Origin: an uncultured Pelagibacteraceae bacterium | GTDB taxonomy: Bacteria > Pseudomonadota > Alphaproteobacteria > Pelagibacterales > AG-422-B15 | Direction of reading: 5' to 3' | NCBI GenBank assembly: GCA_902624455.1 | Contig: CACNXQ010000001.1 | Location: forward strand, 160,238 to 224,237 | Length of the DNA stretch: 64,000 nt | Part shown: positions 1-64,000 of the stretch, one piece after another | How positions within the stretch are numbered: the first letter of the stretch is position 1 | Layout: every line of letters begins with the position of its first letter | Program-made: the position numbers and the translations under genes | Notes under the pieces: generated by a model | Databases searched by the model: none | Told to the model about the DNA's origin: nothing | The model's input: the letters and a program-made list of their open reading frames with translations, nothing else

Positions 1-1
1 T

Positions 2-43
2 ATTTATGCATCTGCTTATGGTCTGCGTCTTTATGGTGAATAG
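2..43 (+). CDS. 3' end of upstream CDS, probably heme exporter CcmB (partial)
   Basis: Open frame ...IYASAYGLRLYGE* ending in TAG at 41-43, directly before ccmC; identity inferred only from the usual ccmABC order. Confidence 0.45.
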   Translation: MYASAYGLRLYGE

Positions 44-74
44 TCTTTATGTGCAGTAATAATATAATGGTTTT

Positions 75-788
75 ATGTATCTAAAATTGAAAAAATCATA
101 CTTTGACGTGCTTGATAGGTTTACTCCATTTTTAATCATAATGACGATTGTCTCCTTTATTATTGGATCTTATTTTGCCTTATATGGATCACCACCAGAT
201 TATATTCAAGGAGACTCCATGCGTATTATGTATGTGCACGTACCATCAGCTTGGTGGGCACTCATGTCATATAGTGTTTTAGCAGTTTCCTGTACAATTT
301 GGTTTATAACTAGAAATCCTTTTTTTAATTTAATTGCTAAATCAATCGCACCAATCGGAGCTGTATTCACCTTGATTGCTTTAGTAACAGGAAGTATATG
401 GGGCAAGCCTACTTGGGGTGTATGGTGGGTTTGGGATGCAAGACTTACATCTATGTTATTGTTATTTTTTTTGTACCTCGCTTATATTTTTTTGTGGCAA
501 GCAATTTCCAATAAAGATTTAGCTTCAAAAATATCAGCGGCACTTGCTATGATTGGATTTATAAACGTTCCCATTATAAAATTTTCGGTTGATTGGTGGA
601 ATACATTGCATCAGCCAGCATCTATTTCAAAGCTTTCTTCTCCAAGTATAGACGAAAGTATGCTTATACCATTATTTATAATGGCATTTGCAAGCTTATG
701 TTTTTTAATAACAATGTTTTCAGTTAGACTTAGGATAGAGTTTATCGAGTCTAGAATATCAAGATTGAGACAAAAAATATATGACTGA
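75..788 (+). CDS. ccmC: heme exporter protein C
   Basis: RIMYVHVP, GSIWGKPTWGVWWVWDARLTS (WWD motif), WWNTLHQ. Confidence 0.97.
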   Translation: MYLKLKKSYFDVLDRFTPFLIIMTIVSFIIGSYFALYGSPPDYIQGDSMRIMYVHVPSAWWALMSYSVLAVSCTIWFITRNPFFNLIAKSIAPIGAVFTLIALVTGSIWGKPTWGVWWVWDARLTSMLLLFFLYLAYIFLWQAISNKDLASKISAALAMIGFINVPIIKFSVDWWNTLHQPASISKLSSPSIDESMLIPLFIMAFASLCFLITMFSVRLRIEFIESRISRLRQKIYD

Positions 789-945
789 TTTCTTTTCCAT
801 GGGTGGTTATGGTTTTTACGTATGGTCATCCTACATTATATTTTTTGTAACTATTTCTTATGTCTTCATTGTGAACCTTATGAAATTAAATGAGAAAAAG
901 AAAAAGCTTATAAATTTAGAAAAACACAGTGACCAGTCCAGTTAA
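781..945 (+). CDS. ccmD: heme exporter protein D (54 aa, absent from ORF track)
   Basis: Manual translation MTDFFSMGGYGFYVWSSYIIFFVTISYVFIVNLMKLNEKKKKLINLEKHSDQSS*; MGGYGFYVWSSY motif, one TM helix plus basic tail, located between ccmC and ccmE. Confidence 0.9.
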   Translation: MTDFFSMGGYGFYVWSSYIIFFVTISYVFIVNLMKLNEKKKKLINLEKHSDQSS

Positions 946-1366
946 AAAAAGGCTTATAAAATTTTTATTGAGTTTAATTGTATTAGCGATTTCAATTTTA
1001 ATAATTGTTTACAATTTAAGGGATAATATTGTTTACTTCTATAGTCCAAGCGAGCTTCAAGATCTGAATACCAGTGATGTCAGAATACTCCGCCTAGGAG
1101 GCCTTGTTTCTACTGGCTCAATTCAAAGTGAAACTAATGGAATACATCGATTTAAAATTAATGATGGTAATGAAGAAATTTCTGTAAAATTTGAGGGTAT
1201 ACTGCCAAATTTATTTGCGGAGGATAAGGGAGTTGTTGTGGAAGGAAAGTATATTAAAGATGAATTATTTATTGCTCTAAAAGTTCTTGCTAAACATGAT
1301 GAAAATTATATGCCACCCGAAGTAATAGACTCATTAAAGCAGACGGGAAATTGGCAGGGAGAATGA
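929..1366 (+). CDS. ccmE: cytochrome c maturation heme chaperone CcmE
   Basis: N-terminal TM, RLGGLV, VLAKHDENYMPPE heme-binding motif; GTG start. Confidence 0.96.
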   Translation: MTSPVKKRLIKFLLSLIVLAISILIIVYNLRDNIVYFYSPSELQDLNTSDVRILRLGGLVSTGSIQSETNGIHRFKINDGNEEISVKFEGILPNLFAEDKGVVVEGKYIKDELFIALKVLAKHDENYMPPEVIDSLKQTGNWQGE

Positions 1367-3261
1367 ACAATATAATAAGCCTTTCTGGTAACCTATTACT
1401 AATCATTTGTCTGGCAACTTCTATGTTGCAGTCTTTAAATTTATTTACTGCAAATTCTTATACTAACAATAATGTAAAATTATTTTCAACGATACAATTC
1501 ACAAGTATAGTTTTAGCTTTTTTAATTTTAATTTTTTTATTTACTCAATCAAACTTTGGTTTTGAACTTGTTACTTTTCATTCACATTCAGAAAAACCTT
1601 TTCTTTATAAAATCTCTGGAGCATGGGGTAATCATGAGGGAAGTCTACTTTTATGGATACTAATACTAACTCTTTTTAACTTTCTTTACAGTCTTTCGGC
1701 AGAAAGAGATAAACTTTATAAGAATAAAGTAATTGCTATTCAAAGCATTTTAATTATAGGCTTTGTATTATTTTCAATTGCTTTATCAAACCCATTTACT
1801 TTAAATGAAAGCCCTCAATCAGAGGGACTGGGATTGAATCCAATTCTTCAAGATCCGCTGTTAGCGATTCATCCTCCAATTTTGTATTTTGGTTATGTTG
1901 GTTTCTCACTCGTCTTCAGTTTGGCGGTAGCGGGCTTATTATCAAGCAATATAAATAATGTATGGGCTGAGACTGTTAAATCATGGACATTCTTAGCTTG
2001 GACATTTTTAACAGCAGGAATTGCATTAGGATCTTACTGGGCATATTACGAGTTGGGTTGGGGTGGATATTGGTTTTGGGATCCAGTCGAAAATGCCTCG
2101 TTAATGCCTTGGTTGGCAGCTACAGCACTTATTCACTGTGTTGTAGTATTACAAAAGAAAAATACAATGCAGTCTTGGACTGTATTACTAGCGATTATAA
2201 CCTTCTCATTAAGTTTAATGGGAACATTTCTAGTTAGATCTGGTGTCTTAAACTCTGTACATACATTTGCCTCTGACCCAGGTCGTGGACTATATATTTT
2301 AAGTTTTTTATTTTTAGTCTTAATTACATCTTTCACTATTTACGCATTAAAATCGGATGGAATTGATAAGGAGAATAGCTACTCAATAGTTAGTAGAGAT
2401 GCGGGGATTATGGTTAACAATTGGGTATTGATTACAATATTATTCATTGTCTTTCTTGGAACAATATACCCCCTTTTTACTGACCTTGTTTTAAACACTA
2501 GTCTCACTGTAGGTCCTAGTTATTATGTTATGACAATTACTCCAGTGATAATTATTCTTTTGCTCTTCATGATAATATCACCACTTGTTAATTGGACTGC
2601 TGGCAAACTATCCAATGTAATTGTTAAGATGAGATATGTTCTCATCTCTAGTTTAACTTTGGTACTCATATTAAGTTTATATTTTTTTCTTTTCTCTCTT
2701 ACAGAACTTACAATTATATTTTTATGTATCATTTTGATTTTAACATCAATTTCTTCAGGGATTATTTATTCAAGGAAAAATATAATTATTACACCTAGTC
2801 TTGGAAGAACTCTCTCTCACTCCGGATTTGGATTACTTCTTTTAGCTATAGTTAGCAATGCAGTTTATTCAGAAGAAAAGATATTTGATGCAAAAGTTGG
2901 AGATACTTTAAAACTTTCAGATAATACTTTTAGGTTTGAAAAAATAAATCAATTTGAAAAACAGAACTATAATTCAATACAAGCTATTTTTTATCTCATG
3001 GACAAGAATAAAAAAGTTGAGAAGTTCAGTCCCGAAATAAGATTTTATAATGATCCACCAACTATAACTTCAGAAACGAGCATTGTTCACAGGCTTTTTG
3101 AAGATATATATATTGTTATGAATGTAACCCAAGCAACAAATTCTATTAGTGTGAGAATACATGTAAAACCATTTATGACTTTCTTATGGATAGGTGTAAT
3201 TTTGATTATTTTGGGCGGTGTCTTGTCAGTATTTATTAAAAATAAAAAAATCAATGCCTAA
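1363..3261 (+). CDS. ccmF: heme lyase CcmF
   Basis: WGNHEGSLLLW, GLNPILQ, HPP, WAYYELGWGGYWFWDPVEN, SVHTF; ATG at 1363 overlaps ccmE stop (ATGA). Confidence 0.97.
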   Translation: MNNIISLSGNLLLIICLATSMLQSLNLFTANSYTNNNVKLFSTIQFTSIVLAFLILIFLFTQSNFGFELVTFHSHSEKPFLYKISGAWGNHEGSLLLWILILTLFNFLYSLSAERDKLYKNKVIAIQSILIIGFVLFSIALSNPFTLNESPQSEGLGLNPILQDPLLAIHPPILYFGYVGFSLVFSLAVAGLLSSNINNVWAETVKSWTFLAWTFLTAGIALGSYWAYYELGWGGYWFWDPVENASLMPWLAATALIHCVVVLQKKNTMQSWTVLLAIITFSLSLMGTFLVRSGVLNSVHTFASDPGRGLYILSFLFLVLITSFTIYALKSDGIDKENSYSIVSRDAGIMVNNWVLITILFIVFLGTIYPLFTDLVLNTSLTVGPSYYVMTITPVIIILLLFMIISPLVNWTAGKLSNVIVKMRYVLISSLTLVLILSLYFFLFSLTELTIIFLCIILILTSISSGIIYSRKNIIITPSLGRTLSHSGFGLLLLAIVSNAVYSEEKIFDAKVGDTLKLSDNTFRFEKINQFEKQNYNSIQAIFYLMDKNKKVEKFSPEIRFYNDPPTITSETSIVHRLFEDIYIVMNVTQATNSISVRIHVKPFMTFLWIGVILIILGGVLSVFIKNKKINA

Positions 3262-3784
3262 AAGAATAATTTATTACGTTCCTATTTTATTGATCATTGT
3301 GCTTAGTGTATTTTTTTATTTTTCACTCAGTAATGATACCTCAAAAATATCATCACCTATTATTGGTAAGCCTCTACCAGAATTCTCACTTCCAAGTTTA
3401 TTAACTGGTAAGTCGAATGTTCGATCTGAAGACTTAAATGAAGAAGGAACATTTATTTTGAACGTATGGGCATCTTGGTGTGTACCTTGTAGAGCAGAGC
3501 ACGATATACTTATGGTGCTCAATAATCTACACGACGTAAAACTATATGGTCTAAATTATAAAGATAAGCCAAGTGAGGCAGTAAATTTTATTAATAAGCT
3601 TGGTAATCCATTTAAAAATATAGGAGTTGACCAGTCAGGACGAACTGCAATTGACCTTGGAGTTTATGGTGTGCCAGAAACGTTCATTATTAGAGATGGA
3701 AAAGTAATATATAAACATATTGGACCAATACATATGAGCGAGCTAGATGAAATTATTGTACCTATTTTGAAAGACTCAAGATGA
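3254..3784 (+). CDS. ccmG: thiol:disulfide interchange protein CcmG/DsbE
   Basis: NVWASWCVPCRAEH, GVYGVPETF; likely start MPKRIIYY at 3254. Confidence 0.95.
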   Translation: MPKRIIYYVPILLIIVLSVFFYFSLSNDTSKISSPIIGKPLPEFSLPSLLTGKSNVRSEDLNEEGTFILNVWASWCVPCRAEHDILMVLNNLHDVKLYGLNYKDKPSEAVNFINKLGNPFKNIGVDQSGRTAIDLGVYGVPETFIIRDGKVIYKHIGPIHMSELDEIIVPILKDSR

Positions 3785-4158
3785 AGAAAAGTTTTATATT
3801 TATTATTTTCATTAATTTTGTGCTTTACCTACCTGGTTATTTCATTCATGCCCAAACAAGTGACGAAAGAGCTAATAATTTATTCAAAGAAGTGCGTTGC
3901 CTTGTTTGTCAGGGACAAACGATTCATGAGTCAAATGCAGAACTTGCTGAGGACCTAAAAATAATAATTAAAGAAGAAATTACAAAGGGCAAAAGTGATG
4001 AAGATATAAAACAATTTCTTGTTGATAAATATGGTGACTGGATATTGATGACACCGCCCTTCGATCCATATACTTACGTTTTATGGTTGTCTCCAGCTAT
4101 AATAATACTGTTTGGATTTGGATATATTTATTATAAATCTCGAAAACAATTGAAATAG
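3781..4158 (+). CDS. ccmH: cytochrome c biogenesis protein CcmH/CycL
   Basis: VRCLVCQGQTIHESNAELA, YGDWIL, C-terminal TM. Confidence 0.93.
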   Translation: MKKSFIFIIFINFVLYLPGYFIHAQTSDERANNLFKEVRCLVCQGQTIHESNAELAEDLKIIIKEEITKGKSDEDIKQFLVDKYGDWILMTPPFDPYTYVLWLSPAIIILFGFGYIYYKSRKQLK

Positions 4159-4239
4159 TGTCTATATTTTGACACATTATAGTTGTTATTTGACCACTTA
4201 AATAAATTATATATAAGTCTTTAAGATTAAGGAGACCTC

Positions 4240-4572
4240 ATGAAAATATACTTACTAAAAATTATTTTGTTTTCTATGCTTGGATCAAGTATTGTTTTTG
4301 CTGGTGGCGTAGAGGAAGACTCGGGACCTGAAACAATGTCTGAGACCGAACAACAAGTCTCAGATGATTCTATGGATAACGAAACGGAGTTGACAACTAG
4401 AGAAGATATTGATGAATATCAGGAAATTGTAGCTACTCTTGATGAAAGCTCAGACCCAGTCTGCGACAGTGATGGAAATGTAGTTAAATGGTCAGGTGGT
4501 TGTGTGACTTGGTCAGGTGGATATATTGAAGAAGGCGAAACTGCCGATACATTTGTTAGATACAGTAACTAA
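4240..4572 (+). CDS. small acidic secreted protein of unknown function
   Basis: AGGAG SD upstream, signal peptide ending IVFA, very Asp/Glu-rich, Cys pair in CDSDGNVVKWSGGCVTWSGG. Confidence 0.7.
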   Translation: MKIYLLKIILFSMLGSSIVFAGGVEEDSGPETMSETEQQVSDDSMDNETELTTREDIDEYQEIVATLDESSDPVCDSDGNVVKWSGGCVTWSGGYIEEGETADTFVRYSN

Positions 4573-4576
4573 TTTA

Positions 4577-5062
4577 ATGAATAAGTTAAAGATTGCTTTT
4601 TTTGTAATTGTTTTATCATTTAGTACTTACATGGTTAAGGCTGATGATCAATTATCATTTTCAATTGGTCAATTCGATATTAACGATACAATTGATTCAG
4701 CAGAAATGAGACTTGAGTATCTTTACGGCCAAAATTTTTACAATAATAATTTTGATCTTAAGCCATTTGTTGGAGCTATGTTCAATAGCGACAGTGGTAA
4801 GTATATATACTCTGGCCTAAGAAAAGATTATATAATTTCTTCAAAATGGAATTTTACTCCAAGTTTTGCAGCTGGTTATTACGACAGAGGCAGCAGTAAA
4901 GATTTAGGGCATAATATAGAGTTTAGAAGCCAACTTGAGTTTTCTTACCAAACTGCTAACGGAAGAGTGGGATTTAATGTCAACCATATTTCAAATGCAA
5001 GTATCGGCAACAAAAATCCAGGCACTGAAAGTGCTACCATTTCATTTATAAGACCGTTTTAG
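4577..5062 (+). CDS. acyloxyacyl hydrolase / lipid A 3-O-deacylase (PagL-like) outer-membrane beta-barrel
   Basis: Signal peptide from ATG 4577, DLGHNIEFRSQ, HISNA motif, NPGTES, C-terminal Phe. Confidence 0.82.
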   Translation: MNKLKIAFFVIVLSFSTYMVKADDQLSFSIGQFDINDTIDSAEMRLEYLYGQNFYNNNFDLKPFVGAMFNSDSGKYIYSGLRKDYIISSKWNFTPSFAAGYYDRGSSKDLGHNIEFRSQLEFSYQTANGRVGFNVNHISNASIGNKNPGTESATISFIRPF

Positions 5063-5931
5063 TTTTTTAAAATCTCTTCTACAAAATCTCTAGAAATAAA
5101 ATCTTTTAAATCCTCTAAATTTTCGCCAATACCTAAGCCATTAATAGGTAATTTTGTTTTATTTGTAATAGACAAAAGAGTTCCACCTGATGCGCTTGTA
5201 TCAAACTTTGATAATATGATGCCAGTCAAAGTCACATATTTATTAAATTCTTCAACTTGCTTGAGAGCATTTTGTCCAGTAGTAGCGTCAATTGTCATTA
5301 TTACGTCATGGGGATATTTCTCGTCATGCTTTTTTAAAACTCTACTTATCTTTCCAAGTTGATCCATCAAATCAACTTTATTGTGTAGACGGCCAGCAGT
5401 ATCAATTATAATAACTTGATTGCCTAACTCTTTTGCTCGTAAGACTGATTTATAAACTATACTTGCCGGATCAGAACCCTCAGTTTCTGAAATAAAATCA
5501 GTACCTATTTTTTCTGACCATAATTGTAATTGTTCTGTTGCAGCTGCACGAAATGTATCTGCAGCAACAAGTAAAACACTTTGATTTTTTGAAACAAAAT
5601 TATTAGCTATCTTTGCAATTGTTGTTGTTTTGCCTGAACCATTAACACCAACCATAAGTACAATGCGTGGTACATCTGAGAACTGATAATTTAAAGTTTG
5701 CTCGTAAGGCATTAACATATCGATAAGTACATCCTTTAGATGAGCAGTAATCTCATCGATATTTCCATTTTTGGAAATCGTCTTTTTGGCAAGTGTCGAA
5801 ATTACTTGTCCAGCAGTTTCAATGTTTACATCAGATGAAATTAATAATTCTTCTAGTTGATCTAAAGACTCTTGATTTATTTTTGAACCAACAAATAGTT
5901 TTGAAATTTCTGACCTAAAATTTTTAAACAA
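5059..5931 (-). CDS. ftsY: signal recognition particle receptor FtsY (NG domain only)
   Basis: GVNGSGKTTTIAK, DTFRAAA, DTAGRL, DATTGQN. Confidence 0.95.
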   Translation of the reverse strand: MFKNFRSEISKLFVGSKINQESLDQLEELLISSDVNIETAGQVISTLAKKTISKNGNIDEITAHLKDVLIDMLMPYEQTLNYQFSDVPRIVLMVGVNGSGKTTTIAKIANNFVSKNQSVLLVAADTFRAAATEQLQLWSEKIGTDFISETEGSDPASIVYKSVLRAKELGNQVIIIDTAGRLHNKVDLMDQLGKISRVLKKHDEKYPHDVIMTIDATTGQNALKQVEEFNKYVTLTGIILSKFDTSASGGTLLSITNKTKLPINGLGIGENLEDLKDFISRDFVEEILKN

Positions 5932-7180
5932 TAATATTACCGCTTAAACCAGACGAGTCACTTCCAGTAACAAGCATCTTAATTAGATTTCCGTTACCGT
6001 AATCTCGATTAAGATTTACTTTAGCAAATCCATCTGATCTACCTCTACTTTCACTCTCAACAATTAGATTAATTTCTGTATTTTCTAATTTATTGTAGTA
6101 TTTTAAAATTTGCTCATTTCCTAATTCTCTTAAAATTTTAGCTCTTTTTTTTATAATTTCTCGATTTAATTGTGGCATTCTCGATGCAGGTGTTCCTTCT
6201 CGAGGGGAAAAGGGAAAAACATGTAAGAATGAAATATTACACTCTTCAACAAGTTTGATTGTATTATGAAACATTTCCTCTGTCTCAGTTGGAAATCCAG
6301 CTATCAAGTCAGCGCCAAATACCACATCTGGTCTTACAGATCTTATTTTGTTTATCTTATTAATAGCATCTTCACGAAGATGTCTCCTCTTCATTCGTTT
6401 AAGTATCATATTATCTCCAGCTTGAAGTGATAAATGAATATGAGGAAGGATTCTTTTTTCAGTCCCTATAAGATTTGTAAGATCATCATCTATTTCAGCA
6501 ATATCTAATGAGGACAACCGTAGTCTTTTAAGATTTGGAACTTCAGAAAAAATGAATTTTACTAAATCCGTAATTGTTTTCTTGTCTTCAAAGTCGTGAC
6601 CATAACTTGTAAGATCAACTCCTGTAAGCACTACTTCCTTATAATTTTTTTCTAAAAGATTTTTAATTTGTTCAACTACATTATTTGGCTTTACGCTTCT
6701 TGAGTTCCCTCTTCCGTACGGAATTATACAAAAAGTGCATCTATGATCACAGCCGTTTTGGATTTGCACAAACCCTCTGATTCTTTGTTCTACTTTATCA
6801 ATAATTGGAGCAATAGCCTGACTTTCTTGGAGAATATCACCCACTTCATTTACTTTATCATTTGCGGTTCTGAGTCTTTCATATGTTTTTTCCTCAAGCT
6901 TCTCTTTATTCCCAATAATAGCGTCAATCTCACTCATTTTTGAAAACTCTTCTTGGTGTATCTGGGCAGCACACCCTGTAAGAACAATTTTTCTATCAGG
7001 TTTTTCTCTCTTAATTTTTCTTATTTCTGATTTTAAGTCAGCAATTGTTTTGTTTGTCACCGCACATCCATTTATAAATGTGCTGTTACTTATATTTTGT
7101 TTTTTAGCAAATTTCCTTATTACTTCAGACTCATAAAAATTTAATCTGCATCCATATGTTTTTACCTCATTTGTATCCAT
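5924..7180 (-). CDS. mtaB: tRNA t6A37 methylthiotransferase MtaB
   Basis: TYGCRLNFYESE, CAVT, TGCAAQ, radical SAM CDHRCTFC, HVFPFSPREGTPA; dapF-mtaB-ftsY synteny. Confidence 0.92.
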   Translation of the reverse strand: MDTNEVKTYGCRLNFYESEVIRKFAKKQNISNSTFINGCAVTNKTIADLKSEIRKIKREKPDRKIVLTGCAAQIHQEEFSKMSEIDAIIGNKEKLEEKTYERLRTANDKVNEVGDILQESQAIAPIIDKVEQRIRGFVQIQNGCDHRCTFCIIPYGRGNSRSVKPNNVVEQIKNLLEKNYKEVVLTGVDLTSYGHDFEDKKTITDLVKFIFSEVPNLKRLRLSSLDIAEIDDDLTNLIGTEKRILPHIHLSLQAGDNMILKRMKRRHLREDAINKINKIRSVRPDVVFGADLIAGFPTETEEMFHNTIKLVEECNISFLHVFPFSPREGTPASRMPQLNREIIKKRAKILRELGNEQILKYYNKLENTEINLIVESESRGRSDGFAKVNLNRDYGNGNLIKMLVTGSDSSGLSGNIIV

Positions 7181-7181
7181 C

Positions 7182-7550
7182 TTATGATTTATCTTGATGT
7201 CTATTTTTAAAGTAAAGAATTGAAGCTATTATTTCGTAAAAAACATAACCAAGGTGATAAATAACTGGGGTTCTTACAATATAGTATAGCCATTTATAAT
7301 TTGGCAGTGTTTTCCAGACTACAAGGAATGCATCAATTCCTTGATAGAGTTTCTGGTTATGAATAGTATGGAGTCTTCTTAAAAGGCTCTTGCTATCTTT
7401 ATTTGTTTTTAATTGGGCAGACTCATTATTCGTAATATCTGTCCATTTAATACTACTACTTTGTTTTTTGTAATGATTTATCTCCATTCTACAGACACTA
7501 CAGGAGTCATTAAAAAAAACTTCAATTGAATCATTTTTATCAGTATTCAT
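7182..7550 (-). CDS. DCC1-like thiol-disulfide oxidoreductase (DUF393)
   Basis: VFFNDSCSVC (DxxCxxC-like), RLH, GIDAF...W. Confidence 0.8.
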   Translation of the reverse strand: MNTDKNDSIEVFFNDSCSVCRMEINHYKKQSSSIKWTDITNNESAQLKTNKDSKSLLRRLHTIHNQKLYQGIDAFLVVWKTLPNYKWLYYIVRTPVIYHLGYVFYEIIASILYFKNRHQDKS

Positions 7551-8377
7551 TAATTTATCTTGTATTCTCCATTAAAATTTATTTCTGTGGGGCCAGACAT
7601 TACAACTGTTTTTCCTTTAGAATAATTTATATCTAAAATCCCGCCAGGCAACCTAACTTGTATTTTTTCTGATACATGATTATTTGTGACTGCAGCTACG
7701 GCAGCAGCACATGCGGCCGTTCCACATGCCAGAGTTTTGCCAGCACCTCTTTCCCAAACAACTAGATCAATAAGTTCTTTATTTACAATTTTGCATAATG
7801 AAACATTTATTTTTTCTGGAAAAATTAAATCATTTTCGATTACTGGACCTATCTCTTCAATCCTATAATCACTAATTTCATTTACAAAAAAAATGACATG
7901 TGGATTTCCAACATTTACGAAGAAAGGGTTTGCTAATACTTGATTGTTTATTTGAAAATTTAATGAATTCAAATCTATATCAGTTTTGACTGGAATTTTT
8001 TTTAATTCAAAATTTGGGATACCCATATCAATACTCACGCAGTTATCACCAATTCTCTGACAGGAAATAGTTTTTTCTTTTGTAGAAAGTTTTATTGAGT
8101 CTACACTCTCTTCGGTCATGAGCAAGTCTGCAACGCATCTTGATCCGTTACCACATGCATGAATTTCTTCTCCATCGGAATTAAAAAATTCTATTAAAAT
8201 ATTTCCATCATCCTGACGTGGTAAAATATTGATTAATTGATCACAACCAACTCCATCATCACGATCACAAATAGAGACAATATCTTTCTTACTTAATGAA
8301 ATAGTGTTCTTTCTTTGGTCTATAATTACAAAATCATTTCCCAATCCGTTCATTTTTATGAATTTAAATTCTCTCAT
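7550..8377 (-). CDS. dapF: diaminopimelate epimerase
   Basis: KMNGLGNDF, GVGCDQ, CGNGSRC, GNPH, ERGAGKTLACGT. Confidence 0.97.
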   Translation of the reverse strand: MREFKFIKMNGLGNDFVIIDQRKNTISLSKKDIVSICDRDDGVGCDQLINILPRQDDGNILIEFFNSDGEEIHACGNGSRCVADLLMTEESVDSIKLSTKEKTISCQRIGDNCVSIDMGIPNFELKKIPVKTDIDLNSLNFQINNQVLANPFFVNVGNPHVIFFVNEISDYRIEEIGPVIENDLIFPEKINVSLCKIVNKELIDLVVWERGAGKTLACGTAACAAAVAAVTNNHVSEKIQVRLPGGILDINYSKGKTVVMSGPTEINFNGEYKIN

Positions 8378-8434
8378 AGTTTTCTTATATTTAGTCTTTA
8401 AATATAGCAGAAATTTAGCTTTTTTGCTTATAGC

Positions 8435-8463
8435 TTGACAGAATTATAATTACCACATAATTT
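8435..8463 (+). promoter_or_regulatory. putative sigma70 promoter of the ffh operon
   Basis: Perfect TTGACA at 8435-8440, then TAATTT after a 17-nt spacer (or CATAAT after 15 nt). Confidence 0.5.
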
Positions 8464-8508
8464 GCATCCGTTTTCCGCAAGAATAAAAATTGCGGTGCCA
8501 AAATTTGG

Positions 8509-8548
8509 TGTCGACATCAGTCAGCGAGTTTCGCCCACTGGTGCGATA
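8509..8548 (+). ncRNA. ffh leader cis-regulatory RNA motif
   Basis: Stem CATCAGT/ACTGGTG enclosing CAGCGAGTTTCGCCC, the conserved core recalled from alphaproteobacterial ffh leaders; about 25 nt before the ffh start; extra hairpins at 8475-8495 and 8496-8510. Confidence 0.8.
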
Positions 8549-8571
8549 GCCATTGGAATAAAGGAGTTATA

Positions 8572-9948
8572 GTGTTTTTAAATTTATCTGAACGTTTTGA
8601 GTCAATTTTTAAGGGATTAAAACAAACTGGTTCAATAGATGAGAAAAGTTTTGATGAAGCTATGAGGGATATAAGAAGAGCCCTCTTGGAAGCTGATGTT
8701 GCGCTTCCTGTTGCAAAAGAATTCATTAATCACATTAGACAAGAATCAATAGGCAAAGAGGTGCTTAGATCTATCACCCCTGCACAAATGATTACCAAGA
8801 TTGTCAGCGATGAATTAATAAAAATTCTTGGTGGCAGCATGTCTGATTTACAAATTGACGAAAATAAATCTAATTATTATTTGTTCGCAGGCCTACAAGG
8901 TTCAGGAAAAACTACTACGGTCGCAAAGATTGCTAATTATCTTAAAAATAAAAAAAATAAATCAGTTTTAACTGTCTCACTTGACATAAATAGACCAGCA
9001 GCATTTGATCAATTAAAAAAATTATCTGATGATATTGGCATAAGCATATTGCCAAAAGTAGAAAATCAAATGCCAATTGATATATCAAAAAGAGCAATAG
9101 AGTTTGCTAAACTCAATAATATTGACTGTATACTTTTAGATACAGCTGGAAGAACAAATATTGATGATGCTTTAATGAATGAGTTATCTCAGTTAGAAAA
9201 AGAGATAAGCCCTACTGAGACACTTCTTGTATTAGATAGTTTAACAGGACAAGAGGCAGTGAATGTCGTCAAAGATTTTTCGAATAAAATTAAATTATCT
9301 GGCTCAATAATTACAAGAGTTGATGGAGATGCTCGTGGGGGCGCAGCGCTCAGCATGAAATACATTACTGATTGTCCAATAAAATTTATGGGTGTTGGTG
9401 AACATATCGATGATTTAGAAATTTTTCATCCTGAGAGAATTGCTAATAGAATTTTAGGTATGGGTGATATTGTATCACTCGTTGAAAAAGCTTCAGAAAA
9501 TATTGATGAGCAAGATGCTGAAAGAATGGCAACAAAGTTACAAAAAGGTGAATTTGATCTCGATGATCTTCTTTCTCAAATAAGGCAGATGAAAAAAATG
9601 GGTGGTTTATCAAGTATTATGAAATTTATTCCAGGCTTAAAGAATCTAGAAAACAAAATAAGTCAAAATGATTCCGCTGAGAATTCAATAATGAAACAAG
9701 AAGCCATTATACTTTCGATGACAAAATATGAGAGAAGTAAGCCAAAAATTATTAATGGCTCTAGAAAAAAAAGAATTGCAACGGGATCTGGTACTAAGGT
9801 TTCAGATATAAATAGAGTTCTTAAACAACACAAAAAGATGACGGACATGATGAAAAAATTCTCAAAAAATGGAATGGGTTCAATGAGTCCAGACCAGTTG
9901 TCTGGTCAGTTTGGGAATATGATACCAAGTGATATTTTTAAAAAATAA
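8572..9948 (+). CDS. ffh: signal recognition particle protein Ffh
   Basis: GLQGSGKTTT, DTAGR, DGDARGGAALS, RILGMGD, Met-rich M domain; AAGGAG SD, GTG start. Confidence 0.97.
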   Translation: MFLNLSERFESIFKGLKQTGSIDEKSFDEAMRDIRRALLEADVALPVAKEFINHIRQESIGKEVLRSITPAQMITKIVSDELIKILGGSMSDLQIDENKSNYYLFAGLQGSGKTTTVAKIANYLKNKKNKSVLTVSLDINRPAAFDQLKKLSDDIGISILPKVENQMPIDISKRAIEFAKLNNIDCILLDTAGRTNIDDALMNELSQLEKEISPTETLLVLDSLTGQEAVNVVKDFSNKIKLSGSIITRVDGDARGGAALSMKYITDCPIKFMGVGEHIDDLEIFHPERIANRILGMGDIVSLVEKASENIDEQDAERMATKLQKGEFDLDDLLSQIRQMKKMGGLSSIMKFIPGLKNLENKISQNDSAENSIMKQEAIILSMTKYERSKPKIINGSRKKRIATGSGTKVSDINRVLKQHKKMTDMMKKFSKNGMGSMSPDQLSGQFGNMIPSDIFKK

Positions 9949-9960
9949 TAGGAGAAAAAC

Positions 9961-10434
9961 ATGGCTTTAAAAATAAGATTATCCAGAGCAGGCTCAAAAA
10001 AAAGGCCTGTATATAGAGTTGTTATTGCAGACTCTAGAAGTCCTAGAGACGGAAAATTTATTGAGAAAGTTGGACTATACAATCCTTTGCTCAAAAAAGA
10101 AGATGATAAAAGAATTCAATTAGATATTGAAGCAATCAAGAATTGGATTTCAAAAGGAGCAAAGCCTACAGACAAAGTTGCAAGATTTTTAGGTGCTGCA
10201 GGCGTTATAGCAATGCCGGCTCAAGGAAACAATCCTAAGAAAGCAATGCCAAAAAAGAAAGCACAGGAAAGATTAGCAGCAGCTAAAGAAGCAGAAGCAG
10301 CTCCAGCAGAAGAAGCAGCTCCAGCAGAAGCAGCTCCAGCAGAAGCAGCTCCAGCAGAAGCAGCTCCAGCAGAAGCAGCTCCAGCAGAAGAAGCTCCAGC
10401 AGAAGAAGCTCCAACTGAAGACAAAAAAAGTTAG
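9961..10434 (+). CDS. rpsP: 30S ribosomal protein S16 with Ala/Glu/Pro-rich tail
   Basis: [31 protein letters not shown]. Confidence 0.97.
10291..10420 (+). repeat. coding tandem repeat (15-nt GCAGAAGCAGCTCCA unit and variants, AEAAP) in the rpsP 3' end
   Basis: About 8 consecutive near-identical units read directly from the sequence. Confidence 0.9.
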
Positions 10435-10476
10435 AGGTGAAGAAATAAATAAAATAAGATTTTTAAACTACTTTTG

Positions 10477-10980
10477 ATGAGTGACTTGGTTGTTATAGGT
10501 AAAGTAAGTTCAGCAAGAGGTCTTAAAGGGCAATTTAAAATTATTTCTTATACTAAGAATGCTGAAGATATTTTTAATTATGGTCCAATAACTATTGGAG
10601 ATAAATACATAGACGTACAGCTCAGTAAAGTAAGTACAACAAAAAATTTACTTGTTGCATCTGTGCATGAAATTGATACCAGAGAAAAAGCTGAAGATAT
10701 TATTAATAATAATATTACAGTCAAAACACATAAATTTCCTGAAATATCTGAAGATGGGCAATATTATTATTACCAGATAAAAAATATGAAGGTTATGGAT
10801 GAAAGTTGTAAGATAATTGGAGAAGTTACGAACATAGCCAATTACGGTGCAAACGATGTAATAGAAATTACTGATGAAAATAAAAGAACTTTTTTTATTC
10901 CATACTCAAAGAATGTAATTGACGAAGTTGATGTAAAAAACAATATTCTTAAAGTAAAAAATATAAGTGATTATCAATAA
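10477..10980 (+). CDS. rimM: ribosome maturation factor RimM
   Basis: IGKVSSARGLKG, GQYYYYQI, YGANDV, IPY; rpsP-rimM-trmD-rplS order. Confidence 0.92.
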   Translation: MSDLVVIGKVSSARGLKGQFKIISYTKNAEDIFNYGPITIGDKYIDVQLSKVSTTKNLLVASVHEIDTREKAEDIINNNITVKTHKFPEISEDGQYYYYQIKNMKVMDESCKIIGEVTNIANYGANDVIEITDENKRTFFIPYSKNVIDEVDVKNNILKVKNISDYQ

Positions 10981-11702
10981 TGAGTGCATACAAAGTTAAA
11001 GTTATTACATTGTTTCCTGAAATTTTCCCAGGTGTGTTAGGTATAGGAAATATAGGTAGATCACTTAAAAATAAAATCTGGTCTTTAAAAACTATAAATC
11101 CAAGGAAATTTGCTAAAGGTATTCATAAGTCTGTAGATGGTACAACAGCAGGAGGAGGACCAGGAATGATTTTAAAACCTGAAATGTTAAGTAAGGCTAT
11201 TTCAGAAAGTTATAAAGGCATAAAAAATAAATCGGACTATCCACTACTTTATTTAAGCCCACGTGGGAAACGTATATCGCAAAAGCAGGTTCAAAACTTA
11301 AGCAAAAAAAAGGGGGTAATAATGATATGCGGTAGATATGAAGGCATAGATCAGAGAGTTTTGGATTATCATAATATTGAGGAAGTGAGTATTGGAGATT
11401 TTATTCTTGCAGGTGGTGAGGTTGCGTCTCAAGCAGTAATTGAATCAATCATTAGATTATTACCGGGAACTCTTGGAGATGATTCATCGAAAGACTTAGA
11501 GTCATTTTCAAATAATTTATTAGAATATCCTCAATACACACGTCCAAAAAAATGGAAAAATATTGAGATTCCTGAGGTTTTATTAAGCGGGCACCATAAA
11601 AAAATCACAAAGTGGAGGCTTGAAATGGCAGAAAAAATCACAAAAAAGAATCGACCTGATTTATGGAAAAACTACAAAAAAAACAAGACATTATTGAAAT
11701 AA
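10980..11702 (+). CDS. trmD: tRNA (guanine-N1)-methyltransferase
   Basis: [40 protein letters not shown]. Confidence 0.97.
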
Positions 11703-11730
11703 AGTATTAAAACACCCCTCGAGGTTACCA

Positions 11731-12300
11731 ATGAACATTGTAGAACAATTTGAAAAAGATCAGATTAAGACGCTAATCAAAGGCAAGAAAATTCCTCAGT
11801 TTCATCCAGGTGATACTGTTAGAGTGAATGTAAAGGTTACTGAGGGTACTCGAGAGAGAGTTCAGGGTTTTGAGGGCGTTTGTATAGCTAAAAGAAATAG
11901 AGGTTTAAGTTCTTGTTTTACAGTAAGAAAAATCTCCTTTGGTGAAGGGGTTGAGAGAGTATTCCCATTGTTTAGTCCTTCAATTGAGTCGATATCAGTA
12001 GTCAGAAGTGGACAGGTGAGACGTGCAAAGTTGTACTACTTAAGAGAATTGACTGGAAAGAAAGCTCGTATCGTAGAGCGAATAAGAAAAAAACAACCTG
12101 ATCTTGCAAGTTTATATGGCGTTGAAGAAGATGAAGTTGAGACTGCTGAAGCTCTGGGCGATGCGCCCGATGTTGAAAATGAAATATTAGAACAGAAAGA
12201 GCCAAATGAAGCATCTACTGACGCAGAGCAAAAACAGGAAGCTTCACAGACAGAAACAAGTGAAGAAACTCCTGAAAATGTTGAAGAAAATAAAGAATAA
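11731..12300 (+). CDS. rplS: 50S ribosomal protein L19 with acidic C-terminal extension
   Basis: [42 protein letters not shown]. Confidence 0.97.
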
Positions 12301-12341
12301 TTTTTCTTTTCTAAATTTTCATTTATTAATTATTAGTAGGC

Positions 12342-13745
12342 ATGAATAGTCCAAAGACGATATACGATAAAATATGGCAAGACCATCTAGTTTCAGACAA
12401 TGATGATGGCACTTCTATATTATATATCGATAGACATCTTGTCCACGAAGTCACAAGCCCTCAAGCATTTGAAGGACTCAAAATAGCTAATAGAAAAGTC
12501 AGAAGACCTGAGTTTACACTAGCAACTGCCGACCACAATATTCCGACCATGGACAGAGATAAGGGCATTGATGATCCAGAGTCAAAACTTCAAGTTGAAA
12601 CTCTAGAAGCAAATTGTGACGAACACGGCATTACATTTCTTTCAATGGCTGATCAAAGACAGGGAATAGTTCATATTATAGGACCTGAACAAGGCTTTAC
12701 TCAGCCAGGCATGACTATTGTTTGTGGAGATAGTCATACTTCAACTCATGGTGCTTTTGGTGCACTAGCATGGGGAATTGGAACTTCTGAAGTTGAACAT
12801 GTACTTGCAACCCAGACATTAATTCAAACAAAAGCAAAAAATATGAATATCCAAATCAATGGTAAGCTTCCCGTAGGTGTCACCGCTAAAGACGTAGTTT
12901 TGAAGATTATACAGACTATTGGCACTGCAGGTGGAACAGGTTATGTTATTGAATACAGCGGTGAAGTCATAAGGTCATTATCTATGGAAGGAAGGATGAC
13001 TGTCTGTAACATGTCCATAGAAGCTGGCGCTAGAGCAGGCTTGATTAGCCCAGACAGAACAACAGTTGAATATTTGAAAAATAGACCCTTCTCTCCATCT
13101 GAAGATAAATTTGACTCAGCTGCTGATTATTGGTTATCACTTGCTTCCGATGATGGCGCTCAATATGACAAAGTAATTAAAATTGATGCGGATGAAATTG
13201 TACCGCAAGTTACTTGGGGAACAAGTCCTGAAGATGTGGTTTCAATAAATGGTAACGTTCCAGACCCTGCAAAAATATCGGATTCTGAAAAGCAAAAATC
13301 TATGTCCAGAGCGCTTGAATATATGGGATTAGAACCAAATACAAATATGACAGATATTAAAATTGATAAGGTTTTCATAGGATCATGCACCAACGGCCGT
13401 ATTGAGGATTTACGCGCAGTATCGAAAATTGCCGACGGCAGGAAAGTTGCAGAGCATGTGAATGCTATAATAGTTCCAGGATCTGGTCTGGTAAAAAAAC
13501 AAGCTGAAAAAGAGGGCTTAGATAAAATTTTCATCCAATCAGGATTTGAATGGAGAGATCCAGGCTGCTCAATGTGTCTCGCCATGAATGCGGATAAGCT
13601 TAAGCCAAAAGAAAGGTGCGCTTCCACATCGAATAGAAATTTTGAAGGCAGACAAGGTCGAGGAGGAAGAACTCACTTAATGAGTCCAGCAATGGCAGCA
13701 GCTGCAGCTATCAAAGGTAAATTGTCAGATTGTAGAGAATTTTAA
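12342..13745 (+). CDS. leuC: 3-isopropylmalate dehydratase large subunit
   Basis: [44 protein letters not shown]. Confidence 0.98.
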
Positions 13746-14371
13746 TGGAAAAATTTAAAACTATAAAAAGTAATGCAATACCGCTACCGATGGTAAACGT
13801 TGATACTGACATGATCATTCCTAAACAGTTTTTAAAAACCATTAAAAGGACTGGTCTAGGTAAAAATCTTTTTTATGAATTAAGATATGACGAAAATGAT
13901 AAGGAAATAGAGTCTTTTGTTTTGAATCAAGATGAATACAAAGATTCACAGATTTTAATAACCGGAAAAAACTTTGGCTGTGGATCATCAAGGGAACACG
14001 CTCCTTGGTCTATAGCTGATTATGGTATTAAATGTATTATTGCATCAAGTTATGCTGACATATTTTATAACAACTGTTTTAAGAACGGCATTTTACCCAT
14101 TAAGCTCAAAGATGAAGAGATTGAGGTATTGCTATCTGCTGCTGAAAACAGTCTTAACTTCACAGTTGATCTAGAGAGTCAAAAAATCAGTTATATTGAA
14201 AATAATACACAAAAAGAAATGCCTTTTGAATTAGATGAAGCAAAAAAGAATTGTTTGCTTGAGGGATTGGATGATATCGGGATGACACTCAACAAAGTAA
14301 GTCATATTTCTTCTTTCGAAGAGAAACAAAAGTCAAGTAATCCATGGCTTTATAGTCAGACAATAAAATGA
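13745..14371 (+). CDS. leuD: 3-isopropylmalate dehydratase small subunit
   Basis: [26 protein letters not shown]. Confidence 0.97.
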
Positions 14372-15480
14372 CAAATACATATAAATTATTAGTCTTACCT
14401 GGAGATGGTATCGGTCCAGAAGTAATGAATGAAGCGCTAAAGATATCTCAATGCATAAGTGAGTTAAGCGGAGTTAACTTTGTTATTGAAGAAGATGAAA
14501 TAGGCGGAGCTGCTTATGATAAGTATGGCACTCCACTTGCTGATGAAACTCTTAATAAAGCTCTTTCATCTGATGCAGTAATGTTAGGCGCAGTGGGTGG
14601 ACAAAAGTGGGATGATTTAGAATTCAAATTGAGACCAGAGCAAGGATTGTTAAAAATAAGAAAAGAGTTAGATTTATTTGCTAACTTACGTCCAGCACTT
14701 TGTTTTGAGTCAATGGTCGAAGCTTCATCACTCAAACCTGAATTAGTTTCAGGTTTGGACATTATGATTGTACGCGAATTAACTGGAGGAATTTATTTTG
14801 GTCAGCCAAGAGGGATTGAACAATTACCAGACGGTTCTAGAAAAGGAATTAATACTCAATCTTATACTACAAGTGAAATTAGAAGAGTTGCAAGAATAGC
14901 TTTTGAGTTAGCAAAAAAAAGAAGTGGAAACGTCACTTCATGTGAAAAATCAAATGTTATGGAGTCAGGTATCTTATGGAGAGAAGAGGTAAGTTATATT
15001 CATGAAAATGAGTTTAAAGACATCAATCTCTCTCATATGTATGCAGATAATTGTGCTATGCAACTAGTAAGAAATCCTAAACAATTTGATGTAATTGTAA
15101 CAGATAATTTATTTGGTGATATTTTATCAGACGAAGCGGCTATGTTAACTGGTTCTTTAGGTATGCTACCGTCAGCCTCACTTGGAGAAATAGATTCTAA
15201 AGGTATGAGGAAATCTTTATATGAACCTGTTCATGGATCAGCTCCCGATATATCAGGAAAAGGGATTGCCAATCCAATTGCAACAGTCTTGAGTTTTGCA
15301 ATGTGTTTAAAGTACTCTTTTAATATGGATGCTGAATCTGATATTGTGAATAATTCAGTGAATAAAGTACTGTCAGATGGATATAAAACAGTGGACTTGA
15401 TTGGTGATGACAAAAAGAATCTTTCTACTTCGGAAATGGGTGACCAAATAGTAAGTGAGATAAGAAAGAATTTTAATTAA
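14368..15480 (+). CDS. leuB: 3-isopropylmalate dehydrogenase
   Basis: [39 protein letters not shown]. Confidence 0.97.
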
Positions 15481-16493
15481 TGAGTATAAATATAGCAGTT
15501 GTTGGAGCTACTGGAAATGTTGGAAGGGAAATGTTATCAATCCTTGCCTCAAAAAAATTTGACTCAAAAAATATTTTTCCAGTTGCATCATCTAGAAGTG
15601 AAGGTTCACAAGTTGAGTTTGGTGAAGATCAACTAACAGTTGAGTCTATTGAAAAATTTGATCCTTCAAAAGCTCAAATTGCTTTATTTTCAGCTGGCGG
15701 TAGCACTGCAGATGAATGGGCTCCAAAATTTGCAGAAAAGAACTGCATTGTTATTGATAATTCCAGTAATTTCAGAATGCATAATGATGTCCCATTGATT
15801 GTGCCTGAAGTAAATCCAGGAGCATTAAAAGATTTTAAAAATAGAAATATCATTGCTAATCCAAATTGTTCCACAATACAAATGGTTGTCGCTTTGAAGC
15901 CACTTCATGATTTGTGTAAAATAAAGAAGGTAATCGTATCAACATATCAATCTGTTTCTGGTGCAGGTAAAGCAGGTATGGATGAATTATTTGATCAAAC
16001 AAAAAATTTATTTTCTGATGAAATTAAAGATAATCTTAAGTTTACAAAACCAATTGCTTTTAATGTTATCCCACACATAGATAAGTTTATGGAAAATGGG
16101 TACACAAAAGAAGAACAAAAAATGAGTGAAGAAACAAATAAAATACTTGATCAAGATATAAGGGTAAGCGCAACTTGCGTTCGTGTTCCAGTTTTTATAG
16201 GACACTCTGAGGCTATATCCATTGAATTTGAAAATCATGTCTCTGTGGAAGATGCAAGACTAGCTCTTAAGAATGCAGATGGATGCACTCTTCTTGATGA
16301 AAGGGAAGATGGTGGTTATGTTACTCCAAAAGAATGTGCAGGAAATGATGATACTTACATTTCAAGAATCAGGGAAGATACTGCTTTAGAAAATGGACTA
16401 TCTATTTGGGTTGTTTCAGATAATCTGAGAAAAGGCGCAGCTTTGAATACTATTCAAATTGCTGAAATGCTAATTAAGGATTATTTAAATTAA
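15480..16493 (+). CDS. asd: aspartate-semialdehyde dehydrogenase
   Basis: VGATGNVG, NPNCST, TYQSVSGAG, CVRVPV, DNLRKGAA. Confidence 0.97.
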   Translation: MSINIAVVGATGNVGREMLSILASKKFDSKNIFPVASSRSEGSQVEFGEDQLTVESIEKFDPSKAQIALFSAGGSTADEWAPKFAEKNCIVIDNSSNFRMHNDVPLIVPEVNPGALKDFKNRNIIANPNCSTIQMVVALKPLHDLCKIKKVIVSTYQSVSGAGKAGMDELFDQTKNLFSDEIKDNLKFTKPIAFNVIPHIDKFMENGYTKEEQKMSEETNKILDQDIRVSATCVRVPVFIGHSEAISIEFENHVSVEDARLALKNADGCTLLDEREDGGYVTPKECAGNDDTYISRIREDTALENGLSIWVVSDNLRKGAALNTIQIAEMLIKDYLN

Positions 16494-18457
16494 TGAGAAA
16501 AGACATCAGAAAACCAAGAAGGAGTGTTTTATATGTTCCAGGGTCAAATCAAAAGGCTCTAAAAAAGAGTTCCTCACTAGATGTTGATGCACTTATCTAT
16601 GATTTAGAAGACTCTGTATCTCTGAGTGCTAAGAATGATGCAAGAAATGCAATAATTGAATTAGTAAACTCTGGTGTAAATAAAGATAAAGAGCAAATTG
16701 TAAGAATTAATTCCTTGGATACAGAAGAAGGAAAAAAAGACTTAGAAATATTTAAAAAGTGTCAGCCTGATGCAGTATTAATACCAAAAATAAACGATGC
16801 AAAAGATATCTTAAATTGCGAAAAAGATCTTCCATCTAAAGATATAAAAATCTGGGTAATGATGGAAACTGCTTTATCAATTGTAAATGCTTATGAAATC
16901 GCAAAATCATCAAATTTGCTGAAATGTTTTGTAATGGGAACAAATGATCTATCTGCAGAGCTTGGATTAGATGAGGATCTAAAGCGCACGGCGCTAGTAA
17001 CTAGTTTTGAAAAATGTATGATGGCATCAAAGGCCTTTAAACTGTCTATACTTGATGGAGTATTCAACGATATAAGAGACCCAAGTGGGTTTGAGGAAGA
17101 ATGTATTTATAGTCATGGCCTTGGATTTGATGGCAAGACTCTTATTCATCCTGGCCAAATTCAGATTTGTAATAAAATATTCACACCAACCATAGAACAA
17201 TTAGAAAAAGCTAGAAAGATTGTTGATGCATTCAATGAAGCTCGAGAGAAAGATCCCAATGTAGGTGTTATTGTAGTTGATGGAAATCAAATAGAAGAAC
17301 TCCATGTTGCACACGCGCAAAGAATTCTTGATGCTGAAGACCTAGTAGTAAAAGTATCAGAGGATAATGCAGAGAAAGTATCTGATATTCCTAAAGGTCA
17401 AAGTAAATTTAATGTTGGTAATTTCTTTGAAGACTTCTATATGGATCAAATTATTGAGCACGCAACACCTCGCACTATTACAGCCGGCGATAGTGCGTTA
17501 TATACTGCATTATATGGATCAAGATTTGCACTGCATTCTTCTAAAGAATTTGCAAAAAATATAAATTATCATGATTCACCTGTAGATGATTTTTTACTTT
17601 TTAATGTAGCATTTGGAAAAACCGTTCCAGATATATCTCTTAATGCTATCGCAAATCTTGGTTATTCAGAATGTAAATTTTTAAAACCTGCTTTTCCAGG
17701 TGATACAATTAATTCAGAGTCAAAAGTGATTGGGATCAAAGAAAATTCAAACGGTGAAACAGGAACTGTTTACGTTCATTCAACCGGATTTAATCAAAGA
17801 AAAGAGAAAGTAATTGATTATAAAAGATGGGTTATGGTTCGAAAAAAAAATCAAGGCTTAACAGGATTGAACCCAACAGTTCCTAAAATCAAAACTGAAT
17901 TATCAAATGAAGAGATTAAACAAATTTCTCTAAGCTATGACTTTAATTGTCTTAATTACGATTTTGCAGCAGCCGGTTCGAGCCTTTGTTATGAAGATTA
18001 TGATGTTGATGAAAAGATCAATCATATCGACGGCATAACAGTGGAGGAGTCTGAACATATGTTAGCTACAAAACTTTATCAAAATAACGCGAAAGTTCAC
18101 TTTAATCAGTTTGTAGAAAAGAATGGTCGATTTGGTAAACGAATTGTTTATGGTGGTCATGTAATAAGTTTGACAAGAGCAATATCTTTTAATGGTCTTT
18201 CCAATGCATTTAAAGTAATAGGTATTAATGGAGGTACTCACGCCTCACCATGTTTTGCAGGTACAACAGTATTTGCGTGGAGTCAGATAATTGACAAAAT
18301 TGAAATTTCAGAATCTTTGGGTGCAATGAGAATTGTCACAAACGGTATCGGCGATGCACATCCAAATCAGTTTCAAGGAAAAGATGAAAAAGGTAAATTC
18401 AACCAGAACGTTTTATTAAGCCTTGATTATTGGGTTCTAATACCAAGAAAAAAATAA
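16493..18457 (+). CDS. fusion: CitE/Mcl2-like (malyl-CoA thioesterase/lyase) domain plus mesaconyl-CoA hydratase (double MaoC)
   Basis: N-half RRSVLYVPGS, DLEDSV, MMET, GTNDL, GFDGKTLIHP; C-half GNFFEDF, FGKTVPDISLNAIANLGY, ENSNG, YQNNAKVHF, YGGHVIS. Confidence 0.88.
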   Translation: MRKDIRKPRRSVLYVPGSNQKALKKSSSLDVDALIYDLEDSVSLSAKNDARNAIIELVNSGVNKDKEQIVRINSLDTEEGKKDLEIFKKCQPDAVLIPKINDAKDILNCEKDLPSKDIKIWVMMETALSIVNAYEIAKSSNLLKCFVMGTNDLSAELGLDEDLKRTALVTSFEKCMMASKAFKLSILDGVFNDIRDPSGFEEECIYSHGLGFDGKTLIHPGQIQICNKIFTPTIEQLEKARKIVDAFNEAREKDPNVGVIVVDGNQIEELHVAHAQRILDAEDLVVKVSEDNAEKVSDIPKGQSKFNVGNFFEDFYMDQIIEHATPRTITAGDSALYTALYGSRFALHSSKEFAKNINYHDSPVDDFLLFNVAFGKTVPDISLNAIANLGYSECKFLKPAFPGDTINSESKVIGIKENSNGETGTVYVHSTGFNQRKEKVIDYKRWVMVRKKNQGLTGLNPTVPKIKTELSNEEIKQISLSYDFNCLNYDFAAAGSSLCYEDYDVDEKINHIDGITVEESEHMLATKLYQNNAKVHFNQFVEKNGRFGKRIVYGGHVISLTRAISFNGLSNAFKVIGINGGTHASPCFAGTTVFAWSQIIDKIEISESLGAMRIVTNGIGDAHPNQFQGKDEKGKFNQNVLLSLDYWVLIPRKK

Positions 18458-18500
18458 AAATTCATAGAAATTATATTATTTGATATAATTAAATATACTA

Positions 18501-18878
18501 ATGACTAATCCATTATCGCCACATTTGCAGGTTTACAGATGGCAGGTAACATCTGTTCTTTCAATTCTTCATAGAATAACAGGTGTAGTTACTTCATTAG
18601 GGAGCTTGTTGCTTGTTCTTTACATGACCTCATTTGCTTTTAGCAGGGAACTTTTTGATTTTATAAATTTTGTTTTTAATAATCTTCTAGGTAGAACAAT
18701 TCTTATTGGTCTCACTTTTTCGGTGTTATTCTATTTTTCCGCATGTCTAAAACATTTGTTTTGGGATTCAGGGTATGGCTTGGACTTAATTACTGCCAAA
18801 TTGACAGGGTGGATTACAGTTGTTGTGTCAGGTTTGTTGACCATACTAATCTGGTTTATCATTTATGGTGTTATTTAG
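18501..18878 (+). CDS. sdhC: succinate dehydrogenase cytochrome b556 subunit
   Basis: PLSPHLQVY, SILHRITG, KHLFWD; first gene of sdhCDAB. Confidence 0.93.
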   Translation: MTNPLSPHLQVYRWQVTSVLSILHRITGVVTSLGSLLLVLYMTSFAFSRELFDFINFVFNNLLGRTILIGLTFSVLFYFSACLKHLFWDSGYGLDLITAKLTGWITVVVSGLLTILIWFIIYGVI

Positions 18879-18879
18879 T

Positions 18880-19215
18880 ATGTTTAATTCAGCCAAAAAT
18901 ACTTGGAAATTCCACAGATACAGCACCATTGCTCTTATACCAATGATCGCTTATTTATTTTTTAAGATCATCCAGTTTTCACATATGTCTTATGACCAGA
19001 TATTGCTTGATTTAAATAGTACTTGGTCGTTCCTCTTTATATTGATATTCACAGTCTTGGGTTTATTTCATATGTATACGGGGGTACATGAAATTATGGA
19101 GGATTACATACATGATGAGACTATTAAGAGAGTTTCTGAGATTTTAATTTTAGTCTTTTTGGGTGGTATCTTCAGCATGACTTGTTTATCCCTAGGTTTA
19201 ATAATATTGAGCTAA
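18880..19215 (+). CDS. sdhD: succinate dehydrogenase membrane anchor subunit
   Basis: W..HR.S, FHMYTGVHEIMEDYIH; start could also be 18865. Confidence 0.9.
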   Translation: MFNSAKNTWKFHRYSTIALIPMIAYLFFKIIQFSHMSYDQILLDLNSTWSFLFILIFTVLGLFHMYTGVHEIMEDYIHDETIKRVSEILILVFLGGIFSMTCLSLGLIILS

Positions 19216-19218
19216 TTA

Positions 19219-20994
19219 ATGAGTTACGAAATTGAATATCATGATTATGACGTTGTTGTAGTTGGTGCAGGTGGTTCAGGACTACGTGCTACAGTAGGTG
19301 CAGTTGAGAATGGTTATAAAACCGCGTGTATTTCAAAAGTGTTTCCAACAAGAAGTCATACAGTTGCTGCTCAAGGAGGTATATCAGCTGCGCTCGGAAA
19401 TATGGGTGATGACGACTGGCGATGGCACATGTACGACACTGTTAAAGGATCTGACTGGTTAGGTGACCAAGATGCTATCGAATATCTTTGTAAAAATGCT
19501 CCGAAAGCAGTTTTAGAATTAGAAAACTACGGAGTACCTTTCAGTAGAACTGAGGACGGAAAAATTTATCAAAGAGCTTTTGGCGGCATGACAAAAAATT
19601 ATGGTGAAGGCACCGCCCAAAGAACCTGCGCAGCAGCAGATAGAACCGGTCATGCAATTATACACACACTCTATGGTCAATCTCTTAAACATGATGTTGA
19701 TTATTACATTGAATATTTTGTTTTAGATTTACTAATGGTAGATGGAGAATGCCGAGGAGTTGTTGCTTGGTGCTTAGAAGATGGGAAACTACATGTATTT
19801 AAATCAAAGCAAGTAGTTCTTGCAACTGGTGGTTACGGACGTGTTTATTTCTCAGCTACATCTGCTCATACATGCACAGGCGATGGTAATGCAATGGTTT
19901 TAAGAGCAGGATTACCTCTTCAAGATATGGAGTTTGTTCAATTCCACCCGACAGGCATTTATGGTGTTGGTTGCCTCATTACCGAGGGAGCTAGAGGCGA
20001 AGGTGGTTATTTAGTTAATAGTGAAGGTGAGAGATTTATGGAACGTTATGCCCCTTCTGCCAAGGATCTTGCATCAAGAGATGTAGTTTCAAGGTCGATC
20101 ACTAAAGAGATTATAGAGGGTCGTGGCGTTGGCAAAGAAAAGGATCATGCTTTTCTTCACTTGGATCATATAGACTCTGATATTTTAGAAGAAAGATTAC
20201 CTGGTATTTCTGAGTCTGCTAAAATTTTTGCTGGGGTTGATGTAACTAAGCAACCAATTCCAATCATTCCAACCGTTCATTACAACATGGGAGGTATTCC
20301 AACTAATTTCCATGGTGAAGTTATGAATCTAGTAAACGGAGATGAGTCAGTTGTTCCGGGTTTAATGGCTGTTGGTGAAGCCGCTTGTGTAAGTGTGCAC
20401 GGCGCCAATAGGCTTGGATCGAATTCACTTATAGACCTTGTGGTCTTTGGAAAAGCTGCTGCTGATAGAATTAACGATACTACAAAAAAAGATACTCCCA
20501 ATAAAGATGTCCCTCAGTCGGTTATTGACGAAGTCATCGCGAGATTTGATCGTGTAAGAAATACTGAAGGTGACATTTCAACCTCCGACTTAAGGGATCA
20601 GATGCAAAAAGTAATGCAAAAGCATTGTGCTGTTTTTAGAGATGATGACATTATGTCAGAAGGTAAAAAGTTAATTGAAGAAACATGGTTAAATTCTGAG
20701 AATATTAAAATTAAAGATAAATCTTTAGTTTGGAATACTGATCTGCTGGAAACACTTGAATACAAAAACTTAATTGCTCAAGCAGTTGTGACAATGAATT
20801 CAGCGCTCAATAGAAAAGAGAGCCGCGGAGCTCATGCCAGGGAAGACTTTAAAGAAAGAGATGATGCAAACTGGATGAAACATACTCTTTCATGGTTAGA
20901 TGACAAAGAGTGTAGTTTGGATTACAGGTCAGTGCATGAGTACACTTTATCAAACGAAGCTAAATACATTGAACCAAAAGCTAGGGTTTACTGA
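19219..20994 (+). CDS. sdhA: succinate dehydrogenase flavoprotein
   Basis: [41 protein letters not shown]. Confidence 0.98.
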
Positions 20995-21770
20995 TGGTTC
21001 AATTTAATCTTCCAGATAATTCAAAACTTACAAAAGGTGAATATTTTCAAACAAAAGAGCCTTCTAAAAATGTAAAAAAATTCCAAATCTATAGGTGGTC
21101 ACCCGAAGATGATAAAAATCCTCGTATGGATACATATGAAGTTGATCTAGATACTTGTGGACCAATGGTTTTAGATGCTGTTATGAAAATTAAAAATGAA
21201 ACTGATTCTTCTCTAACCTTTAGAAGATCTTGCAGAGAAGGTATTTGTGGTTCGTGTGCAATGAATATAGACGGCACCAACACATTAGCATGTACCAAAG
21301 CTATTTCGGATGTAAAAGGTGATGTCAAAATTTATCCTTTACCCCATATGCCCGTGATAAAGGATTTAGTAACTAACTTGAAAAGTCTCTATAAGCAGTT
21401 GAAGTCAATTAAGCCTTGGCTCCACAGAAAAAATAATGAACATTCTGAAAGTGAAAACATACAATCAAGAGATGAGAGAGCTAAACTTGATGGTCTTTAT
21501 GAATGTATTTTATGTGCTTGTTGTTCCACATCATGTCCAAGTTATTGGTGGAATAGTGATAAATATTTAGGTCCAGCAGTATTACTTCAATCTTATAGAT
21601 GGCTGCAAGATAGCAGAGATGAAGAAAGAAAAGAAAGACTTAAAGAATTAGATGATACATTTAAAGTTTATCGCTGCCATTCAATCATGAACTGTACTCA
21701 AACGTGTCCTAAGGGTCTTAATCCAGCTAAAGCTATTGCAGGTATTAAGCAAATGATTGCTCAACAGTAG
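20994..21770 (+). CDS. sdhB: succinate dehydrogenase iron-sulfur subunit
   Basis: [34 protein letters not shown]. Confidence 0.98.
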
Positions 21771-21818
21771 CAAAAATTAAATTCTTAATAATCAAGATTA
21801 GTTTATTATCTGAAGCTC

Positions 21819-21868
21819 GATGGGCAAATGGCAAGGGGATATATCTAAAGAAACGCTATTTGCCCATC
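21819..21868. other. intergenic 14-bp stem-loop (candidate small RNA or bidirectional terminator)
   Basis: GATGGGCAAATGGC (21819-21832) pairs with GCTATTTGCCCATC (21855-21868), one G-U; 22-nt loop; lies between convergent sdhB and the Smr gene. Confidence 0.55.
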
Positions 21869-21943
21869 ATTAAAATTATATATAAGTAGCAAATGAAATA
21901 TTTAAACTGCAGATAGACTGCCAAATTGACACATGGTTAGGAA

Positions 21944-22177
21944 CTAATATCTTTTTTCAATTTTTACAACAAAGCTTCCACCGTGCCAACTTTCTTCGAT
22001 GTATCTTACTTGATGACTACTTTCAGACCAGTATTGAAACTCTTTTCTTATTTGACCACTCTTACCAGTTATAATTTCTACTTTAGTTATATTTTGAGTA
22101 TAGGCTTCATAAATGAAATCTGTAAATTCATTATAAGCTTCCTCAAGAGTGAATCCGTGAAGGTCTAGTTTCCTCAT
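21944..22177 (-). CDS. stand-alone Smr/MutS2 C-terminal domain protein
   Basis: LDLHGFTLEEA and IITGKSG motifs, GGSFVV end. Confidence 0.85.
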   Translation of the reverse strand: MRKLDLHGFTLEEAYNEFTDFIYEAYTQNITKVEIITGKSGQIRKEFQYWSESSHQVRYIEESWHGGSFVVKIEKRY

Positions 22178-22227
22178 ATTTTGATCATTGCCATCAACAA
22201 TATTTAATTTACAATACTTTTCATTCT

Positions 22228-23721
22228 ATGAAAAAAATTAATCATTTCATTAATGGTAAAGAGTATATAAGTAAATCCGATCGATTTGGTGATATTTTTA
22301 ATCCTGCAAGTGGAGAAAAAATAGGCTCAGTAAGCTTTGCTAATAAAGATGATGTTGCCTTGGCGATTCAAAATGCATCAGATGCTCAAAAGAAGTGGGC
22401 TGCAACACCACCTTTAGCCAGGTCTCGGGTGATGTTTAAATTCAAAGAACTAATTCTAAGAGACATGGATAAGCTTGCTTTAGAGTTAACAAACGAACAC
22501 GGCAAAATTTTAAGTGACTCAGTAGGATCATTAACCCGTGGTATGGAAGTAGTTGAATTTGCATGTGGAATACCTCACCTATTAAAGGGTGAATTTTCGG
22601 AAAATGTTGGAACTGAAATTGACAGCTGGAGTACAAGACAACCTCTAGGTGTTTGTGTTGGCATATCACCTTTTAACTTTCCAGCAATGGTTCCAATGTG
22701 GATGTTTGTGATGTCAATCGCGTGTGGAAACTCTTTCATTTTGAAACCAAGTGAAAAAGACCCAACTGTCCCGTATATGATGGGTGACATTTTAAAAGAA
22801 GCCGGGCTACCTGATGGAGTTTTCAATGTTATAAATGGCGATAAAGAGGCTGTTGATTTATTGATAACAGATCCAAAAGTTGAGTCTGTTAGCTTTGTAG
22901 GCTCGACGCCTGTTGCAGAATATATTTACCACACATCATCCAAACACAATAAACGAGTGCAGTCACTTGGTGGCGCTAAAAACCATATGATAGTAATGCC
23001 TGATGCTGACTTAGATCAAGTCGTTGATGGATTAATAGGGGCTGGATACGGCTCTGCTGGTGAAAGATGCATGGCTTTATCAGTTGCTGTTGCGGTGGGT
23101 GATGTAGGAGATAAATTAATAAAAAAATTAACTCCACGTGTTCAATCTTTAAAAGTTGGTCCAGGCACAGATCCTGAAGTAGAAATGGGACCACTCATAA
23201 GTAAACAACATTTAGACAAAGTTACCTCATTTGTTGATAGAGGTGTGCAAGAAGGTGCTGATTTGTTAGTTGATGGAAGGTCAATTAGTTTACAAGGTTA
23301 TGAAAATGGATATTTTATAGGAGGTTGTCTCTTCGATAACGTTCAAGAAAATATGAGCATTTATAAAGAAGAGATCTTTGGTCCTGTAATGTCAGTTGTA
23401 AGAAAACCGACTTTTAATGACGCACTAGACTTAGTAAATGGTCATGAGTTCGGGAATGGAACAACGATTTATACTAGAGATGGAGATACCGCTAGAGCAT
23501 TTGCTAATCAGTGTAAAATTGGAATGGTTGGAGTGAATGTTCCAATTCCTGTTCCAATGGCATTTCATAGTTTCGGAGGATGGAAAAGATCTTTATTTGG
23601 TGACCATGCAATGCATGGAATGGATGGAGTTAGGTTCTTCACGAGATTAAAAACTGTTACTTCAAGATGGCCGACAGGTATAAGACAAGGGGCCGAATTT
23701 ACAATACCAACTATGAAATAA
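22228..23721 (+). CDS. mmsA: CoA-acylating methylmalonate-semialdehyde dehydrogenase
   Basis: PFNFPAMVPMWM, KPSEKDP, SFVGSTP, GGAKNH, GSAGERCMA, FGGWKRS. Confidence 0.94.
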   Translation: MKKINHFINGKEYISKSDRFGDIFNPASGEKIGSVSFANKDDVALAIQNASDAQKKWAATPPLARSRVMFKFKELILRDMDKLALELTNEHGKILSDSVGSLTRGMEVVEFACGIPHLLKGEFSENVGTEIDSWSTRQPLGVCVGISPFNFPAMVPMWMFVMSIACGNSFILKPSEKDPTVPYMMGDILKEAGLPDGVFNVINGDKEAVDLLITDPKVESVSFVGSTPVAEYIYHTSSKHNKRVQSLGGAKNHMIVMPDADLDQVVDGLIGAGYGSAGERCMALSVAVAVGDVGDKLIKKLTPRVQSLKVGPGTDPEVEMGPLISKQHLDKVTSFVDRGVQEGADLLVDGRSISLQGYENGYFIGGCLFDNVQENMSIYKEEIFGPVMSVVRKPTFNDALDLVNGHEFGNGTTIYTRDGDTARAFANQCKIGMVGVNVPIPVPMAFHSFGGWKRSLFGDHAMHGMDGVRFFTRLKTVTSRWPTGIRQGAEFTIPTMK

Positions 23722-23784
23722 TATCTTGATTCTTATCTTGATTTAAAATACCTAGAAGTTAATTTACGAAACGTAATTACCTAC

Positions 23785-24747
23785 ATGCAAAATAAAAAAA
23801 TATCATTAATCGGAGCTGGTCAGATAGGTGGTACCCTTGCTCATTTAGCTGCAATAAAAGAGTTAGGTGATGTCGTGCTTTTTGATCTTGTCGCGGGTTT
23901 AGCTAAAGGTAAAGCCTTAGACATAGCTCAATCCTCAGCTATAGATGGTTTTAATACTTCACTGATGGGTACAGACAATTATGTGGATACTGCAAATTCA
24001 GATGTGATTATTATTACAGCAGGTGTTCCACGAAAACCAGGAATGACTCGAGATGATCTGTTGTCTACTAATTTAAAAATTATTAAACAAGTTGCTGACG
24101 GTATTAAAGATACTTCACCAAATGCTTTTGTAATCTGTATTACAAATCCACTTGATGTAATTGTTATGGCACTGCAGAAATATTCAGGAATACCAGAAAA
24201 CAAGGTAATCGGTATGGCTGGTGTTTTGGACACATCAAGATACAAATATTTTTTATCTCAGGAATTAAACGTACCAATTTCAGAAATTGATGCATTTGTA
24301 CTTGGTGGTCATGGCGACACTATGGTTCCTTTTCCAAATAAAACATTCATAAGTGGAAAACCACTAAGTAAATACATAGAAAACGGTAAGATTTCTCATC
24401 AAAGGTTAGAAGAAATTATTAACAGAACAAGATCGGGGGGCGCGGAAGTTGTTAAATTATTGGAAACTGGATCTGCATTTTATGCACCAGCCGCTTCTGG
24501 GATTGAAATGGCAGAGTCTTACTTAAAAGATCAAAAGAAAGTACTTCCTTGTGCTGCTTACTTAAATGGTCAATATGGACAAAATAACATTTATGCTGGT
24601 GTTCCTGTAAAAATTGGCTCAGGGGGAATTGAAGAAGTAATTGAAGTTAGTCTCGATGAAGATGAAAAAAAGAATTTCGATGTTTCAATTAATGCAGTAA
24701 AAGAATTACTTGATGCTGCAAAGAAAATTGATCCAAACTTAGAATAG
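23785..24747 (+). CDS. mdh: malate dehydrogenase
   Basis: [39 protein letters not shown]. Confidence 0.97.
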
Positions 24748-24751
24748 AAAC

Positions 24752-25909
24752 ATGAACATACACGAACATCAGGCGAAAGATATATTTAGAGAATACAACA
24801 TTCCAGTTTCATCTGGAGAAGTTGCTTATCAAAAAAATGAAATTGAAAATGTCGTAAATAAAGTTGACGGACCTATCTGGGTAGTGAAGGCTCAAATTCA
24901 CGCTGGTGGGAGAGGTAAAGGTGGAGGTGTGAAGGTAGTGGACTCTCCTGAAAAAGCTATTGAAGAGGCAAATAAAATGTACGAAATGAATTTAATTACT
25001 CCACAAACAGGGCCCTCTGGAAGAATAGTAAAAAGGATTTATATTGAGCATGGCTCAGATATTGAAAAAGAACTTTATTTGTCATGTTTAGTAGATAGAG
25101 CGACAAGTAAAGTGGCTTTTATTGTATCAAAAATGGGCGGAATGGATATTGAGGCTGTTGCAGAAGATACACCTGAAAATATTACTACAGTTATTATCGA
25201 GCCATCGATTGGAGTAAGCGAGAAAAATATAAATGAAATGTCCAATGCGCTTGAAATTAGTGAAGCTCAGAGTGGACAGTTCTCTCAACTTGTTAAAAAT
25301 TTGTATCAATTTTTTATTGAAAAAGATGCTAGTTTAGTTGAAATAAATCCTCTTATAGTTACCACTGAAAAAAAACTTCTTTGCTTGGACGCAAAAGTAA
25401 ATTTTGACGAAAATGCACTTTTTAAACATCCTGAAATTGAGAATTTAAGAGATCCTAATGAAGAAGATATTCATGAACAAGAAGCCTCCAAACACGATTT
25501 AGCTTACATAAAGCTCGATGGTAATATTGGCTGCATGGTTAATGGTGCAGGTTTAGCGATGGCCAGTTTAGATATTATTAAACTATATGGAGGCGAGCCA
25601 GCAAACTTTCTTGATGTTGGCGGTGGAGCTTCAAAAGAGAAAGTAACTAATGCTTTTAAAATTATACTTTCAGACAAGGGAGTTAAAGGTATTTTAGTTA
25701 ATATATTTGGTGGCATCATGCGATGTAATATTATTGCAGAAGGAATAATTGCAGCAGCAAAAGAATTAGAAATTTCAGTACCACTTGTTGTTCGATTAGA
25801 GGGTACTAATGTTGAGGAAGGAAAAGCAATTCTTGAAAAATCAGATGTAGATGTAATTGCTGCAAATGATTTAGATGATGCCGCAAAAAAAATAGTAAAG
25901 TTGGTATAG
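24752..25909 (+). CDS. sucC: succinyl-CoA synthetase beta subunit
   Basis: [41 protein letters not shown]. Confidence 0.98.
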
Positions 25910-25914
25910 TATAG

Positions 25915-26790
25915 ATGTCAGTTATTGTTAATAAGAATACAAAAGTTATTTGTCAGGGCTTCACGGGTTCTCAAGGAACTTTTCATTCTGAACAAGCCAT
26001 TAAGTATGGTACTCAAATGGTTGGAGGTGTTACACCAAAAAAAGGCGGATCAACTCACTTAGATCTTCCTGTATTTGATACTGTTCAAGAAGCAAAAGAT
26101 AAAACAGGAGCAAATGCAAGCGTTATATATGTTCCACCAGCCTATGCGGCTAATGCAATTATTGAAGCTATGGAGAGTGAAATCGAACTAATTGTTTGTA
26201 TCACAGAAGGAATCCCTGTCTTAGACATGATGAAAGTCAAAGATAAACTTACAGGTTCAAAATCAAGATTAATCGGTCCCAACTGCCCAGGAATTATTAC
26301 GCCGGATGAATGTAAAATTGGAATCATGCCAGCTCATATTCATAAAAAGGGAAGCGTTGGAATTGTCTCAAGATCTGGAACTCTGACTTATGAAGCTGTT
26401 TATCAAACCACTATTGCAGGAATGGGCCAATCGACTTGTATCGGGATTGGTGGAGATCCAATTAATGGAACAAATTTCATTGACTGTTTAGAACTTTTCT
26501 TAAATGACCCTGAAACTGAGTCTATAATTATGATTGGAGAAATAGGAGGTTCTGCGGAGGAAGAAGCAGCAGAATTCTTATCGCAACAAAAAACAAAGAA
26601 ACCGATGGTTGGTTTTATTGCAGGAACATCAGCGCCACCCGGAAGGAGAATGGGGCATGCCGGGGCAATCGTTTCAGGCGGAAAAGGCGGTGCAGAAGAT
26701 AAAATTGAAGCCATGAAAAAAGCTGGAATTCATATTTCAAACTCCCCAGCAGCATTAGGTTCAACTTTACTTGAGGTGTTAAAGAATTGA
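25915..26790 (+). CDS. sucD: succinyl-CoA synthetase alpha subunit
   Basis: [26 protein letters not shown]. Confidence 0.98.
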
Positions 26791-26812
26791 CATTATTGTA
26801 TAGATTGAGTCG

Positions 26813-29770
26813 ATGACCAAGATACAACCTAATGACATTTTTGAAAGAACATCATTTTTACATGGTTCCAATACTGTTTATATAGAACAGATGTATGAAA
26901 AATTTAGGTCTAATCCTCAGGACGTACCCAATGATTGGAACGAATTTTTTACCAACATAAAATCAAAACTAGAAAATGAAAATTTATTAAGAGCAAGCTG
27001 GGATAAAAATTCATCACAGATTAAAGATGAATACTTAGATACTATCGACAATTATAAATTTAAAGAAGCTCAAATTGACCGTTCTTCAAAGAATAACGAA
27101 TTTGAAACAACTGACTTTAAAGAGCAGATAATTGACTCAATACGAGCAATACGATTAATAAGGGCTTACAGAGTCAATGGTCACTTGGCAGCTAATCTCG
27201 ATCCTCTCAACTTAAAAGAGATAAGAAATTATCCTGAATTAGATTTTAAAAATTACGGTTTTCAAGCTAGTGATTTAAATAAAAAAATATTTATTGACGG
27301 TAGTCTTGGTCTAAACTTTGCAACTCTTGAAGAGATTATTTCGGTTTTAAAAGATACATACTGTGGCTCAATAGGTGTTGAATTTGTGCATATTCAAGAT
27401 GCCAACCAAAAACAATGGGTCCAAGAAAGAATTGAGGAAGTAAGAAACAAAACTCAATTTACACCGAAGGGAAAAATAGGGATATTCAATAGACTACTTG
27501 AAGCTGAAATGTTTGAACAATTTTTGGATAAAAAGTTCATCGGCACGAAACGATTTGGTCTAGTTGGCAGTGAGGCAGCGGTACCTGGAATAGAGCAGAT
27601 AATTAAACAAAGTTGCATATCTAATATCGAGGACATTTATATAGGTACAGCTCACAGAGGGCGACTAACACTTTTATCATCTGTAATGGAAGTTCCATTA
27701 AGATCTATTTTAGCTAAATTTCAAGGAGGAGGAGAGGATCCAAATGAAGTTCTCGGGTCAGGAGATGTCAAGTATCACTTAGGTATTTCAAGCGACAGAG
27801 AATTTAATGATAAAAAAATACACTTATCACTTACTCCTAATCCATCTCACTTAGAAGCAGTAGACCCTGTTGTTGTAGGAAAAGTAAGAGCTCAACAAAC
27901 AATACTAGAAGACAAGACTAACGATAAAGTAATTGGACTATTAATTCATGGAGATGCAGCAATGGCTGGACAAGGCGTAGTTGCTGAAACATTCGCAATG
28001 TCTCAATTAAGAGGGTTTAGAACAGGTGGAACTATACATTTTGTAATTAATAATCAAATCGGTTTTACTACCACACCTCATTATGGCCGCTCAGCGCCTT
28101 ACTGCACAGAAATTGCGAAGATAATTCAAGCCCCTATTTTTCATGTTAATGGAGATGATGTAGAGGCAGTTGTTCATGTTTGTAGATTGGCTGTTGAATT
28201 TAGAAATAAATTTAAAACTGATGTTGTCGTAGATATGTTTTGTTATAGAAGAGCAGGTCATAATGAAATGGACCTTCCTGAGTTTACTCAGCCTTTGATG
28301 TACCAAAAAATTAAAGAACATCCTACAACTCTTCAAACATATGAAAAGACATTAAAAGAAGAAGGAGTTCTTGATGATGCAGAGTTATCTAGAATTAAAG
28401 AAGAATATAAAAATAAATTAGAGGAAGAACTAAAGCTTTCAAAGAATTTTAAATCGAATAAAGTTGATTGGCTTGAGGGATCTTGGAAAGGTATAACAAC
28501 AGCAACATTTGATGCTCGTAGGGGCAATACTTCAATTACCAAAGATTTACTTTTTAAACTTGCAGAAGAGATACATAAAATACCTGAAGGATTTAATGTT
28601 CATAAAAGAATCAAAAAAATTTATGATGAGAGATTAGAAAATATTATTCATAACGACGCAATTGATTGGTCAACTGCAGAGTCATTAGCGTTTGCTTCTT
28701 TGCTTTCAGAAGGATATGGAGTCCGCTTATCTGGGCAGGATTCTGGAAGAGGTACTTTTAGTCAAAGGCATGCTGTATTATATGATCAAGTAAATGAAAA
28801 AAGATTTGTTCCTCTACGGCATTTTAGAGAGAAACAAGGTTTTTTTGAAATTATTGATAGTTTTTTGTCAGAATACGGTGTTTTAGGATTTGAATATGGA
28901 TATTCTCAGGTTGATCCAAAAACGCTTGTTTTATGGGAAGGTCAGTTTGGAGATTTTGTAAATAATGCTCAAACTATTATTGATCAGTTTATTACAACAG
29001 GTGAGAGAAAATGGCTAAGAATGTCTGGAATAACTCTTTTACTTCCGCACGGGCATGAAGGTCAAGGACCTGAACATACCAGTGGTAGGCTTGAGAGATT
29101 CCTTCAACTTTGTGCAGAAGATAATATTCAAGTTGTTAATTGTACTTCTCCTGCAAATTATTTTCATGTCTTAAGAAGGCAGCTTTTACGCGAATTTAGA
29201 AAGCCATTAATAATTATGACGCCAAAATCAACTTTACGTCATAAAAAAAACGTTTCTCCTGTATCAGATTTTATAAATGACTCAACATTTCATCGAATTT
29301 TGAGAAAAGAACTAACATCAAATGAAAAAAATCAAATTAATAGGCTACTTATATGTTCAGGGAAAATATTTTTTGAATTACAAGATGAAATAGATAAATT
29401 AAAATTAAAAAATATTTTAATCTTAAGATTAGATCAATTGTATCCATTCCCTTACGAAGTTCTTAAGGATGAGTTGAGTCAATATCCCGAAGCTGATATT
29501 TTTTGGGTTCAAGAAGAGCCCTCTAATATGGGAGCTTATCGATTTGTAAAACATAGAATAGAATCAGTTGCTAAATCTGTTAGAGGATATCAGGAAGAAA
29601 TATTATTTATTGGAAGACAAGCATCAGCTTCCCCAGCAACTGGAATAAGTTCAAGACATAATGAAAACCAAAAGAATATCATTAATCTTGCTATTAACGC
29701 CGACAAAAAAGAAATATATGAAAATAAAGATGGTGTGTCTTTAGTAAAGTTTAAACTGCCGATTGAATAA
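26813..29770 (+). CDS. sucA: 2-oxoglutarate dehydrogenase E1
   Basis: AYRVNGH, HRGR, GDVKYH, NPSHLE, HGDAA, NNQIGFTT, RLSGQD; sucCD-sucA-sucB-lpdA order. Confidence 0.93.
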   Translation: MTKIQPNDIFERTSFLHGSNTVYIEQMYEKFRSNPQDVPNDWNEFFTNIKSKLENENLLRASWDKNSSQIKDEYLDTIDNYKFKEAQIDRSSKNNEFETTDFKEQIIDSIRAIRLIRAYRVNGHLAANLDPLNLKEIRNYPELDFKNYGFQASDLNKKIFIDGSLGLNFATLEEIISVLKDTYCGSIGVEFVHIQDANQKQWVQERIEEVRNKTQFTPKGKIGIFNRLLEAEMFEQFLDKKFIGTKRFGLVGSEAAVPGIEQIIKQSCISNIEDIYIGTAHRGRLTLLSSVMEVPLRSILAKFQGGGEDPNEVLGSGDVKYHLGISSDREFNDKKIHLSLTPNPSHLEAVDPVVVGKVRAQQTILEDKTNDKVIGLLIHGDAAMAGQGVVAETFAMSQLRGFRTGGTIHFVINNQIGFTTTPHYGRSAPYCTEIAKIIQAPIFHVNGDDVEAVVHVCRLAVEFRNKFKTDVVVDMFCYRRAGHNEMDLPEFTQPLMYQKIKEHPTTLQTYEKTLKEEGVLDDAELSRIKEEYKNKLEEELKLSKNFKSNKVDWLEGSWKGITTATFDARRGNTSITKDLLFKLAEEIHKIPEGFNVHKRIKKIYDERLENIIHNDAIDWSTAESLAFASLLSEGYGVRLSGQDSGRGTFSQRHAVLYDQVNEKRFVPLRHFREKQGFFEIIDSFLSEYGVLGFEYGYSQVDPKTLVLWEGQFGDFVNNAQTIIDQFITTGERKWLRMSGITLLLPHGHEGQGPEHTSGRLERFLQLCAEDNIQVVNCTSPANYFHVLRRQLLREFRKPLIIMTPKSTLRHKKNVSPVSDFINDSTFHRILRKELTSNEKNQINRLLICSGKIFFELQDEIDKLKLKNILILRLDQLYPFPYEVLKDELSQYPEADIFWVQEEPSNMGAYRFVKHRIESVAKSVRGYQEEILFIGRQASASPATGISSRHNENQKNIINLAINADKKEIYENKDGVSLVKFKLPIE

Positions 29771-29796
29771 ATAATACAAAGTGTTAAATAATAATT

Positions 29797-31074
29797 ATGG
29801 CTATTGAAATAAAGGTACCGTCCCTTGGAGAAAGTGTTGTTGAGGCGACTATAGCTAAGTGGCATAAAAATGAAGGCGATCAAGTTGACGTTGATGAACC
29901 AATACTAGAACTTGAAACAGATAAAGTAACTTTAGAAGTGCCCTCTCCATCAGCTGGAGTTGTTGCTAATATCTCCCATAATGAAGGCGATGTTGTCGAA
30001 GTAGGTGCTGTTTTAGGTACTATTGATGAAACAGCTCAAGTTTCGAAATCGCAGGCTGCACCTGTTGAAATAAATCAAACTCCAATAGTTGAAGTTCAAG
30101 AAAAACCTTCTGATCCAACTCCAGATAAAATTATTAACAACAAAATTGAAAAAGAAGTAAAGAGTCAAAATCTTGAAACTTCAGATAATAAATTAACCAG
30201 TAAAAAATTGTCACCAGCTGTCAGAAAGCAAGTTATTGAAAAAAGTATTGATGTGAATTCTATAATTCCAAAAAGAGATGATGGACGTATAACTAAATCA
30301 GACTTACTTAACCAAAAAGCCAATGTTTATGAACCTAATCCTAGACTCTCTTCCAAATCAAATGAGCATACTGTTGGGCAGGAGGAGAGAGTGCCAATGT
30401 CCAGATTAAGGCAGACAATTGCAAAACGCTTAAAAGATGCACAAAATAATGCTGCTATTTTAACAACATTTAATGAAGTAGATATGAGTGAATTAATAAG
30501 AACTAGGAATGACTATAAGGACTCTTTTCAAGAGAAGTATGGTGTCAAATTGGGATTCATGTCTTTTTTTGCAAAAGCCTGTGTTACAGCTCTGAAAGAA
30601 GTTCCCGAAGTAAATGCAGAAATTGAAAATGAAGATGTCATATATAAAAACTATTATAATATTGGCGTAGCTGTTGGAACCGAACAAGGTCTTGTAGTTC
30701 CAGTTGTTAACAAAGCTGATAGTAAATCGCTAGTTGAAATTGAAAAAGAAATCTTTGAATTAGGCAATAAAGCAAGAGATGGGAAACTAAGTATTGCTGA
30801 TATGCAAGGTGGTACATTTACAATCTCTAATGGAGGTGTTTATGGTTCTTTAATGTCCACACCAATATTAAATCCCCCTCAGTCAGGTGTTTTGGGCATG
30901 CATAAAATTGAGGATAGACCAATTGTTGTTAACGGTGAAATCAAAATAAGACCTATGATGTATTTAGCTTTGTCTTATGATCACAGATTAGTAGATGGTA
31001 AGGGTGCAGTTACGTTTCTTGTAAGAGTGAAAGAAAGCTTAGAAGATCCAAATAGAATTTTGTTAGGAGTCTAA
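29797..31074 (+). CDS. sucB: dihydrolipoamide succinyltransferase E2
   Basis: Lipoyl [32 protein letters not shown]. Confidence 0.97.
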
Positions 31075-31076
31075 TT

Positions 31077-32468
31077 TTGGAAAAGTTTGATATTGCAATC
31101 ATAGGCGGTGGACCTGCTGGATACGTCTGTGCAATCAGGGCTGCCCAACTTGGCTACTCAGTATGTTGTATTGAGAAAGGCAAAACATTAGGTGGTACGT
31201 GTTTAAATATTGGTTGCATTCCATCGAAGTCATTATTACATACATCACATCTATTTAAACAGTCTTCAAATTTAGAGAGTTTTGGAATTTCTTTTTCAGG
31301 ACTTGCTTTTGATTTGAGTCAGATCATGAAAACAAAAGAAGCAAGCGTGGACTCGTTAACTAAAGGCGTAGATTTTCTATTTAAAAAAAATAAGATAAAA
31401 CATAAACAGGGATTTGCTAAATTTATTGACTCCAATCAAATCCAAATTTTAAGTGAAAATGGTGACGAGATAATTTCAGCAGATAAAATAGTCATAGCCA
31501 CCGGTTCAGTTGCAACCTCACCGGAAAATATTGTGATTGATGAGAAAGATGTATTGTCATCTACTGGTGCTCTGAGTTTGAGTTCCGTACCAGATCATCT
31601 AATAATAGTTGGCGCTGGTTACATTGGGCTAGAACTTGGATCTGTATGGTCACGATTTGGAGCAAAGGTTACAGTAATAGAATACCAAGACCGCATTCTT
31701 CCGGGTATGGATAAAGAAATAGCAAATTCTTTTCAAAAAATACTAATCAAACAAGGTTTTGAGTTTAGATTATCCACTTCTTTAAAAACGATTACTAAGA
31801 AAGAAGAAAAACTATCAGTACAGGTTGAAAATGGTGGACAATCTATTGATATCGATTGTGATAAAGTTTTGGTTGCTACAGGAAGAAAACCTTATACCTT
31901 CGGATTAGACCTAGAAAAAGTGGGAGTAAAACTAAATAATAATGGACAAATAGAAACGAATGATATGTTTCAATCTTCCATTAAAAATATTTATGCAATT
32001 GGAGATGCCAAATCTGGGCCAATGTTAGCTCATAAAGCGTCAGAGGAAGGAACGGCAGTAGCAGAACTAATTTCAGGTCAGGCCGGTCATGTCAATTATA
32101 ATACAATACCTTCAGTTATTTACACTTCACCTGAAGTTGCATCTGTAGGTAAGACAGAAGAAGAATTAAAACTACAAAACATTAAATTCAAAGTTGGTAA
32201 ATTTCCATTCTCAGCTAATGCTAAAGCTAAAGTCATGAATGACACTAATGGCTTTGTTAAAATAATATCTGACAATGAAACAGATGAAGTTCTTGGTGTT
32301 CATATAATAGGTAGTGATGCTGGGAATTTAATTGCTGAACTTGTTGTAGCAATGGAGTTTGGGGCTTCTGCAGAAGATTTAGCTAGAACATGTCATGCCC
32401 ATCCGACATTAACAGAGTCAATAAAAGAAGCGGCTTTAAATGTTGAGAAAAGCTCCATTCATATTTAA
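31077..32468 (+). CDS. lpdA: dihydrolipoamide dehydrogenase E3
   Basis: GGGPAGY, GGTCLNIGCIPSK, MLAHKA, HAHPTLTE; TTG start. Confidence 0.97.
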   Translation: MEKFDIAIIGGGPAGYVCAIRAAQLGYSVCCIEKGKTLGGTCLNIGCIPSKSLLHTSHLFKQSSNLESFGISFSGLAFDLSQIMKTKEASVDSLTKGVDFLFKKNKIKHKQGFAKFIDSNQIQILSENGDEIISADKIVIATGSVATSPENIVIDEKDVLSSTGALSLSSVPDHLIIVGAGYIGLELGSVWSRFGAKVTVIEYQDRILPGMDKEIANSFQKILIKQGFEFRLSTSLKTITKKEEKLSVQVENGGQSIDIDCDKVLVATGRKPYTFGLDLEKVGVKLNNNGQIETNDMFQSSIKNIYAIGDAKSGPMLAHKASEEGTAVAELISGQAGHVNYNTIPSVIYTSPEVASVGKTEEELKLQNIKFKVGKFPFSANAKAKVMNDTNGFVKIISDNETDEVLGVHIIGSDAGNLIAELVVAMEFGASAEDLARTCHAHPTLTESIKEAALNVEKSSIHI

Positions 32469-33055
32469 TTATCTCTTAAATTAAGAACATATCCCATTGA
32501 AAGTATCCAGGCTGCAATAAAAATGTGATATAGATGAAAACTTAAATCTGCGCCTAAACTTTCTGCAAATAAACCTCTCTTACTTAAAAATAAGAAGCCA
32601 AAAATTAAAATAGACATCAAAATTCCATTTAAAATTTTCTTTGCAATTATTTTTTCACATAAAAAAATTGAAAGAATTATGGAAACTATAGACCAAAGAT
32701 AGATTAAATTAAGTAATAACAATTTAGGAAATAGAAGTGCACCAAGTATAGAAACTAAAGCGATTAAAAATATATACTTTCCAAAATTCTTCAAATAAGA
32801 ATTAAATATAAGTTGAGTTGAAACCAATGATAGCGCAGATATACCAGCATATAAGGCTAGTATTTTGTTTATTTGAACTATTAATTCTGAATTAATTATT
32901 CCAAATCGAACAGCGCCGATAGCTGCTGTTAGGCCAAGCAAAAGAATACCAATTAAAGCAAAATAATTCTTGTTTGTGGTAAGTTGGCGGGCAGTATAAA
33001 GAGATGCAACTACTATGAGTATTTCACTTAACGCATAATGCGCAGGTGGTATCAT
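32465..33055 (-). CDS. multi-pass membrane protein of unknown function
   Basis: About 6-7 hydrophobic segments, N-terminal His, C-terminal FHLYH; coupled to the upstream desaturase gene. Confidence 0.7.
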   Translation of the reverse strand: MIPPAHYALSEILIVVASLYTARQLTTNKNYFALIGILLLGLTAAIGAVRFGIINSELIVQINKILALYAGISALSLVSTQLIFNSYLKNFGKYIFLIALVSILGALLFPKLLLLNLIYLWSIVSIILSIFLCEKIIAKKILNGILMSILIFGFLFLSKRGLFAESLGADLSFHLYHIFIAAWILSMGYVLNLRDN

Positions 33056-33978
33056 TATCTATTATTCTTCAATGTGTTATAATAGTCTTGTTTGATATCT
33101 GTTGACATTTTCCTGCTACCATCATGTGACCAACCTGGTGGTCCGAACAAGTACATAAATCTTGCTTTAAGAGATAGTCCTGGTTTGCAGATATCTTTAA
33201 AAATATTTGCATACTCCTCAAATAGAATTGTTAGAGGATTCAGTGTAGTCATTGGTACAACAAGTCCATAGTCGCAAGGTTCTTTTGGGTCTTCTGCAAC
33301 AAATGTCCCAAACATTCTATCCCAAATTATAAGTGTGCCAGCATAATTTGCATCAAGATACTTGGGGTTCCTTGAATGATGAACTCTGTGATGAGAAGGT
33401 GTATTGAAAATGTATTCGTACCAACGTGGAAGTTTGCCAATTGTTTGTGTATGACAGAAAAATTGATAATAACCGTTTATAAAGACACAAAATATTATCA
33501 TTACAGGATCAAAACCTATGATGACTAAAGGAATTTTGAGGAAGCGGGTACCTGTAAAATGTTTTGTCCACGGTTGTCGTGCTGCAACATCTAAAGACAT
33601 TCTCTCAGAAGAGTGGTGTGTTCTATGAAGCCCCCAACCCCATCGCCATCTGTGACATATTCTGTGATGCAAATAAAAAGTTAAATCATCGAGAATAAAA
33701 CACAGAACAAGCGCACTTAAAGTAAAAGGGAAAGTATATATCTGATATTGCTTAGCCCAAAAAAGAGCACCGAGTGTTATAAAAGCAAACAAACCGTTTA
33801 TAGGATAACTTAGAGTTCCCATAGTCATATTCAGGAAAAACTCTTTAAAGTCATTTTTCGCTCTAATTTTAAAAAAATATATAGCTAGTATTTCAAAAAT
33901 CGCTATCGCCCAAAATACTGGCATTAACATCCAAAATATTTCTAGAGGCTTATAGTCAAATAAGTACTCAACTGACAT
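33055..33978 (-). CDS. sterol desaturase / fatty-acid hydroxylase family di-iron enzyme (alkylglycerol monooxygenase-like)
   Basis: His boxes HHRICH, HRTHHSS, FCH, TPSHHRVHH, NYAGTLIIWDRMFGTF. Confidence 0.88.
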   Translation of the reverse strand: MSVEYLFDYKPLEIFWMLMPVFWAIAIFEILAIYFFKIRAKNDFKEFFLNMTMGTLSYPINGLFAFITLGALFWAKQYQIYTFPFTLSALVLCFILDDLTFYLHHRICHRWRWGWGLHRTHHSSERMSLDVAARQPWTKHFTGTRFLKIPLVIIGFDPVMIIFCVFINGYYQFFCHTQTIGKLPRWYEYIFNTPSHHRVHHSRNPKYLDANYAGTLIIWDRMFGTFVAEDPKEPCDYGLVVPMTTLNPLTILFEEYANIFKDICKPGLSLKARFMYLFGPPGWSHDGSRKMSTDIKQDYYNTLKNNR

Positions 33979-34363
33979 TTTTAAAACTTTCCAACATGTT
34001 CCCCATCATTTTATGTATTATATTAACACCCTGAAGCGGCCTGATAAATACCTTAAATTCTGTGATTAGTCCAGAGTCATTCCAAGAAATGAGGTCAATC
34101 CCATTAATATCGGTATCTTCAATAGTAAGAGTAAATTCGAGGCAGGCATGCTGCTTATGTATAACTTCTTTGTGATATTTAAAATTTGAAGCATTAAATA
34201 CTTCAGATGCAGCCATCAAATATTTTAATGTAATATCTTTCCCCCTTTGAGGTGTGTAGACGACTGGTGAATAGAAAATAACTTGATCGTCAAGTATTTC
34301 AGTAAGAGTATTATAATCGCGCAGGTTTACTACATCGTGCCACTTTGAGATAGGATTATTCAT
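33968..34363 (-). CDS. NTF2/SnoaL-like protein
   Basis: WH, FYSPVVYTPQRGK, INGIDLI, EFKVFIRP. Confidence 0.8.
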   Translation of the reverse strand: MNNPISKWHDVVNLRDYNTLTEILDDQVIFYSPVVYTPQRGKDITLKYLMAASEVFNASNFKYHKEVIHKQHACLEFTLTIEDTDINGIDLISWNDSGLITEFKVFIRPLQGVNIIHKMMGNMLESFKNVS

Positions 34364-34384
34364 TGGTAATAATATATAATTTAT

Positions 34385-35302
34385 TTACTTCTTAGCAAGA
34401 GGATGAGCCTTAGTGTATGCCTCATAAAGTCTGCCAGTCTCAACTTTAGTATATTTTTGGGTTGTCGACAGACTTGAGTGGCCTAATAGCTCTTGAATAG
34501 TCCTTAAGTCTCCCCCAGACTCTAATAGATGAGTTGCAAAACTATGTCTTAATGCGTGAGGAGTTGCTGTTTCAGGTAAAGATAAATTCTGTCTGATTTT
34601 TTCTAGCGCATATTGAATGATACGAGGACTTAGTCGTCCAAATCTTTTTCCAACAAATAATGGATCATTAGGTTCAAATTGTTTTGGACAATTCTCAACA
34701 TATAAATCAATATTTTTTTTAATATAATTCATTATTGGAACGATCCTTTCCTTATTACCTTTACCTTTAATAACTAAATGTTCTCGATCGCTTAGATCAG
34801 AAAAATTTAAGTTTAAAGCTTCCGAAATTCTTAATCCACAACCGTACAGAAGTAGTAAAATAGATTTGTTTCTGAGCCCAACCCACTTAATCTTTTCTAT
34901 TTCAACAGCATTGTTAATAGTTTGAATTGCTAATTCAGAATTTATTGGCCTCGGCAAACTTTTCTTTAATTTTGGTGTTTTTATAGTAAATATGACGGAG
35001 TCTTCAATATCTCCTTCATCAAGTAAGAAATTAAAAAAAGATTTTAAGGAAGAAATAACTCTCGCAATGGAAGTAGAATTTATATTTTTATTTCTTTGAT
35101 CACTTAAAAAACTTCTAAAATCAGATTTGGACAATTTTTTAAGTTCCTGGACCGTAACCTCAGAACTCAAATGCTGGTTTAAAAAACATATGAACTTGTC
35201 AAAATCATTTTTATAACTAATTAATGTATTTTCGCTAAGTCCACGAATTTTCTTTAGAGTTTCTAACCAGTCATTTATTTTCTGATTTAGTAACGCTTCC
35301 AC
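34385..35302 (-). CDS. xerC: tyrosine recombinase XerC
   Basis: YGCGLRISE, GKGNKER, HALRHSFATH, LGHSSLSTTQKY; next to lpdA and priA as in other alphaproteobacteria. Confidence 0.88.
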   Translation of the reverse strand: MEALLNQKINDWLETLKKIRGLSENTLISYKNDFDKFICFLNQHLSSEVTVQELKKLSKSDFRSFLSDQRNKNINSTSIARVISSLKSFFNFLLDEGDIEDSVIFTIKTPKLKKSLPRPINSELAIQTINNAVEIEKIKWVGLRNKSILLLLYGCGLRISEALNLNFSDLSDREHLVIKGKGNKERIVPIMNYIKKNIDLYVENCPKQFEPNDPLFVGKRFGRLSPRIIQYALEKIRQNLSLPETATPHALRHSFATHLLESGGDLRTIQELLGHSSLSTTQKYTKVETGRLYEAYTKAHPLAKK

Positions 35303-35306
35303 TTAA

Positions 35307-35960
35307 TCAAAGTATTTTTTGCTTTGTTTTTTTCCAATCATTTAGAAAGTCCATTAGACCTTTTTCAGTTAATGGATGTTCATAAAGCATTTCAAAAATC
35401 TTAGGAGGAATTGTAACAACATCAGCACCAATCAAAGCCGACTCCCTCACATGATCAATGTTTCGAACAGACGCAACTAGAATTTTAGTTTTAAATTGAT
35501 AATTAGTATAAATAGTTTTGATCTCTCTAATAAGCTCCATACCATTTTCATTAATATCATCTAATCTTCCAACAAATGGTGAAATATAAGTAGCCCCCGA
35601 TCTTGCAGCAATTAAAGCTTGCGTGGATGAAAAACAAAGAGTTACATTTGTCTTAATTTTTAACTTTGTAAGATGCTGACAGGCAATAAGTCCTTCTTGG
35701 GTTAAAGGAAGTTTTACAACTATATTTTTGGATACTTTTGCAAGCTTCTTTCCTTCGGCTATCATATTTTTAGAGTCAGTCGCTGTGACTTCAGCACTGA
35801 TAGGTCCTTTTACAGTCTTACTAATTTGTTTTAAAACTGTGAAAAAATTTTGTCCTGATTTAGCGATTAAAGATGGATTAGTGGTAACGCCATCAACAAG
35901 CCCAGTGGCATACATGTTCTCAATAGTTTCGACATCAGCTGAGTCTAGGAAGAAGTCCAT
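35307..35960 (-). CDS. tal: transaldolase (TalC/MipB family)
   Basis: TTNPSL, ISAEV (Glu), VKLP, SPFVGR (Phe); the Glu/Phe pair indicates transaldolase rather than FSA. Confidence 0.88.
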
Positions 35961-36018
35961 AACTTATATACTTTATTTCTTATAGTTTATATCATGATAA
36001 GTGAATCAAATAAATATA

Positions 36019-38013
36019 ATGCAAAAAAAATATTATTTTGTAGACGTTCTTCTCGCTCACAACATTGATAATGATCTAACATATAAGATTTACTCTGAAA
36101 ATAAACCCACGACAGGGTCAATTATAATGGCCCCACTAAAGTCAAAACACAAAATTGGAATTATTGTTGCGGTAAAAGAACAAGTTGAAATAAGTGATTA
36201 TAAAATAAAAAATATTTTAAGTCAGTCAATTGAGAAGCCATTAAATCGTAAGATCATTAAATTTTTAGAATGGGTATCAAGTTATAATTGTATAAAAAGA
36301 GGGCTTGTATTGAAGATGATACTTTCACAAGAAAAGTATTACTTTAAAAAAAATCAAATTAAAAATGAGCATATAGTAAATACTGTTGTTAAAGAAACTG
36401 TGAAATTGAGTGGTAAACAAGAAACAGTTGTAAAAAAACTATCTAAAATTTGTAAAAGTAATCAGTACACAACAACTCTTTTAGATGGCGTGCCAGGATC
36501 AGGTAAAACTGAAATTTACTTTGAAATTGTAAGAGAAAAGATTGAAGAAAATAATCAAGTATTAATAATGTTTCCTGAAGTATCTCTCTCAAATGAATTT
36601 GTGATAAGATTAGAAAAGCGGTTTGGTTTAAAACCTGAAGTATGGCATTCTAAAATTTCTCCTTCACAGAAAAAAAAGTCTTTAGATCGCATTATTAAGG
36701 GTGAATCAAAAATTGTTATTGGTGCAAGATCGTCTCTTTTTTTACCGTTTCCTAAGTTGGGGCTAATAATAATAGATGAGGAACATGACACTTCATTTAA
36801 ACAAGAAGAACAAGGAATATATCATGCAAGAGATATGTCTGTTGTAAGGGCTACGATTGAAAAAATCCCACTCATACTTGTTAGTGCAACACCCTCACTT
36901 GAAAGTAAATACAATGTACTTTTGAAAAAGTATCATCGAGTAACATTGAAAGAAAAATATTTTTCTAACTTAAAATTGATAACCAAAATTATTGATATGA
37001 GTAAAGAAAAATTAAAAAAGGATCAGTGGGTATCTAACTCACTTAAAGTAGAAATTGAGAGCGCTTTAAAAGTAAGAAAACAATCACTTCTTTTTATAAA
37101 TAAGCGGGGGTATGCACCAGTTATAATATGCAAGTCTTGTGGTTATAAATTTGTATGTAAAAACTGTTCTAGTTATATGGTTGAGCATGTAAAAAAAAGA
37201 AAATTACTTTGTCATCATTGCGGTCACAATATCAATAATACGAAAATAGAATGTATCAATTGTGATAACAAAAATGAAAACTTTATTGATTATGGTGTTG
37301 GAGTTGAAAAGGTATTTTCTGAAATATCTAAATTATTTCCTTTATCAAAAGTGTGTATTTTATCAAGTGATCACATTAAGTCACAAGAAGACATGGCAAT
37401 CAAAGTTAATGAAATACAAAAAAATAAGTATGACATTATCATAGGCACTCAAATCATAACCAAGGGGTACCATTTCCCAGATCTTGCTTGTGTTGGAATA
37501 ATTGATGCAGATATGACACTTAGAGGAGGAGATATAAGAGCCTCAGAAAAAACCTACCAATTACTTTACCAAGTTGCTGGGCGAGCTGGGCGAGCTCAAA
37601 CCCAAGGAAAAGTTATTATTCAAACATATAATCCAGCTAATGAGACAATTTTATCCTTCAAAAATTTAGATCGTGACCAGTTCTATGAAAATGAAATTAC
37701 ATATCGAAGAGAAAACCAACTACCTCCAATTGGTAAAATGGCGTCTTTAATTATCAGTGGAAACAATGAAGTGCACGTCAGGAAGCAATGCTCATTTTTG
37801 TCTCAAACACAGCCCCACATAGAGTCATTAGAAATATATGGTCCAGCTCCAGCTCCATTATCTAGATTGAAAGGAAAGTTCAGACAGAGGTTCCTAATTC
37901 ATGATAAAAAAGCAAGAAATATGCAAAAAATAGTGAATTCTTGGTTGTCTTCTAATAAACCGGTCTCAGGAGTGAATGTATTTGTGGATATTGATCCGTA
38001 TAGCTTTGTATAA
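36019..38013 (+). CDS. priA: primosomal protein N' (replication restart helicase)
   Basis: GVPGSGKTE, DEEH, SATPS, CxxC zinc motifs, QVAGRAGR, VDIDP; start 36001 (GTG) or 36019 (ATG). Confidence 0.95.
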   Translation: MQKKYYFVDVLLAHNIDNDLTYKIYSENKPTTGSIIMAPLKSKHKIGIIVAVKEQVEISDYKIKNILSQSIEKPLNRKIIKFLEWVSSYNCIKRGLVLKMILSQEKYYFKKNQIKNEHIVNTVVKETVKLSGKQETVVKKLSKICKSNQYTTTLLDGVPGSGKTEIYFEIVREKIEENNQVLIMFPEVSLSNEFVIRLEKRFGLKPEVWHSKISPSQKKKSLDRIIKGESKIVIGARSSLFLPFPKLGLIIIDEEHDTSFKQEEQGIYHARDMSVVRATIEKIPLILVSATPSLESKYNVLLKKYHRVTLKEKYFSNLKLITKIIDMSKEKLKKDQWVSNSLKVEIESALKVRKQSLLFINKRGYAPVIICKSCGYKFVCKNCSSYMVEHVKKRKLLCHHCGHNINNTKIECINCDNKNENFIDYGVGVEKVFSEISKLFPLSKVCILSSDHIKSQEDMAIKVNEIQKNKYDIIIGTQIITKGYHFPDLACVGIIDADMTLRGGDIRASEKTYQLLYQVAGRAGRAQTQGKVIIQTYNPANETILSFKNLDRDQFYENEITYRRENQLPPIGKMASLIISGNNEVHVRKQCSFLSQTQPHIESLEIYGPAPAPLSRLKGKFRQRFLIHDKKARNMQKIVNSWLSSNKPVSGVNVFVDIDPYSFV

Positions 38014-38100
38014 AACTTCAAAATGCGTCATTCCTATACTTGAAAAAATAACAAGTTAATGGTACGGAAAGAGTAACTTTTTAAGAAAATTTCTATAAAA

Positions 38101-38661
38101 ATGTCCGATTTTAGCACACGTCAAATTGCTTCAGCCGAAAGGTATGCAAATGCCCTATTCCAACTTGCTAAAGAAGCAAAAGTTTTAGACTCTGTTTCGG
38201 ACGAGCTAAATAAAATTAAACAACTGATGGAAACAGATACTGAATTTGCTTCAGCTATAAAAAACCCATCAGTTAGCAAAAAAAATAAAATTAATATTTT
38301 TGATATAATTTCAGAAAAACTCGAATTATCTAAACTCACTAAAAATTTTATAGGGGTTATAATAAATAAAAATAGAATAAATTATTTGTTGAATATTGCA
38401 CAATCCTTTAAAAATTTAATCTCAGTTCATAAAGGTAATAGGGTTGCTAAAATTACATCTGCACAAGCATTATCGGACGAACAATTACAGGAAATTAAAA
38501 CAAACCTTAATCAGAAGTTTGATTCAGATTTTAATCTTAATGTTAATGTTGATCCAAATTTAATCGGAGGATTAAAAATACAAATTGGTAGTCAAATGAT
38601 CGACAGTAGTATTAAAAATCAATTACAATTACTTAAAGAAAAAATGAAAGAGGTCGCATAA
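38101..38661 (+). CDS. atpH: ATP synthase delta subunit
   Basis: RYANALF, VDPNLIGG, MIDSS. Confidence 0.95.
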   Translation: MSDFSTRQIASAERYANALFQLAKEAKVLDSVSDELNKIKQLMETDTEFASAIKNPSVSKKNKINIFDIISEKLELSKLTKNFIGVIINKNRINYLLNIAQSFKNLISVHKGNRVAKITSAQALSDEQLQEIKTNLNQKFDSDFNLNVNVDPNLIGGLKIQIGSQMIDSSIKNQLQLLKEKMKEVA

Positions 38662-40188
38662 ATGGACATTCAACCATCAGAAATATCTAAAATACTTAAA
38701 GAAGAAATCAAAAATTTTGGAACTGACTCAGAGATCACAGAAGTTGGTCAGGTCCTTTCAATTGGTGATGGAATTGCCAGAATTTACGGATTGGATAATG
38801 TTCAAGCTGGAGAGATGGTACTTTTTGACGATGGAACAAAAGGTATGGCACTTAACTTAGAGGATGACAATGTCGGTGTTGTTTTGTTTGGAAGTGATTC
38901 AAATATTAAAGAAGGTGATACTGTAAAGAGAACAAATGCAATTGTTGATGTTCCAGTTGGAAAAGAATTGCTTGGGCGAGTGGTTGATGCACTTGGTAAT
39001 CCTATTGATGGAAAAGGAAATATTGAGTCACAAAATCGAAGCCGAATAGAAGTTAAAGCTCCTGGTATAATACCGAGACAGTCAGTTTCGGAACCTATGC
39101 AGACTGGATTGAAAGCAATCGACAGTTTGATTCCTGTAGGAAGAGGTCAAAGGGAGCTAATTATTGGAGACAGGCAAACAGGTAAAACAGCAATTGCTAT
39201 TGATACAATTATTAATCAGAAAACAATAAATGAGTCTGACGATGAGTCTAAAAAACTTTATTGTATTTATGTTGGTATTGGTCAAAAAAGATCATCAATT
39301 GCGCAAACGGTAAAAGCATTAGAGGATGCTGGAGCAATGGAATATACAACAGTAGTTGCCGCGACAGCAAGTGATGCTGCACCGTTACAATTTCTTGCAC
39401 CGTATACTGGTTGTTCTATGGGAGAGTATTTCAGAGATAATGGAATGCACGCATTGATTATTTATGATGACCTTTCTAAACAAGCTGTTGCTTATAGACA
39501 GATGTCCCTTTTACTTAGAAGACCTCCGGGACGTGAAGCTTTTCCAGGTGATGTATTTTACCTACATAGCAGACTTCTTGAGAGAGCAGCAAAGATGAAT
39601 GATGAAAATGGAGGTGGATCTCTTACTGCACTACCTGTAATTGAGACACAGGCAAATGACGTGAGTGCGTTTATTCCAACCAATGTTATCTCAATCACTG
39701 ATGGCCAAATATTTTTAGAAACAGAACTTTTTAACCAGGGTATTCGACCAGCCGTTAATGTTGGCTTGAGTGTGTCACGTGTTGGTTCAGCTGCACAGAC
39801 TAAGGCTATGAAAAAAGTCGCAGGCTCTATTAAGCTTGAACTTGCTCAATATAGAGAAATGGCTGCCTTTGCACAATTTGGATCAGACCTCGACGCCTCA
39901 ACACAAAAGCTTTTAAATCGTGGATCAAAGTTAACAGAGTTACTTAAACAAAACCAGTACTCACCAATGACCATTGCTGAACAAGTTGTTTCCATTTTTA
40001 CAGGTGTTAATGGTTATTTGGACGATTTAGATGTCAGTCAAATTAGAGATTTTGAGAGAGATTTATATGATTTAATCAAATCATCTCATTCTGATCTTAT
40101 TGAGTCCATTAATTCAAGTGGAAATCTTGATGACGATGTTTCTGCTAAGTTAACTTCAATTATAGAAGATTTTAAGAAAAGTAGATAA
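38662..40188 (+). CDS. atpA: ATP synthase alpha subunit
   Basis: [37 protein letters not shown]. Confidence 0.98.
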
Positions 40189-40196
40189 ACAACCTT

Positions 40197-42523
<2,327 letters not shown>

Positions 42524-42541
42524 CAAAAATAGTAAAGCATT

Positions 42542-42916
42542 ATGTTCAATTTTAAAGTTGTCACACCTGAAAAAACTTATTTAGAAGGCGAAGCAAGCAT
42601 GGTTGTCCTTCCTGGGATTGAAGGTGATCTAGGTATTTTGCCTGATCATTCAAATATTATAACCTCTGTAAGACCGGGATTTGTGAACATAGACTCTACA
42701 GACAATTATCAGTTTTTTGTTGAGGAAGGTTTTATTAAATTTTCTGAAAATGAACTTCTTGTTGTTGCAGTGGGTATTGTCGATAAAGAAGAAGTAAATA
42801 ATGATTTATTGAATGAAAAGATTGAACAGCTTGTAGGCCAAATCGAAGGGGCTGACGAAAAAAATAAATCTAAACTTCAAAATAAAATTGACTGTTTAAA
42901 ACTTCTACTCAATTGA
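42542..42916 (+). CDS. atpC: ATP synthase epsilon subunit
   Basis: VVTPE, PGIEGDLGILPDH; last gene of the F1 operon. Confidence 0.93.
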   Translation: MFNFKVVTPEKTYLEGEASMVVLPGIEGDLGILPDHSNIITSVRPGFVNIDSTDNYQFFVEEGFIKFSENELLVVAVGIVDKEEVNNDLLNEKIEQLVGQIEGADEKNKSKLQNKIDCLKLLLN

Positions 42917-43405
42917 TCCAAGAATATTATCAAATTCTTTAAATACAGATTTATATAACTTTGATTTAAATGGAACAATCAGTTTCAAAATTTCATTTTT
43001 TGTAGACCATCTCCAAGTTTGAAATTCAGGTCTCTTAGTTTTTATGTTTATTTCATTATCACTTCCGTAAAAATCAATAACATACCATCGTTGCTTCTGT
43101 CCTACGTATCTTCCTCTCCATAATTTTTTTTGTAAATGCATAGGTAAGTCATAATAATGCCAATCATTTGACTCATGGGTAACTCTAAAGTTTTTTTTGA
43201 TGCCTGTTTCTTCCTGCATCTCTCTCTTGGCAGCTTCGATTGCTTTTTCACCTCGGTCTATTCCACCTTGTGGCATTTGCCATGCTGCTTTATCTTTATC
43301 GAATCTTTGTCCAATAAAAATTTTCCTCTTTTTATTTAGTATGATAACTCCAACACCTCTGCGATATCGTTTTATTTTTTTGCTCTCTGATGAAAATTTA
43401 TTCAT
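42905..43405 (-). CDS. rppH: RNA pyrophosphohydrolase
   Basis: YRRGVG, WQMPQGGID, Nudix box GE...AAKREMQEETG, GQKQRW, IVPFK. Confidence 0.93.
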   Translation of the reverse strand: MNKFSSESKKIKRYRRGVGVIILNKKRKIFIGQRFDKDKAAWQMPQGGIDRGEKAIEAAKREMQEETGIKKNFRVTHESNDWHYYDLPMHLQKKLWRGRYVGQKQRWYVIDFYGSDNEINIKTKRPEFQTWRWSTKNEILKLIVPFKSKLYKSVFKEFDNILGSIE

Positions 43406-43419
43406 CTTTAAACTTAATC

Positions 43420-44571
43420 TTATTCAATTTCATTAGACAACAAGTTTAATGCATATTCTAATTGGTTGTCTTTCGCCTCTTCTTGATTCTCATCTTCGTA
43501 AATAAACTCAACTTCTATATCCGGTGTAATACCAATTTCATGTATAGAATCTCCTGAAGGTGTAAAATATAGAGCTGTTGTCATCTTAATAGCACTTGAG
43601 TCTTTTAACGGAAAAATAGTTTGAACTGAGCCTTTGCCATATGACTGTTCTCCAAGAATTATTGCTCTTTTATGATCTTGAAGAGCACCAGCAACAATTT
43701 CAGAAGCAGATGCGGAACCCTGATTTATAAGAATAATTATAGGTTTTCCATCAGTAATATCTCCTCTAGAAGCACTGAATCTGGAAATATCTTTTTTATT
43801 TCGCCCCTTTATTGAAACTATTTCTCCGGTATCTAGGAAATTGTCAGTTACTTTTGCTGACTGGTCTAAAAGTCCACCAGGATTACTTCTGAGATCAAGA
43901 ATGAAACCAACTAAATTTGACTCTCCAATTTCATTTGTCAAACTTTGGACTGCATTTTTAATTCCTTTATCGGCTTGTTCACTAAAAGAAATTAATCGTA
44001 TGTATCCTACATCACCCTCTCTATTAAATTTAACCGCCCTTACAGTAATGATTGCTCTTTTAATCTCTACGTTAATTGGATCTTCTTCACCTATTCGGAC
44101 GATAGTAATAATAATATTGGAACCAACTGGACCTCTTAGCATTTCAACAGCGTCTTGCAAAGATAGACCCAAAACACCGGTATTGTCTATATGAGTAATA
44201 TAGTCTCCGGGTCTAATACCAGCTTTTGCAGCTGGAGTATCATCAATAGGTGAAATTACTTTCACATATCCATTTTCCATAGTCACTTCGATACCTAACC
44301 CACCAAATTCACCTCTAGTCTCTTCCTGCATTTCAACATAAATTTCAGTATTCATGTATCCTGAGTGTGGATCTAAGGATTGAAGCATTCCATTGATAGC
44401 GTACTCAATGACTTCTTTATCATTAACATCCTCGACATAATTTTTTTTAATAATGTCAAAAACATCACCAAAAACATCTAATTTTTGGTAAAGGTCTTTA
44501 TTACTAGCCGAAAGAAATGAAGAAGCTACCAAAGATATAAGAAAAATGAATATTATAGTTATAGGTCGCAT
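43420..44571 (-). CDS. ctpA: carboxyl-terminal processing protease (S41)
   Basis: LDPHS, PDZ GGLG, DLRSNPGG, SASASEI, GKGSVQ. Confidence 0.93.
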   Translation of the reverse strand: MRPITIIFIFLISLVASSFLSASNKDLYQKLDVFGDVFDIIKKNYVEDVNDKEVIEYAINGMLQSLDPHSGYMNTEIYVEMQEETRGEFGGLGIEVTMENGYVKVISPIDDTPAAKAGIRPGDYITHIDNTGVLGLSLQDAVEMLRGPVGSNIIITIVRIGEEDPINVEIKRAIITVRAVKFNREGDVGYIRLISFSEQADKGIKNAVQSLTNEIGESNLVGFILDLRSNPGGLLDQSAKVTDNFLDTGEIVSIKGRNKKDISRFSASRGDITDGKPIIILINQGSASASEIVAGALQDHKRAIILGEQSYGKGSVQTIFPLKDSSAIKMTTALYFTPSGDSIHEIGITPDIEVEFIYEDENQEEAKDNQLEYALNLLSNEIE

Positions 44572-44572
44572 G

Positions 44573-45013
44573 TTAATTTCTATGATATGGATGATTAATT
44601 TTTATTGTAGCAGATCTGTATATTTGTTCTAATAAAATTATAGCTGCAAAAGAATGTGTAAAAGTCATCTTACTTAAAGATAAAATTTGATCAGATTGAT
44701 CAAGGGTCATTTCCGTCAAACCATCCGTACCGCCAATAAAAAAAACTATTTTTTTGAAATTATTATTAAAAATCAGATTAGAAAACTCTTTGCTTGTAAA
44801 TGTTTTTCCCGTTTCATCCAATGAGATAAAAAAATCAGATTTTTTTTTATTTTTTATTATTTCACTAATTTTTTTGTTAGAACACTGTACTTCTTTAAAA
44901 TGATTTATAATCTTATTTTCTTTAAGAGCCTCAATTCTATTTTTATATTTTTCAAAAAGCTTTTTTTCGTGATTAAATTTAAATTTATCTTGATAAATTA
45001 AATCAATATTCAT
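44573..45013 (-). CDS. rlmH: 23S rRNA pseudouridine1915-N3 methyltransferase
   Basis: LDETG, FIGGTDG, LSKMTFTH, EQIYR, HPYH. Confidence 0.92.
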   Translation of the reverse strand: MNIDLIYQDKFKFNHEKKLFEKYKNRIEALKENKIINHFKEVQCSNKKISEIIKNKKKSDFFISLDETGKTFTSKEFSNLIFNNNFKKIVFFIGGTDGLTEMTLDQSDQILSLSKMTFTHSFAAIILLEQIYRSATIKINHPYHRN

Positions 45014-45025
45014 TCGATTTTACTT

Positions 45026-45349
45026 TCATTGAATTTCAGCAGACCACATATTTTCTAAATTATAAAACTTTCTAATCTCATCTTTAAAAAGATGAACTAT
45101 CACATCTCCACCATCAATAACGATCCAACCACTATCATTTTTACCCTCAACTGATGGTAGTGGTATGTTGAGTTTCTTTAATTTTTGATTTATTGCCTCA
45201 GAAATAGATCCTATATGCCTGTTTGATGTGCCTGTAGCAAAAATCAAGTAATCAGTAAGAGATGTTTTTTCAGAGACGTTTATTGATACTATATCTAACG
45301 CTTTGTTATCCTCTAACTCAAATAATATTTTTTCAACGAGTTTAGTCAT
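45026..45349 (-). CDS. rsfS: ribosome silencing factor
   Basis: LEDNKA.DI, TGTSNRH, WIVIDGGDVIVHLF, R.FYNLE.MW; likely start MTKLVE at 45349. Confidence 0.93.
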   Translation of the reverse strand: MTKLVEKILFELEDNKALDIVSINVSEKTSLTDYLIFATGTSNRHIGSISEAINQKLKKLNIPLPSVEGKNDSGWIVIDGGDVIVHLFKDEIRKFYNLENMWSAEIQ

Positions 45350-45803
45350 TAGTAACAGTAAGATAATAATTATAAAAATCTTCATCTCGCTCGTAACCTA
45401 ATTTCTCATAGAGACTTTGTGCAGTAGTATTATTTTTTGCAGTTGATAATTCAATGCCAGAAATATTATTTGTTTTCGCAAATTCCAATGCTGCAGACAT
45501 TAATTTTTTGCCAAATCCTTGTGTTCTATATTCAGACCTAACGTATAGATCATACAAAACTATTTTTTTAGATAATTCTAATGAGTCGAATGTGGTATAA
45601 AGCTGAACAAGACCAATACACTCATTGTTGTTTTCAAAAAAAAATATATCCGCTTCATTATTATCTAGTCTTTCTTTAATATACTTTTTACATATTTCTA
45701 CATCAGACTCCTTTTTGTAGAACTGTCTGTATAGGTCAAAAACCTCTCCGATTTTTTCAGCATCTTTAGTGTTTGCTTTTTTTAATACTATTTGTTCTGT
45801 CAA
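45342..45803 (-). CDS. GNAT family N-acetyltransferase
   Basis: FDLYRQFY, LYDLYV...RTQGFGKKL, NTTAQSLYEKLGY; TTG start with AGGAGG SD. Confidence 0.88.
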   Translation of the reverse strand: MTEQIVLKKANTKDAEKIGEVFDLYRQFYKKESDVEICKKYIKERLDNNEADIFFFENNNECIGLVQLYTTFDSLELSKKIVLYDLYVRSEYRTQGFGKKLMSAALEFAKTNNISGIELSTAKNNTTAQSLYEKLGYERDEDFYNYYLTVTND

Positions 45804-45806
45804 TTA

Positions 45807-46964
45807 TTACCTCCTGATAGTTCTATAAATTGATATTAACAAAAATAAAAAAGTAAATGAAGTAATTGTATATATAAAGCCCATTGGGCCAAACATATCC
45901 ATAACTCTTCCACCAACAACTGGGCCAGCTAACGAACCGCATTCAAAAACCATAACAAGTATGGCCGTGGCTCCAGCAACTTGTGAAGCGCTATACCTTT
46001 CTCCCAACATTGTGAGGGATATTGCAAACAAACCGCTTGCAGCTCCGCCCCATATAAAACAACTTACTGCCATGACATAGAAATTGTCTAAGTAGAATGA
46101 AAAAATTATTGGACAAATAAAAGTTATAATAACTGCCGAGTTCATGAGGGTACGTTTATTAAATTTATCAAGCATCACTCCAATTATGGGCTGACATATT
46201 ACTCCACCAACTAGAGTGATTGTCACATATTGAAGGGCTATTTCTTGGGCAAATTGGTTTTTGATCATGAAAATTGGGAAAAAAGAAACAAACATTACAT
46301 CATCTAATCCACACAATATTGCTGCTCCAAATATTGTGGGAGCTGCAATGATTGTTGCTAAAACTGGTAAAGTTTTTTTATCTGGAAGTTTGGGATCATC
46401 AATTTCCATGGTGACTAACGGAATAATTGCTGCAAATGAAAGTGCTGAAATTACAACAAAAGGTAACCAACCTTCAATTCCGGTCATGTAGAGAACCATT
46501 GGCCCAAGTGCAAAACCAATTACAAATACAGTATTATATATGGTTACAATTTTTCCACGATTAGTGTCATCTGCCATTGATAACATCCATGTATCAAATG
46601 CATTCCAAGCTAACGCTCCAGCAAAACCAATTATAAACCTAATAATAAACCATGATGTTAAAGTATCAAAAATTGGAAAAGTGAAATAGAGAATTATTGT
46701 AAAAATTTGTGCAATGATTATAGATTTTGCTAAACCAATTTTATGAATAATTATAGGTGTTACTCTTACAAATAATATTACTGCGAGAGGTTGAGCAACA
46801 ACATTTAATCCTATTTCAGTATTACTATAACCTCGTGACTCTAAAATGAGTGAAAGAAGAGGTACAAGGGTTCCCAGCTTTATTCCTATAATTAAAGCGC
46901 ATAAGAATAATACAATATATGTTTTATAGTTATTACCTAAAAATGATTGAACGACACTTGTCAT
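45807..46964 (-). CDS. MFS transporter (YcaD-like)
   Basis: About 12 TM segments, RFIIG, RGK, GP..GG..MD motifs. Confidence 0.85.
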   Translation of the reverse strand: MTSVVQSFLGNNYKTYIVLFLCALIIGIKLGTLVPLLSLILESRGYSNTEIGLNVVAQPLAVILFVRVTPIIIHKIGLAKSIIIAQIFTIILYFTFPIFDTLTSWFIIRFIIGFAGALAWNAFDTWMLSMADDTNRGKIVTIYNTVFVIGFALGPMVLYMTGIEGWLPFVVISALSFAAIIPLVTMEIDDPKLPDKKTLPVLATIIAAPTIFGAAILCGLDDVMFVSFFPIFMIKNQFAQEIALQYVTITLVGGVICQPIIGVMLDKFNKRTLMNSAVIITFICPIIFSFYLDNFYVMAVSCFIWGGAASGLFAISLTMLGERYSASQVAGATAILVMVFECGSLAGPVVGGRVMDMFGPMGFIYTITSFTFLFLLISIYRTIRR

Positions 46965-47605
46965 GAAAATCTTTTTTCATCTACATAAATGCTTTTGAAA
47001 TATTTAAGTACTATGTTTCTACAGAATTGATTAGTATAAATTTTTGGATCAAATAATATTCTTTGCCATAAGCCATCAACCATAGAATGATAAGACTCAC
47101 TTATCTCTTTCGGTGTAAAATTTGTTTGTTTAGTTAGATGATTTAATTCTTTGATCAATTTTTCCATTTGATTTGAATATATTTCATCCTGGTGCTGACA
47201 AATGTTTAAATAAGATGGTCTGAATTTTACTTCACTGTAAAAAGCCATCCATACAGAGATTTTATTTCTGTTAGCAATTTTTTCACTAAAGTCGTTATCT
47301 AATATTCTTAATATGCGATCTATAGGATCTAAATTCTTTTCTTCAAAAATTGACTGCCATGAGCTCTTATATTCATCTGACAAATATTGAAGTGAACTTA
47401 ATAAGAGATTTTCTTTAGATTTAAATTTAAAATTAGCATATCCTTGTGATACCCCAGCCTTTTTTGCAACATGTGCAATTGTTGTATCAGCCAATCCTCT
47501 TGCGGCAATAGTTTCGATGGTTGCATCAATCAATTTCAAATGATTTGATGAGATTTGATCGTTTGCCTCAATAATTTCGTTGTTTTTTTCAGGGGCCGCT
47601 ATCAT
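46961..47605 (-). CDS. TetR-family regulator, BetI-like
   Basis: LIDATIETIAARGLADTTIAHVAKKAGVSQG HTH; C-terminal W.AFY.E...RP.Y and DGLW as in BetI-type regulators; start may be 47605 or 47623. Confidence 0.88.
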   Translation of the reverse strand: MIAAPEKNNEIIEANDQISSNHLKLIDATIETIAARGLADTTIAHVAKKAGVSQGYANFKFKSKENLLLSSLQYLSDEYKSSWQSIFEEKNLDPIDRILRILDNDFSEKIANRNKISVWMAFYSEVKFRPSYLNICQHQDEIYSNQMEKLIKELNHLTKQTNFTPKEISESYHSMVDGLWQRILFDPKIYTNQFCRNIVLKYFKSIYVDEKRFS

Positions 47606-47647
47606 CAAGAAAACAATATACAATCTTTAGCAACAAAGATAGTTTTG

Positions 47648-47677
47648 TATTGAATAATCATTCAATATGGATATCAT
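47648..47677 (+). promoter_or_regulatory. palindromic operator TATTGAAT-N4-ATTCAATA overlapping promoter TTGAAT-N16-TATCAT
   Basis: Perfect 8-bp inverted repeat at 47648-47667 in the divergent TetR/oxidoreductase spacer. Confidence 0.75.
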
Positions 47678-47705
47678 ATGTGTGATTTCAAATATTTATA
47701 GATTT

Positions 47706-49334
47706 ATGGCCAAAAATTCACATGATGTAATTGTAATTGGTGCAGGGCACAATGGACTGACTGCTGCGAGTTATATGGCAAAGGCAGGTTTAGATGTTCT
47801 TGTTCTTGAAAAAAATGAATGGATCGGTGGAGCAGCTGTGAGTAGAGAGCTATTTCCAGGCTGGAAGTATTCTAATTGTTCATATGTTTGTAGTCTTTTA
47901 AGACCAGAGATTATGAGAGACCTAGAGTTGTACAAATATGGACTCCAAGTTATTCCATACGAGGGTAGTGCAACTATGATGCGAAATGGCGATTATTACG
48001 CTCATTATCATGATCATGATATGACAATCAAATCTATCAGACGACATTCACTTAAAGATGCGGAGGCTTATGAAAGATATAGCCGGGATGTACTTAGACA
48101 ATGTAAAATCATTAAACCATTACTAAAGATGACACCTCCAGATTTAACATCGTTTAAACCGAAAGATATTTTTGGGGCACTCGAGTTTGCAAAATATTTT
48201 GCCGCTAAAGATGAGCTCGGAGGATTAGGTGAGAAAGAAATTTACGATACGATACGTTTTTACACAATGAGTATTAGAGACTATTTAGATGAATATTTTG
48301 AAAGCGATATTACTAAAGCCCATTTAGCTGGAAGTGCAATAATTGGAACTGCACTAGGACCTTGCTCACCAGGATCAGCGTATGTTTTACTGCACCATTA
48401 TATGGGAGAAGTTGATGGATCTGTAGGTTCATGGGGTTATTCAAGAGGTGGCATGGGATCAATTACTAAAGCAATGACAGGTTGTCTTAAAGCTCATGGT
48501 GGTGATGTTAAGCCAAATAATCAAGTAGCAAATGTAATTGTCAAGAATGGTAAAGCAATTGGAGTTGCAACAACCAATGGTGATGAATATTATGCAAAGA
48601 AAATTGTTTCCAATTTAGATGTAAAAAGAACCTTCCTCACAATTACAGAGGAAAAATCTCTTCCATCAGATTTTGTTCAAAAAGTAAAAAATTTTAAAAT
48701 TAGAGGTTCCTCAGGCAAACTAAATATTGCACTAGATGGATTGCCTGATTTCCCATGTATACCTGAAGGAGATCCGGGTGGGGGTGGAGATATGCATTTC
48801 ACTGAAAGCATCGAGGAAATGGAAGGTGCTTATGATGATTGGAAGAGAGGGGAATGGTCAAAAAATCCATATGTTGATATGTGTATACCGTCAAAAAGTG
48901 ATCCTACTATGGCCTCTCCTGGTAAGCATTATATGTCAGTGTTTATTCAATACGTACCGTTCAATTTAGCAAATGGAGGTTGGAATGAAGAACGAAAGCA
49001 AGCATTTGGTAAACATATAATTGAATGTATTTCTGCATTTTCACCGAACTTTAAAGATCTGATAAATCACTATGAAGTAAGGACACCGCTAGACTTACAT
49101 AATGAAGTTGGGCTTACCGAAGGTAATATATTTCAAGGCGAATTGACCATGGACCAACTCATGTTTAATAGACCTGTAACCGGATATGCCCAGTACAGAA
49201 CGCCTCTAAAAAATATGTACATGTGCAGTTCTTCAACACACCCTGGAGGTGGAGTAATGGGAGCGCCTGGCGCAAATGCTGCACGAGAACTACTTTTAGA
49301 TATGAATATACCTCAAAAAGGCAACTATTATTAA
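47706..49334 (+). CDS. PYROXD2 / phytoene-dehydrogenase-like FAD oxidoreductase A
   Basis: VIGAGHNGL, GGAAVS.E..PG, SYVCSLLRPEI, AYVLLHHYMG, GGMG, GNIFQG, THPGGGVMGAPG; start MAKNSH at 47706. Confidence 0.85.
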   Translation: MAKNSHDVIVIGAGHNGLTAASYMAKAGLDVLVLEKNEWIGGAAVSRELFPGWKYSNCSYVCSLLRPEIMRDLELYKYGLQVIPYEGSATMMRNGDYYAHYHDHDMTIKSIRRHSLKDAEAYERYSRDVLRQCKIIKPLLKMTPPDLTSFKPKDIFGALEFAKYFAAKDELGGLGEKEIYDTIRFYTMSIRDYLDEYFESDITKAHLAGSAIIGTALGPCSPGSAYVLLHHYMGEVDGSVGSWGYSRGGMGSITKAMTGCLKAHGGDVKPNNQVANVIVKNGKAIGVATTNGDEYYAKKIVSNLDVKRTFLTITEEKSLPSDFVQKVKNFKIRGSSGKLNIALDGLPDFPCIPEGDPGGGGDMHFTESIEEMEGAYDDWKRGEWSKNPYVDMCIPSKSDPTMASPGKHYMSVFIQYVPFNLANGGWNEERKQAFGKHIIECISAFSPNFKDLINHYEVRTPLDLHNEVGLTEGNIFQGELTMDQLMFNRPVTGYAQYRTPLKNMYMCSSSTHPGGGVMGAPGANAARELLLDMNIPQKGNYY

Positions 49335-50851
49335 TGAGTCAGTCAGATTATGATGTCATTGTAATTGGCGGTGGCCATAACGGTCTTGTTTGCGCAAATA
49401 TTCTAGCAAAAAAAAATAAAAAAGTAATCATAGTCGAAGCAAGAAGCACCTGTGGAGGACTTTTAGATGATCAGATTATTAATTGTGTTCCAAACTTTAG
49501 TACTGAAGTTGTAAACGCATTAGGTGGTCTATCTGTTAAATATAAACCCAAGAGTACCATTGCATTATCCGAAACTGGCCAACACATAAGACTGACCGGA
49601 AACCAACATATTGATCACAGATCAATTGCAACTTTTTCTGAGTCAGATGCAGATAGGTACGTTGAATTTCATAATAAGATGTCATTATTTTCAAAAACAC
49701 TTGGATCATTCATGATGTCATCCCCACCACGTGTCATGAATCATAATTATTCTGACTATTTTAAACTTTTTAAACTCGGTATGAATGTGAGGTTTTTGGG
49801 AAAAAAGAATTTCAATGAATTTGCTAGAATGATCGGACTCAATATTGCAGATGAACTAGAGGATAATTTTGAAAACACATTACTTCAGGGGTTAATAGCT
49901 CATGACTCTATAATTGGTTCTAATCTAGGTCCTAGGTCCCCTGGAACAGTTATTAATTTAATGTATCGTATGGCAAATCATGACAATTCAATTTTTGGTG
50001 GTAATTACGAAATTGAAGGCGGATGCAATCAGCTAACTGATGCATTAGTTTCACTTGCTGAGAAAAATAAAATTAAAATTATTACTTCTGCTAAGGTTAG
50101 CAAGTGCATCATACAAGATGATAGAGCAATAGGCGTAGAGTTAGAAGATGGAAAACAGATTTACGGCAAATCTGTAGTATCTAATGCAGACCCTAAATCT
50201 ACATATTTTAATCTCTTAGGGTCTGAAAACTTAGATACTGATGTAAAGAGAAGAGTTAAACACTATCGTTCAAAAGGCCGCGTAGCAAAACTTATATTAG
50301 ATTTAAATAGTATACCCTCATTTAATAACTGTGATGAAAGCGACCTTGAAAGCCGAATGATAATTGCGCCGTCAATTGATTATATAGAGGAAAATTACAA
50401 TAGAAGTAAGTTTGATAAACTCTCTGACGAACCTATCATTGAATTATCACTTCAAGAAAATTCAGAAGGCATGAAACGACTAAATGTACAAGTTCAATAC
50501 GCATCATATAAAGTTCAGCATGGCTGGGATGAAGCTAAAGACCAATGTATAAATTCTGTCATTAAACTCATTAAGAAATACTCACCTGAGATTGAAAAAT
50601 CTATTGAGGGCAAAAAATTCATTTCACCTGATGATGTAGAAATAGATTATAATGTTTCTGGCGGCCACTGGCATCATGGAGAAATTCAAATCGACCAGCT
50701 ATTTATGTTAAGACCCATTCCTGGTGCATCCCAATATAAAACACATCTCGATGGACTTTATATGTGTGGTGCTGGTTCACATCCCGGAGGCGGACTGTCA
50801 GGCATTCCAGGAAAAAATGCAGCTCAGGAAATATTAAAAGGTACAAATTAA
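49334..50851 (+). CDS. PYROXD2 / phytoene-dehydrogenase-like FAD oxidoreductase B (divergent paralog)
   Basis: VIGGGHNGL, SNADP, GGHWHHGE, GAGSHPGGG; ATG overlaps the paralog A stop (TAATG). Confidence 0.85.
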   Translation: MSQSDYDVIVIGGGHNGLVCANILAKKNKKVIIVEARSTCGGLLDDQIINCVPNFSTEVVNALGGLSVKYKPKSTIALSETGQHIRLTGNQHIDHRSIATFSESDADRYVEFHNKMSLFSKTLGSFMMSSPPRVMNHNYSDYFKLFKLGMNVRFLGKKNFNEFARMIGLNIADELEDNFENTLLQGLIAHDSIIGSNLGPRSPGTVINLMYRMANHDNSIFGGNYEIEGGCNQLTDALVSLAEKNKIKIITSAKVSKCIIQDDRAIGVELEDGKQIYGKSVVSNADPKSTYFNLLGSENLDTDVKRRVKHYRSKGRVAKLILDLNSIPSFNNCDESDLESRMIIAPSIDYIEENYNRSKFDKLSDEPIIELSLQENSEGMKRLNVQVQYASYKVQHGWDEAKDQCINSVIKLIKKYSPEIEKSIEGKKFISPDDVEIDYNVSGGHWHHGEIQIDQLFMLRPIPGASQYKTHLDGLYMCGAGSHPGGGLSGIPGKNAAQEILKGTN

Positions 50852-52050
50852 TGTCAAAAGACAATCGGTTTATAGCACTTAAAAAGACCCCATTTCACTC
50901 ACGAACTAGTTTAGCTTCAAGAACAAACAAATGGTACAATTGGAATGGATACACCGTACCAACTGAATACTCAACAACCGAACTTGAATACACAGCAGCT
51001 CGTAATGGTACTTCAGTAATGGATCTTACTCCAATGTGTAAATACGAGATAAAGGGAAGCGATGCTCATAAATATATAGATTATCTTGTAACGCGCGACT
51101 TGTCTGAAATGAATGATAATACGGTTGCATATATCATTTGGTGCAATGAAGACGGAAAGGTAATAGATGATGGCACGATCTTTAAACATTCATCTGAACA
51201 CTTCATGCTTTGTTGTGCAGTTAAAATTCTAAATTGGCTTAACGACTCAGCTATTGGATTTGATGTAACTATAAAAGATGTTACTGACACCATCGCTGCA
51301 TTATCAATACAAGGACCTACTTCTTGTTCTACTTTAAAAAACTTTGGAGCAGACTCACTTGAAAATATGAAACCTTTCGAAATGAAAGAATATAATATAA
51401 ATGGATACAATGTCTTAATATCAAGAACAGGTTTTACTGGCGATCTTGGTTATGAACTTTGGACTGATCCTCAAAATGCTGAAACGATGTGGGACTCTGT
51501 AATGGAAGCAGGAAGTCTTCTAAAAATAAGACCATTTGGAATGAATGCTTTGGAGATGACTAGGATAGAAGCAGGATTTATTCAAACTAACACTGATTTT
51601 GTTGCCGCAGAGGATGCATTAAGACCTGTAAGAATGAGATCGCCCTATGAGATTGGAATGGGTTGGCTTGTTCATTTAAACAAAAAAAATTATTTTGTTG
51701 GAAAAAATGCATTAAAAAAAGAGAAGCAATCAGGAACTACTGAAAGATGTTTAGTTGGACTTGATATTGACGGCGATAAACCAGCACACGGTTCAGTTAT
51801 TTATAATGAAAAAAAAGAGGATATAGGTATTGTTACTGCAGCACTATGGTCACCAACACTGAAAAAAAATATTGCTCTAGCATCTCTCAAAAGACCTTAC
51901 GGCATTAAGATAAAAGACAATATTTTCGCTGAAATTTATCATCCTGAAGAAATTGAGTATCGAAAGATCTGGGCAAGATGTAAAATTGTTAAACGTCAGT
52001 TTTATTCACCAGAAAGAAGAAACAATGTGCCTGCTGACCTTTACGAGTAA
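50851..52050 (+). CDS. GcvT-like folate-binding aminomethyltransferase family protein
   Basis: TPFH, EY.A.R, DLTPM, GKVIDDG, IQGP, SRTGFTGDLGYE, RIEAG; start MSKDNR at 50851 overlaps upstream stop. Confidence 0.9.
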   Translation: MSKDNRFIALKKTPFHSRTSLASRTNKWYNWNGYTVPTEYSTTELEYTAARNGTSVMDLTPMCKYEIKGSDAHKYIDYLVTRDLSEMNDNTVAYIIWCNEDGKVIDDGTIFKHSSEHFMLCCAVKILNWLNDSAIGFDVTIKDVTDTIAALSIQGPTSCSTLKNFGADSLENMKPFEMKEYNINGYNVLISRTGFTGDLGYELWTDPQNAETMWDSVMEAGSLLKIRPFGMNALEMTRIEAGFIQTNTDFVAAEDALRPVRMRSPYEIGMGWLVHLNKKNYFVGKNALKKEKQSGTTERCLVGLDIDGDKPAHGSVIYNEKKEDIGIVTAALWSPTLKKNIALASLKRPYGIKIKDNIFAEIYHPEEIEYRKIWARCKIVKRQFYSPERRNNVPADLYE

Positions 52051-52080
52051 GTTTCCTTTAAAATACAACAAAAGTTCGTC

Positions 52081-52110
52081 ATTGAACGCTCATTCAATTT
52101 AATATATAAT
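52081..52110 (+). promoter_or_regulatory. second operator ATTGAA-N6-TTCAAT overlapping promoter TTGAAC-N17-TATAAT
   Basis: ATTGAACGCTCATTCAAT at 52081-52098; TATAAT at 52105-52110; ATG at 52116. Confidence 0.75.
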
Positions 52111-52115
52111 AGGGT

Positions 52116-53519
52116 ATGCCAAAATCTCAAACCAGCAAGCCATTAGATAATCTCAAAAATAGTTTAGATGATAGAATTCTCTATCCCTGGCAGTATTTAG
52201 AATATCTAGGCGAAGATGACAGAACATTCATTGAAAAATCTGAAGGAATTTATCTATTTGATAAGACGGGTCGAAAACTTATTGATGGACCTGGAGGAAT
52301 GTGGAATGTAAATGTTGGCCATGGTGTAAAAGAAATTGCTGATGCTGTGTATGCTCAAATAAGAAGTATGCCATATGCCAGTCCTTTTACAGAATCAACA
52401 GAAATTGCTTACAATTATGCATCTCGTTTAGTTAAGTATGCGCCGGGTGATTTAAAAAGAGTTTTTTTTACTTCTGGAGGATCTGCAGCAGTAGACTCTG
52501 CCTTAAGATTTGTAATGTTCTATAACAATGTTAGAGGATTAAGAGACAAGAAACAGATTATATCAAGGCATGATGCCTACCACGGAAGCACATATCTTGG
52601 GGCATCATGCTCAGGAAAAGAGCGAGATAAAAATAATTTTGACTTTGCTAATGACATTGTTCACCATTTGTCATCACCGAATCCATTTCGTAAGCCAGAT
52701 GATATGAGCGATGAAGATTTTTGTGACTTAAAAGTCAAAGAACTTGAAGATAAAATTATTGAGTTAGGTCCAGAAAAAGTTGCTGCATTTATTGCTGAAC
52801 CAATACTCGCATCAGGTGGGGTAATTGTTCCACCTAAAGGTTATCAGAAAAAGACGTTAGAAGTCTGTAGAAAATATGATGTCATCTATATTTCAGATGA
52901 AATAGTTACAGGTTTTGGGAGATTGGGACATATATTTGCTTCAGAAAACTACTTCGATATCCAACCGGACATTATTCTTTTAGCTAAAGGAATTACCTCA
53001 GGTTACGTGCCATGTGGTGCCGTTGTAATTTCAGAGCGACTAATGTCACAATTAGATCATAAGGAAAAAGTTATCTTTTCAAATGGCTTCACTGACTCAG
53101 GTCACCCAGTTAGTATGGCAGCTGCTACAGCTACACTTGATTATATCGAAAAAACAAACTTACTTGATCATGTGAAAGAAGTAGGCCCTTATCTACAGAG
53201 TAGACTTCAAGAATTAACTGACTTACCAATTGTTGGCGAAGTACGTGGTGAAGGTTTAATGGCTGCTGTTGAATGTGTAATCAGTAAAGAAAAAAAGGAT
53301 CCGTTGAATCTTCAATATGAGATTGCTTCAAGAATTAATTCCCATTGTCAAAACTTAGGACTGATTGTTAGACCTCTCTTTAATACATGCGTGATGTCAC
53401 CGTCATTAATAATTACTAAGGATCAAATTGACGATTTAGTGAGTATTCTTAGAAAAGGTATCGAGCTAGCTACAAAAGATATAAAAGAAGAAGGTCTGTG
53501 GTCTGCTGAAGCGAATTAA
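52116..53519 (+). CDS. class III PLP aminotransferase (omega-amine/putrescine:pyruvate type)
   Basis: DGPGGMWNVNVGHG, SGGS, YHGST, AFIAEPI, DEIVTGFGRLG, AKGITSGY. Confidence 0.9.
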   Translation: MPKSQTSKPLDNLKNSLDDRILYPWQYLEYLGEDDRTFIEKSEGIYLFDKTGRKLIDGPGGMWNVNVGHGVKEIADAVYAQIRSMPYASPFTESTEIAYNYASRLVKYAPGDLKRVFFTSGGSAAVDSALRFVMFYNNVRGLRDKKQIISRHDAYHGSTYLGASCSGKERDKNNFDFANDIVHHLSSPNPFRKPDDMSDEDFCDLKVKELEDKIIELGPEKVAAFIAEPILASGGVIVPPKGYQKKTLEVCRKYDVIYISDEIVTGFGRLGHIFASENYFDIQPDIILLAKGITSGYVPCGAVVISERLMSQLDHKEKVIFSNGFTDSGHPVSMAAATATLDYIEKTNLLDHVKEVGPYLQSRLQELTDLPIVGEVRGEGLMAAVECVISKEKKDPLNLQYEIASRINSHCQNLGLIVRPLFNTCVMSPSLIITKDQIDDLVSILRKGIELATKDIKEEGLWSAEAN

Positions 53520-54764
53520 ATGATTGAATTCCAACAGCTTTTAGAAAATTACCAAGAAGGTAAAGCACTTCCACAACAATTTTACACAAACGAAAAAATT
53601 TTTTCAGAAGAGATGAAAAGAATTTATTTCAAACAATGGTTAATGGTTGATCATGTATCAAGAATACCTAACCCTGGTGATTACTTTGTTTTTGAAGCTG
53701 AAAAAGAGTCCATAATTATCATTAGAGGAAGAGATGAAAAAATACGTGCATTTTATAATGTATGTACTCATCGTGGATCAAGGATATGTCTTGAAGAAGA
53801 AGGCACAAAAAAATTACTTGTATGCCCTTATCATGCATGGAGCTTTTCAGCTGAAGGAGATCTAAAGGCAGCAAGATATATGCCTGAGGATTTCAAAAAA
53901 GAGGAATGGGGTCTAAAAAAATGTCACCTAAAGATACACGAGGGATTGATATTTATTAATCTCTCTCTTGAGGAACCAATGGACTTCGACGAATTCATTG
54001 GTCCACTAAAGGAAATGCTTGAATTTCACCAAACAAGTAAAGCTCGAATTGCAACTAGAAAAAAATATCCAACGGAAGCAAATTTCAAACTAGTTCTTGA
54101 AAACTTTCAAGAGTGTTATCATTGTGGCCCTGCTCATCCTGAGCTTTGTTCAATTCATGAAAAAGACTGGGTTTATACAATGGGAGCTGGCGTAAATACA
54201 GCACCTGAAAAAGATACAAAAGAATACTTGGACAAAATACAGCCTTGGATTGAGGAATGTAAGAGTAAGGGCGTACCATCTGATACATACCTTGAATCTG
54301 AAGATGGTCTAAGAAAAGGTTTAAATCGTTATGTTGACAGAACTCCGATTGGAAATGGTCACTTGTCACAAACTAAAGATGGTAAACCGGCATCATCATT
54401 AATGGGTAAATTTAGTGAATTTGACGGGGGTCTCACACAAGTAAGTTTTAATCCTTTTGGATGTTGTTATTTAACAAATGATTTTGTCGTAATGTTTATT
54501 TTTAAACCAGTATCAATTGATTATTCAGAAGTTGAACTGGTTTGGCTAGTTGGTGATCAAGCTGAAGAAGGTAAGGACTATCAATCTGACGATGTTAGTT
54601 ACATGTGGGATGTAACAACACAAGCAGACACAACTATAATTGAAAATAACCAAAAAGGTGTTTATTCACGAGCATTTGCTCCTGGAATATTATCTGAAAA
54701 CGAGTCTGCAGTTACATATTTTTATGATTGGTATTTTACCAACATGAAAATGGGATCAAACTAA
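53520..54764 (+). CDS. Rieske non-heme iron oxygenase alpha subunit (GbcA/Stc2-like quaternary-amine demethylase group)
   Basis: NVCTHRG...CPYHAW Rieske ligands, ENFQECYHC..AH, WDVTTQAD..IIENNQKG. Confidence 0.9.
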   Translation: MIEFQQLLENYQEGKALPQQFYTNEKIFSEEMKRIYFKQWLMVDHVSRIPNPGDYFVFEAEKESIIIIRGRDEKIRAFYNVCTHRGSRICLEEEGTKKLLVCPYHAWSFSAEGDLKAARYMPEDFKKEEWGLKKCHLKIHEGLIFINLSLEEPMDFDEFIGPLKEMLEFHQTSKARIATRKKYPTEANFKLVLENFQECYHCGPAHPELCSIHEKDWVYTMGAGVNTAPEKDTKEYLDKIQPWIEECKSKGVPSDTYLESEDGLRKGLNRYVDRTPIGNGHLSQTKDGKPASSLMGKFSEFDGGLTQVSFNPFGCCYLTNDFVVMFIFKPVSIDYSEVELVWLVGDQAEEGKDYQSDDVSYMWDVTTQADTTIIENNQKGVYSRAFAPGILSENESAVTYFYDWYFTNMKMGSN

Positions 54765-54842
54765 AATCTCTACGCCGTTTCTATTTATTAGAATTAATGC
54801 TTGAAATATAAAGCCTTATAATGCTTAATATTTCCTGATAAT

Positions 54843-56198
54843 ATGAAACAACTTTACGACAAAGCTATCTATGATTTTGACAATCCTGTATCAAGCTATT
54901 GGGAAGAAATAAGTCATCCAGATCAAAACTCATATCCAAAATTAAAAGGAGATCAACAATGTGATATTGCTGTCATAGGCGGTGGTTTCACTGGCTTATC
55001 AACTGCATATCATTTAGCAAAACTCTACCAAAGAGATGTAAGATTACTAGAAGCTGGTCATGTTGGTTGGGCTTCCTCAGGTCGTAATGCAGGGTTTGTT
55101 TGTTTACCCGCAACAAAGCTTTCAATTCAAACTCTATTTAAAAGATATGGAATTGATGAAACTAAAAAGTTCTTTGCATCACAAGTTGAGGGCATGGATA
55201 TATTAGATTCAATTATTAAAGATCATAGCATTGAATGTGAGCAAATTGGAGATGGGAATTTAGATGTTGCTCATAGTCCCCATAGTTGTGATGGCTTGAA
55301 AGAATGGGGAAATGATTTAAAAAAATATTTTGGCATTAATACTCGTTGGATTCCAAAAGAAGAGTTTGATGAGTCAGGTCATCAATCTACAGAACAATTT
55401 GGAGCCGTTTTTATGGAGTCAGGTTTTGCTATGAACCCTCTTGCATTTCTTGGAGGATTTGCGAAGGCAACTGTAGAGGCAGGAGCGGTATTACATGGAC
55501 ATTCAAGGGTTAAAAAATGGGAAAGAAATGGCAAACATAGATTAATAACTGATGAAGGTTCATTGACAGCAAACCAAGTTGTGGTTGCAACAAATGGTTA
55601 CACTGATGAGTCGCTACACCAGAGTTTTGCTAACCGTATGGTGCCTGTTTTATCAAACATAATTGTTACAAGGGAGATGAGCGAAGATGAATTTAATCTT
55701 CAAAATTATAAAACTTTAAACCCTATTTGTAATAGTAGGGAAATACTCTATTACTATAGAAGAATGCCATCAAATAGAATGCTCTTTGGAACTAGAGGAG
55801 ATACTTACGGTGATGATCAAAGTGCAAATAAAATGAAGGATTATATGACTCAGAAATTTAGAGGTGTATTTCCTTCTTGGAATGATGTTGAAATTTCACA
55901 TTATTGGCGCGGTACGGTTGTTATGAATAGAGATCTAACTCCAGCATTTGGAAGTTTAGATGATGATCAAACTGTCCACTTCTCATATGGCTATTCAGCA
56001 AATGGAAACAATACAACAATTTATTGTGGTAAAAAGCTTGCTGAAATGATTTGTGAGTCAAACAGTGGTTCAACAAATATATCAGAGATATATAGAGGTT
56101 TATCACCTAAAATACCTTTTCCATTTCTCAGACTTTGGTACCTGAGGTTGTACCTTTGGTATTCAAAACTTCGGGATAAAAATAAAAAAGAATTATAA
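54843..56198 (+). CDS. FAD-dependent amine oxidoreductase (PuuB/DadA-like)
   Basis: SYW, IGGGFTGLS, GWASSGRNAG, VVATNGY, YYYR, GYS.NG. Confidence 0.85.
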   Translation: MKQLYDKAIYDFDNPVSSYWEEISHPDQNSYPKLKGDQQCDIAVIGGGFTGLSTAYHLAKLYQRDVRLLEAGHVGWASSGRNAGFVCLPATKLSIQTLFKRYGIDETKKFFASQVEGMDILDSIIKDHSIECEQIGDGNLDVAHSPHSCDGLKEWGNDLKKYFGINTRWIPKEEFDESGHQSTEQFGAVFMESGFAMNPLAFLGGFAKATVEAGAVLHGHSRVKKWERNGKHRLITDEGSLTANQVVVATNGYTDESLHQSFANRMVPVLSNIIVTREMSEDEFNLQNYKTLNPICNSREILYYYRRMPSNRMLFGTRGDTYGDDQSANKMKDYMTQKFRGVFPSWNDVEISHYWRGTVVMNRDLTPAFGSLDDDQTVHFSYGYSANGNNTTIYCGKKLAEMICESNSGSTNISEIYRGLSPKIPFPFLRLWYLRLYLWYSKLRDKNKKEL

Positions 56199-56199
56199 T

Positions 56200-56228
56200 T
56201 TGCAACCCATAGTTAGATAACATACTAT
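56200..56228 (+). promoter_or_regulatory. putative leaderless promoter TTGCAA-N17-TACTAT for the ABC permease genes
   Basis: -10 ends 7 nt before ATG 56236; no SD present. Confidence 0.55.
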
Positions 56229-56235
56229 TTTTTGG

Positions 56236-57129
56236 ATGATTAATTGGTGGAATAGTCTTTATTCAAGAAGTGATAATGCAAAAGCTTACGTATTATTATC
56301 CCCTGCTCTAATTCTTGTAATACTTGGTATGGCCGTCCCATTATTGGCGGTATTTTCTGTAAGCTTTACTACTCAAGCATCATTTGAGATTGACTATACC
56401 CCAACTTTTGATCGCTATATTGAGTTCATGGATACGAGTTCTAGAACAGGAAACGTATTAACAACTTTGCTGGGTCGCTCTATATCTATTTCCTTTTTAG
56501 TTGCCTTTTTTACACTTATCACAACCTACCCTGTTGCATACTATGTCGCATTTTATGTGAAGAAGAACAAAATGCTGTGGTTAGTATTAATGACTTTACC
56601 TTTTTGGACTTCATATTTACTCAGAGTGTTTGCATGGAAATTAATTCTAGGCCACAAAGGAGTCATAAATGCAAGCTTAATGACTGTAGGGTTCATTGAT
56701 GAGCCTCTTGGATTTCTTATGTACAGTCAAACAGCAGTTGTCATTACTCTTGCGCATGCCTGGGCAGCTTTTGCATTGCTGCCTCTCTATGTAAGTTTAG
56801 AAAAAATTGATTATTCTCTCATAGAAGCATCGCACGATCTTGGATGCACAAAATTTGAAACATTCTGGAGAGTTGTGTGGCCATTAAGTTTACCGGGTGT
56901 AATAGGAGCTGTTCTGATTATTTTTATTCCCACTGTTGGTGATTATGTAACGCCAGCTTTAGTTGGAGGCACTGAAGGTAGGATGTTATCTAATATGATA
57001 CAAACTTATTTTGGTCGGGCTAATAATTTTCCATTAGGTGCGGCTTCAGCTGTAATCATGTTGATTAGTGTCGCATTGGTTACAATTGCTGTAAATGTAG
57101 TAACAAAAAGACTAACGCAGAGGTTATAG
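56236..57129 (+). CDS. polyamine-type ABC transporter permease (PotB/PotH-like)
   Basis: YPVAY, PFWTSYLLR, EAS.DLG (EAA loop), P.SLPG, P.LVGG. Confidence 0.9.
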   Translation: MINWWNSLYSRSDNAKAYVLLSPALILVILGMAVPLLAVFSVSFTTQASFEIDYTPTFDRYIEFMDTSSRTGNVLTTLLGRSISISFLVAFFTLITTYPVAYYVAFYVKKNKMLWLVLMTLPFWTSYLLRVFAWKLILGHKGVINASLMTVGFIDEPLGFLMYSQTAVVITLAHAWAAFALLPLYVSLEKIDYSLIEASHDLGCTKFETFWRVVWPLSLPGVIGAVLIIFIPTVGDYVTPALVGGTEGRMLSNMIQTYFGRANNFPLGAASAVIMLISVALVTIAVNVVTKRLTQRL

Positions 57130-57132
57130 AAA

Positions 57133-57945
57133 ATGAAACTTAACGAAAATAGAACATTATATATTTACGTTCTTATTTATTTTGGTTTTCTTTATATACC
57201 AGTAATGTTCCTTCCTATATTTTCTTTCAATCAAGGAATTCATATGGCATTTCCATTGCAGGGATTTTCAACTGAGCATTACGAGGATATGTGGAATTCA
57301 CCGAAATTGTTTGATGCATTATGGAATAGTATTTATGTAGGAGTTGTCTCAAGTTTAATGGCAACAATGCTCGCTTTTTTTGCAGCAAAAGCGTTTACAA
57401 AGTATAAGTTTCGCGGCCAAGCTTTGTCATATGGTGCTATTCTTACGCCCTTCTTAATTCCTGAAATTATTCTTGCAATTGCTCTATTGGTTATATGGGT
57501 ATCTGTTGGACTACCTCTAGGACTTACACCCATAATTATTGGTCATGTTCTTTTTTGTACTCCTTTTTGCATGATTATACTTATCGCAAGAATGGAGGGG
57601 TTTGATAATAATCTTGAGGAAGCATCGAGAGATCTGGGAGAAGGAGTATTCATGACGTTTTGGAGGGTTTCATTCCCAATTTTACTTCCAGGTTTAATTG
57701 CTGCTTTTCTTCTTGGCTTTATAATTTCATTTGACGAATTTTTATTAGCAATGTTCCTTCAGGGCTCAGACCAAACATTGCCTATATATATGTGGGGACA
57801 ATTGAGATTTGCTAGAAGGTTGCCACATGTATTGGCGCTTGGTGCAGTAATTATAGTTGCCACTAGCCTTGTTGTAATGTTAGCTTATTGGCTCAGGAAC
57901 GTAGGACAACCTCAGGAGAAGCAAGATTTAACATTTAAAATATAA
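57133..57945 (+). CDS. polyamine-type ABC transporter permease (PotC/PotI-like)
   Basis: FLYIP, FSFN, EEASRDLG, SFDEF, TLP. Confidence 0.9.
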   Translation: MKLNENRTLYIYVLIYFGFLYIPVMFLPIFSFNQGIHMAFPLQGFSTEHYEDMWNSPKLFDALWNSIYVGVVSSLMATMLAFFAAKAFTKYKFRGQALSYGAILTPFLIPEIILAIALLVIWVSVGLPLGLTPIIIGHVLFCTPFCMIILIARMEGFDNNLEEASRDLGEGVFMTFWRVSFPILLPGLIAAFLLGFIISFDEFLLAMFLQGSDQTLPIYMWGQLRFARRLPHVLALGAVIIVATSLVVMLAYWLRNVGQPQEKQDLTFKI

Positions 57946-59030
57946 TGAGCGAAAATTTTATAGATATCAGAAATATTTCTAGACATTTTGGAACAGTTAA
58001 AGCTGTTGATGATGTTTCCTTTTCTATTAAACAGGGTGAGTTTTTTAGTCTTTTGGGACCGAGTGGATGCGGTAAAACGACATTGCTCCGTTTACTAGCA
58101 GGATTTGAATCTGCAAATCAAGGTGAAATTTTTATTGATGGTGTTGACGTTACCACAATGCCTCCAAACTTGAGACCAACTAATATGGTTTTTCAAAATT
58201 ATGCAATTTTTCCACATATAAATGTAAAAAAGAACATCGAATTTGGAATGAGAAAGGAAAAACTCTCAAAGCAAGAACTTGAAAATAGAGTTCAAGAGGT
58301 TTTATCGTTGGTTAAACTAGAAGGTTACGAAGAAAGATTTTCTAATCAGCTTTCTGGAGGTCAAAGACAAAGAATTGCATTAGCAAGAGCGCTTATTAAA
58401 AGACCAAAAGTTTTACTACTAGATGAACCTTTGGGCGCACTCGATAAAAAATTAAGAGATGAAATGCAGATTGAATTAAGAAATCTTCAAAAAGCCGTAG
58501 GTATTACATTTGTTTTCGTTACACACGATCAAAGTGAGTCAATCAGTATGTCAGATAGAGTTGCAGTTATGAATGAAGGTCAAATTCAACAAATATCAGA
58601 TCCACATGATCTATATTATAATCCACAAAATATATTTGTAAGTGATTTCATAGGAACAACTAATTTTTTATCTTCATCTACAGGAAGCAGTAATGGAGAA
58701 AATATTATGGTTAAAATTGATCAAATTGGCGAATTTAGTATCAAGAATAAACTGAATATACCTGAAAATGATAACGAAACAGTAGTTTCTATAAGACCTG
58801 AAGCTATTGTCTTATCTCCATCTCCGATTGACAAAGGAGATATTGTAATGGAGGGAACAATTGAAAATTCCTCTTATTATGGAGAATTAACAAGTTTTTA
58901 CGTAAGAGTTCAGGGTGCTGAAAATCCACTTATTGCGTCCTCACAACGGTTTGATAATAATTCATTTGAAGGAAACAAGTGTTACTTATCTATTAATTTT
59001 GAGGATATAAACCTGCTAAAAAAAGAATAG
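57945..59030 (+). CDS. polyamine-type ABC transporter ATPase (PotA/PotG-like)
   Basis: GPSGCGKTT, VFQNYA, LSGGQ, LLLDEPLGALD, VTHDQ, TOBE-like C-terminus. Confidence 0.93.
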   Translation: MSENFIDIRNISRHFGTVKAVDDVSFSIKQGEFFSLLGPSGCGKTTLLRLLAGFESANQGEIFIDGVDVTTMPPNLRPTNMVFQNYAIFPHINVKKNIEFGMRKEKLSKQELENRVQEVLSLVKLEGYEERFSNQLSGGQRQRIALARALIKRPKVLLLDEPLGALDKKLRDEMQIELRNLQKAVGITFVFVTHDQSESISMSDRVAVMNEGQIQQISDPHDLYYNPQNIFVSDFIGTTNFLSSSTGSSNGENIMVKIDQIGEFSIKNKLNIPENDNETVVSIRPEAIVLSPSPIDKGDIVMEGTIENSSYYGELTSFYVRVQGAENPLIASSQRFDNNSFEGNKCYLSINFEDINLLKKE

Positions 59031-59052
59031 CCTGCCAATAAATGACAGGCTA
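59016..59052 (-). terminator. intrinsic terminator of the substrate-binding protein gene
   Basis: Minus strand TAGCCTGTCA-TTTAT-TGGCAGGCTA hairpin followed by TTCTTTTTTT. Confidence 0.7.
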
Positions 59053-59076
59053 CTCAAAAAAGTTAATTAATTTTTT

Positions 59077-60192
59077 TTAAACAACTCCTGCAGACCATTC
59101 AGCCCATCGAGCTTCAATATAGTCTGTTACTTCAGGTTTTGCTTCATTACTGAAGTTACCATTCTGTAAGTGAGTCATTGGATCTAATGCAAGTCCACGT
59201 TCAATCTTATCCGCTTCTGAAATTGCATCGTATCCAACTTTATTTACATGGCCGTATCCATATTCTAAAAGCATAAATGCAGAACATTCTGGAGATTGCG
59301 CAGCATTAATTACTTCGTATGCAACATCTAAATTTGCTCCTTTAGGAATACAGAAACCACACATCCAAGTTAAGCTACCTTCTTTTGGAGAGATCATTGG
59401 GAAACCAGTGTTCCATGAACTTTCATTCCATACGACTGCAGCATGAACTTCTTCAGACATCATTGCTTCTTCAAGAGAAGTTGGGTCTGGACTAAGAAGT
59501 CTTATGTTTGGTCTTAATTTTTCCATAGGACCATCAAATAAACGATCAACGTCCTCAATGGTTAAATCTTCCATTTTTGTAACATCGATCCCCATTCCAA
59601 TCATGATCAAGTATAAAGAGTCTGCAGCACTATCAAGCATTGCAACTTTACCCTCTAGTCTTTTATCAAACAACATCATGATTGTTTCTTTACCTGGATC
59701 AGTATTTATCCAAGGTTGTGCATCTTTGTTTACTATTATTGAAGTATCTCCAAATTCACATGGTGCAAACCAGTGCTGGTCTTTAAAGTATGTTGTAGGC
59801 ATTTTCTTAGAGTCTTCGAATAAATTATTCCAGTGAACACATCTTGATGTATCAATTGGCTGTATAATATCAGCTCTATGCCATCTAAATGGATCTGCAT
59901 TACATGGGTGTGCAGTATCACACTGGAATCCAGCCCTTATTTTTTGAAGCATTGACTCTGAATCATCAGCTACAGTAAACTCTAATCTATCAGGATCCAT
60001 TCCTGGATACATGTCAGGTATATCGTATCCTGACCAAGTTAATACTCTTGCGTTATCTGCAGCAAAAGCACTGTTTGCGCCGAATTGAGTAGTTGCTACT
60101 AGACCTGCAGCTCCCATCGCCTTCATAAGCTGACGTCTATTAAGCTTCCTGCCCATAATTTGTTTAGCTATATTGCTTTTTGGTTTAGACAT
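59077..60192 (-). CDS. PotD/PotF-like periplasmic binding protein with Tat signal
   Basis: NRRQLMK Tat motif, LTWSGY, IQPIDTS, PKEG..W..G; GAAGGGGAG SD. Confidence 0.87.
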   Translation of the reverse strand: MSKPKSNIAKQIMGRKLNRRQLMKAMGAAGLVATTQFGANSAFAADNARVLTWSGYDIPDMYPGMDPDRLEFTVADDSESMLQKIRAGFQCDTAHPCNADPFRWHRADIIQPIDTSRCVHWNNLFEDSKKMPTTYFKDQHWFAPCEFGDTSIIVNKDAQPWINTDPGKETIMMLFDKRLEGKVAMLDSAADSLYLIMIGMGIDVTKMEDLTIEDVDRLFDGPMEKLRPNIRLLSPDPTSLEEAMMSEEVHAAVVWNESSWNTGFPMISPKEGSLTWMCGFCIPKGANLDVAYEVINAAQSPECSAFMLLEYGYGHVNKVGYDAISEADKIERGLALDPMTHLQNGNFSNEAKPEVTDYIEARWAEWSAGVV

Positions 60193-60234
60193 AATGACTA
60201 ACTCCCCTTCATATTTATTAATTAACTATAAAAA

Positions 60235-60262
60235 ATTGTACACCTATGTGGGACTTGGTCAA
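60235..60262 (-). promoter_or_regulatory. putative promoter TTGACC-N16-TACAAT for the binding-protein gene
   Basis: Reverse complement of 60235-60262 reads TTGACCAAGTCCCACATAGGTGTACAAT. Confidence 0.55.
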
Positions 60263-60269
60263 TATATTA

Positions 60270-61766
60270 TCAGCCAATTAAAGGCCATTTTTCCTTACTA
60301 TTTAACCATGGATCGAGTTTTTCAAAATTATAACCACCTTGAAAGACTTTTTCGTCACAAAAAGCTTTGGAAACTATTTGAATTCCTGTTGGAACACCTA
60401 AGTTTGAAAAGCCAGAGGGTACAGCTAAAACTGGAAGTCTGCCTAGAATATTGAAGGGATAGCTCATACACCAAGATACATCGGGTCCTTCCTGTACCTT
60501 ATTATTAATAATTACTTTATCTTTTTTTAGATCCATATCTGCTTTTACAGACGGCAAACAATTCGTAGGACAAACTAATATATCATATTCCTCAAGAATC
60601 GGCGAAATCTCCAAATACATTTCACCTGCAACATTCGCACAGTCACGCGATGTATACCCCAAGTAGGCACCCAGTTCATCAGAGTAGATTTTTTTATCTT
60701 CAGCAATCGCCTTAAAATGTAAATCTGATAATTTTGCATACATTTGTGCATATTCAGTCATTTCTTGCCTTTCATCTTCTGGTACTTCAGCGAGAGTTCT
60801 AAAAAATGCTCCGCCGGCATAATGACTGTAACAAGTAGAGTCAACCTCCTCTTTTTTCCAATTGAGTTTTATTTCATTAACACTAGCTCCCAAAGTTTTA
60901 AATTTTTCGACTGCTTCAAGTGTATTTTTCTCAACTGTTTCATCAACTTCGAAAAAACCCAAATCAAGTGAGTATGCTATTTTCCAACCCTTTATATTTT
61001 CATAATCAAGGGAAAGTGTTTTTTTTGGACTTATTGTTGTTATATCATTTGGGTGTGGTCCACACATTACATTCTGCATTAGCGCACAGTCAGACACAGT
61101 TCTAGCCATTGGTCCAACTACGCAGTAATGATCAAGATTAAATGGATGAGCAATTGGATTCCTCCCATACGGTGGTTTGTAGCCAACAATACCACATGCA
61201 GATGCAGGTATTCTTATTGATCCACCGATATCACTTCCAGTTGCAATTGTAGTCATTCCAGCTGCTAAAGATGCTCCACTACCACCAGAAGATCCTCCCG
61301 GTGAAAAATTTAAATTCCATGGATTCTTGCTAACACCGTTTAATATTGAATGAGTAAATGACGTTAAGGAAAATTCAGGACATGTAGATCTTGCATGGAT
61401 AATAGCGCCAGAGTTAACTATTCTTTCAACATCAATATCGGTATGTCTTGATAAATTATTTTTAAACATCTGTGATCCCATTGTGTTTATCTGTCCATCT
61501 ATCGAAACTTCGTCTTTAATTGCTGTCGGCAAACCATCAAGAGGCAACGTTAATGCATCACTAAAATATTTATCTTCAGACTTTTTTGCTTCTTTTAATG
61601 CTTTTTCAAAATATAATTGATTGAACGCATTAATCTCGGAATTGATGCTTTCAATTCTTTTTATTATTTCCTGTAATAATTCAACGGGGGAGATTGATTT
61701 ATTCTTGAACTTTTTTATTGCCTCATTAGCTGAAAGGTAACAAATCTCTAAGTCTGCAGTATTCAT
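60270..61766 (-). CDS. amidase signature family enzyme
   Basis: AIKD (Lys), PGGSSGGS, GSDIGGSIRIPAS (Ser-cisSer-Lys triad). Confidence 0.92.
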   Translation of the reverse strand: MNTADLEICYLSANEAIKKFKNKSISPVELLQEIIKRIESINSEINAFNQLYFEKALKEAKKSEDKYFSDALTLPLDGLPTAIKDEVSIDGQINTMGSQMFKNNLSRHTDIDVERIVNSGAIIHARSTCPEFSLTSFTHSILNGVSKNPWNLNFSPGGSSGGSGASLAAGMTTIATGSDIGGSIRIPASACGIVGYKPPYGRNPIAHPFNLDHYCVVGPMARTVSDCALMQNVMCGPHPNDITTISPKKTLSLDYENIKGWKIAYSLDLGFFEVDETVEKNTLEAVEKFKTLGASVNEIKLNWKKEEVDSTCYSHYAGGAFFRTLAEVPEDERQEMTEYAQMYAKLSDLHFKAIAEDKKIYSDELGAYLGYTSRDCANVAGEMYLEISPILEEYDILVCPTNCLPSVKADMDLKKDKVIINNKVQEGPDVSWCMSYPFNILGRLPVLAVPSGFSNLGVPTGIQIVSKAFCDEKVFQGGYNFEKLDPWLNSKEKWPLIG

Positions 61767-61830
61767 ATGTTTTCACTTAATTATTTTATTTTAATTTATC
61801 AATTAATTAAATATATTAAAATCACAGTTT

Positions 61831-62925
61831 ATGAATATTAATAGTCAATTAAAAAATATTATAACTTCACAGAAAGTCGATGAAGGTTTCCATCAGTTAT
61901 TTTTTACTGATGAAAATCTATTTAAATTAAGTTTTGAAGCTATTTTTAAGAAACAATGGGTATTTATTACTCATTATTCTCATTTTTATGACAATGATGA
62001 ATTCATTTATAATTTAACTGATGGTTATGTTATTGTAAAAAAAATTGGTGATAAGTTAGAAGCGTCTCATTCAAATAATACAACAACTTGTCACACTAAA
62101 ATTTTTGAACATTTAGTTTTTATAAACTTATCAGAAAACCCGTATGATTTTGAAGAGTTTATTAAGCCTCTAGAGCCATATATAAAAATGCACGGTTTAA
62201 AAAAAGGCAAAATTGCCTTTCAAAAAGACTACGTATTCAATGCATCTCATCTTGCCACAATCCAGAATTTCAAAGAATGTAATCATTGCTGGGGAGGAGA
62301 ATTTTCTCATAAAGATTATTTAGATGTTCATGGATCAACTTATTGTAATTCTTACGGGGCTGGTGTTGGATCCGGTATTGAGTCTGAAGAATTTAATGAA
62401 CGATTAGAAAAGTGGACACAGGATACAAGAAATAAAGGTTTGTTTGTTGATGAATTTTCTGAGAATGATCCAAAGTTTTTTCGTGTTGCTGAAAGAACAC
62501 CACTAAAAGAAGGAATACTTTCTGAAACAAGGGACGGATCATATAGTTGCACGTCTCTGATGGGAGATTTCAAAAAGTTCGGAGCTGACGGGGGCTATAC
62601 TGCTGTTGGGTTTTCGCCATTTAATAGTTTTGTGGCGAATAATGAGTTCTCTATTTTGTTTGTATTTTCACCAATATCCAAAAATAAAACAATCGTTACG
62701 CAAATGTGGGTAACAGATGTTGAAGCTGAATGTGATATCGATAAAATGATATTTCTTTGGGACAGGACAACCTTGGAAGATTCTCAATTATGTGAGATGA
62801 ATCAAAAAGGAATTGAAAGTATCGCATATTCAGAAGGTGTATATGGAAGTCTTGAAAAATCTTTAATACTGTACCAAAAATTTTATTTGGACCATTTACA
62901 AGATCACATAAGAAGCCGGGCTTAA
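61831..62925 (+). CDS. ring-hydroxylating oxygenase alpha-subunit homolog lacking the Rieske cluster segment
   Basis: Aligns with 53520-54764 (FKKQW, CH.KI.E.L.FINLS, NF.EC.HC, GAGV, RTP, SLMG.F, DGG, WD.TT..D, NQKG) but has no CxH...CxxH. Confidence 0.8.
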   Translation: MNINSQLKNIITSQKVDEGFHQLFFTDENLFKLSFEAIFKKQWVFITHYSHFYDNDEFIYNLTDGYVIVKKIGDKLEASHSNNTTTCHTKIFEHLVFINLSENPYDFEEFIKPLEPYIKMHGLKKGKIAFQKDYVFNASHLATIQNFKECNHCWGGEFSHKDYLDVHGSTYCNSYGAGVGSGIESEEFNERLEKWTQDTRNKGLFVDEFSENDPKFFRVAERTPLKEGILSETRDGSYSCTSLMGDFKKFGADGGYTAVGFSPFNSFVANNEFSILFVFSPISKNKTIVTQMWVTDVEAECDIDKMIFLWDRTTLEDSQLCEMNQKGIESIAYSEGVYGSLEKSLILYQKFYLDHLQDHIRSRA

Positions 62926-62940
62926 AACATTTTTTCACCA

Positions 62941-64000
62941 ATGGATACAGCAAAAATCAGTGAACTAGATCAAGCTTTACGTAAGTATAAAAACATAAAA
63001 TATGTAGACGCCATTTTTACAGATCTTTGTGGGTATATTAGGGGAAAAAGGTTTCCAGTTAATGAGGCTGATAAAATTTTCACTGATGGAGTATTATTAC
63101 CTTTCTCAGCATTTTATTTAGATGTTTTAGGAGGTGTAACAAATACTCTAAATCTTGGATTTACAGATGGTGACCCTGATGGTGTACTTGTTCCAATAAA
63201 TGACACTTTAAAAATAGTACCATGGGATAAAAAAGTTCTTCAAGTTCTCATTTCCATGAGAAGCTACCAAGAAAAGTGGGGGGTTATTAAAAAACCAGCT
63301 GAAGTTGATCCAAGAAATATTTTAAAAAAAATAATAAAAAAATTTGATGGTACTGGATTAAAGCCTGTAGTAGCTATTGAGCTCGAATTTTACTTACTCG
63401 ATAAAAAAAGAAACAAAGAAGGCAAACCTGTTCCTGCTAAAGGTGTCAGTAAAACAAATGTATATGGAATACCTGACCTTGATATATTTGGCAGGCTTTT
63501 TGATGAAATTAATGAAAATTGTAAAAAACAAGGTATACCAGCTACGACTGCATCAAGTGAATTTGCAGCTGGACAATATGAAATAAATTTAAAACATACT
63601 GAAAACTTATTAAAGGCAGCAGATGACGCTGCCTTACTTAGAAGGATTATAAAAGAAACGAGTGCAAAACACGGTTATGAAGCTACATTTATGGCAAAAC
63701 CATTTTTGGACGAAACAGGAAGTGGCATGCACCTTCATGTTTCTGTTTATGATCAAAAAGGAAAAAATATATTTGCCTCACCTAATAGATATGGAAATAG
63801 TAAACTGAAGAATGCTATAGCGGGATTACAATCAAATTTTTATGACAGCTTTCCGATATTTATACCAAACCAAAACGGATATCGAAGAATACAAACTAGA
63901 AATTTCGTACCGGTAAACACAAGTTGGTCATGGAATAGAAGGGATGCATCCCTTAGAATACCTGCGGGTTCTAAGAATGCTAAAAGAGTAGAGCACAGGG
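62941..64000 (+). CDS. glutamine synthetase family gamma-glutamyl-amine ligase (PuuA/PauA-like), truncated by window end
   Basis: Manual translation MDTAKISE...DLCGYIRGKR, DGDPD, ELEFYL, EFAAGQYEINL, FMAKPF...GSGMHLHVS, SLRIP, RVEHR; no stop before 64000, so absent from the ORF track. Confidence 0.88.
   Translation, partial: MDTAKISELDQALRKYKNIKYVDAIFTDLCGYIRGKRFPVNEADKIFTDGVLLPFSAFYLDVLGGVTNTLNLGFTDGDPDGVLVPINDTLKIVPWDKKVLQVLISMRSYQEKWGVIKKPAEVDPRNILKKIIKKFDGTGLKPVVAIELEFYLLDKKRNKEGKPVPAKGVSKTNVYGIPDLDIFGRLFDEINENCKKQGIPATTASSEFAAGQYEINLKHTENLLKAADDAALLRRIIKETSAKHGYEATFMAKPFLDETGSGMHLHVSVYDQKGKNIFASPNRYGNSKLKNAIAGLQSNFYDSFPIFIPNQNGYRRIQTRNFVPVNTSWSWNRRDASLRIPAGSKNAKRVEHR

Follow-up and report, generated by a model that had tools for sequence, protein, structure and literature searches.

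Our study revealed a gene block whose arrangement exceeds chance, as its gene order is identical in 43 related loci (6 and 37 in two locus comparisons). The block comprises about 20 genes under a repressor in a family of Pelagibacterales, tiny ocean bacteria related to SAR11, and spans ~28.7 kb, of which positions 45342-64000 fall in the window (the whole 64,000-nucleotide stretch of DNA analysed). Judging from its gene content, the block most likely imports a cationic N-methylated ammonium compound, demethylates it stepwise and transaminates it, a reading that we hold with moderate confidence. Our guesses at the substrate are, in order, epsilon-N-methylated lysines, omega-trimethylammonio acids (C3-C5 betaines) and N-methylated di- or polyamines.

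In the proposed route, a Tat-exported PotD-fold protein would catch the head group in its aromatic box and a PotABC-type importer would take the compound in. A Rieske monooxygenase would use O2 to attack the quaternary or tertiary nitrogen, most likely as the first N-demethylation, and the remaining N-methyl groups would be oxidised by two PYROXD2-family flavoproteins (FAD1 and FAD2), with the chained GcvT-fold protein handing the one-carbon unit to tetrahydrofolate; the last methyl group would possibly be removed by the DAO-family oxidase. The freed primary omega-amine could then be transaminated by AT3, and perhaps by a second transaminase, before an acyl-CoA dehydrogenase and an enoyl-CoA hydratase finish the carbon chain. 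The glutamine-synthetase-like (GS-like) ligase, Rieske-less oxygenase, C26 hydrolase, amidase and GNAT protein may form a side branch for conjugated forms or toxic intermediates, working by gamma-glutamylation or acylation, which are used in aniline and isopropylamine routes. In the absence of the compound, the BetI-like TetR protein would bind TTGAAT-N4-ATTCAA and repress the block.

Table 1. Features of the block within the window
Feature	Position	Strand	Remarks
GNAT acetyltransferase	45342..45803	-	First block gene on the rsfS side; Pfam Acetyltransf_1 71 bits
MFS transporter	45807..46964	-	Pfam MFS_1 119 bits; 4-nt overlap with TetR gene
TetR-family regulator, BetI-type C-terminal domain	46961..47623	-	TetR_N 41 bits, TetR_C_6 46 bits; divergent from FAD1
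Palindrome TTGAAT-N4-ATTCAA, candidate TetR operator	47650..47665		Ends 2 nt before FAD1 ATG
FAD1, PYROXD2-family flavoprotein (CrtI / amine-oxidase fold)	47667..49334	+	Amino_oxidase and Rossmann-motif matches
FAD2, FAD1-paralogous flavoprotein, 505 aa	49334..50851	+	ATG overlaps FAD1 stop (TAATG)
Stand-alone GcvT-fold folate-binding protein, 399 aa	50851..52050	+	GCV_T 201 bits, GCV_T_C 44 bits
Second palindrome copy, 1 mismatch	52082..52097		19 nt before transaminase start
Class-III (omega) aminotransferase AT3	52116..53519	+	Aminotran_3 280 bits
Rieske non-haem iron oxygenase, quaternary-amine group (GbcA/Stc2-like overall)	53520..54764	+	Rieske 63 bits, Ring_hydroxyl_A 76 bits
DAO-family FAD oxidoreductase	54843..56198	+	DAO 187 bits
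ABC importer: potB-like 56236-57129, potC-like 57133-57945, potA-like ATPase 57945-59030	56236..59030	+	BPD_transp_1 x2, ABC_tran
PotD/PotF-fold solute-binding protein, twin-arginine leader	59077..60192	-	PotD model 44 bits vs cut-off 582
Amidase-signature amidase	60270..61766	-	Amidase 284 bits
Oxygenase paralog without Rieske cluster	61831..62925	+	Ring_hydroxyl_A only
Glutamine-synthetase-like amide ligase, cut by window end	62941..64000	+	Gln-synt_C; 456 aa in genome

Extent and conservation of the block

Every gene named in the original prediction was recovered in place from open reading frames, Pfam and NCBIfam. These genes are contiguous, as had been claimed, but they do not directly abut the rsfS/rlmH genes, as the GNAT and MFS genes sit between rsfS and the TetR gene. 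Both are members of the conserved block: the GNAT gene adjoins the MFS and TetR genes in 6/6 relatives of the first locus comparison, and the MFS transporter, 70-89 % identical in relatives, adjoins TetR there. Beyond the window end, the block extends for a further ~10 kb to nadD, and contains AlaX-like, enoyl-CoA hydratase, EamA, DjlA-like, PdxH and SLT genes followed by PdxA, LysE, C26 peptidase, acyl-CoA dehydrogenase and a second transaminase. The block adjoins rsfS in this genome only; the five relatives examined all have nadD next to rsfS and carry the block at another site.

The region had earlier been called an island, but it is not a variable insert. The block is a family-wide trait, with FAD1 present in 45 of the 60 genomes of this Pelagibacterales family and in 12 of the 13 high-quality ones. 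At E≤1e-100, FAD1 was found in 17/19 genomes of the family compared to 0/131 sampled genomes of the sister family, and the GcvT-like protein (E≤1e-60) in 16/19 compared to 0/131. Of 32 related loci extending as far as the GS-like gene, 31 contained all the genes from FAD1 up to it, with their order kept. The exceptions to the order were a locus without the amidase (G010) and a rearranged short contig (G016); the AlaX-like gene was missing in G003, G008 and G010. The gene-neighbourhood comparison that had been suggested thus found co-occurrence across genomes, so the original prediction is not refuted on this ground. Conserved order within one family may reflect shared descent, and outside the family only a core recurs, consisting of the BetI-like TetR, the two flavoproteins, the GcvT-like protein, the omega-transaminase and the Pot-type importer. 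Across 80 loci surveyed, the FAD1-FAD2-GcvT trio recurred in several phyla, and TetR, AT3 and Pot genes adjoined it in Alpha- and Gammaproteobacteria, with relatives of the Rieske, GS-like, ECH and ACAD genes in some loci. AT3 was the most constant neighbour of the trio, being present in most proteobacterial trio loci, and its copies adjoining the trio in these two classes were 48-52 % identical.

The palindrome at the FAD1 start has perfect 8-nt arms (47648-47667) and was exact in 56 of 159 loci examined, representing 40 family genomes including this one, although its count within the window alone was not above chance. An exact copy was also found at the equivalent place before the transaminase in G008 (L023:15511-15526). 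The BetI equivalog models scored 105 and 101 bits against the TetR protein, under their cut-offs of 201 and 118. Furthermore, RNA-library contigs from three studies matched the block at 98-99 % identity and spanned the FAD1/FAD2, FAD2/GcvT, AT3/Rieske and paralog/GS-like junctions; these contigs reveal neither strand nor transcript and may include DNA carry-over.

The restriction of recurrence outside the family to the TetR, trio, AT3 and Pot genes would also be expected if the block were a super-operon of independent amine-catabolic modules for different substrates in a streamlined genome, with nothing but location in common. These modules would be the trio plus transaminase and importer, the Rieske enzyme, the amidase and a Pau-like set for gamma-glutamylation. 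The presence of at least five transcription directions and two transaminases, the absences of the amidase and AlaX-like genes noted above, and the inclusion of house-keeping genes (pdxH, pdxA, SLT and djlA-like) within the moved block are consistent with this explanation. We consider it unlikely, as it sits poorly with the fixed gene order and with the second palindrome copy before AT3, which suggests joint control of at least two units. In addition, GNAT, ECH, second transaminase and Rieske genes are found again beside the trio in the gammaproteobacterial Haliea locus L039, there with a PurU-like gene and with the GNAT as a TetR-GNAT fusion, and GS-like and ACAD genes lie beside the trio in L029 and L036.

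Putative demethylation genes and glycine betaine

The theme of demethylation in the original prediction held, with a Rieske enzyme of the quaternary-amine group. Also in line with that prediction are the GcvT fold chained to two PYROXD2-family flavoproteins, the PurU-like gene of the Haliea locus and the conserved palindrome beside a BetI-like TetR gene. Within the block, conservation was highest for FAD1 (84-93 % identity across the family), whose product was 38 % identical to oyster PYROXD2 over 544 aa (E 8e-122). FAD2 lay directly after FAD1 in every case examined; its identity is about 30 % with FAD1 and 30 % with oyster PYROXD2. The FAD2 frame properly starts with the ATG at 49334 instead of 49223, and the GcvT-like frame with the ATG at 50851, within a TAATG shared with the FAD2 stop. 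Among curated models, the GcvT-like protein scored best with the C-terminal half of TMAO demethylase (277 bits, cut-off 1100). N-epsilon-dimethyl-lysine has its strongest mQTL at the human PYROXD2 locus (10.1101/2023.09.26.559021), which is also linked to N2-acetyl,N6,N6-dimethyllysine (PMC13352909). The earlier guess of a methyl-lysine substrate therefore gains some indirect backing, by genetic association rather than enzymology and across the modest identity given above.

Alternatively, these genes could serve glycine betaine. The Rieske enzyme would then convert betaine to dimethylglycine in the manner of GbcA, the trio would demethylate dimethylglycine or sarcosine, and the DAO protein would oxidise sarcosine or glycine, with a BetI-like protein as repressor and a betaine-binding 'PotD' for supply. 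Of the curated models, GbcA fits the Rieske protein best, the regulator carries a BetI-type domain, and the closest solved relative of the DAO protein is glycine oxidase (50 bits; its best curated models, at 155 and 147 bits, are far under their cut-offs). A BCCT transporter adjoins the trio in Leisingera, together with an FNR-type reductase gene, and a SAR11 protein called PotD is described (PMC11485210) as binding glycine betaine (2 nM) and DMSP and not polyamines, a counter-case to the polyamine label. However, the GbcA score is less than half its cut-off (302 compared to 670 bits) and PF00175 and PF00970 domains were absent from the genome (99 % complete), which leaves the Rieske oxygenase without the GbcB/CntB-type reductase needed by its relatives and also counts against the favoured import and demethylation route. 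A canonical betaine set lies elsewhere in the genome and consists of two BHMT-like genes, an open frame of 1013 aa resembling SoxA, and three DAO-GcvT fusions of 805-831 aa. An omega-transaminase would be superfluous for betaine, yet most proteobacterial trio loci include AT3. We regard the betaine route as improbable.

Importer, transaminases and ligase

The polyamine element of the original prediction was weakened by the importer and its neighbours. In classical polyamine use, PotABCD would import putrescine or spermidine, Puu/Pau gamma-glutamylation and transaminase routes would degrade it, and the demethylase-like genes would be bystanders. The PotA subfamily model (TIGR01187) passes at 365 bits over a cut-off of 356, and PotB, PotC and PotD are the top-scoring names, with PotB and PotC under their cut-offs. 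GS-like, DAO, C26 peptidase and SpuC-like transaminase genes (the last with PRK07480 at 743 bits against 510) all lie within the block, and the binding-protein fold matches PotD and PotF, its model (pLDDT 88.7) fitting VcPotD1 with a TM of 0.75/0.86. The aromatic box of E. coli PotD (W34, Y37, W229, W255, Y293) is kept in full; in contrast, E36 is replaced by Gly, D168 by Ser, D257 by Cys and E171 by Asp, so that one of the four acidic spermidine ligands is kept in a pocket mapping based on alignments of ~20 % identity and on residue roles from PMC11414716. This makes a classical polyamine unlikely as the ligand. The pocket signature was common to 19/19 aligned relatives, though the two variants are only ~40 % alike, and R19, R20, C97 and C278 were invariant, whereas another PotD-like protein, encoded at a different site in the genome, retains the E36 and D257 equivalents.

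The names 'PuuA-like' and 'PuuB-like' were correct at the superfamily level and failed for the specific families. The GS-like protein scored below cut-off with every model (bits/cut-off: GlnA 228/429, type III 221/470, gamma-glutamylputrescine synthetase 194/650), the DAO protein had no match to a PuuB model in NCBIfam, and the PuuD model reached 141 bits against 266. The block contains no PuuC-type aldehyde dehydrogenase, nor any other for a transamination product, which weighs against the favoured route as well. With FAD1 and the GcvT-like gene, the most conserved in the block, also left without a role, we find classical polyamine use very hard to credit.

AT3, the transaminase of the favoured import and demethylation route, passed PRK07036 (651 bits, cut-off 618), with 3i5t as its closest solved relative (437 bits). 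The amidase reached 306 bits against a cut-off of 506 with its best curated model, and has GatA and aryl acylamidase as solved relatives. All curated equivalog models fell below cut-off for the block proteins, except for the two generic transaminase models, PRK07036 and PRK07480, and the PotA subfamily model also passes; a literature search likewise found no described pathway matching the block. The earlier description of the cluster as a candidate uncharacterised one is thus supported.

Rieske oxygenase and its paralog

The solved relatives of the Rieske enzyme are 3n0q (250 bits) and Stc2 (231 bits). Besides the CXH..CXXH motif, E198, H201, H206 and D364, the enzyme possesses the bridging Glu, and its pi-cation position is occupied by an aromatic residue, which defines quaternary-amine oxygenases (PMC7948474). 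Its Phe196 aligns with CntA Tyr203, where, according to the same source, an aromatic residue marks clade Va, whose members cleave C-N bonds or hydroxylate (CntA, choline monooxygenases, OxyBAC), and not the demethylating clade Vb, so the first step may not be a demethylation. A CntA-like cleavage that frees trimethylamine or dimethylamine, for the trio to demethylate onto folate while the transaminases handle another part of the molecule, would also suit the link of the PYROXD2 locus to urinary trimethylamine (PMC13352909), but appears highly improbable, as the protein is closer over its full length to the demethylase Stc2 than to CntA, whose 147-bit match covers only the N-terminal half, methylamine cannot be transaminated although AT3 is so constant beside the trio, and there is no GmaS-type equivalog, the GS-like protein being below the type III cut-off.

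The second oxygenase lacks the ~50 aa that bear both Cys/His pairs, and PF00355 was found in 0/23 cluster representatives of its clade. This paralog forms a separate 100/100 clade and retains the catalytic iron site, with equivalents of F196, E198, H201, H206 and D364.

Conservation and genomic location of the block

Our scans of the window (ORF listing, Pfam and NCBIfam) recovered all of the genes named in the original prediction, which had proposed an N-methyl-amine/polyamine demethylation island under a BetI-like repressor, and placed them within a larger block of catabolic genes (see table). The genome under study (G000) is 1.32 Mb in length, 99 % complete and approximately 34 % G+C, and the window corresponds to G000:C1:160238-224237.

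Genes of the block in G000 and further loci named in the text (window positions unless a contig or locus is given; assignments from Pfam and NCBIfam)
Feature	Position	Assignment or content
Entire block (~28.7 kb)	45342-64000 plus L002:1-11323 (G000:C1:205579-234322)	Between nadD and rsfS
GNAT, MFS		Between rsfS and the TetR gene
TetR		TetR with BetI-type C-terminal domain
FAD1	47667-49334	CrtI/amine-oxidase-fold flavoprotein
FAD2	49334-50851	CrtI/amine-oxidase-fold flavoprotein
GcvT-like	50851-52050	GcvT-fold protein
AT3	52116-53519	Class-III transaminase
Rieske	53520-54764	Rieske oxygenase
DAO	54843-56198	DAO-family flavoprotein
potBCA	56236-59030	potB-, potC- and potA-like genes
Binding protein	59077-60192 (-)	Weakly PotD-like, opposite strand
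Transporter module	56236-60192	potBCA and binding protein
Amidase		Amidase
Paralog	61831-62925	Oxygenase paralog without Rieske domain
GS-like	from 62941	Truncated at window end
Genes past window end		AlaX-like, enoyl-CoA hydratase (ECH), EamA, DjlA-like, pdxH, SLT, pdxA, LysE, C26 (PuuD-like) peptidase, acyl-CoA dehydrogenase (ACAD), second SpuC-like transaminase; nadD is the block end
Former block site	G000:C9:7900-15000 (L160)	Luciferase-like monooxygenase, TPP enzyme, AA_synth-family protein, alpha/beta hydrolase, aldehyde dehydrogenase, UPF0114 protein
Short contig of G016	G016:C27:1-5498 (L153)	FAD1, FAD2, GcvT-like, TetR fragment, MFS
Second Rieske oxygenase gene	G000:C3:76729-76983	387-aa open frame
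Demethylation neighbourhoods	G000:C2:173165-188021; C3:166523-169530	DAO-GcvT fusions, SoxA-like, BHMT-like
Rieske-less oxygenase of G010	L019:6290-7366	Genus g3, equivalent place
TetR-GNAT fusion of Haliea	L039:17672-18793	Single protein beside the trio

The block is a family-wide trait. FAD1, with FAD2 alongside, was present in 45 of 60 family genomes and in 12 of the 13 high-quality ones, at 84-93 % identity, and gene order was kept; the block is not an island of one strain. Loci were compared from 43 family genomes (6 + 37), and the order MFS-TetR-FAD1-FAD2-GcvT-AT3-Rieske-DAO-potBCA-SBP-amidase-paralog-GS-(AlaX)-ECH-EamA (SBP being the binding protein) was common to the 43 loci up to contig ends, with the exception of G016. 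Eleven of the 43 end before the GS-like gene at contig ends; among the 32 that extend to it, 31 hold the complete set from FAD1 to the GS-like gene and one (G010) is without the amidase. The original prediction had been staked on co-occurrence in other genomes, and as the genes do co-occur across the family in a shared order, this comparison gives no refutation. An order-wide sample found FAD1 (E<=1e-100) in 17/19 genomes of the family vs 0/131 of the sister family, so that the block distinguishes one whole family from the other, and the GcvT-like protein (E<=1e-60) in 16/19 vs 0/131. The 5.5-kb contig of G016 carries FAD1, FAD2 and GcvT followed by a TetR fragment and MFS on the same strand, which is due either to rearrangement or to misassembly.

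The position of the block in G000 is peculiar to that genome. It was seen in the original prediction to abut rsfS, which is true of G000 only, as nadD and rsfS are neighbours in all five relatives examined and proB-proA-nadD-rsfS-rlmH-ctpA are contiguous there. In the relatives, the block is flanked on one side by an ABC-transporter gene and on the other by genes that G000 carries on contig C9. The whole block has thus been relocated in G000. It is also circularly permuted compared to theirs, with the part from SLT to AT3b following pdxH rather than preceding the GNAT gene, as if a circle had been excised and reinserted at another point. Neither an integrase nor a tRNA was seen at its joints. 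The old site on contig C9 is now occupied by a different cassette, the genes of which are listed in the table.

Within the block, the transporter module occurs in two forms in the family. The G000 binding protein shares 68 % identity with its G013 (L127) counterpart and 38-43 % with the eight others compared, and for potB, potC and potA the figures are 75-79 % with G013 vs 65-71 % with all others; no two-form split was seen in the flanking enzymes. The module looks like an exchanged cassette with unchanged pocket residues.

The flavoprotein pair and the chained GcvT-like gene

FAD1, FAD2 and the GcvT-like gene (the trio) are translationally coupled, the FAD1/FAD2 and FAD2/GcvT-like junctions each being a TAATG in which the downstream ATG (at 49334 and 50851, respectively) overlaps the preceding stop by one base. 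A fusion of FAD2 and GcvT, suggested by open frames of 920 aa, was rejected, because one in-frame stop and a fresh ATG at the junctions read indicate separate genes. The GcvT-like protein has a GCV_T domain match of 201 bits. Amino_oxidase and CrtI-family models match FAD1 and FAD2 along their length, and DAO matches merely a 40-residue Rossmann stretch.

The family of FAD1 is very large, comprising 2016 representative clusters at E<=1e-30. Clusters named PYROXD2, from oyster and mayfly, have representatives that match it at E 7.7e-111 and 2e-108, and by BLASTP the oyster protein aligns with FAD1 over its full length (38 % identity over 544 aa, E 8e-122) and with FAD2 at 30 % identity (E 2e-60). 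Animal PYROXD2 is an orphan mitochondrial flavoprotein. According to 10.1101/2023.09.26.559021, the human PYROXD2 gene is one of the strongest metabolite QTLs and its locus is associated with N-epsilon-dimethyl-lysine (P 5e-181 to 4e-214); PMC13352909 also ties the locus to N2-acetyl,N6,N6-dimethyllysine. These associations make the human locus a determinant of the levels of this methylated lysine and of related compounds. A search of the literature that covered few subscription journals returned neither an enzymatic activity for PYROXD2 or its bacterial relatives (none in the 30 listed of 196 papers naming PYROXD2) nor a publication on this gene cluster, and passages of 10.64898/2026.06.26.734754 and PMC8437039 held nothing relevant to the cluster.

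The likeness to PYROXD2, the association data and the chained GcvT-fold protein together fit a putative flavin- and folate-linked N-demethylase of separate subunits. Such an enzyme would resemble DMGDH, SARDH and heterotetrameric sarcosine oxidase (SoxBDAG), which combine a flavin amine oxidoreductase with a folate site of GcvT fold where the one-carbon unit is captured. It differs from them in that its flavoproteins have the CrtI/amine-oxidase/PYROXD2 fold and are not of the DAO family, and in having two paralogous flavoproteins with a separate, coupled GcvT-fold gene. Two other demethylation neighbourhoods were observed on contigs C2 and C3 of G000, with DAO-GcvT fusions (805-831 aa long), an open frame of 1013 aa resembling SoxA and a pair of BHMT-like genes between them. 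The 1.3-Mb genome has eight GcvT-family matches in all.

The core of the block is much older than the family. The trio was adjacent in most of the 80 loci listed for the FAD1 alignment, and trio-bearing loci among these came from Gamma- and Alphaproteobacteria, Acidobacteriota, Gemmatimonadota, Chloroflexota and Actinomycetota. In the proteobacterial loci the neighbours of the trio are a TetR, an ortholog of AT3 at 48-52 % identity, permease and ATPase genes of the Pot type and a related binding protein, and the core alone is the constant part outside the family. The Leisingera locus also contains a BCCT transporter gene and one for an FNR-type reductase that carries a ferredoxin domain, and that of Haliea has a TetR-GNAT fusion, a Rieske oxygenase, a PurU-like formyl-THF deformylase, a pair of transaminases and an enoyl-CoA hydratase; GS-like and acyl-CoA dehydrogenase genes were found again in two gammaproteobacterial loci. 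As accessory genes recur beside the trio in this way, those of the SAR11-type block are not random neighbours.

Oxygenases and importer

The Rieske protein is closest over its full length to 3n0q and Stc2, and its score of 302.5 bits with the GbcA equivalog model is well under the cut-off (670). It has the features of group V (quaternary-amine) oxygenases, namely CXH..CXXH (here CTHRG..CPYHAW), a bridging Glu (E198) and a 2-His-1-carboxylate iron site (H201, H206 and D364). Its likeness to CntA lies in these features and in an aromatic residue at the pi-cation position, and ENFQECYHC aligns with DNYMECYHC of CntA; it differs from CntA in aligning by its N-terminal half only (147 bits) and in being nearer overall to Stc2 and 3n0q, and no CntB-type reductase was found in G000. 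The aromatic residue, Phe196 at the position of CntA Tyr203, was invariant in the eight sequences aligned, and Stc2 and 3n0q have Asn. According to PMC7948474, also our source for the role of CntA E205, an aromatic residue here makes a pi-cation contact with the quaternary nitrogen and marks clade Va, and clade Vb demethylases have Asn. The block protein lacks this Asn despite its greatest overall similarity to Stc2 and 3n0q, and so combines marks of both clades; demethylation and C-N cleavage would both be compatible with its residues. No match to PF00175 or PF00970 was found in the 99 %-complete G000, whereas control genomes were positive in 11/14 and 9/14 cases, indicating that the usual partner reductase of the GbcB type is absent. 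Elsewhere in G000 there are a 113-aa ferredoxin and a second Rieske oxygenase gene.

The oxygenase paralog is without the approximately 50 residues that hold both Cys/His pairs; its iron-binding residues are still in place, as are the bridging Glu and the Phe. The Rieske domain was missing in all 23 cluster representatives of the paralog's clade, which is separate in the tree on a long branch, and present in 46 more distant matches. Retention of the bridging Glu suggests that electrons may still reach the paralog from an adjacent Rieske centre, possibly within a mixed trimer. The Rieske-less oxygenase of G010 groups in the tree with a different, Rieske-bearing lineage, and because of this placement the Rieske cluster may have been lost twice, or the loss may have had a single origin.

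The binding protein is, judged by its residues, not a classical PotD. It scored 44 bits with the PotD model against a cut-off of 582. The spermidine ligands of Escherichia coli PotD are given in PMC11414716 as E36, D168, E171 and D257 (ionic) and W34, Y37, W229 and W255 (aromatic). In an alignment to that protein at approximately 20 % identity, the ionic positions correspond to G55, S188, D191 and C278, so that one of four is acidic and E36, D168 and D257 are replaced by Gly, Ser and Cys, and the aromatic box is kept (W53, Y56, W255 and W276, plus Y313, equivalent to PotD Y293). All 19 relatives aligned have the same pocket signature, although the G000/G013 and majority variants are only approximately 40 % identical. 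R19 and R20 of a twin-arginine leader, C97 and C278 were invariant in 45 homologs. The two pocket cysteines occupy the positions of PotD S83, a ligand-contacting residue, and D257.

The structure model, with a pLDDT of 88.7, confirms a PotD/F fold (TM 0.75/0.86 to VcPotD1), and the best Foldseek matches were VcPotD1, PotF and PotD (TM 0.71-0.75 by query length); this fold family includes GABA- and opine-binding proteins, so the fold does not name the ligand. The pocket is probably suited to a single cationic, likely methylated, head group. PotA exceeded the cut-off of its subfamily model (TIGR01187, 364.7 vs 355.6), and PotB (183 vs 348) and PotC (170 vs 326) fell below theirs. The module shares its fold, architecture and aromatic box with the PotABCD and PotFGHI importers, and differs from those importers in its leader and pocket cysteines. 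A tblastn search of G000 with the binding protein recovered that protein only, and a Pfam search found four other SBP_bac_8 proteins; another PotD-like protein in G000 retains the equivalents of E36 and D257. For the SAR11 'PotD' SAR11_1336, PMC11485210 reports binding of glycine betaine (at 2 nM) and of DMSP. Labels of 'polyamine transporter' in marine omics can mislead, and the present module is a further warning.

Candidate substrates, expression and regulation

Our preferred reading, held at about even odds, is that the block serves a single compound class, a methylated ammonium compound ending as a primary omega-amine. A fuller proposal, unlikely as a whole, would make the block an entire pathway for epsilon-N-methylated lysines, or for omega-(tri/di)methylammonio acids much like them, that come from eukaryotic plankton; in this pathway FAD1, FAD2 and their separate GcvT-fold partner would be a new kind of heteromeric folate-linked N-demethylase and the Rieske-less oxygenase would be fed by its paralog's Rieske centre in a mixed trimer. 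If true, human PYROXD2 would gain a reaction, the demethylation of N-epsilon-dimethyl-lysine, and there would be a new ocean sink for methylated nitrogen. A reading of ACAD as glutaryl-CoA dehydrogenase, which would have been a pointer to lysine, was unsupported, as ACAD, ECH and the GS-like, AlaX-like and C26 proteins are all below curated cut-offs.

The alternative that the block comprises several independent modules may be partly true. A glycine betaine route fits the GbcA and BetI likenesses, and the known chains from GbcAB/Stc2 through DgcAB to SoxBDAG do resemble the block in having a quaternary-amine Rieske oxygenase, then flavin/folate-linked removal of the remaining methyls, a BetI/TetR-type repressor and a dedicated importer. 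However, the Rieske protein is under the GbcA cut-off and its GbcB-type reductase was not found, the later demethylase is a PYROXD2-type pair with a separate GcvT-fold protein rather than DgcAB/SoxBDAG, the canonical betaine genes lie elsewhere in G000, and such a route leaves the omega-transaminase in the set without a role. Classical polyamines fit the gene labels, but the binding-pocket and Puu tests were negative. The block does resemble Puu and Pau in that a C26 hydrolase and an oxidase of the DAO family accompany a GS-like ligase, yet all three are under Puu cut-offs (PuuA model 194 vs 650; PuuD model 141 vs 266; no PuuB match for the DAO protein in the NCBIfam table), and Pfam scans found no Aldedh-family gene in the block. 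The aniline system likewise pairs a GS-like ligase with a Rieske oxygenase; the block differs from the aniline and isopropylamine gamma-glutamylation routes in that the oxygenase beside its ligase is without Rieske cluster, beta subunit and reductase.

SAR11-type cells are dominant in ocean surface waters, and what becomes of dissolved organic nitrogen and one-carbon units depends on their uptake. If the substrate of the methylated-ammonium route considered here were identified, the known currencies that link phytoplankton with oligotrophic bacteria would grow by one compound, and the PYROXD2 family would gain a reaction.

Marine metagenomes from at least seven studies contain DNA near-identical to the block; 15 runs carried it, and two metatranscriptome runs held 44-46 % of the sampled words. 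RNA-library contigs from three studies match the block with 98-99 % identity and span the FAD1/FAD2, FAD2/GcvT, AT3/Rieske and paralog/GS-like junctions, which proves neither a transcript nor an operon. Bins without cover in two of the sequencing runs (X19 and X20) are uninformative. The highest contig depth of the block was over the binding-protein gene (window 58871-60196; 85 and 160) in both better-covered RNA runs, which was taken as a lead and not counted as evidence, since contig depth cannot rank genes.

The regulator matched TetR_C_6 (46 vs cut-off 27) and was below the cut-offs of the BetI equivalog models (105 vs 201 and 101 vs 118). A perfect palindrome, TTGAAT-N4-ATTCAA, ends 2 nt upstream of the FAD1 ATG and is exact in 40 family genomes (hand count from 56 loci listed) and inexact in the G007 and G009 loci. 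A copy with one mismatch lies upstream of AT3, where that of G008 is exact. As the window holds two palindromes at <=1 mismatch vs 1.47 expected, only the positional conservation counts, among relatives that are not independent. In the Haliea locus, a BetI-type TetR and a GNAT acetyltransferase form a single fused protein beside the trio, which ties the GNAT of the block to regulation or to the ligand.

Follow-up and report, generated by a model that had tools for sequence, protein, structure and literature searches.

A PYROXD2-like flavoprotein pair and a GcvT-fold protein as a putative split, tetrahydrofolate-linked N-demethylase of a Pelagibacteraceae bacterium

In the window analysed here (a 64,000-nucleotide stretch of a contig from an uncultured Pelagibacteraceae bacterium), two paralogous flavoproteins (A and B), the first of them akin to PYROXD2, are encoded together with a GcvT-fold protein (C) in a trio that recurs across bacteria. 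We favour, with some reservation, a model in which the three proteins act as one split oxidative N-demethylase linked to tetrahydrofolate; its substrate would be a methylated amine imported by the adjacent polyamine-type ABC transporter.

The trio and its operon

As judged from the sequence, the trio heads a BetI-type-regulated operon, whose features are as follows.

46961..47623, (-): BetI-type TetR-family regulator, divergent from the operon (PF00440 and PF13977)
47706..49334, (+): gene A, 542 aa, PYROXD2-type FAD flavoprotein (identity, motifs, A-type clade, model)
49334..50851, (+): gene B, 505 aa, divergent paralog of A (identity to A, B clade, GGHWHHGE, model)
50851..52050, (+): gene C, 399 aa, GcvT-fold folate-binding protein (PF01571 and PF08669)
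52116..53519, (+): class-III omega-aminotransferase (PF00202; NF005447, 650.6 bits, above the cut-off of 618)
53520..54764, (+): Rieske oxygenase alpha subunit, quaternary-amine demethylase group (PF00355 and PF00848)
54843..56198, (+): DAO-family FAD oxidoreductase (PF01266, 187 bits)
56236..59030, (+): PotB/PotC/PotA-like ABC importer, two permeases and an ATPase (PF00528 twice, PF00005, TOBE_2)
59025..59055, no strand: hairpin with a T-run after it, where the ATPase and binding-protein genes converge (terminator-like, 13 pairs)
59077..60192, (-): distant PotD/PotF-type periplasmic binding protein (weak PotD and PotF matches)

The original prediction that the three genes are joined by stop/start overlaps at 49334 and 50851 was correct: each junction is a TAATG with a one-base overlap, in which the last A of TAA is also the first base of ATG (49332-49334 and 49334-49336 between A and B; 50849-50851 and 50851-50853 between B and C). 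The longest frame of A begins at 47667; in the alignment, homolog N-termini agree with a start at 47706 (MAKNSHDVIVIGAG). Metatranscriptome contigs from two runs of one study span 27 and 28 of the 30 operon bins and bridge both junctions; as contigs from RNA libraries that may hold DNA, they are no proof of a single transcript.

The regulator matches BetI models at 105 and 101 bits, below the respective cut-offs of 201 and 118. Solved relatives of the aminotransferase include putrescine and polyamine:pyruvate transaminases. The Rieske oxygenase scores 302.5 bits with the GbcA model (below the cut-off of 670), its solved relatives comprise 3n0q, 3vca, 4qup ('Monoxygenase; demethylase') and carnitine monooxygenase 6y8j, and it is Stc2/GbcA-like, nearest to solved quaternary-amine demethylases. 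The DAO-family protein matches models of aminophosphonate oxidoreductase, pipecolate oxidase and SoxB weakly, all below cut-off, and at a threshold of E 1e-15 it has no solved relative. The importer ATPase passes the potA subfamily cut-off (TIGR01187, 364.7 against 355.6 bits), and the solved relatives of the binding protein are spermidine/putrescine-binding proteins (E 1e-11 to 6e-15). The hairpin is suggestive of the operon end, such sites being as frequent in the region as in shuffled sequence. No electron acceptor gene such as ETF was seen in the operon.

The two flavoproteins

Animal PYROXD2 is an orphan mitochondrial flavoprotein. The product of gene A shares 39-40% identity along its whole length, and three motifs, with oyster and mayfly proteins named PYROXD2 by their sources. 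The motifs SYVCSLLRP (residues 59-67) and YVLLHHYMG (226-234), which had been recognised as those of human PYROXD2, recur as SYVxSLLRP and YVLLHHxMG in all three aligned eukaryotic relatives, namely oyster P0275 and mayfly P0154 (PYROXD2 according to NCBI/UniRef) and one unnamed choanoflagellate protein; the claim is thus upheld, the human motifs being compared through the oyster and mayfly proteins only. Eukaryotic PYROXD2 differs from A in having an N-terminal extension, and among the proteins of this analysis we found neither a B-type paralog nor a GcvT partner for it. In the tree, the bacterial A-type proteins form a clade of 38 rows (99% support) whose nearest neighbour is the eukaryotic PYROXD2 clade, the join having 94% SH-aLRT, under the 95% mark. 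On these sequence comparisons, the PYROXD2 kinship of A is real, and A is the presumed catalytic subunit. The genetic links of PYROXD2 to methylated amines that had been cited were also borne out: human PYROXD2 variants are reported to be associated with N-epsilon-dimethyl-lysine (P 5e-181 to 4e-214; 10.1101/2023.09.26.559021), N2-acetyl,N6,N6-dimethyllysine (PMC13352909) and trimethylamine (PMC8777681).

A and B are paralogs with 28% identity over 537 columns (E 3e-67). It had been proposed that B lost the motifs of A and kept the FAD-binding ends, and both observations stand: INLMYRMAN (residues 207-215) is found where A has YVLLHHYMG, and both ends are retained, GxGxxG (VIGGGHNGL, 10-18) at the N-terminus and HPGGG (483-487) at the C-terminus. 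Nevertheless, mere motif loss proved too simple a description, since proteobacterial B proteins have an invariant GGHWHH motif of their own (GGHWHHGE at residues 443-450 of B), which occurs in 26 of 59 second paralogs versus none of 62 A-type proteins; at the sequence level, B is more than simply degenerate. The proposed N-terminal shortening is visible in the window B as a 16-column gap opposite SYVCSLLRPEIMRDLEL of A but is not general, as it is peculiar to Pelagibacterales-type B (window B and P0333) and most of the other 13 aligned B homologs retain the segment. The window B falls in a proteobacterial B clade (18 rows, 98% support). Among 56 matched sequence pairs (55 loci and the window), A-type identity exceeded second-paralog identity in 1539 of 1540 comparisons, with medians of 54% versus 40%; by this sequence measure A is the conserved partner and B the faster-evolving paralog.

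Both proteins are modelled with a CrtI/amine-oxidase fold (pLDDT 88.3 for A and 83.6 for B). The best Foldseek match is in each case the carotenoid desaturase 4rep (TM 0.78/0.85 for A and 0.77 for B), CrtI 4dgk ranks second for A, and the next fold matches of A and B after 4rep are C-N-oxidising flavoenzymes, i.e., MAO, NicA2 and putrescine oxidase.

The folate protein and the conservation of the trio

From its domain content, C is a complete stand-alone GcvT-fold protein (PF01571, 201 bits, covering 8-254 of 255; PF08669, covering 1-79 of 80) that is distinct from the housekeeping T-protein. Among NCBIfam models, that of the TMAO demethylase Tdm fits it best, through the C-terminal GcvT-like half, which catches the one-carbon unit (275.8 bits, profile positions 376-721 of 763; 9q5a, E 1e-48). 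Unlike Tdm, C falls under the cut-off of 1100, is devoid of the N-terminal catalytic half and is partnered by a flavoprotein pair. It can be aligned end to end with Tdm 9q5a and with the T-protein 1woo, and its xIDD and SRTGxTGxxGxE stretches recur both in the T-protein and in the TMAO demethylase folate domain. Moreover, C matches the folate domains of dimethylglycine dehydrogenase/oxidase (5l46, E 8e-28; 1pj5, E 9e-24) and of sarcosine oxidase alpha (2gag, E 4e-22; TIGR01372, 155 bits).

Dimethylglycine dehydrogenase/oxidase and sarcosine dehydrogenase resemble the trio in combining a flavin amine-oxidising unit with a GcvT-fold unit, and the outcome is presumed to be the same, the N-methyl group leaving as methylene-THF. 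In these enzymes, however, a DAO-family flavoprotein domain is part of a single chain, whereas the trio has the CrtI/amine-oxidase fold, two flavoprotein paralogs and a separate folate gene; none of the six long relatives found in a weak search had A or B naturally fused to a GcvT domain. A multi-subunit design is shared with heterotetrameric sarcosine oxidase (SoxBDAG) and N-methylglutamate dehydrogenase. In sarcosine oxidase, the beta subunit is the catalytic flavoprotein, while alpha comprises a non-catalytic dinucleotide-binding half and a GcvT-like half; by analogy, B and C together could correspond to an alpha subunit divided in two. The trio departs from SoxBDAG in that A and B are mutual paralogs from another flavoprotein family, and we saw no operon gene for a small subunit of SoxD or SoxG type.

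The expectation that the three genes are conserved together was borne out. Among 67 loci fetched with the B-type alignment, 50 have an A-type gene with a second paralog next to it and GcvT within 1.5 kb, a fraction which, as the loci were picked by likeness to B, is no measure of GcvT beside PYROXD2-like genes generally. These trio loci come from eight phyla (by record titles), show frequent start/stop overlap and have four gene orders: A-B-T (22), divergent T|A-B (18), B-A-T (5) and T-A-B (5), T being the GcvT gene. Of the 17 loci in which no trio was scored, ten lie on contigs that break off beside the genes; one locus (L040) has its GcvT gene 6.6 kb away from the flavoprotein pair, one (L072) has a lone gene, and two from Chloroflexota with full flanks (L047 and L059) have the pair and no GcvT gene within 10 kb. 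A Rieske gene is present in 16 of the 50 trio loci, a TetR/BetI-type gene adjoins the trio in many proteobacterial ones, and a formyl-THF deformylase-type gene (Formyl_trans_N and ACT) lies near the trio of Haliea. In a metagenomic protein (P0151), a glutathione-dependent formaldehyde-activating domain is fused to a PYROXD2-like domain, which is a one-carbon hint. We found no paper describing the trio in the literature.

Alternative readings and the proposed reaction

A and B bear automatic carotenoid names because they have the same fold and FAD-binding ends as CrtI, CrtD and CrtO. Possibly, then, they resemble CrtI, CrtISO or RetSat in activity, and a C-C bond of some non-carotenoid substrate would be desaturated, isomerised or saturated, with the GcvT neighbour performing an unrelated one-carbon step. 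The solved match 4rep (TM 0.77-0.85), the second rank of 4dgk for A and the best NCBIfam names (CrtO, CrtD, CrtI) agree with this, but we consider it improbable. All these family scores lie far below cut-off, at about a third or less (CrtO, 283.7 bits for A and 187 for B against 1000; CrtI, 89.8 and 84.6 against 238.1), and all 79 PYROXD2-like rows split from three CrtI sequences with 100% SH-aLRT, in a tree that was built by rapid search under a simple model and has a long branch to the outgroup. Furthermore, the bacterium's own genome (99% complete) shows no CrtI-family gene or phytoene synthase, the operon is made up of amine-handling genes, and the kept linkage to a folate protein would have no place. 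A role as carotenoid enzymes proper was rejected on these scores and the tree, and the clustering with CrtI that would have spoken against the original prediction was not observed. Still less credible, and in our view very improbable, is that C is a spare T-protein and that A/B replaces dihydrolipoamide dehydrogenase (L-protein) in a variant glycine cleavage system. C does score 243.3 bits with a GcvT subfamily model and aligns over its length with 1woo, PYROXD2 is named a 'pyridine nucleotide-disulfide oxidoreductase', and the N-termini of A and B weakly match dihydrolipoyl dehydrogenases. Yet C is under both T-protein cut-offs (243.3 against 300, 180.2 against 235.85), the lipoamide dehydrogenase matches span only the first 40-60 residues with the dinucleotide-binding motif, the operon is without an H- or P-protein gene, and the genome has seven other GcvT-family loci.

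More serious, although still unlikely, is the possibility that separate enzymes act in one pathway: A/B would be an amine oxidase or dehydrogenase cutting a non-N-methyl C-N bond (e.g., polyamine-oxidase-like, giving an amino-aldehyde), and C an independent DmdA/LigM-like methyltransferase passing a methyl group directly to tetrahydrofolate, so that a shared substrate, and no common enzyme, would keep the genes together. DMSP demethylase and vanillate O-demethylase are stand-alone GcvT-family enzymes that move methyl groups without a flavoprotein; since C weakly matches such lone workers (DMSP demethylase at 145.9 bits, and vanillate and syringate O-demethylases), it could act alone. The putrescine oxidase, MAO and NicA2 among the fold relatives of A/B, the polyamine-type transporter and transaminase, and the two full-flank loci with no GcvT gene are consistent with this. 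However, these demethylase models all score C far under their curated cut-offs, C is nearer to the T-protein and the TMAO demethylase folate domain, which trap a one-carbon unit that a partner domain has produced, and pathway neighbours are not usually linked so tightly as these genes, which stay together through four orders and eight phyla and often overlap at start and stop.

For the N-demethylase that we favour, we infer a complex of A, B and C, its reaction, how A and B share the work, in which order the steps occur, which substrate is used and that carbon passes to tetrahydrofolate. A would act on a tertiary or secondary amine, whose N-methyl C-N bond it would oxidise to give an iminium; B would pair with A as a non-equivalent partner in a scaffolding, electron-transfer or second-site role; and C would pass the one-carbon unit to tetrahydrofolate, so that 5,10-methylene-THF would form and no formaldehyde would be released. 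Within the operon, the first methyl of a quaternary amine may be taken off by the Stc2/GbcA-like Rieske oxygenase and the remaining methyls by the trio together with the DAO oxidase, after which the omega-transaminase may take the freed primary amino group. Since four long GcvT-family frames of fused size (805-1013 aa) are encoded elsewhere in the genome, the trio would be an addition to, and not a replacement of, such enzymes in this bacterium.

Gene organization and RNA-library coverage of the trio

Three overlapping plus-strand genes of the window, here called A, B and C (together, the trio), encode a PYROXD2-type flavoprotein, its paralog and a GcvT-fold folate protein. Both the A/B and the B/C junction read TAATG, the final A of the stop codon being the first base of the next ATG. 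The longest frame of gene A opens at 47667, and the N-termini of homologs line up in the alignment with the ATG at 47706. From the transaminase to the transporter, the genes downstream of the trio lie on the same strand with gaps of 0–78 bases. The region holds the following features:

46961–47623, minus strand: BetI-type TetR gene, upstream of the trio and divergent from it
47706–49334, plus strand: gene A, 542 aa
49334–50851, plus strand: gene B, 505 aa
50851–52050, plus strand: gene C, 399 aa
Downstream of C, plus strand: class-III omega-transaminase, above the NF005447 cut-off; solved relatives include putrescine and polyamine:pyruvate transaminases
Downstream, plus strand: Rieske oxygenase; nearest solved relatives 3n0q, 3vca, 4qup ('Monoxygenase; demethylase') and carnitine monooxygenase
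Downstream, plus strand: DAO-family oxidase
Downstream, plus strand: PotB/C/A-like transporter genes
After the transporter genes: hairpin, then a convergent gene for a distant PotD/F-like binding protein (59077–60192, minus strand)
60270–61766, minus strand: amidase, 306 bits to PRK06169, below cut-off
61831–62925, plus strand: Rieske-oxygenase homolog, matching only positions 151–418 of the 420-position GbcA model, i.e., the catalytic half and no Rieske-cluster part
62941–63999, plus strand: glutamine-synthetase-like gene, weak match to gamma-glutamylputrescine synthetase

The flanking amidase and glutamine-synthetase-like gene suggest a further role of the island, in the metabolism of amides or gamma-glutamylated amines. 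No electron acceptor gene is encoded near the trio.

Metatranscriptome contigs from two runs of one study covered 27/30 and 28/30 bins of the operon, and contigs from the RNA libraries span the A/B junction (49149–50365), the B/C junction (50786–51770; 50543–51354) and the transaminase/Rieske junction, although a single transcript cannot be proved from such contigs and the libraries may contain DNA. Runs X6 and X8 gave small shares of mostly 90–95% alike matches (8/30 and 17/30 bins covered), which probably represent conserved parts of relatives and from which we draw no conclusion. In this AT-rich DNA the promoter scan of the region was uninformative (58 sites vs. 57.6 expected), and terminator-like sites occurred at chance level (7 vs. 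7.1 expected).

Two flavoprotein paralogs and their kinship with PYROXD2

Pfam gives A and B only generic flavoprotein matches, namely to Amino_oxidase and, over the first 40 residues, to many Rossmann families; the match to PF01266 (DAO family) is likewise confined to the first 40 residues. The best-scoring curated profiles for both are those of CrtO, CrtD and CrtI, all carotenoid enzymes. However, A (89.8 bits) and B (84.6 bits) stay below the cut-off of the CrtI family TIGR02734 (238.1), as they do (283.7 and 187 bits) below that of CrtO NF045689 (1000). In a tree of 82 rows, with three CrtI proteins from the sister family (another family of the same order) as outgroup, a branch of 100% SH-aLRT support set all 79 PYROXD2-like rows apart; the tree is a quick IQ-TREE search (LG+G4) whose starred branches need some caution. 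Moreover, the window's own genome (1.32 Mb, 99% complete) returned 0 matches to PF00494 (phytoene synthase) and 0 to TIGR02734 at E 1e-10 or better, in searches that found matches in 8/14 control genomes for each model. We therefore reject A and B as carotenoid enzymes, and the clustering with such enzymes that would have spoken against the original prediction is absent. The labels that it expected to hide such a role are indeed in use, homologs being named 'phytoene dehydrogenase-like' or 'NAD(P)/FAD-dependent oxidoreductase'. As a separate observation, the lack of CrtI-family and phytoene synthase matches in this genome contrasts with the sister family, where CrtI scored above cut-off in 5/5 genomes; if the absence holds, the window's own SAR11-type family may be unable to make carotenoid-derived retinal itself.

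With a threshold of E 1e-30, an exhaustive profile-free search yielded 2019 cluster representatives. A is 39–40% identical to oyster and mayfly PYROXD2 over residues 4–533 (E about 1e-110 to 1e-107), and carries SYVxSLLRP at 59–67 and YVLLHHxMG at 226–234. The motifs SYxxxLLR, LLHHxMG and GNIFxG (GNIF(H/Q)G) occur in 3/3 aligned eukaryotic rows; the motifs that the original prediction attributed to human PYROXD2 are present in A and in its eukaryotic relatives, the comparison having been made via the animal proteins. In the tree, 38 rows of bacterial A-type proteins group together (99% support), and the nearest neighbor of this clade is the group holding eukaryotic PYROXD2, joined at 94%, under the 95% mark starred by the tool. 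By full-length similarity, motifs and tree, A can accordingly be placed in the PYROXD2 family, perhaps but not necessarily as a strict ortholog. A singular metagenomic relative, P0151 (816 aa, on a 13.7-kb Logan contig), fuses a glutathione-dependent formaldehyde-activating domain (GFA, PF04828, residues 56–169) to a PYROXD2-like domain (263–809); this single sequence of unplaced origin hints that the PYROXD2-like family may make formaldehyde.

B is a paralog of A (28% identity, E 3e-67). It retains the N-terminal GxGxxG and the C-terminal HPGGG and lacks all three A-type motifs. The original prediction was right that B is without the SYVCSLLRP and YVLLHH motifs and has kept its FAD-binding ends. 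Its shortened N-terminal segment, however, does not extend to B in general: the 16-column gap opposite SYVCSLLRP of A is peculiar to Pelagibacterales-type B, and of 13 further aligned B homologs most retain the segment. Proteobacterial B proteins also have an invariant GGHWHH of their own, and hence we read B as a specialized partner, not a decayed copy. Among 56 matched sequence pairs (55 loci and the window), A-type identity exceeded second-paralog identity in 1539/1540 comparisons (medians 54% vs. 40%); since the A-type label is defined by the LLHHxMG motif, the 62/62 count of that motif among A-type proteins is true by construction. B evolves faster than A. Within the window's genus, A proteins are 91–93% identical and B proteins about 67–71%, an unusually steep difference for two overlapping genes.

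Among 6 long relatives found with B as query there was no natural fusion of A or B to GcvT. The 920-aa open frame of B in some relatives, considered as a B-GcvT fusion, proved to be two genes in one frame with a stop between them. Likewise, P0099 and P0439–P0442 were rejected as A-B fusions: within the final third of their A part the sequence runs out of frame and turns arginine-rich, which we read as a sign of frameshift or gene-calling merges of neighboring A and B genes. P0438 (1037 aa) shows a clean junction from A to the second paralog, HPGGGVMG leading directly into IIIIGAGHNGL, and is a lone case on a single 4.3-kb contig.

The folate protein and conservation of the trio

Judged by its sequence, C is a full-length protein of the GcvT/aminomethyltransferase fold with both domains complete (PF01571, GCV_T, 201.1 bits, positions 8–254 of 255; PF08669, GCV_T_C, 44.5 bits, positions 1–79 of 80). 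The best-matching curated model is that of TMAO demethylase, in its folate-binding C-terminal half (275.8 bits, below cut-off). Alignments of C with T-protein 1woo and with Tdm 9q5a run from end to end and take in the xIDD and SRTGxTGxxGxE stretches; C also matches the folate domains of dimethylglycine dehydrogenase/oxidase and sarcosine oxidase alpha. Across its 1.32 Mb, the window's genome has eight GcvT-family matches; C, one of the eight, is an extra, stand-alone member of the family, and four others sit in frames of 805–1013 aa, the size of fused dehydrogenases. The count amounts to a large commitment to the oxidation of one-carbon units and methyl groups.

A scan with 15 aligned B-type proteins, limited to a single genome per species, returned 640 relatives; we kept 67 distinct loci and scored all their six-frame open reading frames against the operon proteins of the window. 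An A-type gene, an adjacent same-strand second paralog and a GcvT gene within 1.5 kb were found together in 50/67 loci, a figure that covers only B-type genes travelling with A and GcvT, not PYROXD2-like genes generally, because the loci were picked by likeness to B. The trio occurs in four gene orders (A-B-T in 22 loci, divergent T|A-B in 18, B-A-T and T-A-B in 5 each, T being the GcvT gene) and, going by record titles, in eight phyla: Pseudomonadota, Acidobacteriota, Actinomycetota, Chloroflexota, Gemmatimonadota, Zixiibacteriota, Dormiibacterota and Bacteroidota. The three genes are thus conserved together, as the original prediction demanded. Of the 17 other loci, 10 are contigs ending beside the genes and one has GcvT 6.6 kb away; two from Chloroflexota hold the flavoprotein pair with no GcvT inside 10 kb, two hold a single flavoprotein with GcvT, one a split pair and one a lone gene. 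Among genomes at least 80% complete, the A/B pair was present in 24/26 sampled from the own family and in 0/124 from the sister family.

The neighboring genes vary. Rhizobial loci share the transaminase type, a Pot-like transporter and TetR, with no Rieske gene within 10 kb; a Kiloniella locus adds a ferredoxin-reductase-type gene, aldehyde dehydrogenase, ADP-forming CoA ligase and acyl-CoA dehydrogenase, and a Haliea locus has an enoyl-CoA hydratase among its neighbors. Such neighbor sets suggest several downstream routes. A Haliea locus (L018:15072–15944, minus strand) also carries a formyl-THF deformylase-type gene (Formyl_trans_N + ACT). It lies 2.3 kb from the trio with a class-III aminotransferase on either side, and a Rieske oxygenase as well as a glutamine-synthetase-like gene are close by. 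In L009 (6696–8009) and several gammaproteobacterial loci (L007, L008, L010, L014, L032), a different class-III aminotransferase directly precedes A. It most resembles GntE from the guanitoxin pathway (445.7 bits, cut-off 525) and glutamate-1-semialdehyde aminomutase; the window instead has a PRK07036-type transaminase after C.

Proposed reaction, alternatives and significance

We favor, as somewhat the likelier reading, that A, B and C form a split folate-linked N-demethylase. In the proposed scheme an imported methylated amine would be demethylated stepwise: the Rieske oxygenase, where present, would act on the quaternary nitrogen, the A/B pair would oxidize N-methyl C-N bonds, C would capture the one-carbon unit on tetrahydrofolate, the DAO oxidase would perform a further N-methyl or amine step, and the transaminase would take the freed amino group. 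Candidate substrates are omega-amino acid betaines and methylated polyamines, of which we favor neither.

Other readings have to be weighed against this one. Stand-alone GcvT-family demethylases exist that work without a flavoprotein, so C might act alone; that the three proteins serve the same pathway as separate enzymes seems rather unlikely to us, given the joint occurrence of their genes, while prediction of an A+C complex (score 0.00 in both runs, with no controls) counts neither for nor against binding. A role of A/B as a C-C desaturase or isomerase would agree with the top structural match of both AlphaFold models, which are confident (pLDDT 88.3 for A and 83.6 for B, the GGHWHH loop of B being of low confidence), the carotenoid desaturase 4rep (TM 0.77–0.85). 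The next matches are monoamine oxidase, nicotine oxidoreductase (NicA2) and putrescine oxidase (TM about 0.55–0.7), all of them C-N-oxidizing flavoenzymes. The models show a CrtI/amine-oxidase fold. We regard the desaturase or isomerase role as improbable. Least credible of all is a variant of glycine cleavage: despite its T-protein-like fold, C scores below the cut-offs of the T-protein models TIGR00528 (180.2 bits, cut-off 235.85) and NF001567 (243.3 bits, cut-off 300), and no gcvH or gcvP gene was found among the 21 annotated neighbors.

The chemistry proposed for the trio mirrors that of dimethylglycine and sarcosine dehydrogenases, from which the trio differs in flavoprotein fold and in its split form. 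DMGDH, SARDH and DMGO possess a DAO-family flavoprotein domain, whereas A and B have the CrtI/amine-oxidase fold (best match 4rep, then MAO and NicA2); in those enzymes the flavoprotein is joined to the folate unit as a single chain or a stable complex, and A, B and C are separate genes whose products may form a complex. The alpha subunit of heterotetrameric sarcosine oxidase consists of a non-catalytic dinucleotide-binding half and a GcvT-like half. The trio resembles this enzyme, and by analogy B and C could correspond to a split alpha subunit. On balance, the trio is probably a folate-linked flavoprotein demethylase on a PYROXD2/CrtI-type fold, divided among three proteins. If so, a second flavoprotein fold has given rise to folate-linked demethylases, in this case split ones, and automatic names hide the trio's likely role.

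Human genetics bears on the same question. N-epsilon-dimethyl-lysine and N2-acetyl,N6,N6-dimethyllysine are tertiary amines. PYROXD2 variants are associated with the former (P 5e-181 to 4e-214; 10.1101/2023.09.26.559021), with the latter (PMC13352909) and with trimethylamine (PMC8777681), and a severe mitochondrial disorder of infancy results from biallelic variants (PMC8777681). The metabolite associations of PYROXD2 include some of the strongest in the human genome (P down to ~1e-214 for N-epsilon-dimethyl-lysine). They point the same way as the demethylation reading, and so do the GFA fusion of P0151 and the metatranscriptome contigs across the operon. A literature search covering sources outside subscription journals returned neither an account of the trio nor a reaction catalyzed by PYROXD2. 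The bacterial trio offers a concrete, testable reaction for PYROXD2, the oxidative N-demethylation of tertiary amines, and also supplies soluble bacterial proteins and cultured organisms for work on it, among them Kiloniella laminariae DSM 19542 (locus L009) and Mesorhizobium (L012, L066).

More tentatively, we speculate that the trio may represent an ancient, widespread class of heteromeric enzyme, in which two PYROXD2-type flavoproteins, paired as a heterodimer and docked to a free-standing folate protein, would take methyl groups from tertiary amines (dimethylamino groups) and secondary amines (methylamino groups), passing the carbon to tetrahydrofolate. Mitochondrial PYROXD2 might then be the surviving catalytic subunit, acting on N-epsilon-methylated lysine derivatives, and in the own family the trio might follow the Rieske oxygenase, so that a quaternary polyamine-like or omega-amino compound would be stripped of all its methyl groups. 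For ocean biology, the split demethylase would mean an extra demethylation route in one SAR11-type family; the distribution of the A/B pair between the two families points to a methylated nitrogen compound harvested by own-family cells, and these streamlined cells would gain one-carbon energy and nitrogen from an ocean metabolite.

Follow-up and report, generated by a model that had tools for sequence, protein, structure and literature searches.

In this work, we analyzed an open reading frame (ORF) within a 64,000-nucleotide stretch of DNA (hereafter the window) from an uncultured Pelagibacteraceae bacterium. Its product (P0001; Table 1) is a homologue of the quaternary-amine Rieske monooxygenases of the Stc2, CntA and GbcA type, and its ORF is intact. 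Both [2Fe-2S]-binding loops were cleanly deleted in the ancestor of one Pelagibacterales family, in which the base of the Rieske domain was kept together with the complete catalytic domain; the loss of the loops was followed by fast divergence and then by strong purifying selection on the short protein. The defining feature of Rieske oxygenases is an electron relay that runs from the [2Fe-2S] cluster to the iron of the neighbouring subunit. Judging from its sequence, P0001 is almost certainly a functional member of the quaternary-amine ("group V") alpha-subunit lineage. As to its activity, we lean tentatively towards a mononuclear-iron oxygenase that acts on an intermediate of the surrounding gene island with electrons supplied in trans by the Rieske cluster of another protein, the obvious donor being the intact alpha subunit P0002.

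Table 1. Features of the window considered in this study, with coordinates counted from its first nucleotide.
Feature	Coordinates	Strand	Basis
Cluster-less Rieske-oxygenase alpha-subunit homologue, 364 aa (P0001)	61831..62925	+	Uninterrupted ORF, ATG start; PF00848 only
Junction, residues 79-88 SHSNNTTTCH; CxH and CxxH cluster loops missing (~50 residues)	62065..62094	+	Alignments
Putative iron-site motif N146-F-K-E149-C-N-H152-C-W-G-G-E-F-S-H160 (bridging Glu, two His, HX7H)	62266..62310	+	Conservation
W310-D-R-T-T-L-E-D317 helix, predicted carboxylate iron ligand; C321 one turn on	62758..62781	+	Conservation
Intact Rieske monooxygenase alpha subunit of 414 aa (P0002), which may donate the cluster in trans	53520..54764	+	PF00355 and PF00848
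Glutamine-synthetase-like (PuuA/GmaS-like) gene, 15 nt downstream of the short gene	62941..64000, past the window end (456 aa in L004)	+	NCBIfam, Pfam
Amidase, divergent, 64-nt intergenic region	60270..61766	-	PF01425, NCBIfam amidase models
Rest of the island	46961..60192	.	Profile matches to island genes

The preliminary description of this DNA had proposed an in-frame loss of the whole [2Fe-2S] ligand segment (414 versus 364 aa), and the alignments bear this out. By BLASTP, P0001 and P0002 are identical in 113 of 414 columns (27%, E 5e-55), and P0001 shows a single long gap of about 50 residues that takes out C82-x-H84 and C102-x-x-H105 of the intact protein, that is, all four cluster ligands. 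The Pfam profiles gave the expected pattern: P0001 matches PF00848 only (28.9 bits against a cut-off of 24.9, residues 262-357), with no PF00355 match even at E values up to 1, and P0002 matches both. Trp43 and Cys87 lie 43-45 residues apart in every one of the 43 unique family members, compared with 94 in 21 intact relatives. The best NCBIfam model for P0001 is the GbcA equivalog NF058607, at 125.8 bits, and P0002 scores 302.5 bits with it, both below the cut-off of 670. As for the names under which the sources currently list P0001, "Rieske 2Fe-2S family protein" is wrong and "SRPBCC family protein" (NCBI) is uninformative. The short gene had also been called a paralogue of the intact one: homology holds, whereas a recent local copy does not, as identity is about 27-37% and the tree puts P0001 nearer to another intact family.

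Of 60 genomes from one Pelagibacterales family, 46 carry the same deletion, which is thus not unique to this assembly. Among the genomes at least 90% complete, 12 of 13 carry the short gene, and in the thirteenth (G018) the island is interrupted by a contig break. The full 364-aa ORF is free of stops in 30 of the 32 orthologous loci fetched, the other two being one cut by a contig end and a 359-aa variant, and the protein collection contains 14 full-length 90%-identity clusters (364-366 aa, PF00848 only) with 1,979 member sequences in total. The median dN/dS of the short gene (NG86; 174 of 435 pairs, retained for 0.05<dS<1.5) is 0.057, with a range of 0.016-0.142, far from the value of about 1 that the preliminary description had set as the mark of decay and, in 26 matched genome pairs, near that of the intact paralogue (0.058 versus 0.034). 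Support across the junction comes from independent metagenome contigs of two studies (X3 and X6), which span 61700-63400 without indels; besides, 15 DNA runs from 7 studies each contain at least 0.92 of the sampled words. Contigs from the RNA libraries of one study (X16 and X17) contain parts of the short gene and cross into the next gene, record 1 of X16 bridging the junction without indels; DNA carry-over is possible, and these contigs are no proof that the genes are transcribed or share one transcript. The reading of the short gene as a decaying pseudogene or as an artefact of assembly is ruled out, its probability being close to nil, by the 30 full ORFs, the low dN/dS, the 15 DNA runs and the contigs X3 and X6. 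Nothing was seen in its favour beyond the missing segment itself.

In trees built by careful searches, which replaced a quick tree that carried long-branch warnings, the P0001 family is the sister group of a family of 410-aa intact oxygenases (support 96/91) and sits on a long stem branch of 1.14 changes per site. In these nearest relatives, from HIMB59/MarineAlpha5-type Alphaproteobacteria and Marinoscillum, the Rieske domain is complete, and the amidase and the glutamine-synthetase (GS)-like gene of their loci are not separated by a cluster-less gene. The cluster loops change state five times on the tree, the Glu/His/His/Asp site being kept each time: loss of the cluster happened several times independently. 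One such independent lineage is represented by P0101 of the Pirellulales, with no intact alpha subunit found within 10 kb on either side. Further cluster-less lineages are those of P0126 and P0211, and the ESM Atlas lists PF00848-only clusters in Ascomycota. Genome G004 carries a 359-aa cluster-less variant in the same genomic slot and with the same net deletion size as P0001 (44 residues from Trp to Cys, as in 39 of 43 family members), which differs from P0001 in keeping HX4H and intact-type pocket residues.

The retention of the motifs NFKECNHC...H, with a 3-residue insertion before the second His, and WDRTTLED, as well as of the bridging Glu, was confirmed: E149, H152, H160 and D317 are all in place, with the two His separated by seven residues (HX7H) instead of the four (HX4H) of the intact type. 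No variation was seen at E149, C150, H152, C153 and H160 in an alignment of 40 sequences, these residues are at least 95% conserved in the 43 unique family members, across which E149, H152, H160 and D317 are invariant, and the putative ligands H152, H160 and D317 align with the ligand columns of intact relatives. The insert between the two His is variable in sequence and seven or eight residues long among family members. Of the 364 positions, 181 are at least 95% conserved in the 43 unique sequences, and 68 of these are shared with the 21 intact relatives, including E149, C150, H152, C153, H160, H167, D317, E322, N324, Q325, K326 and G327; W310 and T313 are likewise common to both groups, and the change of I321 to C321 is specific to the family. 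Furthermore, the pocket has been remodelled by 71 fixed family-specific changes, among them NWK to SHL beside the iron motif and the HX7H spacing, and has gained three conserved cysteines (Cys172, Cys240 and Cys321); remodelling on this scale could mean a different chemistry. At the level of prediction, the protein folds as Stc2 does: the AF2 model (pLDDT 91.8, pTM 0.91, with a dip in pLDDT to 69-87 around residues 150-190) matches Stc2 (3vca) with Z 41.4 and rmsd 2.2 A over 341 residues, and 3n0q with a Foldseek E of 1.8e-25.

These observations bear on whether P0001 is an enzyme at all. Among ligand-binding folds, SRPBCC is a common one. With this fold and the NCBI family name, with the electron relay gone and with the NWK motif by the iron site altered, P0001 might be a non-catalytic binding or scaffold subunit, a pseudoenzyme that modulates the intact oxygenase or the GS-like enzyme or carries an intermediate in its pocket. 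We regard this as unlikely, as neither the three metal ligands nor the bridging Glu vary among the 43 unique sequences, in contrast to the residues between the His, and as dN/dS is lowest in the catalytic domain (0.034, against 0.11 in residues 1-100). A somewhat better case, still on the improbable side, can be made for a homo-oligomeric metalloenzyme that stands alone, does without Rieske electrons and performs a four-electron or substrate-driven oxidation, uses H2O2 in a "peroxide shunt" or acts as a non-redox Lewis acid on an island intermediate. The remodelled surroundings of the active site, the long stem branch, the repeated loss of the loops with the iron site kept, and the Pirellulales relative with no intact paralogue nearby all argue in its favor. 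Against it, the pocket of the G004 variant is still essentially of the intact type, with HX4H, despite the missing cluster loops.

As first described, the short gene is divergent from the amidase and stands just ahead of the PuuA-like gene (64 nt to the amidase start and 15 nt to the GS-like ORF). The remaining genes of the island encode a TetR/BetI-like regulator (minus strand), two amine-oxidase/CrtI-like flavoproteins, a GcvT-like folate aminomethyltransferase, a class-III aminotransferase, the intact Rieske subunit and a DAO-family flavoprotein, together with transport functions (ABC permeases and ATPase, and a PotD/F-like binding protein on the minus strand). Gene order is kept in G002, G006, G028, G032 and G018, and largely in G004, where the amidase is not at the corresponding place; the short gene lies next to the GS-like gene in all four fetched loci that reach it. 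Of the 46 genomes that carry the short gene, 39 also have the intact paralogue (once as a fragment), 35 of them on the same contig about 8 kb away, and at least five of the seven genomes in which the paralogue was not found have the short gene at a contig end. The two Rieske-type genes belong to different transcription units, the short one being tied to the GS-like gene. A scan of 61500-63200 was uninformative, giving 7 promoter-like sites, compared with 9.4 expected, and no terminators.

According to the reading that we tentatively prefer, P0001 would still bind mononuclear iron and activate O2, and would hydroxylate or N-demethylate an intermediate of this amine-catabolic island, which may be a product or a substrate of the GS-like enzyme, given that the latter is the adjacent operon partner. 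P0002 would dock head-to-tail, bringing its cluster to about 12 A from the P0001 iron, with Glu149 as the bridge; the arrangement would be analogous to NdmC/NdmD, with a second oxygenase subunit, not a reductase, as donor. The position of the short gene with the GS-like gene and not with the intact oxygenase fits an enzyme working without Rieske electrons, whereas the strict co-occurrence with the intact paralogue in the family speaks against one. In addition, the amine-oxidase and DAO flavoproteins of the island could release H2O2, and H2O2-driven turnover of Rieske dioxygenases in vitro is in print, as judged from titles cited in the accessible text of PMC7948474. P0001 could then be a natural peroxygenase, with H2O2 from these flavoproteins as both oxidant and electron source and with no need for a Rieske cluster or a reductase. 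This specific form seems to us quite improbable; it would account for the absence of an oxygenase reductase from what was found in this streamlined genome, for independent cluster-less lineages that keep the iron site with no intact paralogue nearby, and for the new conserved Cys one helical turn from the Asp ligand.

A search for electron donors in the 99%-complete genome gave only three PF00355 matches, namely P0002, an oxygenase of 380 aa on another contig and a protein of 169 aa, and only two Fer2 matches, one of them a 113-aa [2Fe-2S] ferredoxin. Neither a Rieske-bearing nor a GbcB/CntB-type reductase was detected by domain search of this genome, and no reductase was found in it for either oxygenase, a result that also suits an enzyme independent of Rieske electrons. 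Direct reduction by a small non-Rieske donor, such as the 113-aa ferredoxin, docking in the homotrimer cleft left by the missing loops of the neighbour, would agree with the conserved Glu-His-His-Asp site, with this census and with the family-specific insert at 154-158, which in the model sits where a donor would dock. The island genes scanned include no ferredoxin gene and the accessible parts of the cited literature gave no precedent, so that we consider this route doubtful.

In docking of the hetero pair alone, P0001 and P0002 reached an ipSAE of 0.81, compared with 0.00 for the best of three controls; at this ipSAE mark, 58 of 80 solved complexes pass, as do 2 of 110 mismatched pairs, counts that are approximate here since our own alignments were supplied. 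Contacts agree to at least 97% between runs, the partner pLDDT is at least 89, and residues 79-88 and 101-106 of P0002, which include all four cluster ligands, are placed on the iron face of P0001 (residues 151-152, 154-158, 320 and 323-334). The predicted interface is canonical, although homotrimeric Rieske oxygenases of this fold are already solved and may account for the score, which indicates likeness and not binding. Moreover, the interface residues are no more conserved than the whole protein (16 of 28 versus 181 of 364 at 95% or above, hypergeometric p 0.27). Notwithstanding, the bridging Glu and the NQKG surface, which meets the Rieske loops of the neighbour in the docking model, are invariant and would be needless for electron transfer in a cluster-less homotrimer, which counts against a stand-alone enzyme. 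Against trans supply, in turn, stand the need for a mixed alpha trimer of two paralogues, the location of their genes in separate units, the heavy remodelling of the pocket, the failure to identify a reductase for either oxygenase, and the Pirellulales P0101 protein with no intact alpha subunit nearby. The preliminary description had offered a catalytic-only subunit in a hetero-oligomer with P0002, a stand-alone iron enzyme or a ligand-binding protein; the hetero-oligomer gains some support from the shared island, the few Rieske proteins of the genome and the docking, and the evidence decides among none of the three.

The relay has thus been removed and the predicted iron site preserved in a family that is conserved throughout a whole branch of SAR11-type bacteria and counts about two thousand metagenomic sequences, and the question is a general one because the cluster was lost several times independently. 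If P0002 does feed P0001, the two would make up the first oxygenase pair with one alpha subunit as the Rieske donor of the other; if P0001 works alone, a catalytic domain would have been redeployed without its reductant supply. Either way, the results bear on the breakdown of nitrogen-rich, probably methylated, amines by abundant ocean bacteria. Literature searches returned only cytochrome bc1 papers for oxygenases lacking a Rieske cluster, and nothing relevant for SAR11 Rieske proteins with glutamine synthetase and amidase.

Among known systems, NdmC of the N7-demethylase NdmCDE of Pseudomonas putida CBB5, a non-heme iron monooxygenase, resembles P0001 in being a Rieske-oxygenase-family protein without a cluster of its own; according to the accessible text of PMC4408171, it works with an extra Rieske cluster of NdmD. 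NdmCDE differs in that the cluster is carried by a reductase and that the GST-like NdmE is required, as far as that text describes it; the genome analyzed here has no Rieske-bearing reductase, and no GST-like gene was seen among the island genes scanned. The Ndm subfamily, as represented by NdmA, is also structurally more distant, with Z 15.3 against the P0001 model compared with 41.4 for Stc2. NdmA/NdmB, which the accessible part of PMC12445004 describes as an alpha3-alpha'3 complex of two stacked trimers (6ICK/6ICL), offers a precedent for two paralogous alpha subunits in one complex; there, each subunit has its own Rieske cluster and the trimers are stacked homotrimers, and we found no precedent for a mixed alpha trimer in the accessible parts of the cited literature.

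Closer to P0001 are the group V enzymes CntA (carnitine monooxygenase; Z 26-28 against the P0001 model) and GbcA (glycine betaine monooxygenase), which, like P0001, have a Glu instead of an Asp as the bridging residue. In CntA, the accessible text of PMC7948474 reports that the bridging Glu205 is essential and that cluster and iron are 12.2 A apart across subunits; by motif register, Y203 of CntA (PMC7948474) probably corresponds to F147 of P0001, an aromatic residue two positions before the bridging Glu. Unlike P0001, CntA and GbcA carry their own Rieske cluster and use a CntB/GbcB-type reductase, of which the present genome has none. The closest solved structures are the stachydrine (proline betaine) demethylase Stc2 (3vca/4qup) and the uncharacterised 3n0q, which are the best sequence matches of P0001 among solved structures (E 1.7e-29 and 3.9e-21), share its fold almost from end to end (Z 41.4, rmsd 2.2-2.4 A, 341-346 residues) and have the same Glu-x-x-His...His...Asp motif, whereas P0001, at about 20-25% identity, lacks the cluster loops and has HX7H in place of HX4H and SHL in place of NWK.

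The short gene is real and under selection; its 364-aa product belongs to the quaternary-amine lineage of Rieske monooxygenases and has no cluster, its iron-site residues being intact. It aligns end to end with the intact 414-aa paralogue of the same island (113 identities over 414 columns), with one long gap where the intact protein has C82-x-H84 and C102-x-x-H105. The preliminary description had claimed loss of the whole cluster-ligand segment with retention of the mononuclear iron site; in Pfam, the short protein has the catalytic domain PF00848 only and the long one the Rieske domain PF00355 plus PF00848. The top NCBIfam model for both is GbcA (glycine betaine monooxygenase), at 125.8 bits (short) and 302.5 bits (intact), far below the cut-off of 670. 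The His-His spacing in the short protein is 7 residues, versus 4 in the usual motif. AlphaFold2 with a 40-row alignment gave a pLDDT of 91.8 (dipping to 69-87 around residues 150-190) and a pTM of 0.91, and the model matched the stachydrine demethylase Stc2 (3vca; Z 41.4, rmsd 2.2 A across 341 residues, with model 5-362 aligned to chain 6-406), 3n0q (Z 41.4; Foldseek E 1.8e-25), CntA (Z 26-28) and NdmA (Z 15.3). By this match, the Rieske-domain base and the whole catalytic domain are kept, the cluster-binding part alone being lost.

A protein-collection search returned 70 relatives out of 1,080 candidates: (i) 14 clusters that are full-length (364-366 aa), carry PF00848 alone, are 58-100% identical and total 1,979 member sequences, (ii) nine fragments of the 364-aa family, (iii) 46 intact proteins of 404-420 aa with PF00355 and PF00848, and (iv) one unrelated fusion. 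We also surveyed 201 genomes sampled from the order, 60 of family f1, which includes the window's genome, and 141 of family f2. The short gene was present in 46/60 f1 genomes, the window's own counted, and in 12 of the 13 of at least 90% completeness; f2 gave weak N-terminal matches only (2/141 genomes, E about 5e-6). The 14 f1 genomes without it are mostly incomplete (51-86%), and in two of them, G018 (92% complete) and G032, contig ends fall inside the island. Homologs with the same deletion, which the preliminary description had proposed to look for, were found, with the 364-aa ORF in 30 of 32 fetched loci; the exceptions were an ORF cut by a contig end and a 359-aa variant in genome G004. 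The junction is likewise upheld by contigs from two studies that cover 61700-63400 free of indels, differing by 3-4 substitutions. Of the words sampled from this interval, 15 DNA runs from seven studies contain 0.92 or more; the window's own source may be among those studies. In two metatranscriptomic libraries of one study, contigs carry the gene, one bridging the junction and two continuing into the next ORF, which shows presence in RNA libraries and is not evidence of transcription.

The median dN/dS of the short gene (NG86, over the 174/435 ortholog pairs with 0.05<dS<1.5) was 0.057 (range 0.016-0.142), not near the value of 1 that the preliminary description associated with a decaying copy. 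It was 0.034 for residues 101-364, 0.11 for residues 1-100 and 0.21 for residues 61-95, around the junction. Across 26 matched pairs of genomes, the short gene had 0.058 and the intact paralogue 0.034; that the short gene is a pseudogene we regard as extremely improbable. Conservation reaches at least 95% at 181/364 positions (43 unique family sequences). Sixty-eight of these are common to 21 intact relatives, including the bridging E149, C150, H152, C153, H160, H167, D317 and the stretch E322/N324/Q325/K326/G327, and 71 are fixed family-specific replacements, many where intact proteins are invariant (for example N-W-K to S-H-L at 139-141, P161K, D272E and I321C, along with the new Cys172 and Cys240). 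Set beside both the shared iron-site residues and these replacements, a role as a non-catalytic subunit seems unlikely to us.

The cluster-less protein is fixed in a single SAR11-type family and goes with a single catabolic island. The island's gene order is kept across genera, and its content fits the import and degradation of a cationic, probably N-methylated, amine. Of the 46 genomes with the short gene, 39 were found to have the intact paralogue as well (once as a fragment), and 35 of these carry it on the short gene's contig, about 8 kb away; in at least five of the other seven, the short gene lies at a contig end. The f2 matches to the intact paralogue (92/141 genomes, including the unpublished G111) are other oxygenases, since they reach 31-37% identity and cover the N-terminal half alone. 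As listed, the ORFs of the two flavoproteins and of the GcvT-like gene overlap one another by about 100 nt (window 49223-49334 and 50764-50851) because upstream GTG starts are used; with internal ATG starts (49331, 50848) the overlaps shrink to 4 nt each, resembling translational coupling. The AlaX-like gene was seen in two of the four fetched loci reaching that point (G006 and G002, not G004 and G028).

Genes and motifs of the island and of related loci
Feature	Coordinates	Strand	Remarks
Island gene 1		(-)	TetR/BetI-like regulator
Island genes 2			two amine-oxidase/CrtI-like flavoproteins
Island gene 3			GcvT-like aminomethyltransferase
Island gene 4			class-III aminotransferase
Island gene 5	53520-54764	(+)	intact Rieske oxygenase
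Island gene 6			DAO-family flavoprotein
Island genes 7			ABC permeases and ATPase
Island gene 8		(-)	PotD/F-like binding protein
Island gene 9		(-)	amidase
Island gene 10	61831-62925	(+)	cluster-less gene; uninterrupted ORF, ATG start, 364 aa
Iron-site motif of short protein	N146-F-K-E149-C-N-H152-...-H160
D317 of short protein			within WDRTTLED
Island gene 11			glutamine-synthetase-like (GS-like)
Island gene 12	L004:2552-3274		AlaX-like, free-standing tRNA-editing-domain protein, 240 aa; just beyond window end, after GS-like gene
Island gene 13			enoyl-CoA hydratase
G004 variant	L034:6487-7566	(-)	359 aa; same record as L104
P0101 gene	L113:10001-11098		365 aa, Pirellulales; PF00848 only; NCBI name 'SRPBCC family protein'
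P0126			377 aa; PF00848 only
P0211			334 aa; PF00848 only
380-aa Rieske oxygenase	G000:C3, L127:976-2118		N-terminal half matches GbcA model
Aldehyde dehydrogenase	L127:2133-3575		SSADH/BADH-type; directly downstream of 380-aa oxygenase gene

The neighbouring intact gene is ruled out as the parent of the short gene, as a careful tree puts the short family beside another group. In this tree, the f1 in-island intact paralogues form their own group. A second group consists of a 410-aa intact family, joined by the 359-aa protein of G004 (94/94), and its sister is the 364-aa family (96/91), whose stem measures 1.14 changes per site. Members of the 410-aa family are found in HIMB59/MarineAlpha5-type Alphaproteobacteria and Marinoscillum-type Bacteroidota; their loci have the amidase and GS-like genes directly side by side, without a cluster-less gene in between. 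Since grouping all SAR11 cluster-less proteins together was not rejected (AU p 0.337), the G004 gene is found at the corresponding position ahead of the GS-like gene, and its Trp-to-Cys distance of 44 residues matches that of the 364-aa family (44 in 39/43, 43-45 in 43/43; 94 in 21/21 intact relatives), a single ancestral deletion is the simplest account. On this account, the G004 protein would represent a slow-evolving form in which HX4H and the intact-type pocket persist. The variant shares 66% identity with the C-terminal portion of the 410-aa family, its locus lacks the amidase, and it resembles a slow-evolving stage in that same loss. The 410-aa oxygenases of Marinoscillum-type Bacteroidota and HIMB59-type Alphaproteobacteria share 60-67% identity (L078-L103 against L052-L077), and in Marinoscillum the gene adjoins the same CrtI-like flavoprotein pair and GcvT-like gene, which suggests that the island module moved between marine phyla.

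Loss of the cluster loops is recurrent, with five changes of cluster-less state on a careful tree. A search of 1.84 billion representatives gave 433 relatives at E up to 0.001. Among these, P0101, P0126 and P0211 are independent cluster-less proteins from other phyla (Pirellulales and others) and keep the Glu/His/His/Asp motif. P0101 nests next to intact Alcaligenaceae proteins; its gene adjoins a methyltransferase, with an ABC ATPase and a SpoIIE/GAF protein as further neighbours, and no intact alpha subunit lies within 10 kb either side. A stand-alone metalloenzyme that needs no Rieske electrons, an H2O2-driven one included, is a possible but rather doubtful reading of the short protein, to be considered with this locus and with the intact paralogue about 8 kb away in the island. 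In the ESM Atlas, the nearest clusters include some that have PF00848 alone (307 and 321 aa; mostly Ascomycota), and fungi may also have cluster-less catalytic domains.

As the best mechanism, which we propose tentatively, the short protein would bind iron and activate O2, and the Rieske cluster of the paralogue would supply the electrons across a head-to-tail interface, through Glu149. A co-folding prediction of the intact paralogue and the cluster-less protein (the latter as partner; three runs) scored 0.81 versus 0.00 for the best of three controls, a mark reached by 58/80 solved complexes and 2/110 mismatched pairs, which are rough counts because own alignments were used. At least 97% of contacts agree between runs, with a partner pLDDT of at least 89. 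The predicted interface is canonical: paralogue residues 79-88 and 101-106, with all four cluster ligands, contact residues of the short protein, namely 151-152 (H152), 154-158 (the family's insert), 320 and 323-334. For the pairing raised in the preliminary description, this shows likeness and not that the two bind, and the score may simply have been learned from homotrimers of the same fold, which are already solved. Conservation at the predicted interface is no higher than over the whole protein (16/28 vs 181/364, p 0.27).

Regarding other donors, three Rieske domains occur in the window's 99%-complete genome (G000, 1.32 Mb), namely in the intact paralogue, in a 380-aa oxygenase on another contig and in a 169-aa protein, together with two Fer2 domains, in a 113-aa ferredoxin (contig C2) and an 839-aa protein (contig C7); no GbcB/CntB-type or Rieske-bearing reductase was found in it. 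That a ferredoxin reduces the short protein directly we hold to be improbable. The arrangement of the 380-aa oxygenase and aldehyde dehydrogenase genes is reminiscent, by analogy, of carnitine-type cleavage.

In CntA, the bridging Glu205 is essential and the cluster-iron distance is 12.2 A across subunits versus 44 A within one subunit (PMC7948474), and a 2025 review lists NdmA/NdmB as alpha3-alpha'3 (PMC12445004). NdmC is described as a non-heme iron monooxygenase that lacks a Rieske cluster, the extra Rieske cluster being on NdmD and the GST-like NdmE being also required (PMC4408171); beyond NdmC, our literature search, which covered main texts, found nothing in print on such cluster-less proteins. 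NdmC with NdmD is a functional likeness of the proposed pair, which differs in that an oxygenase subunit would here be the donor.
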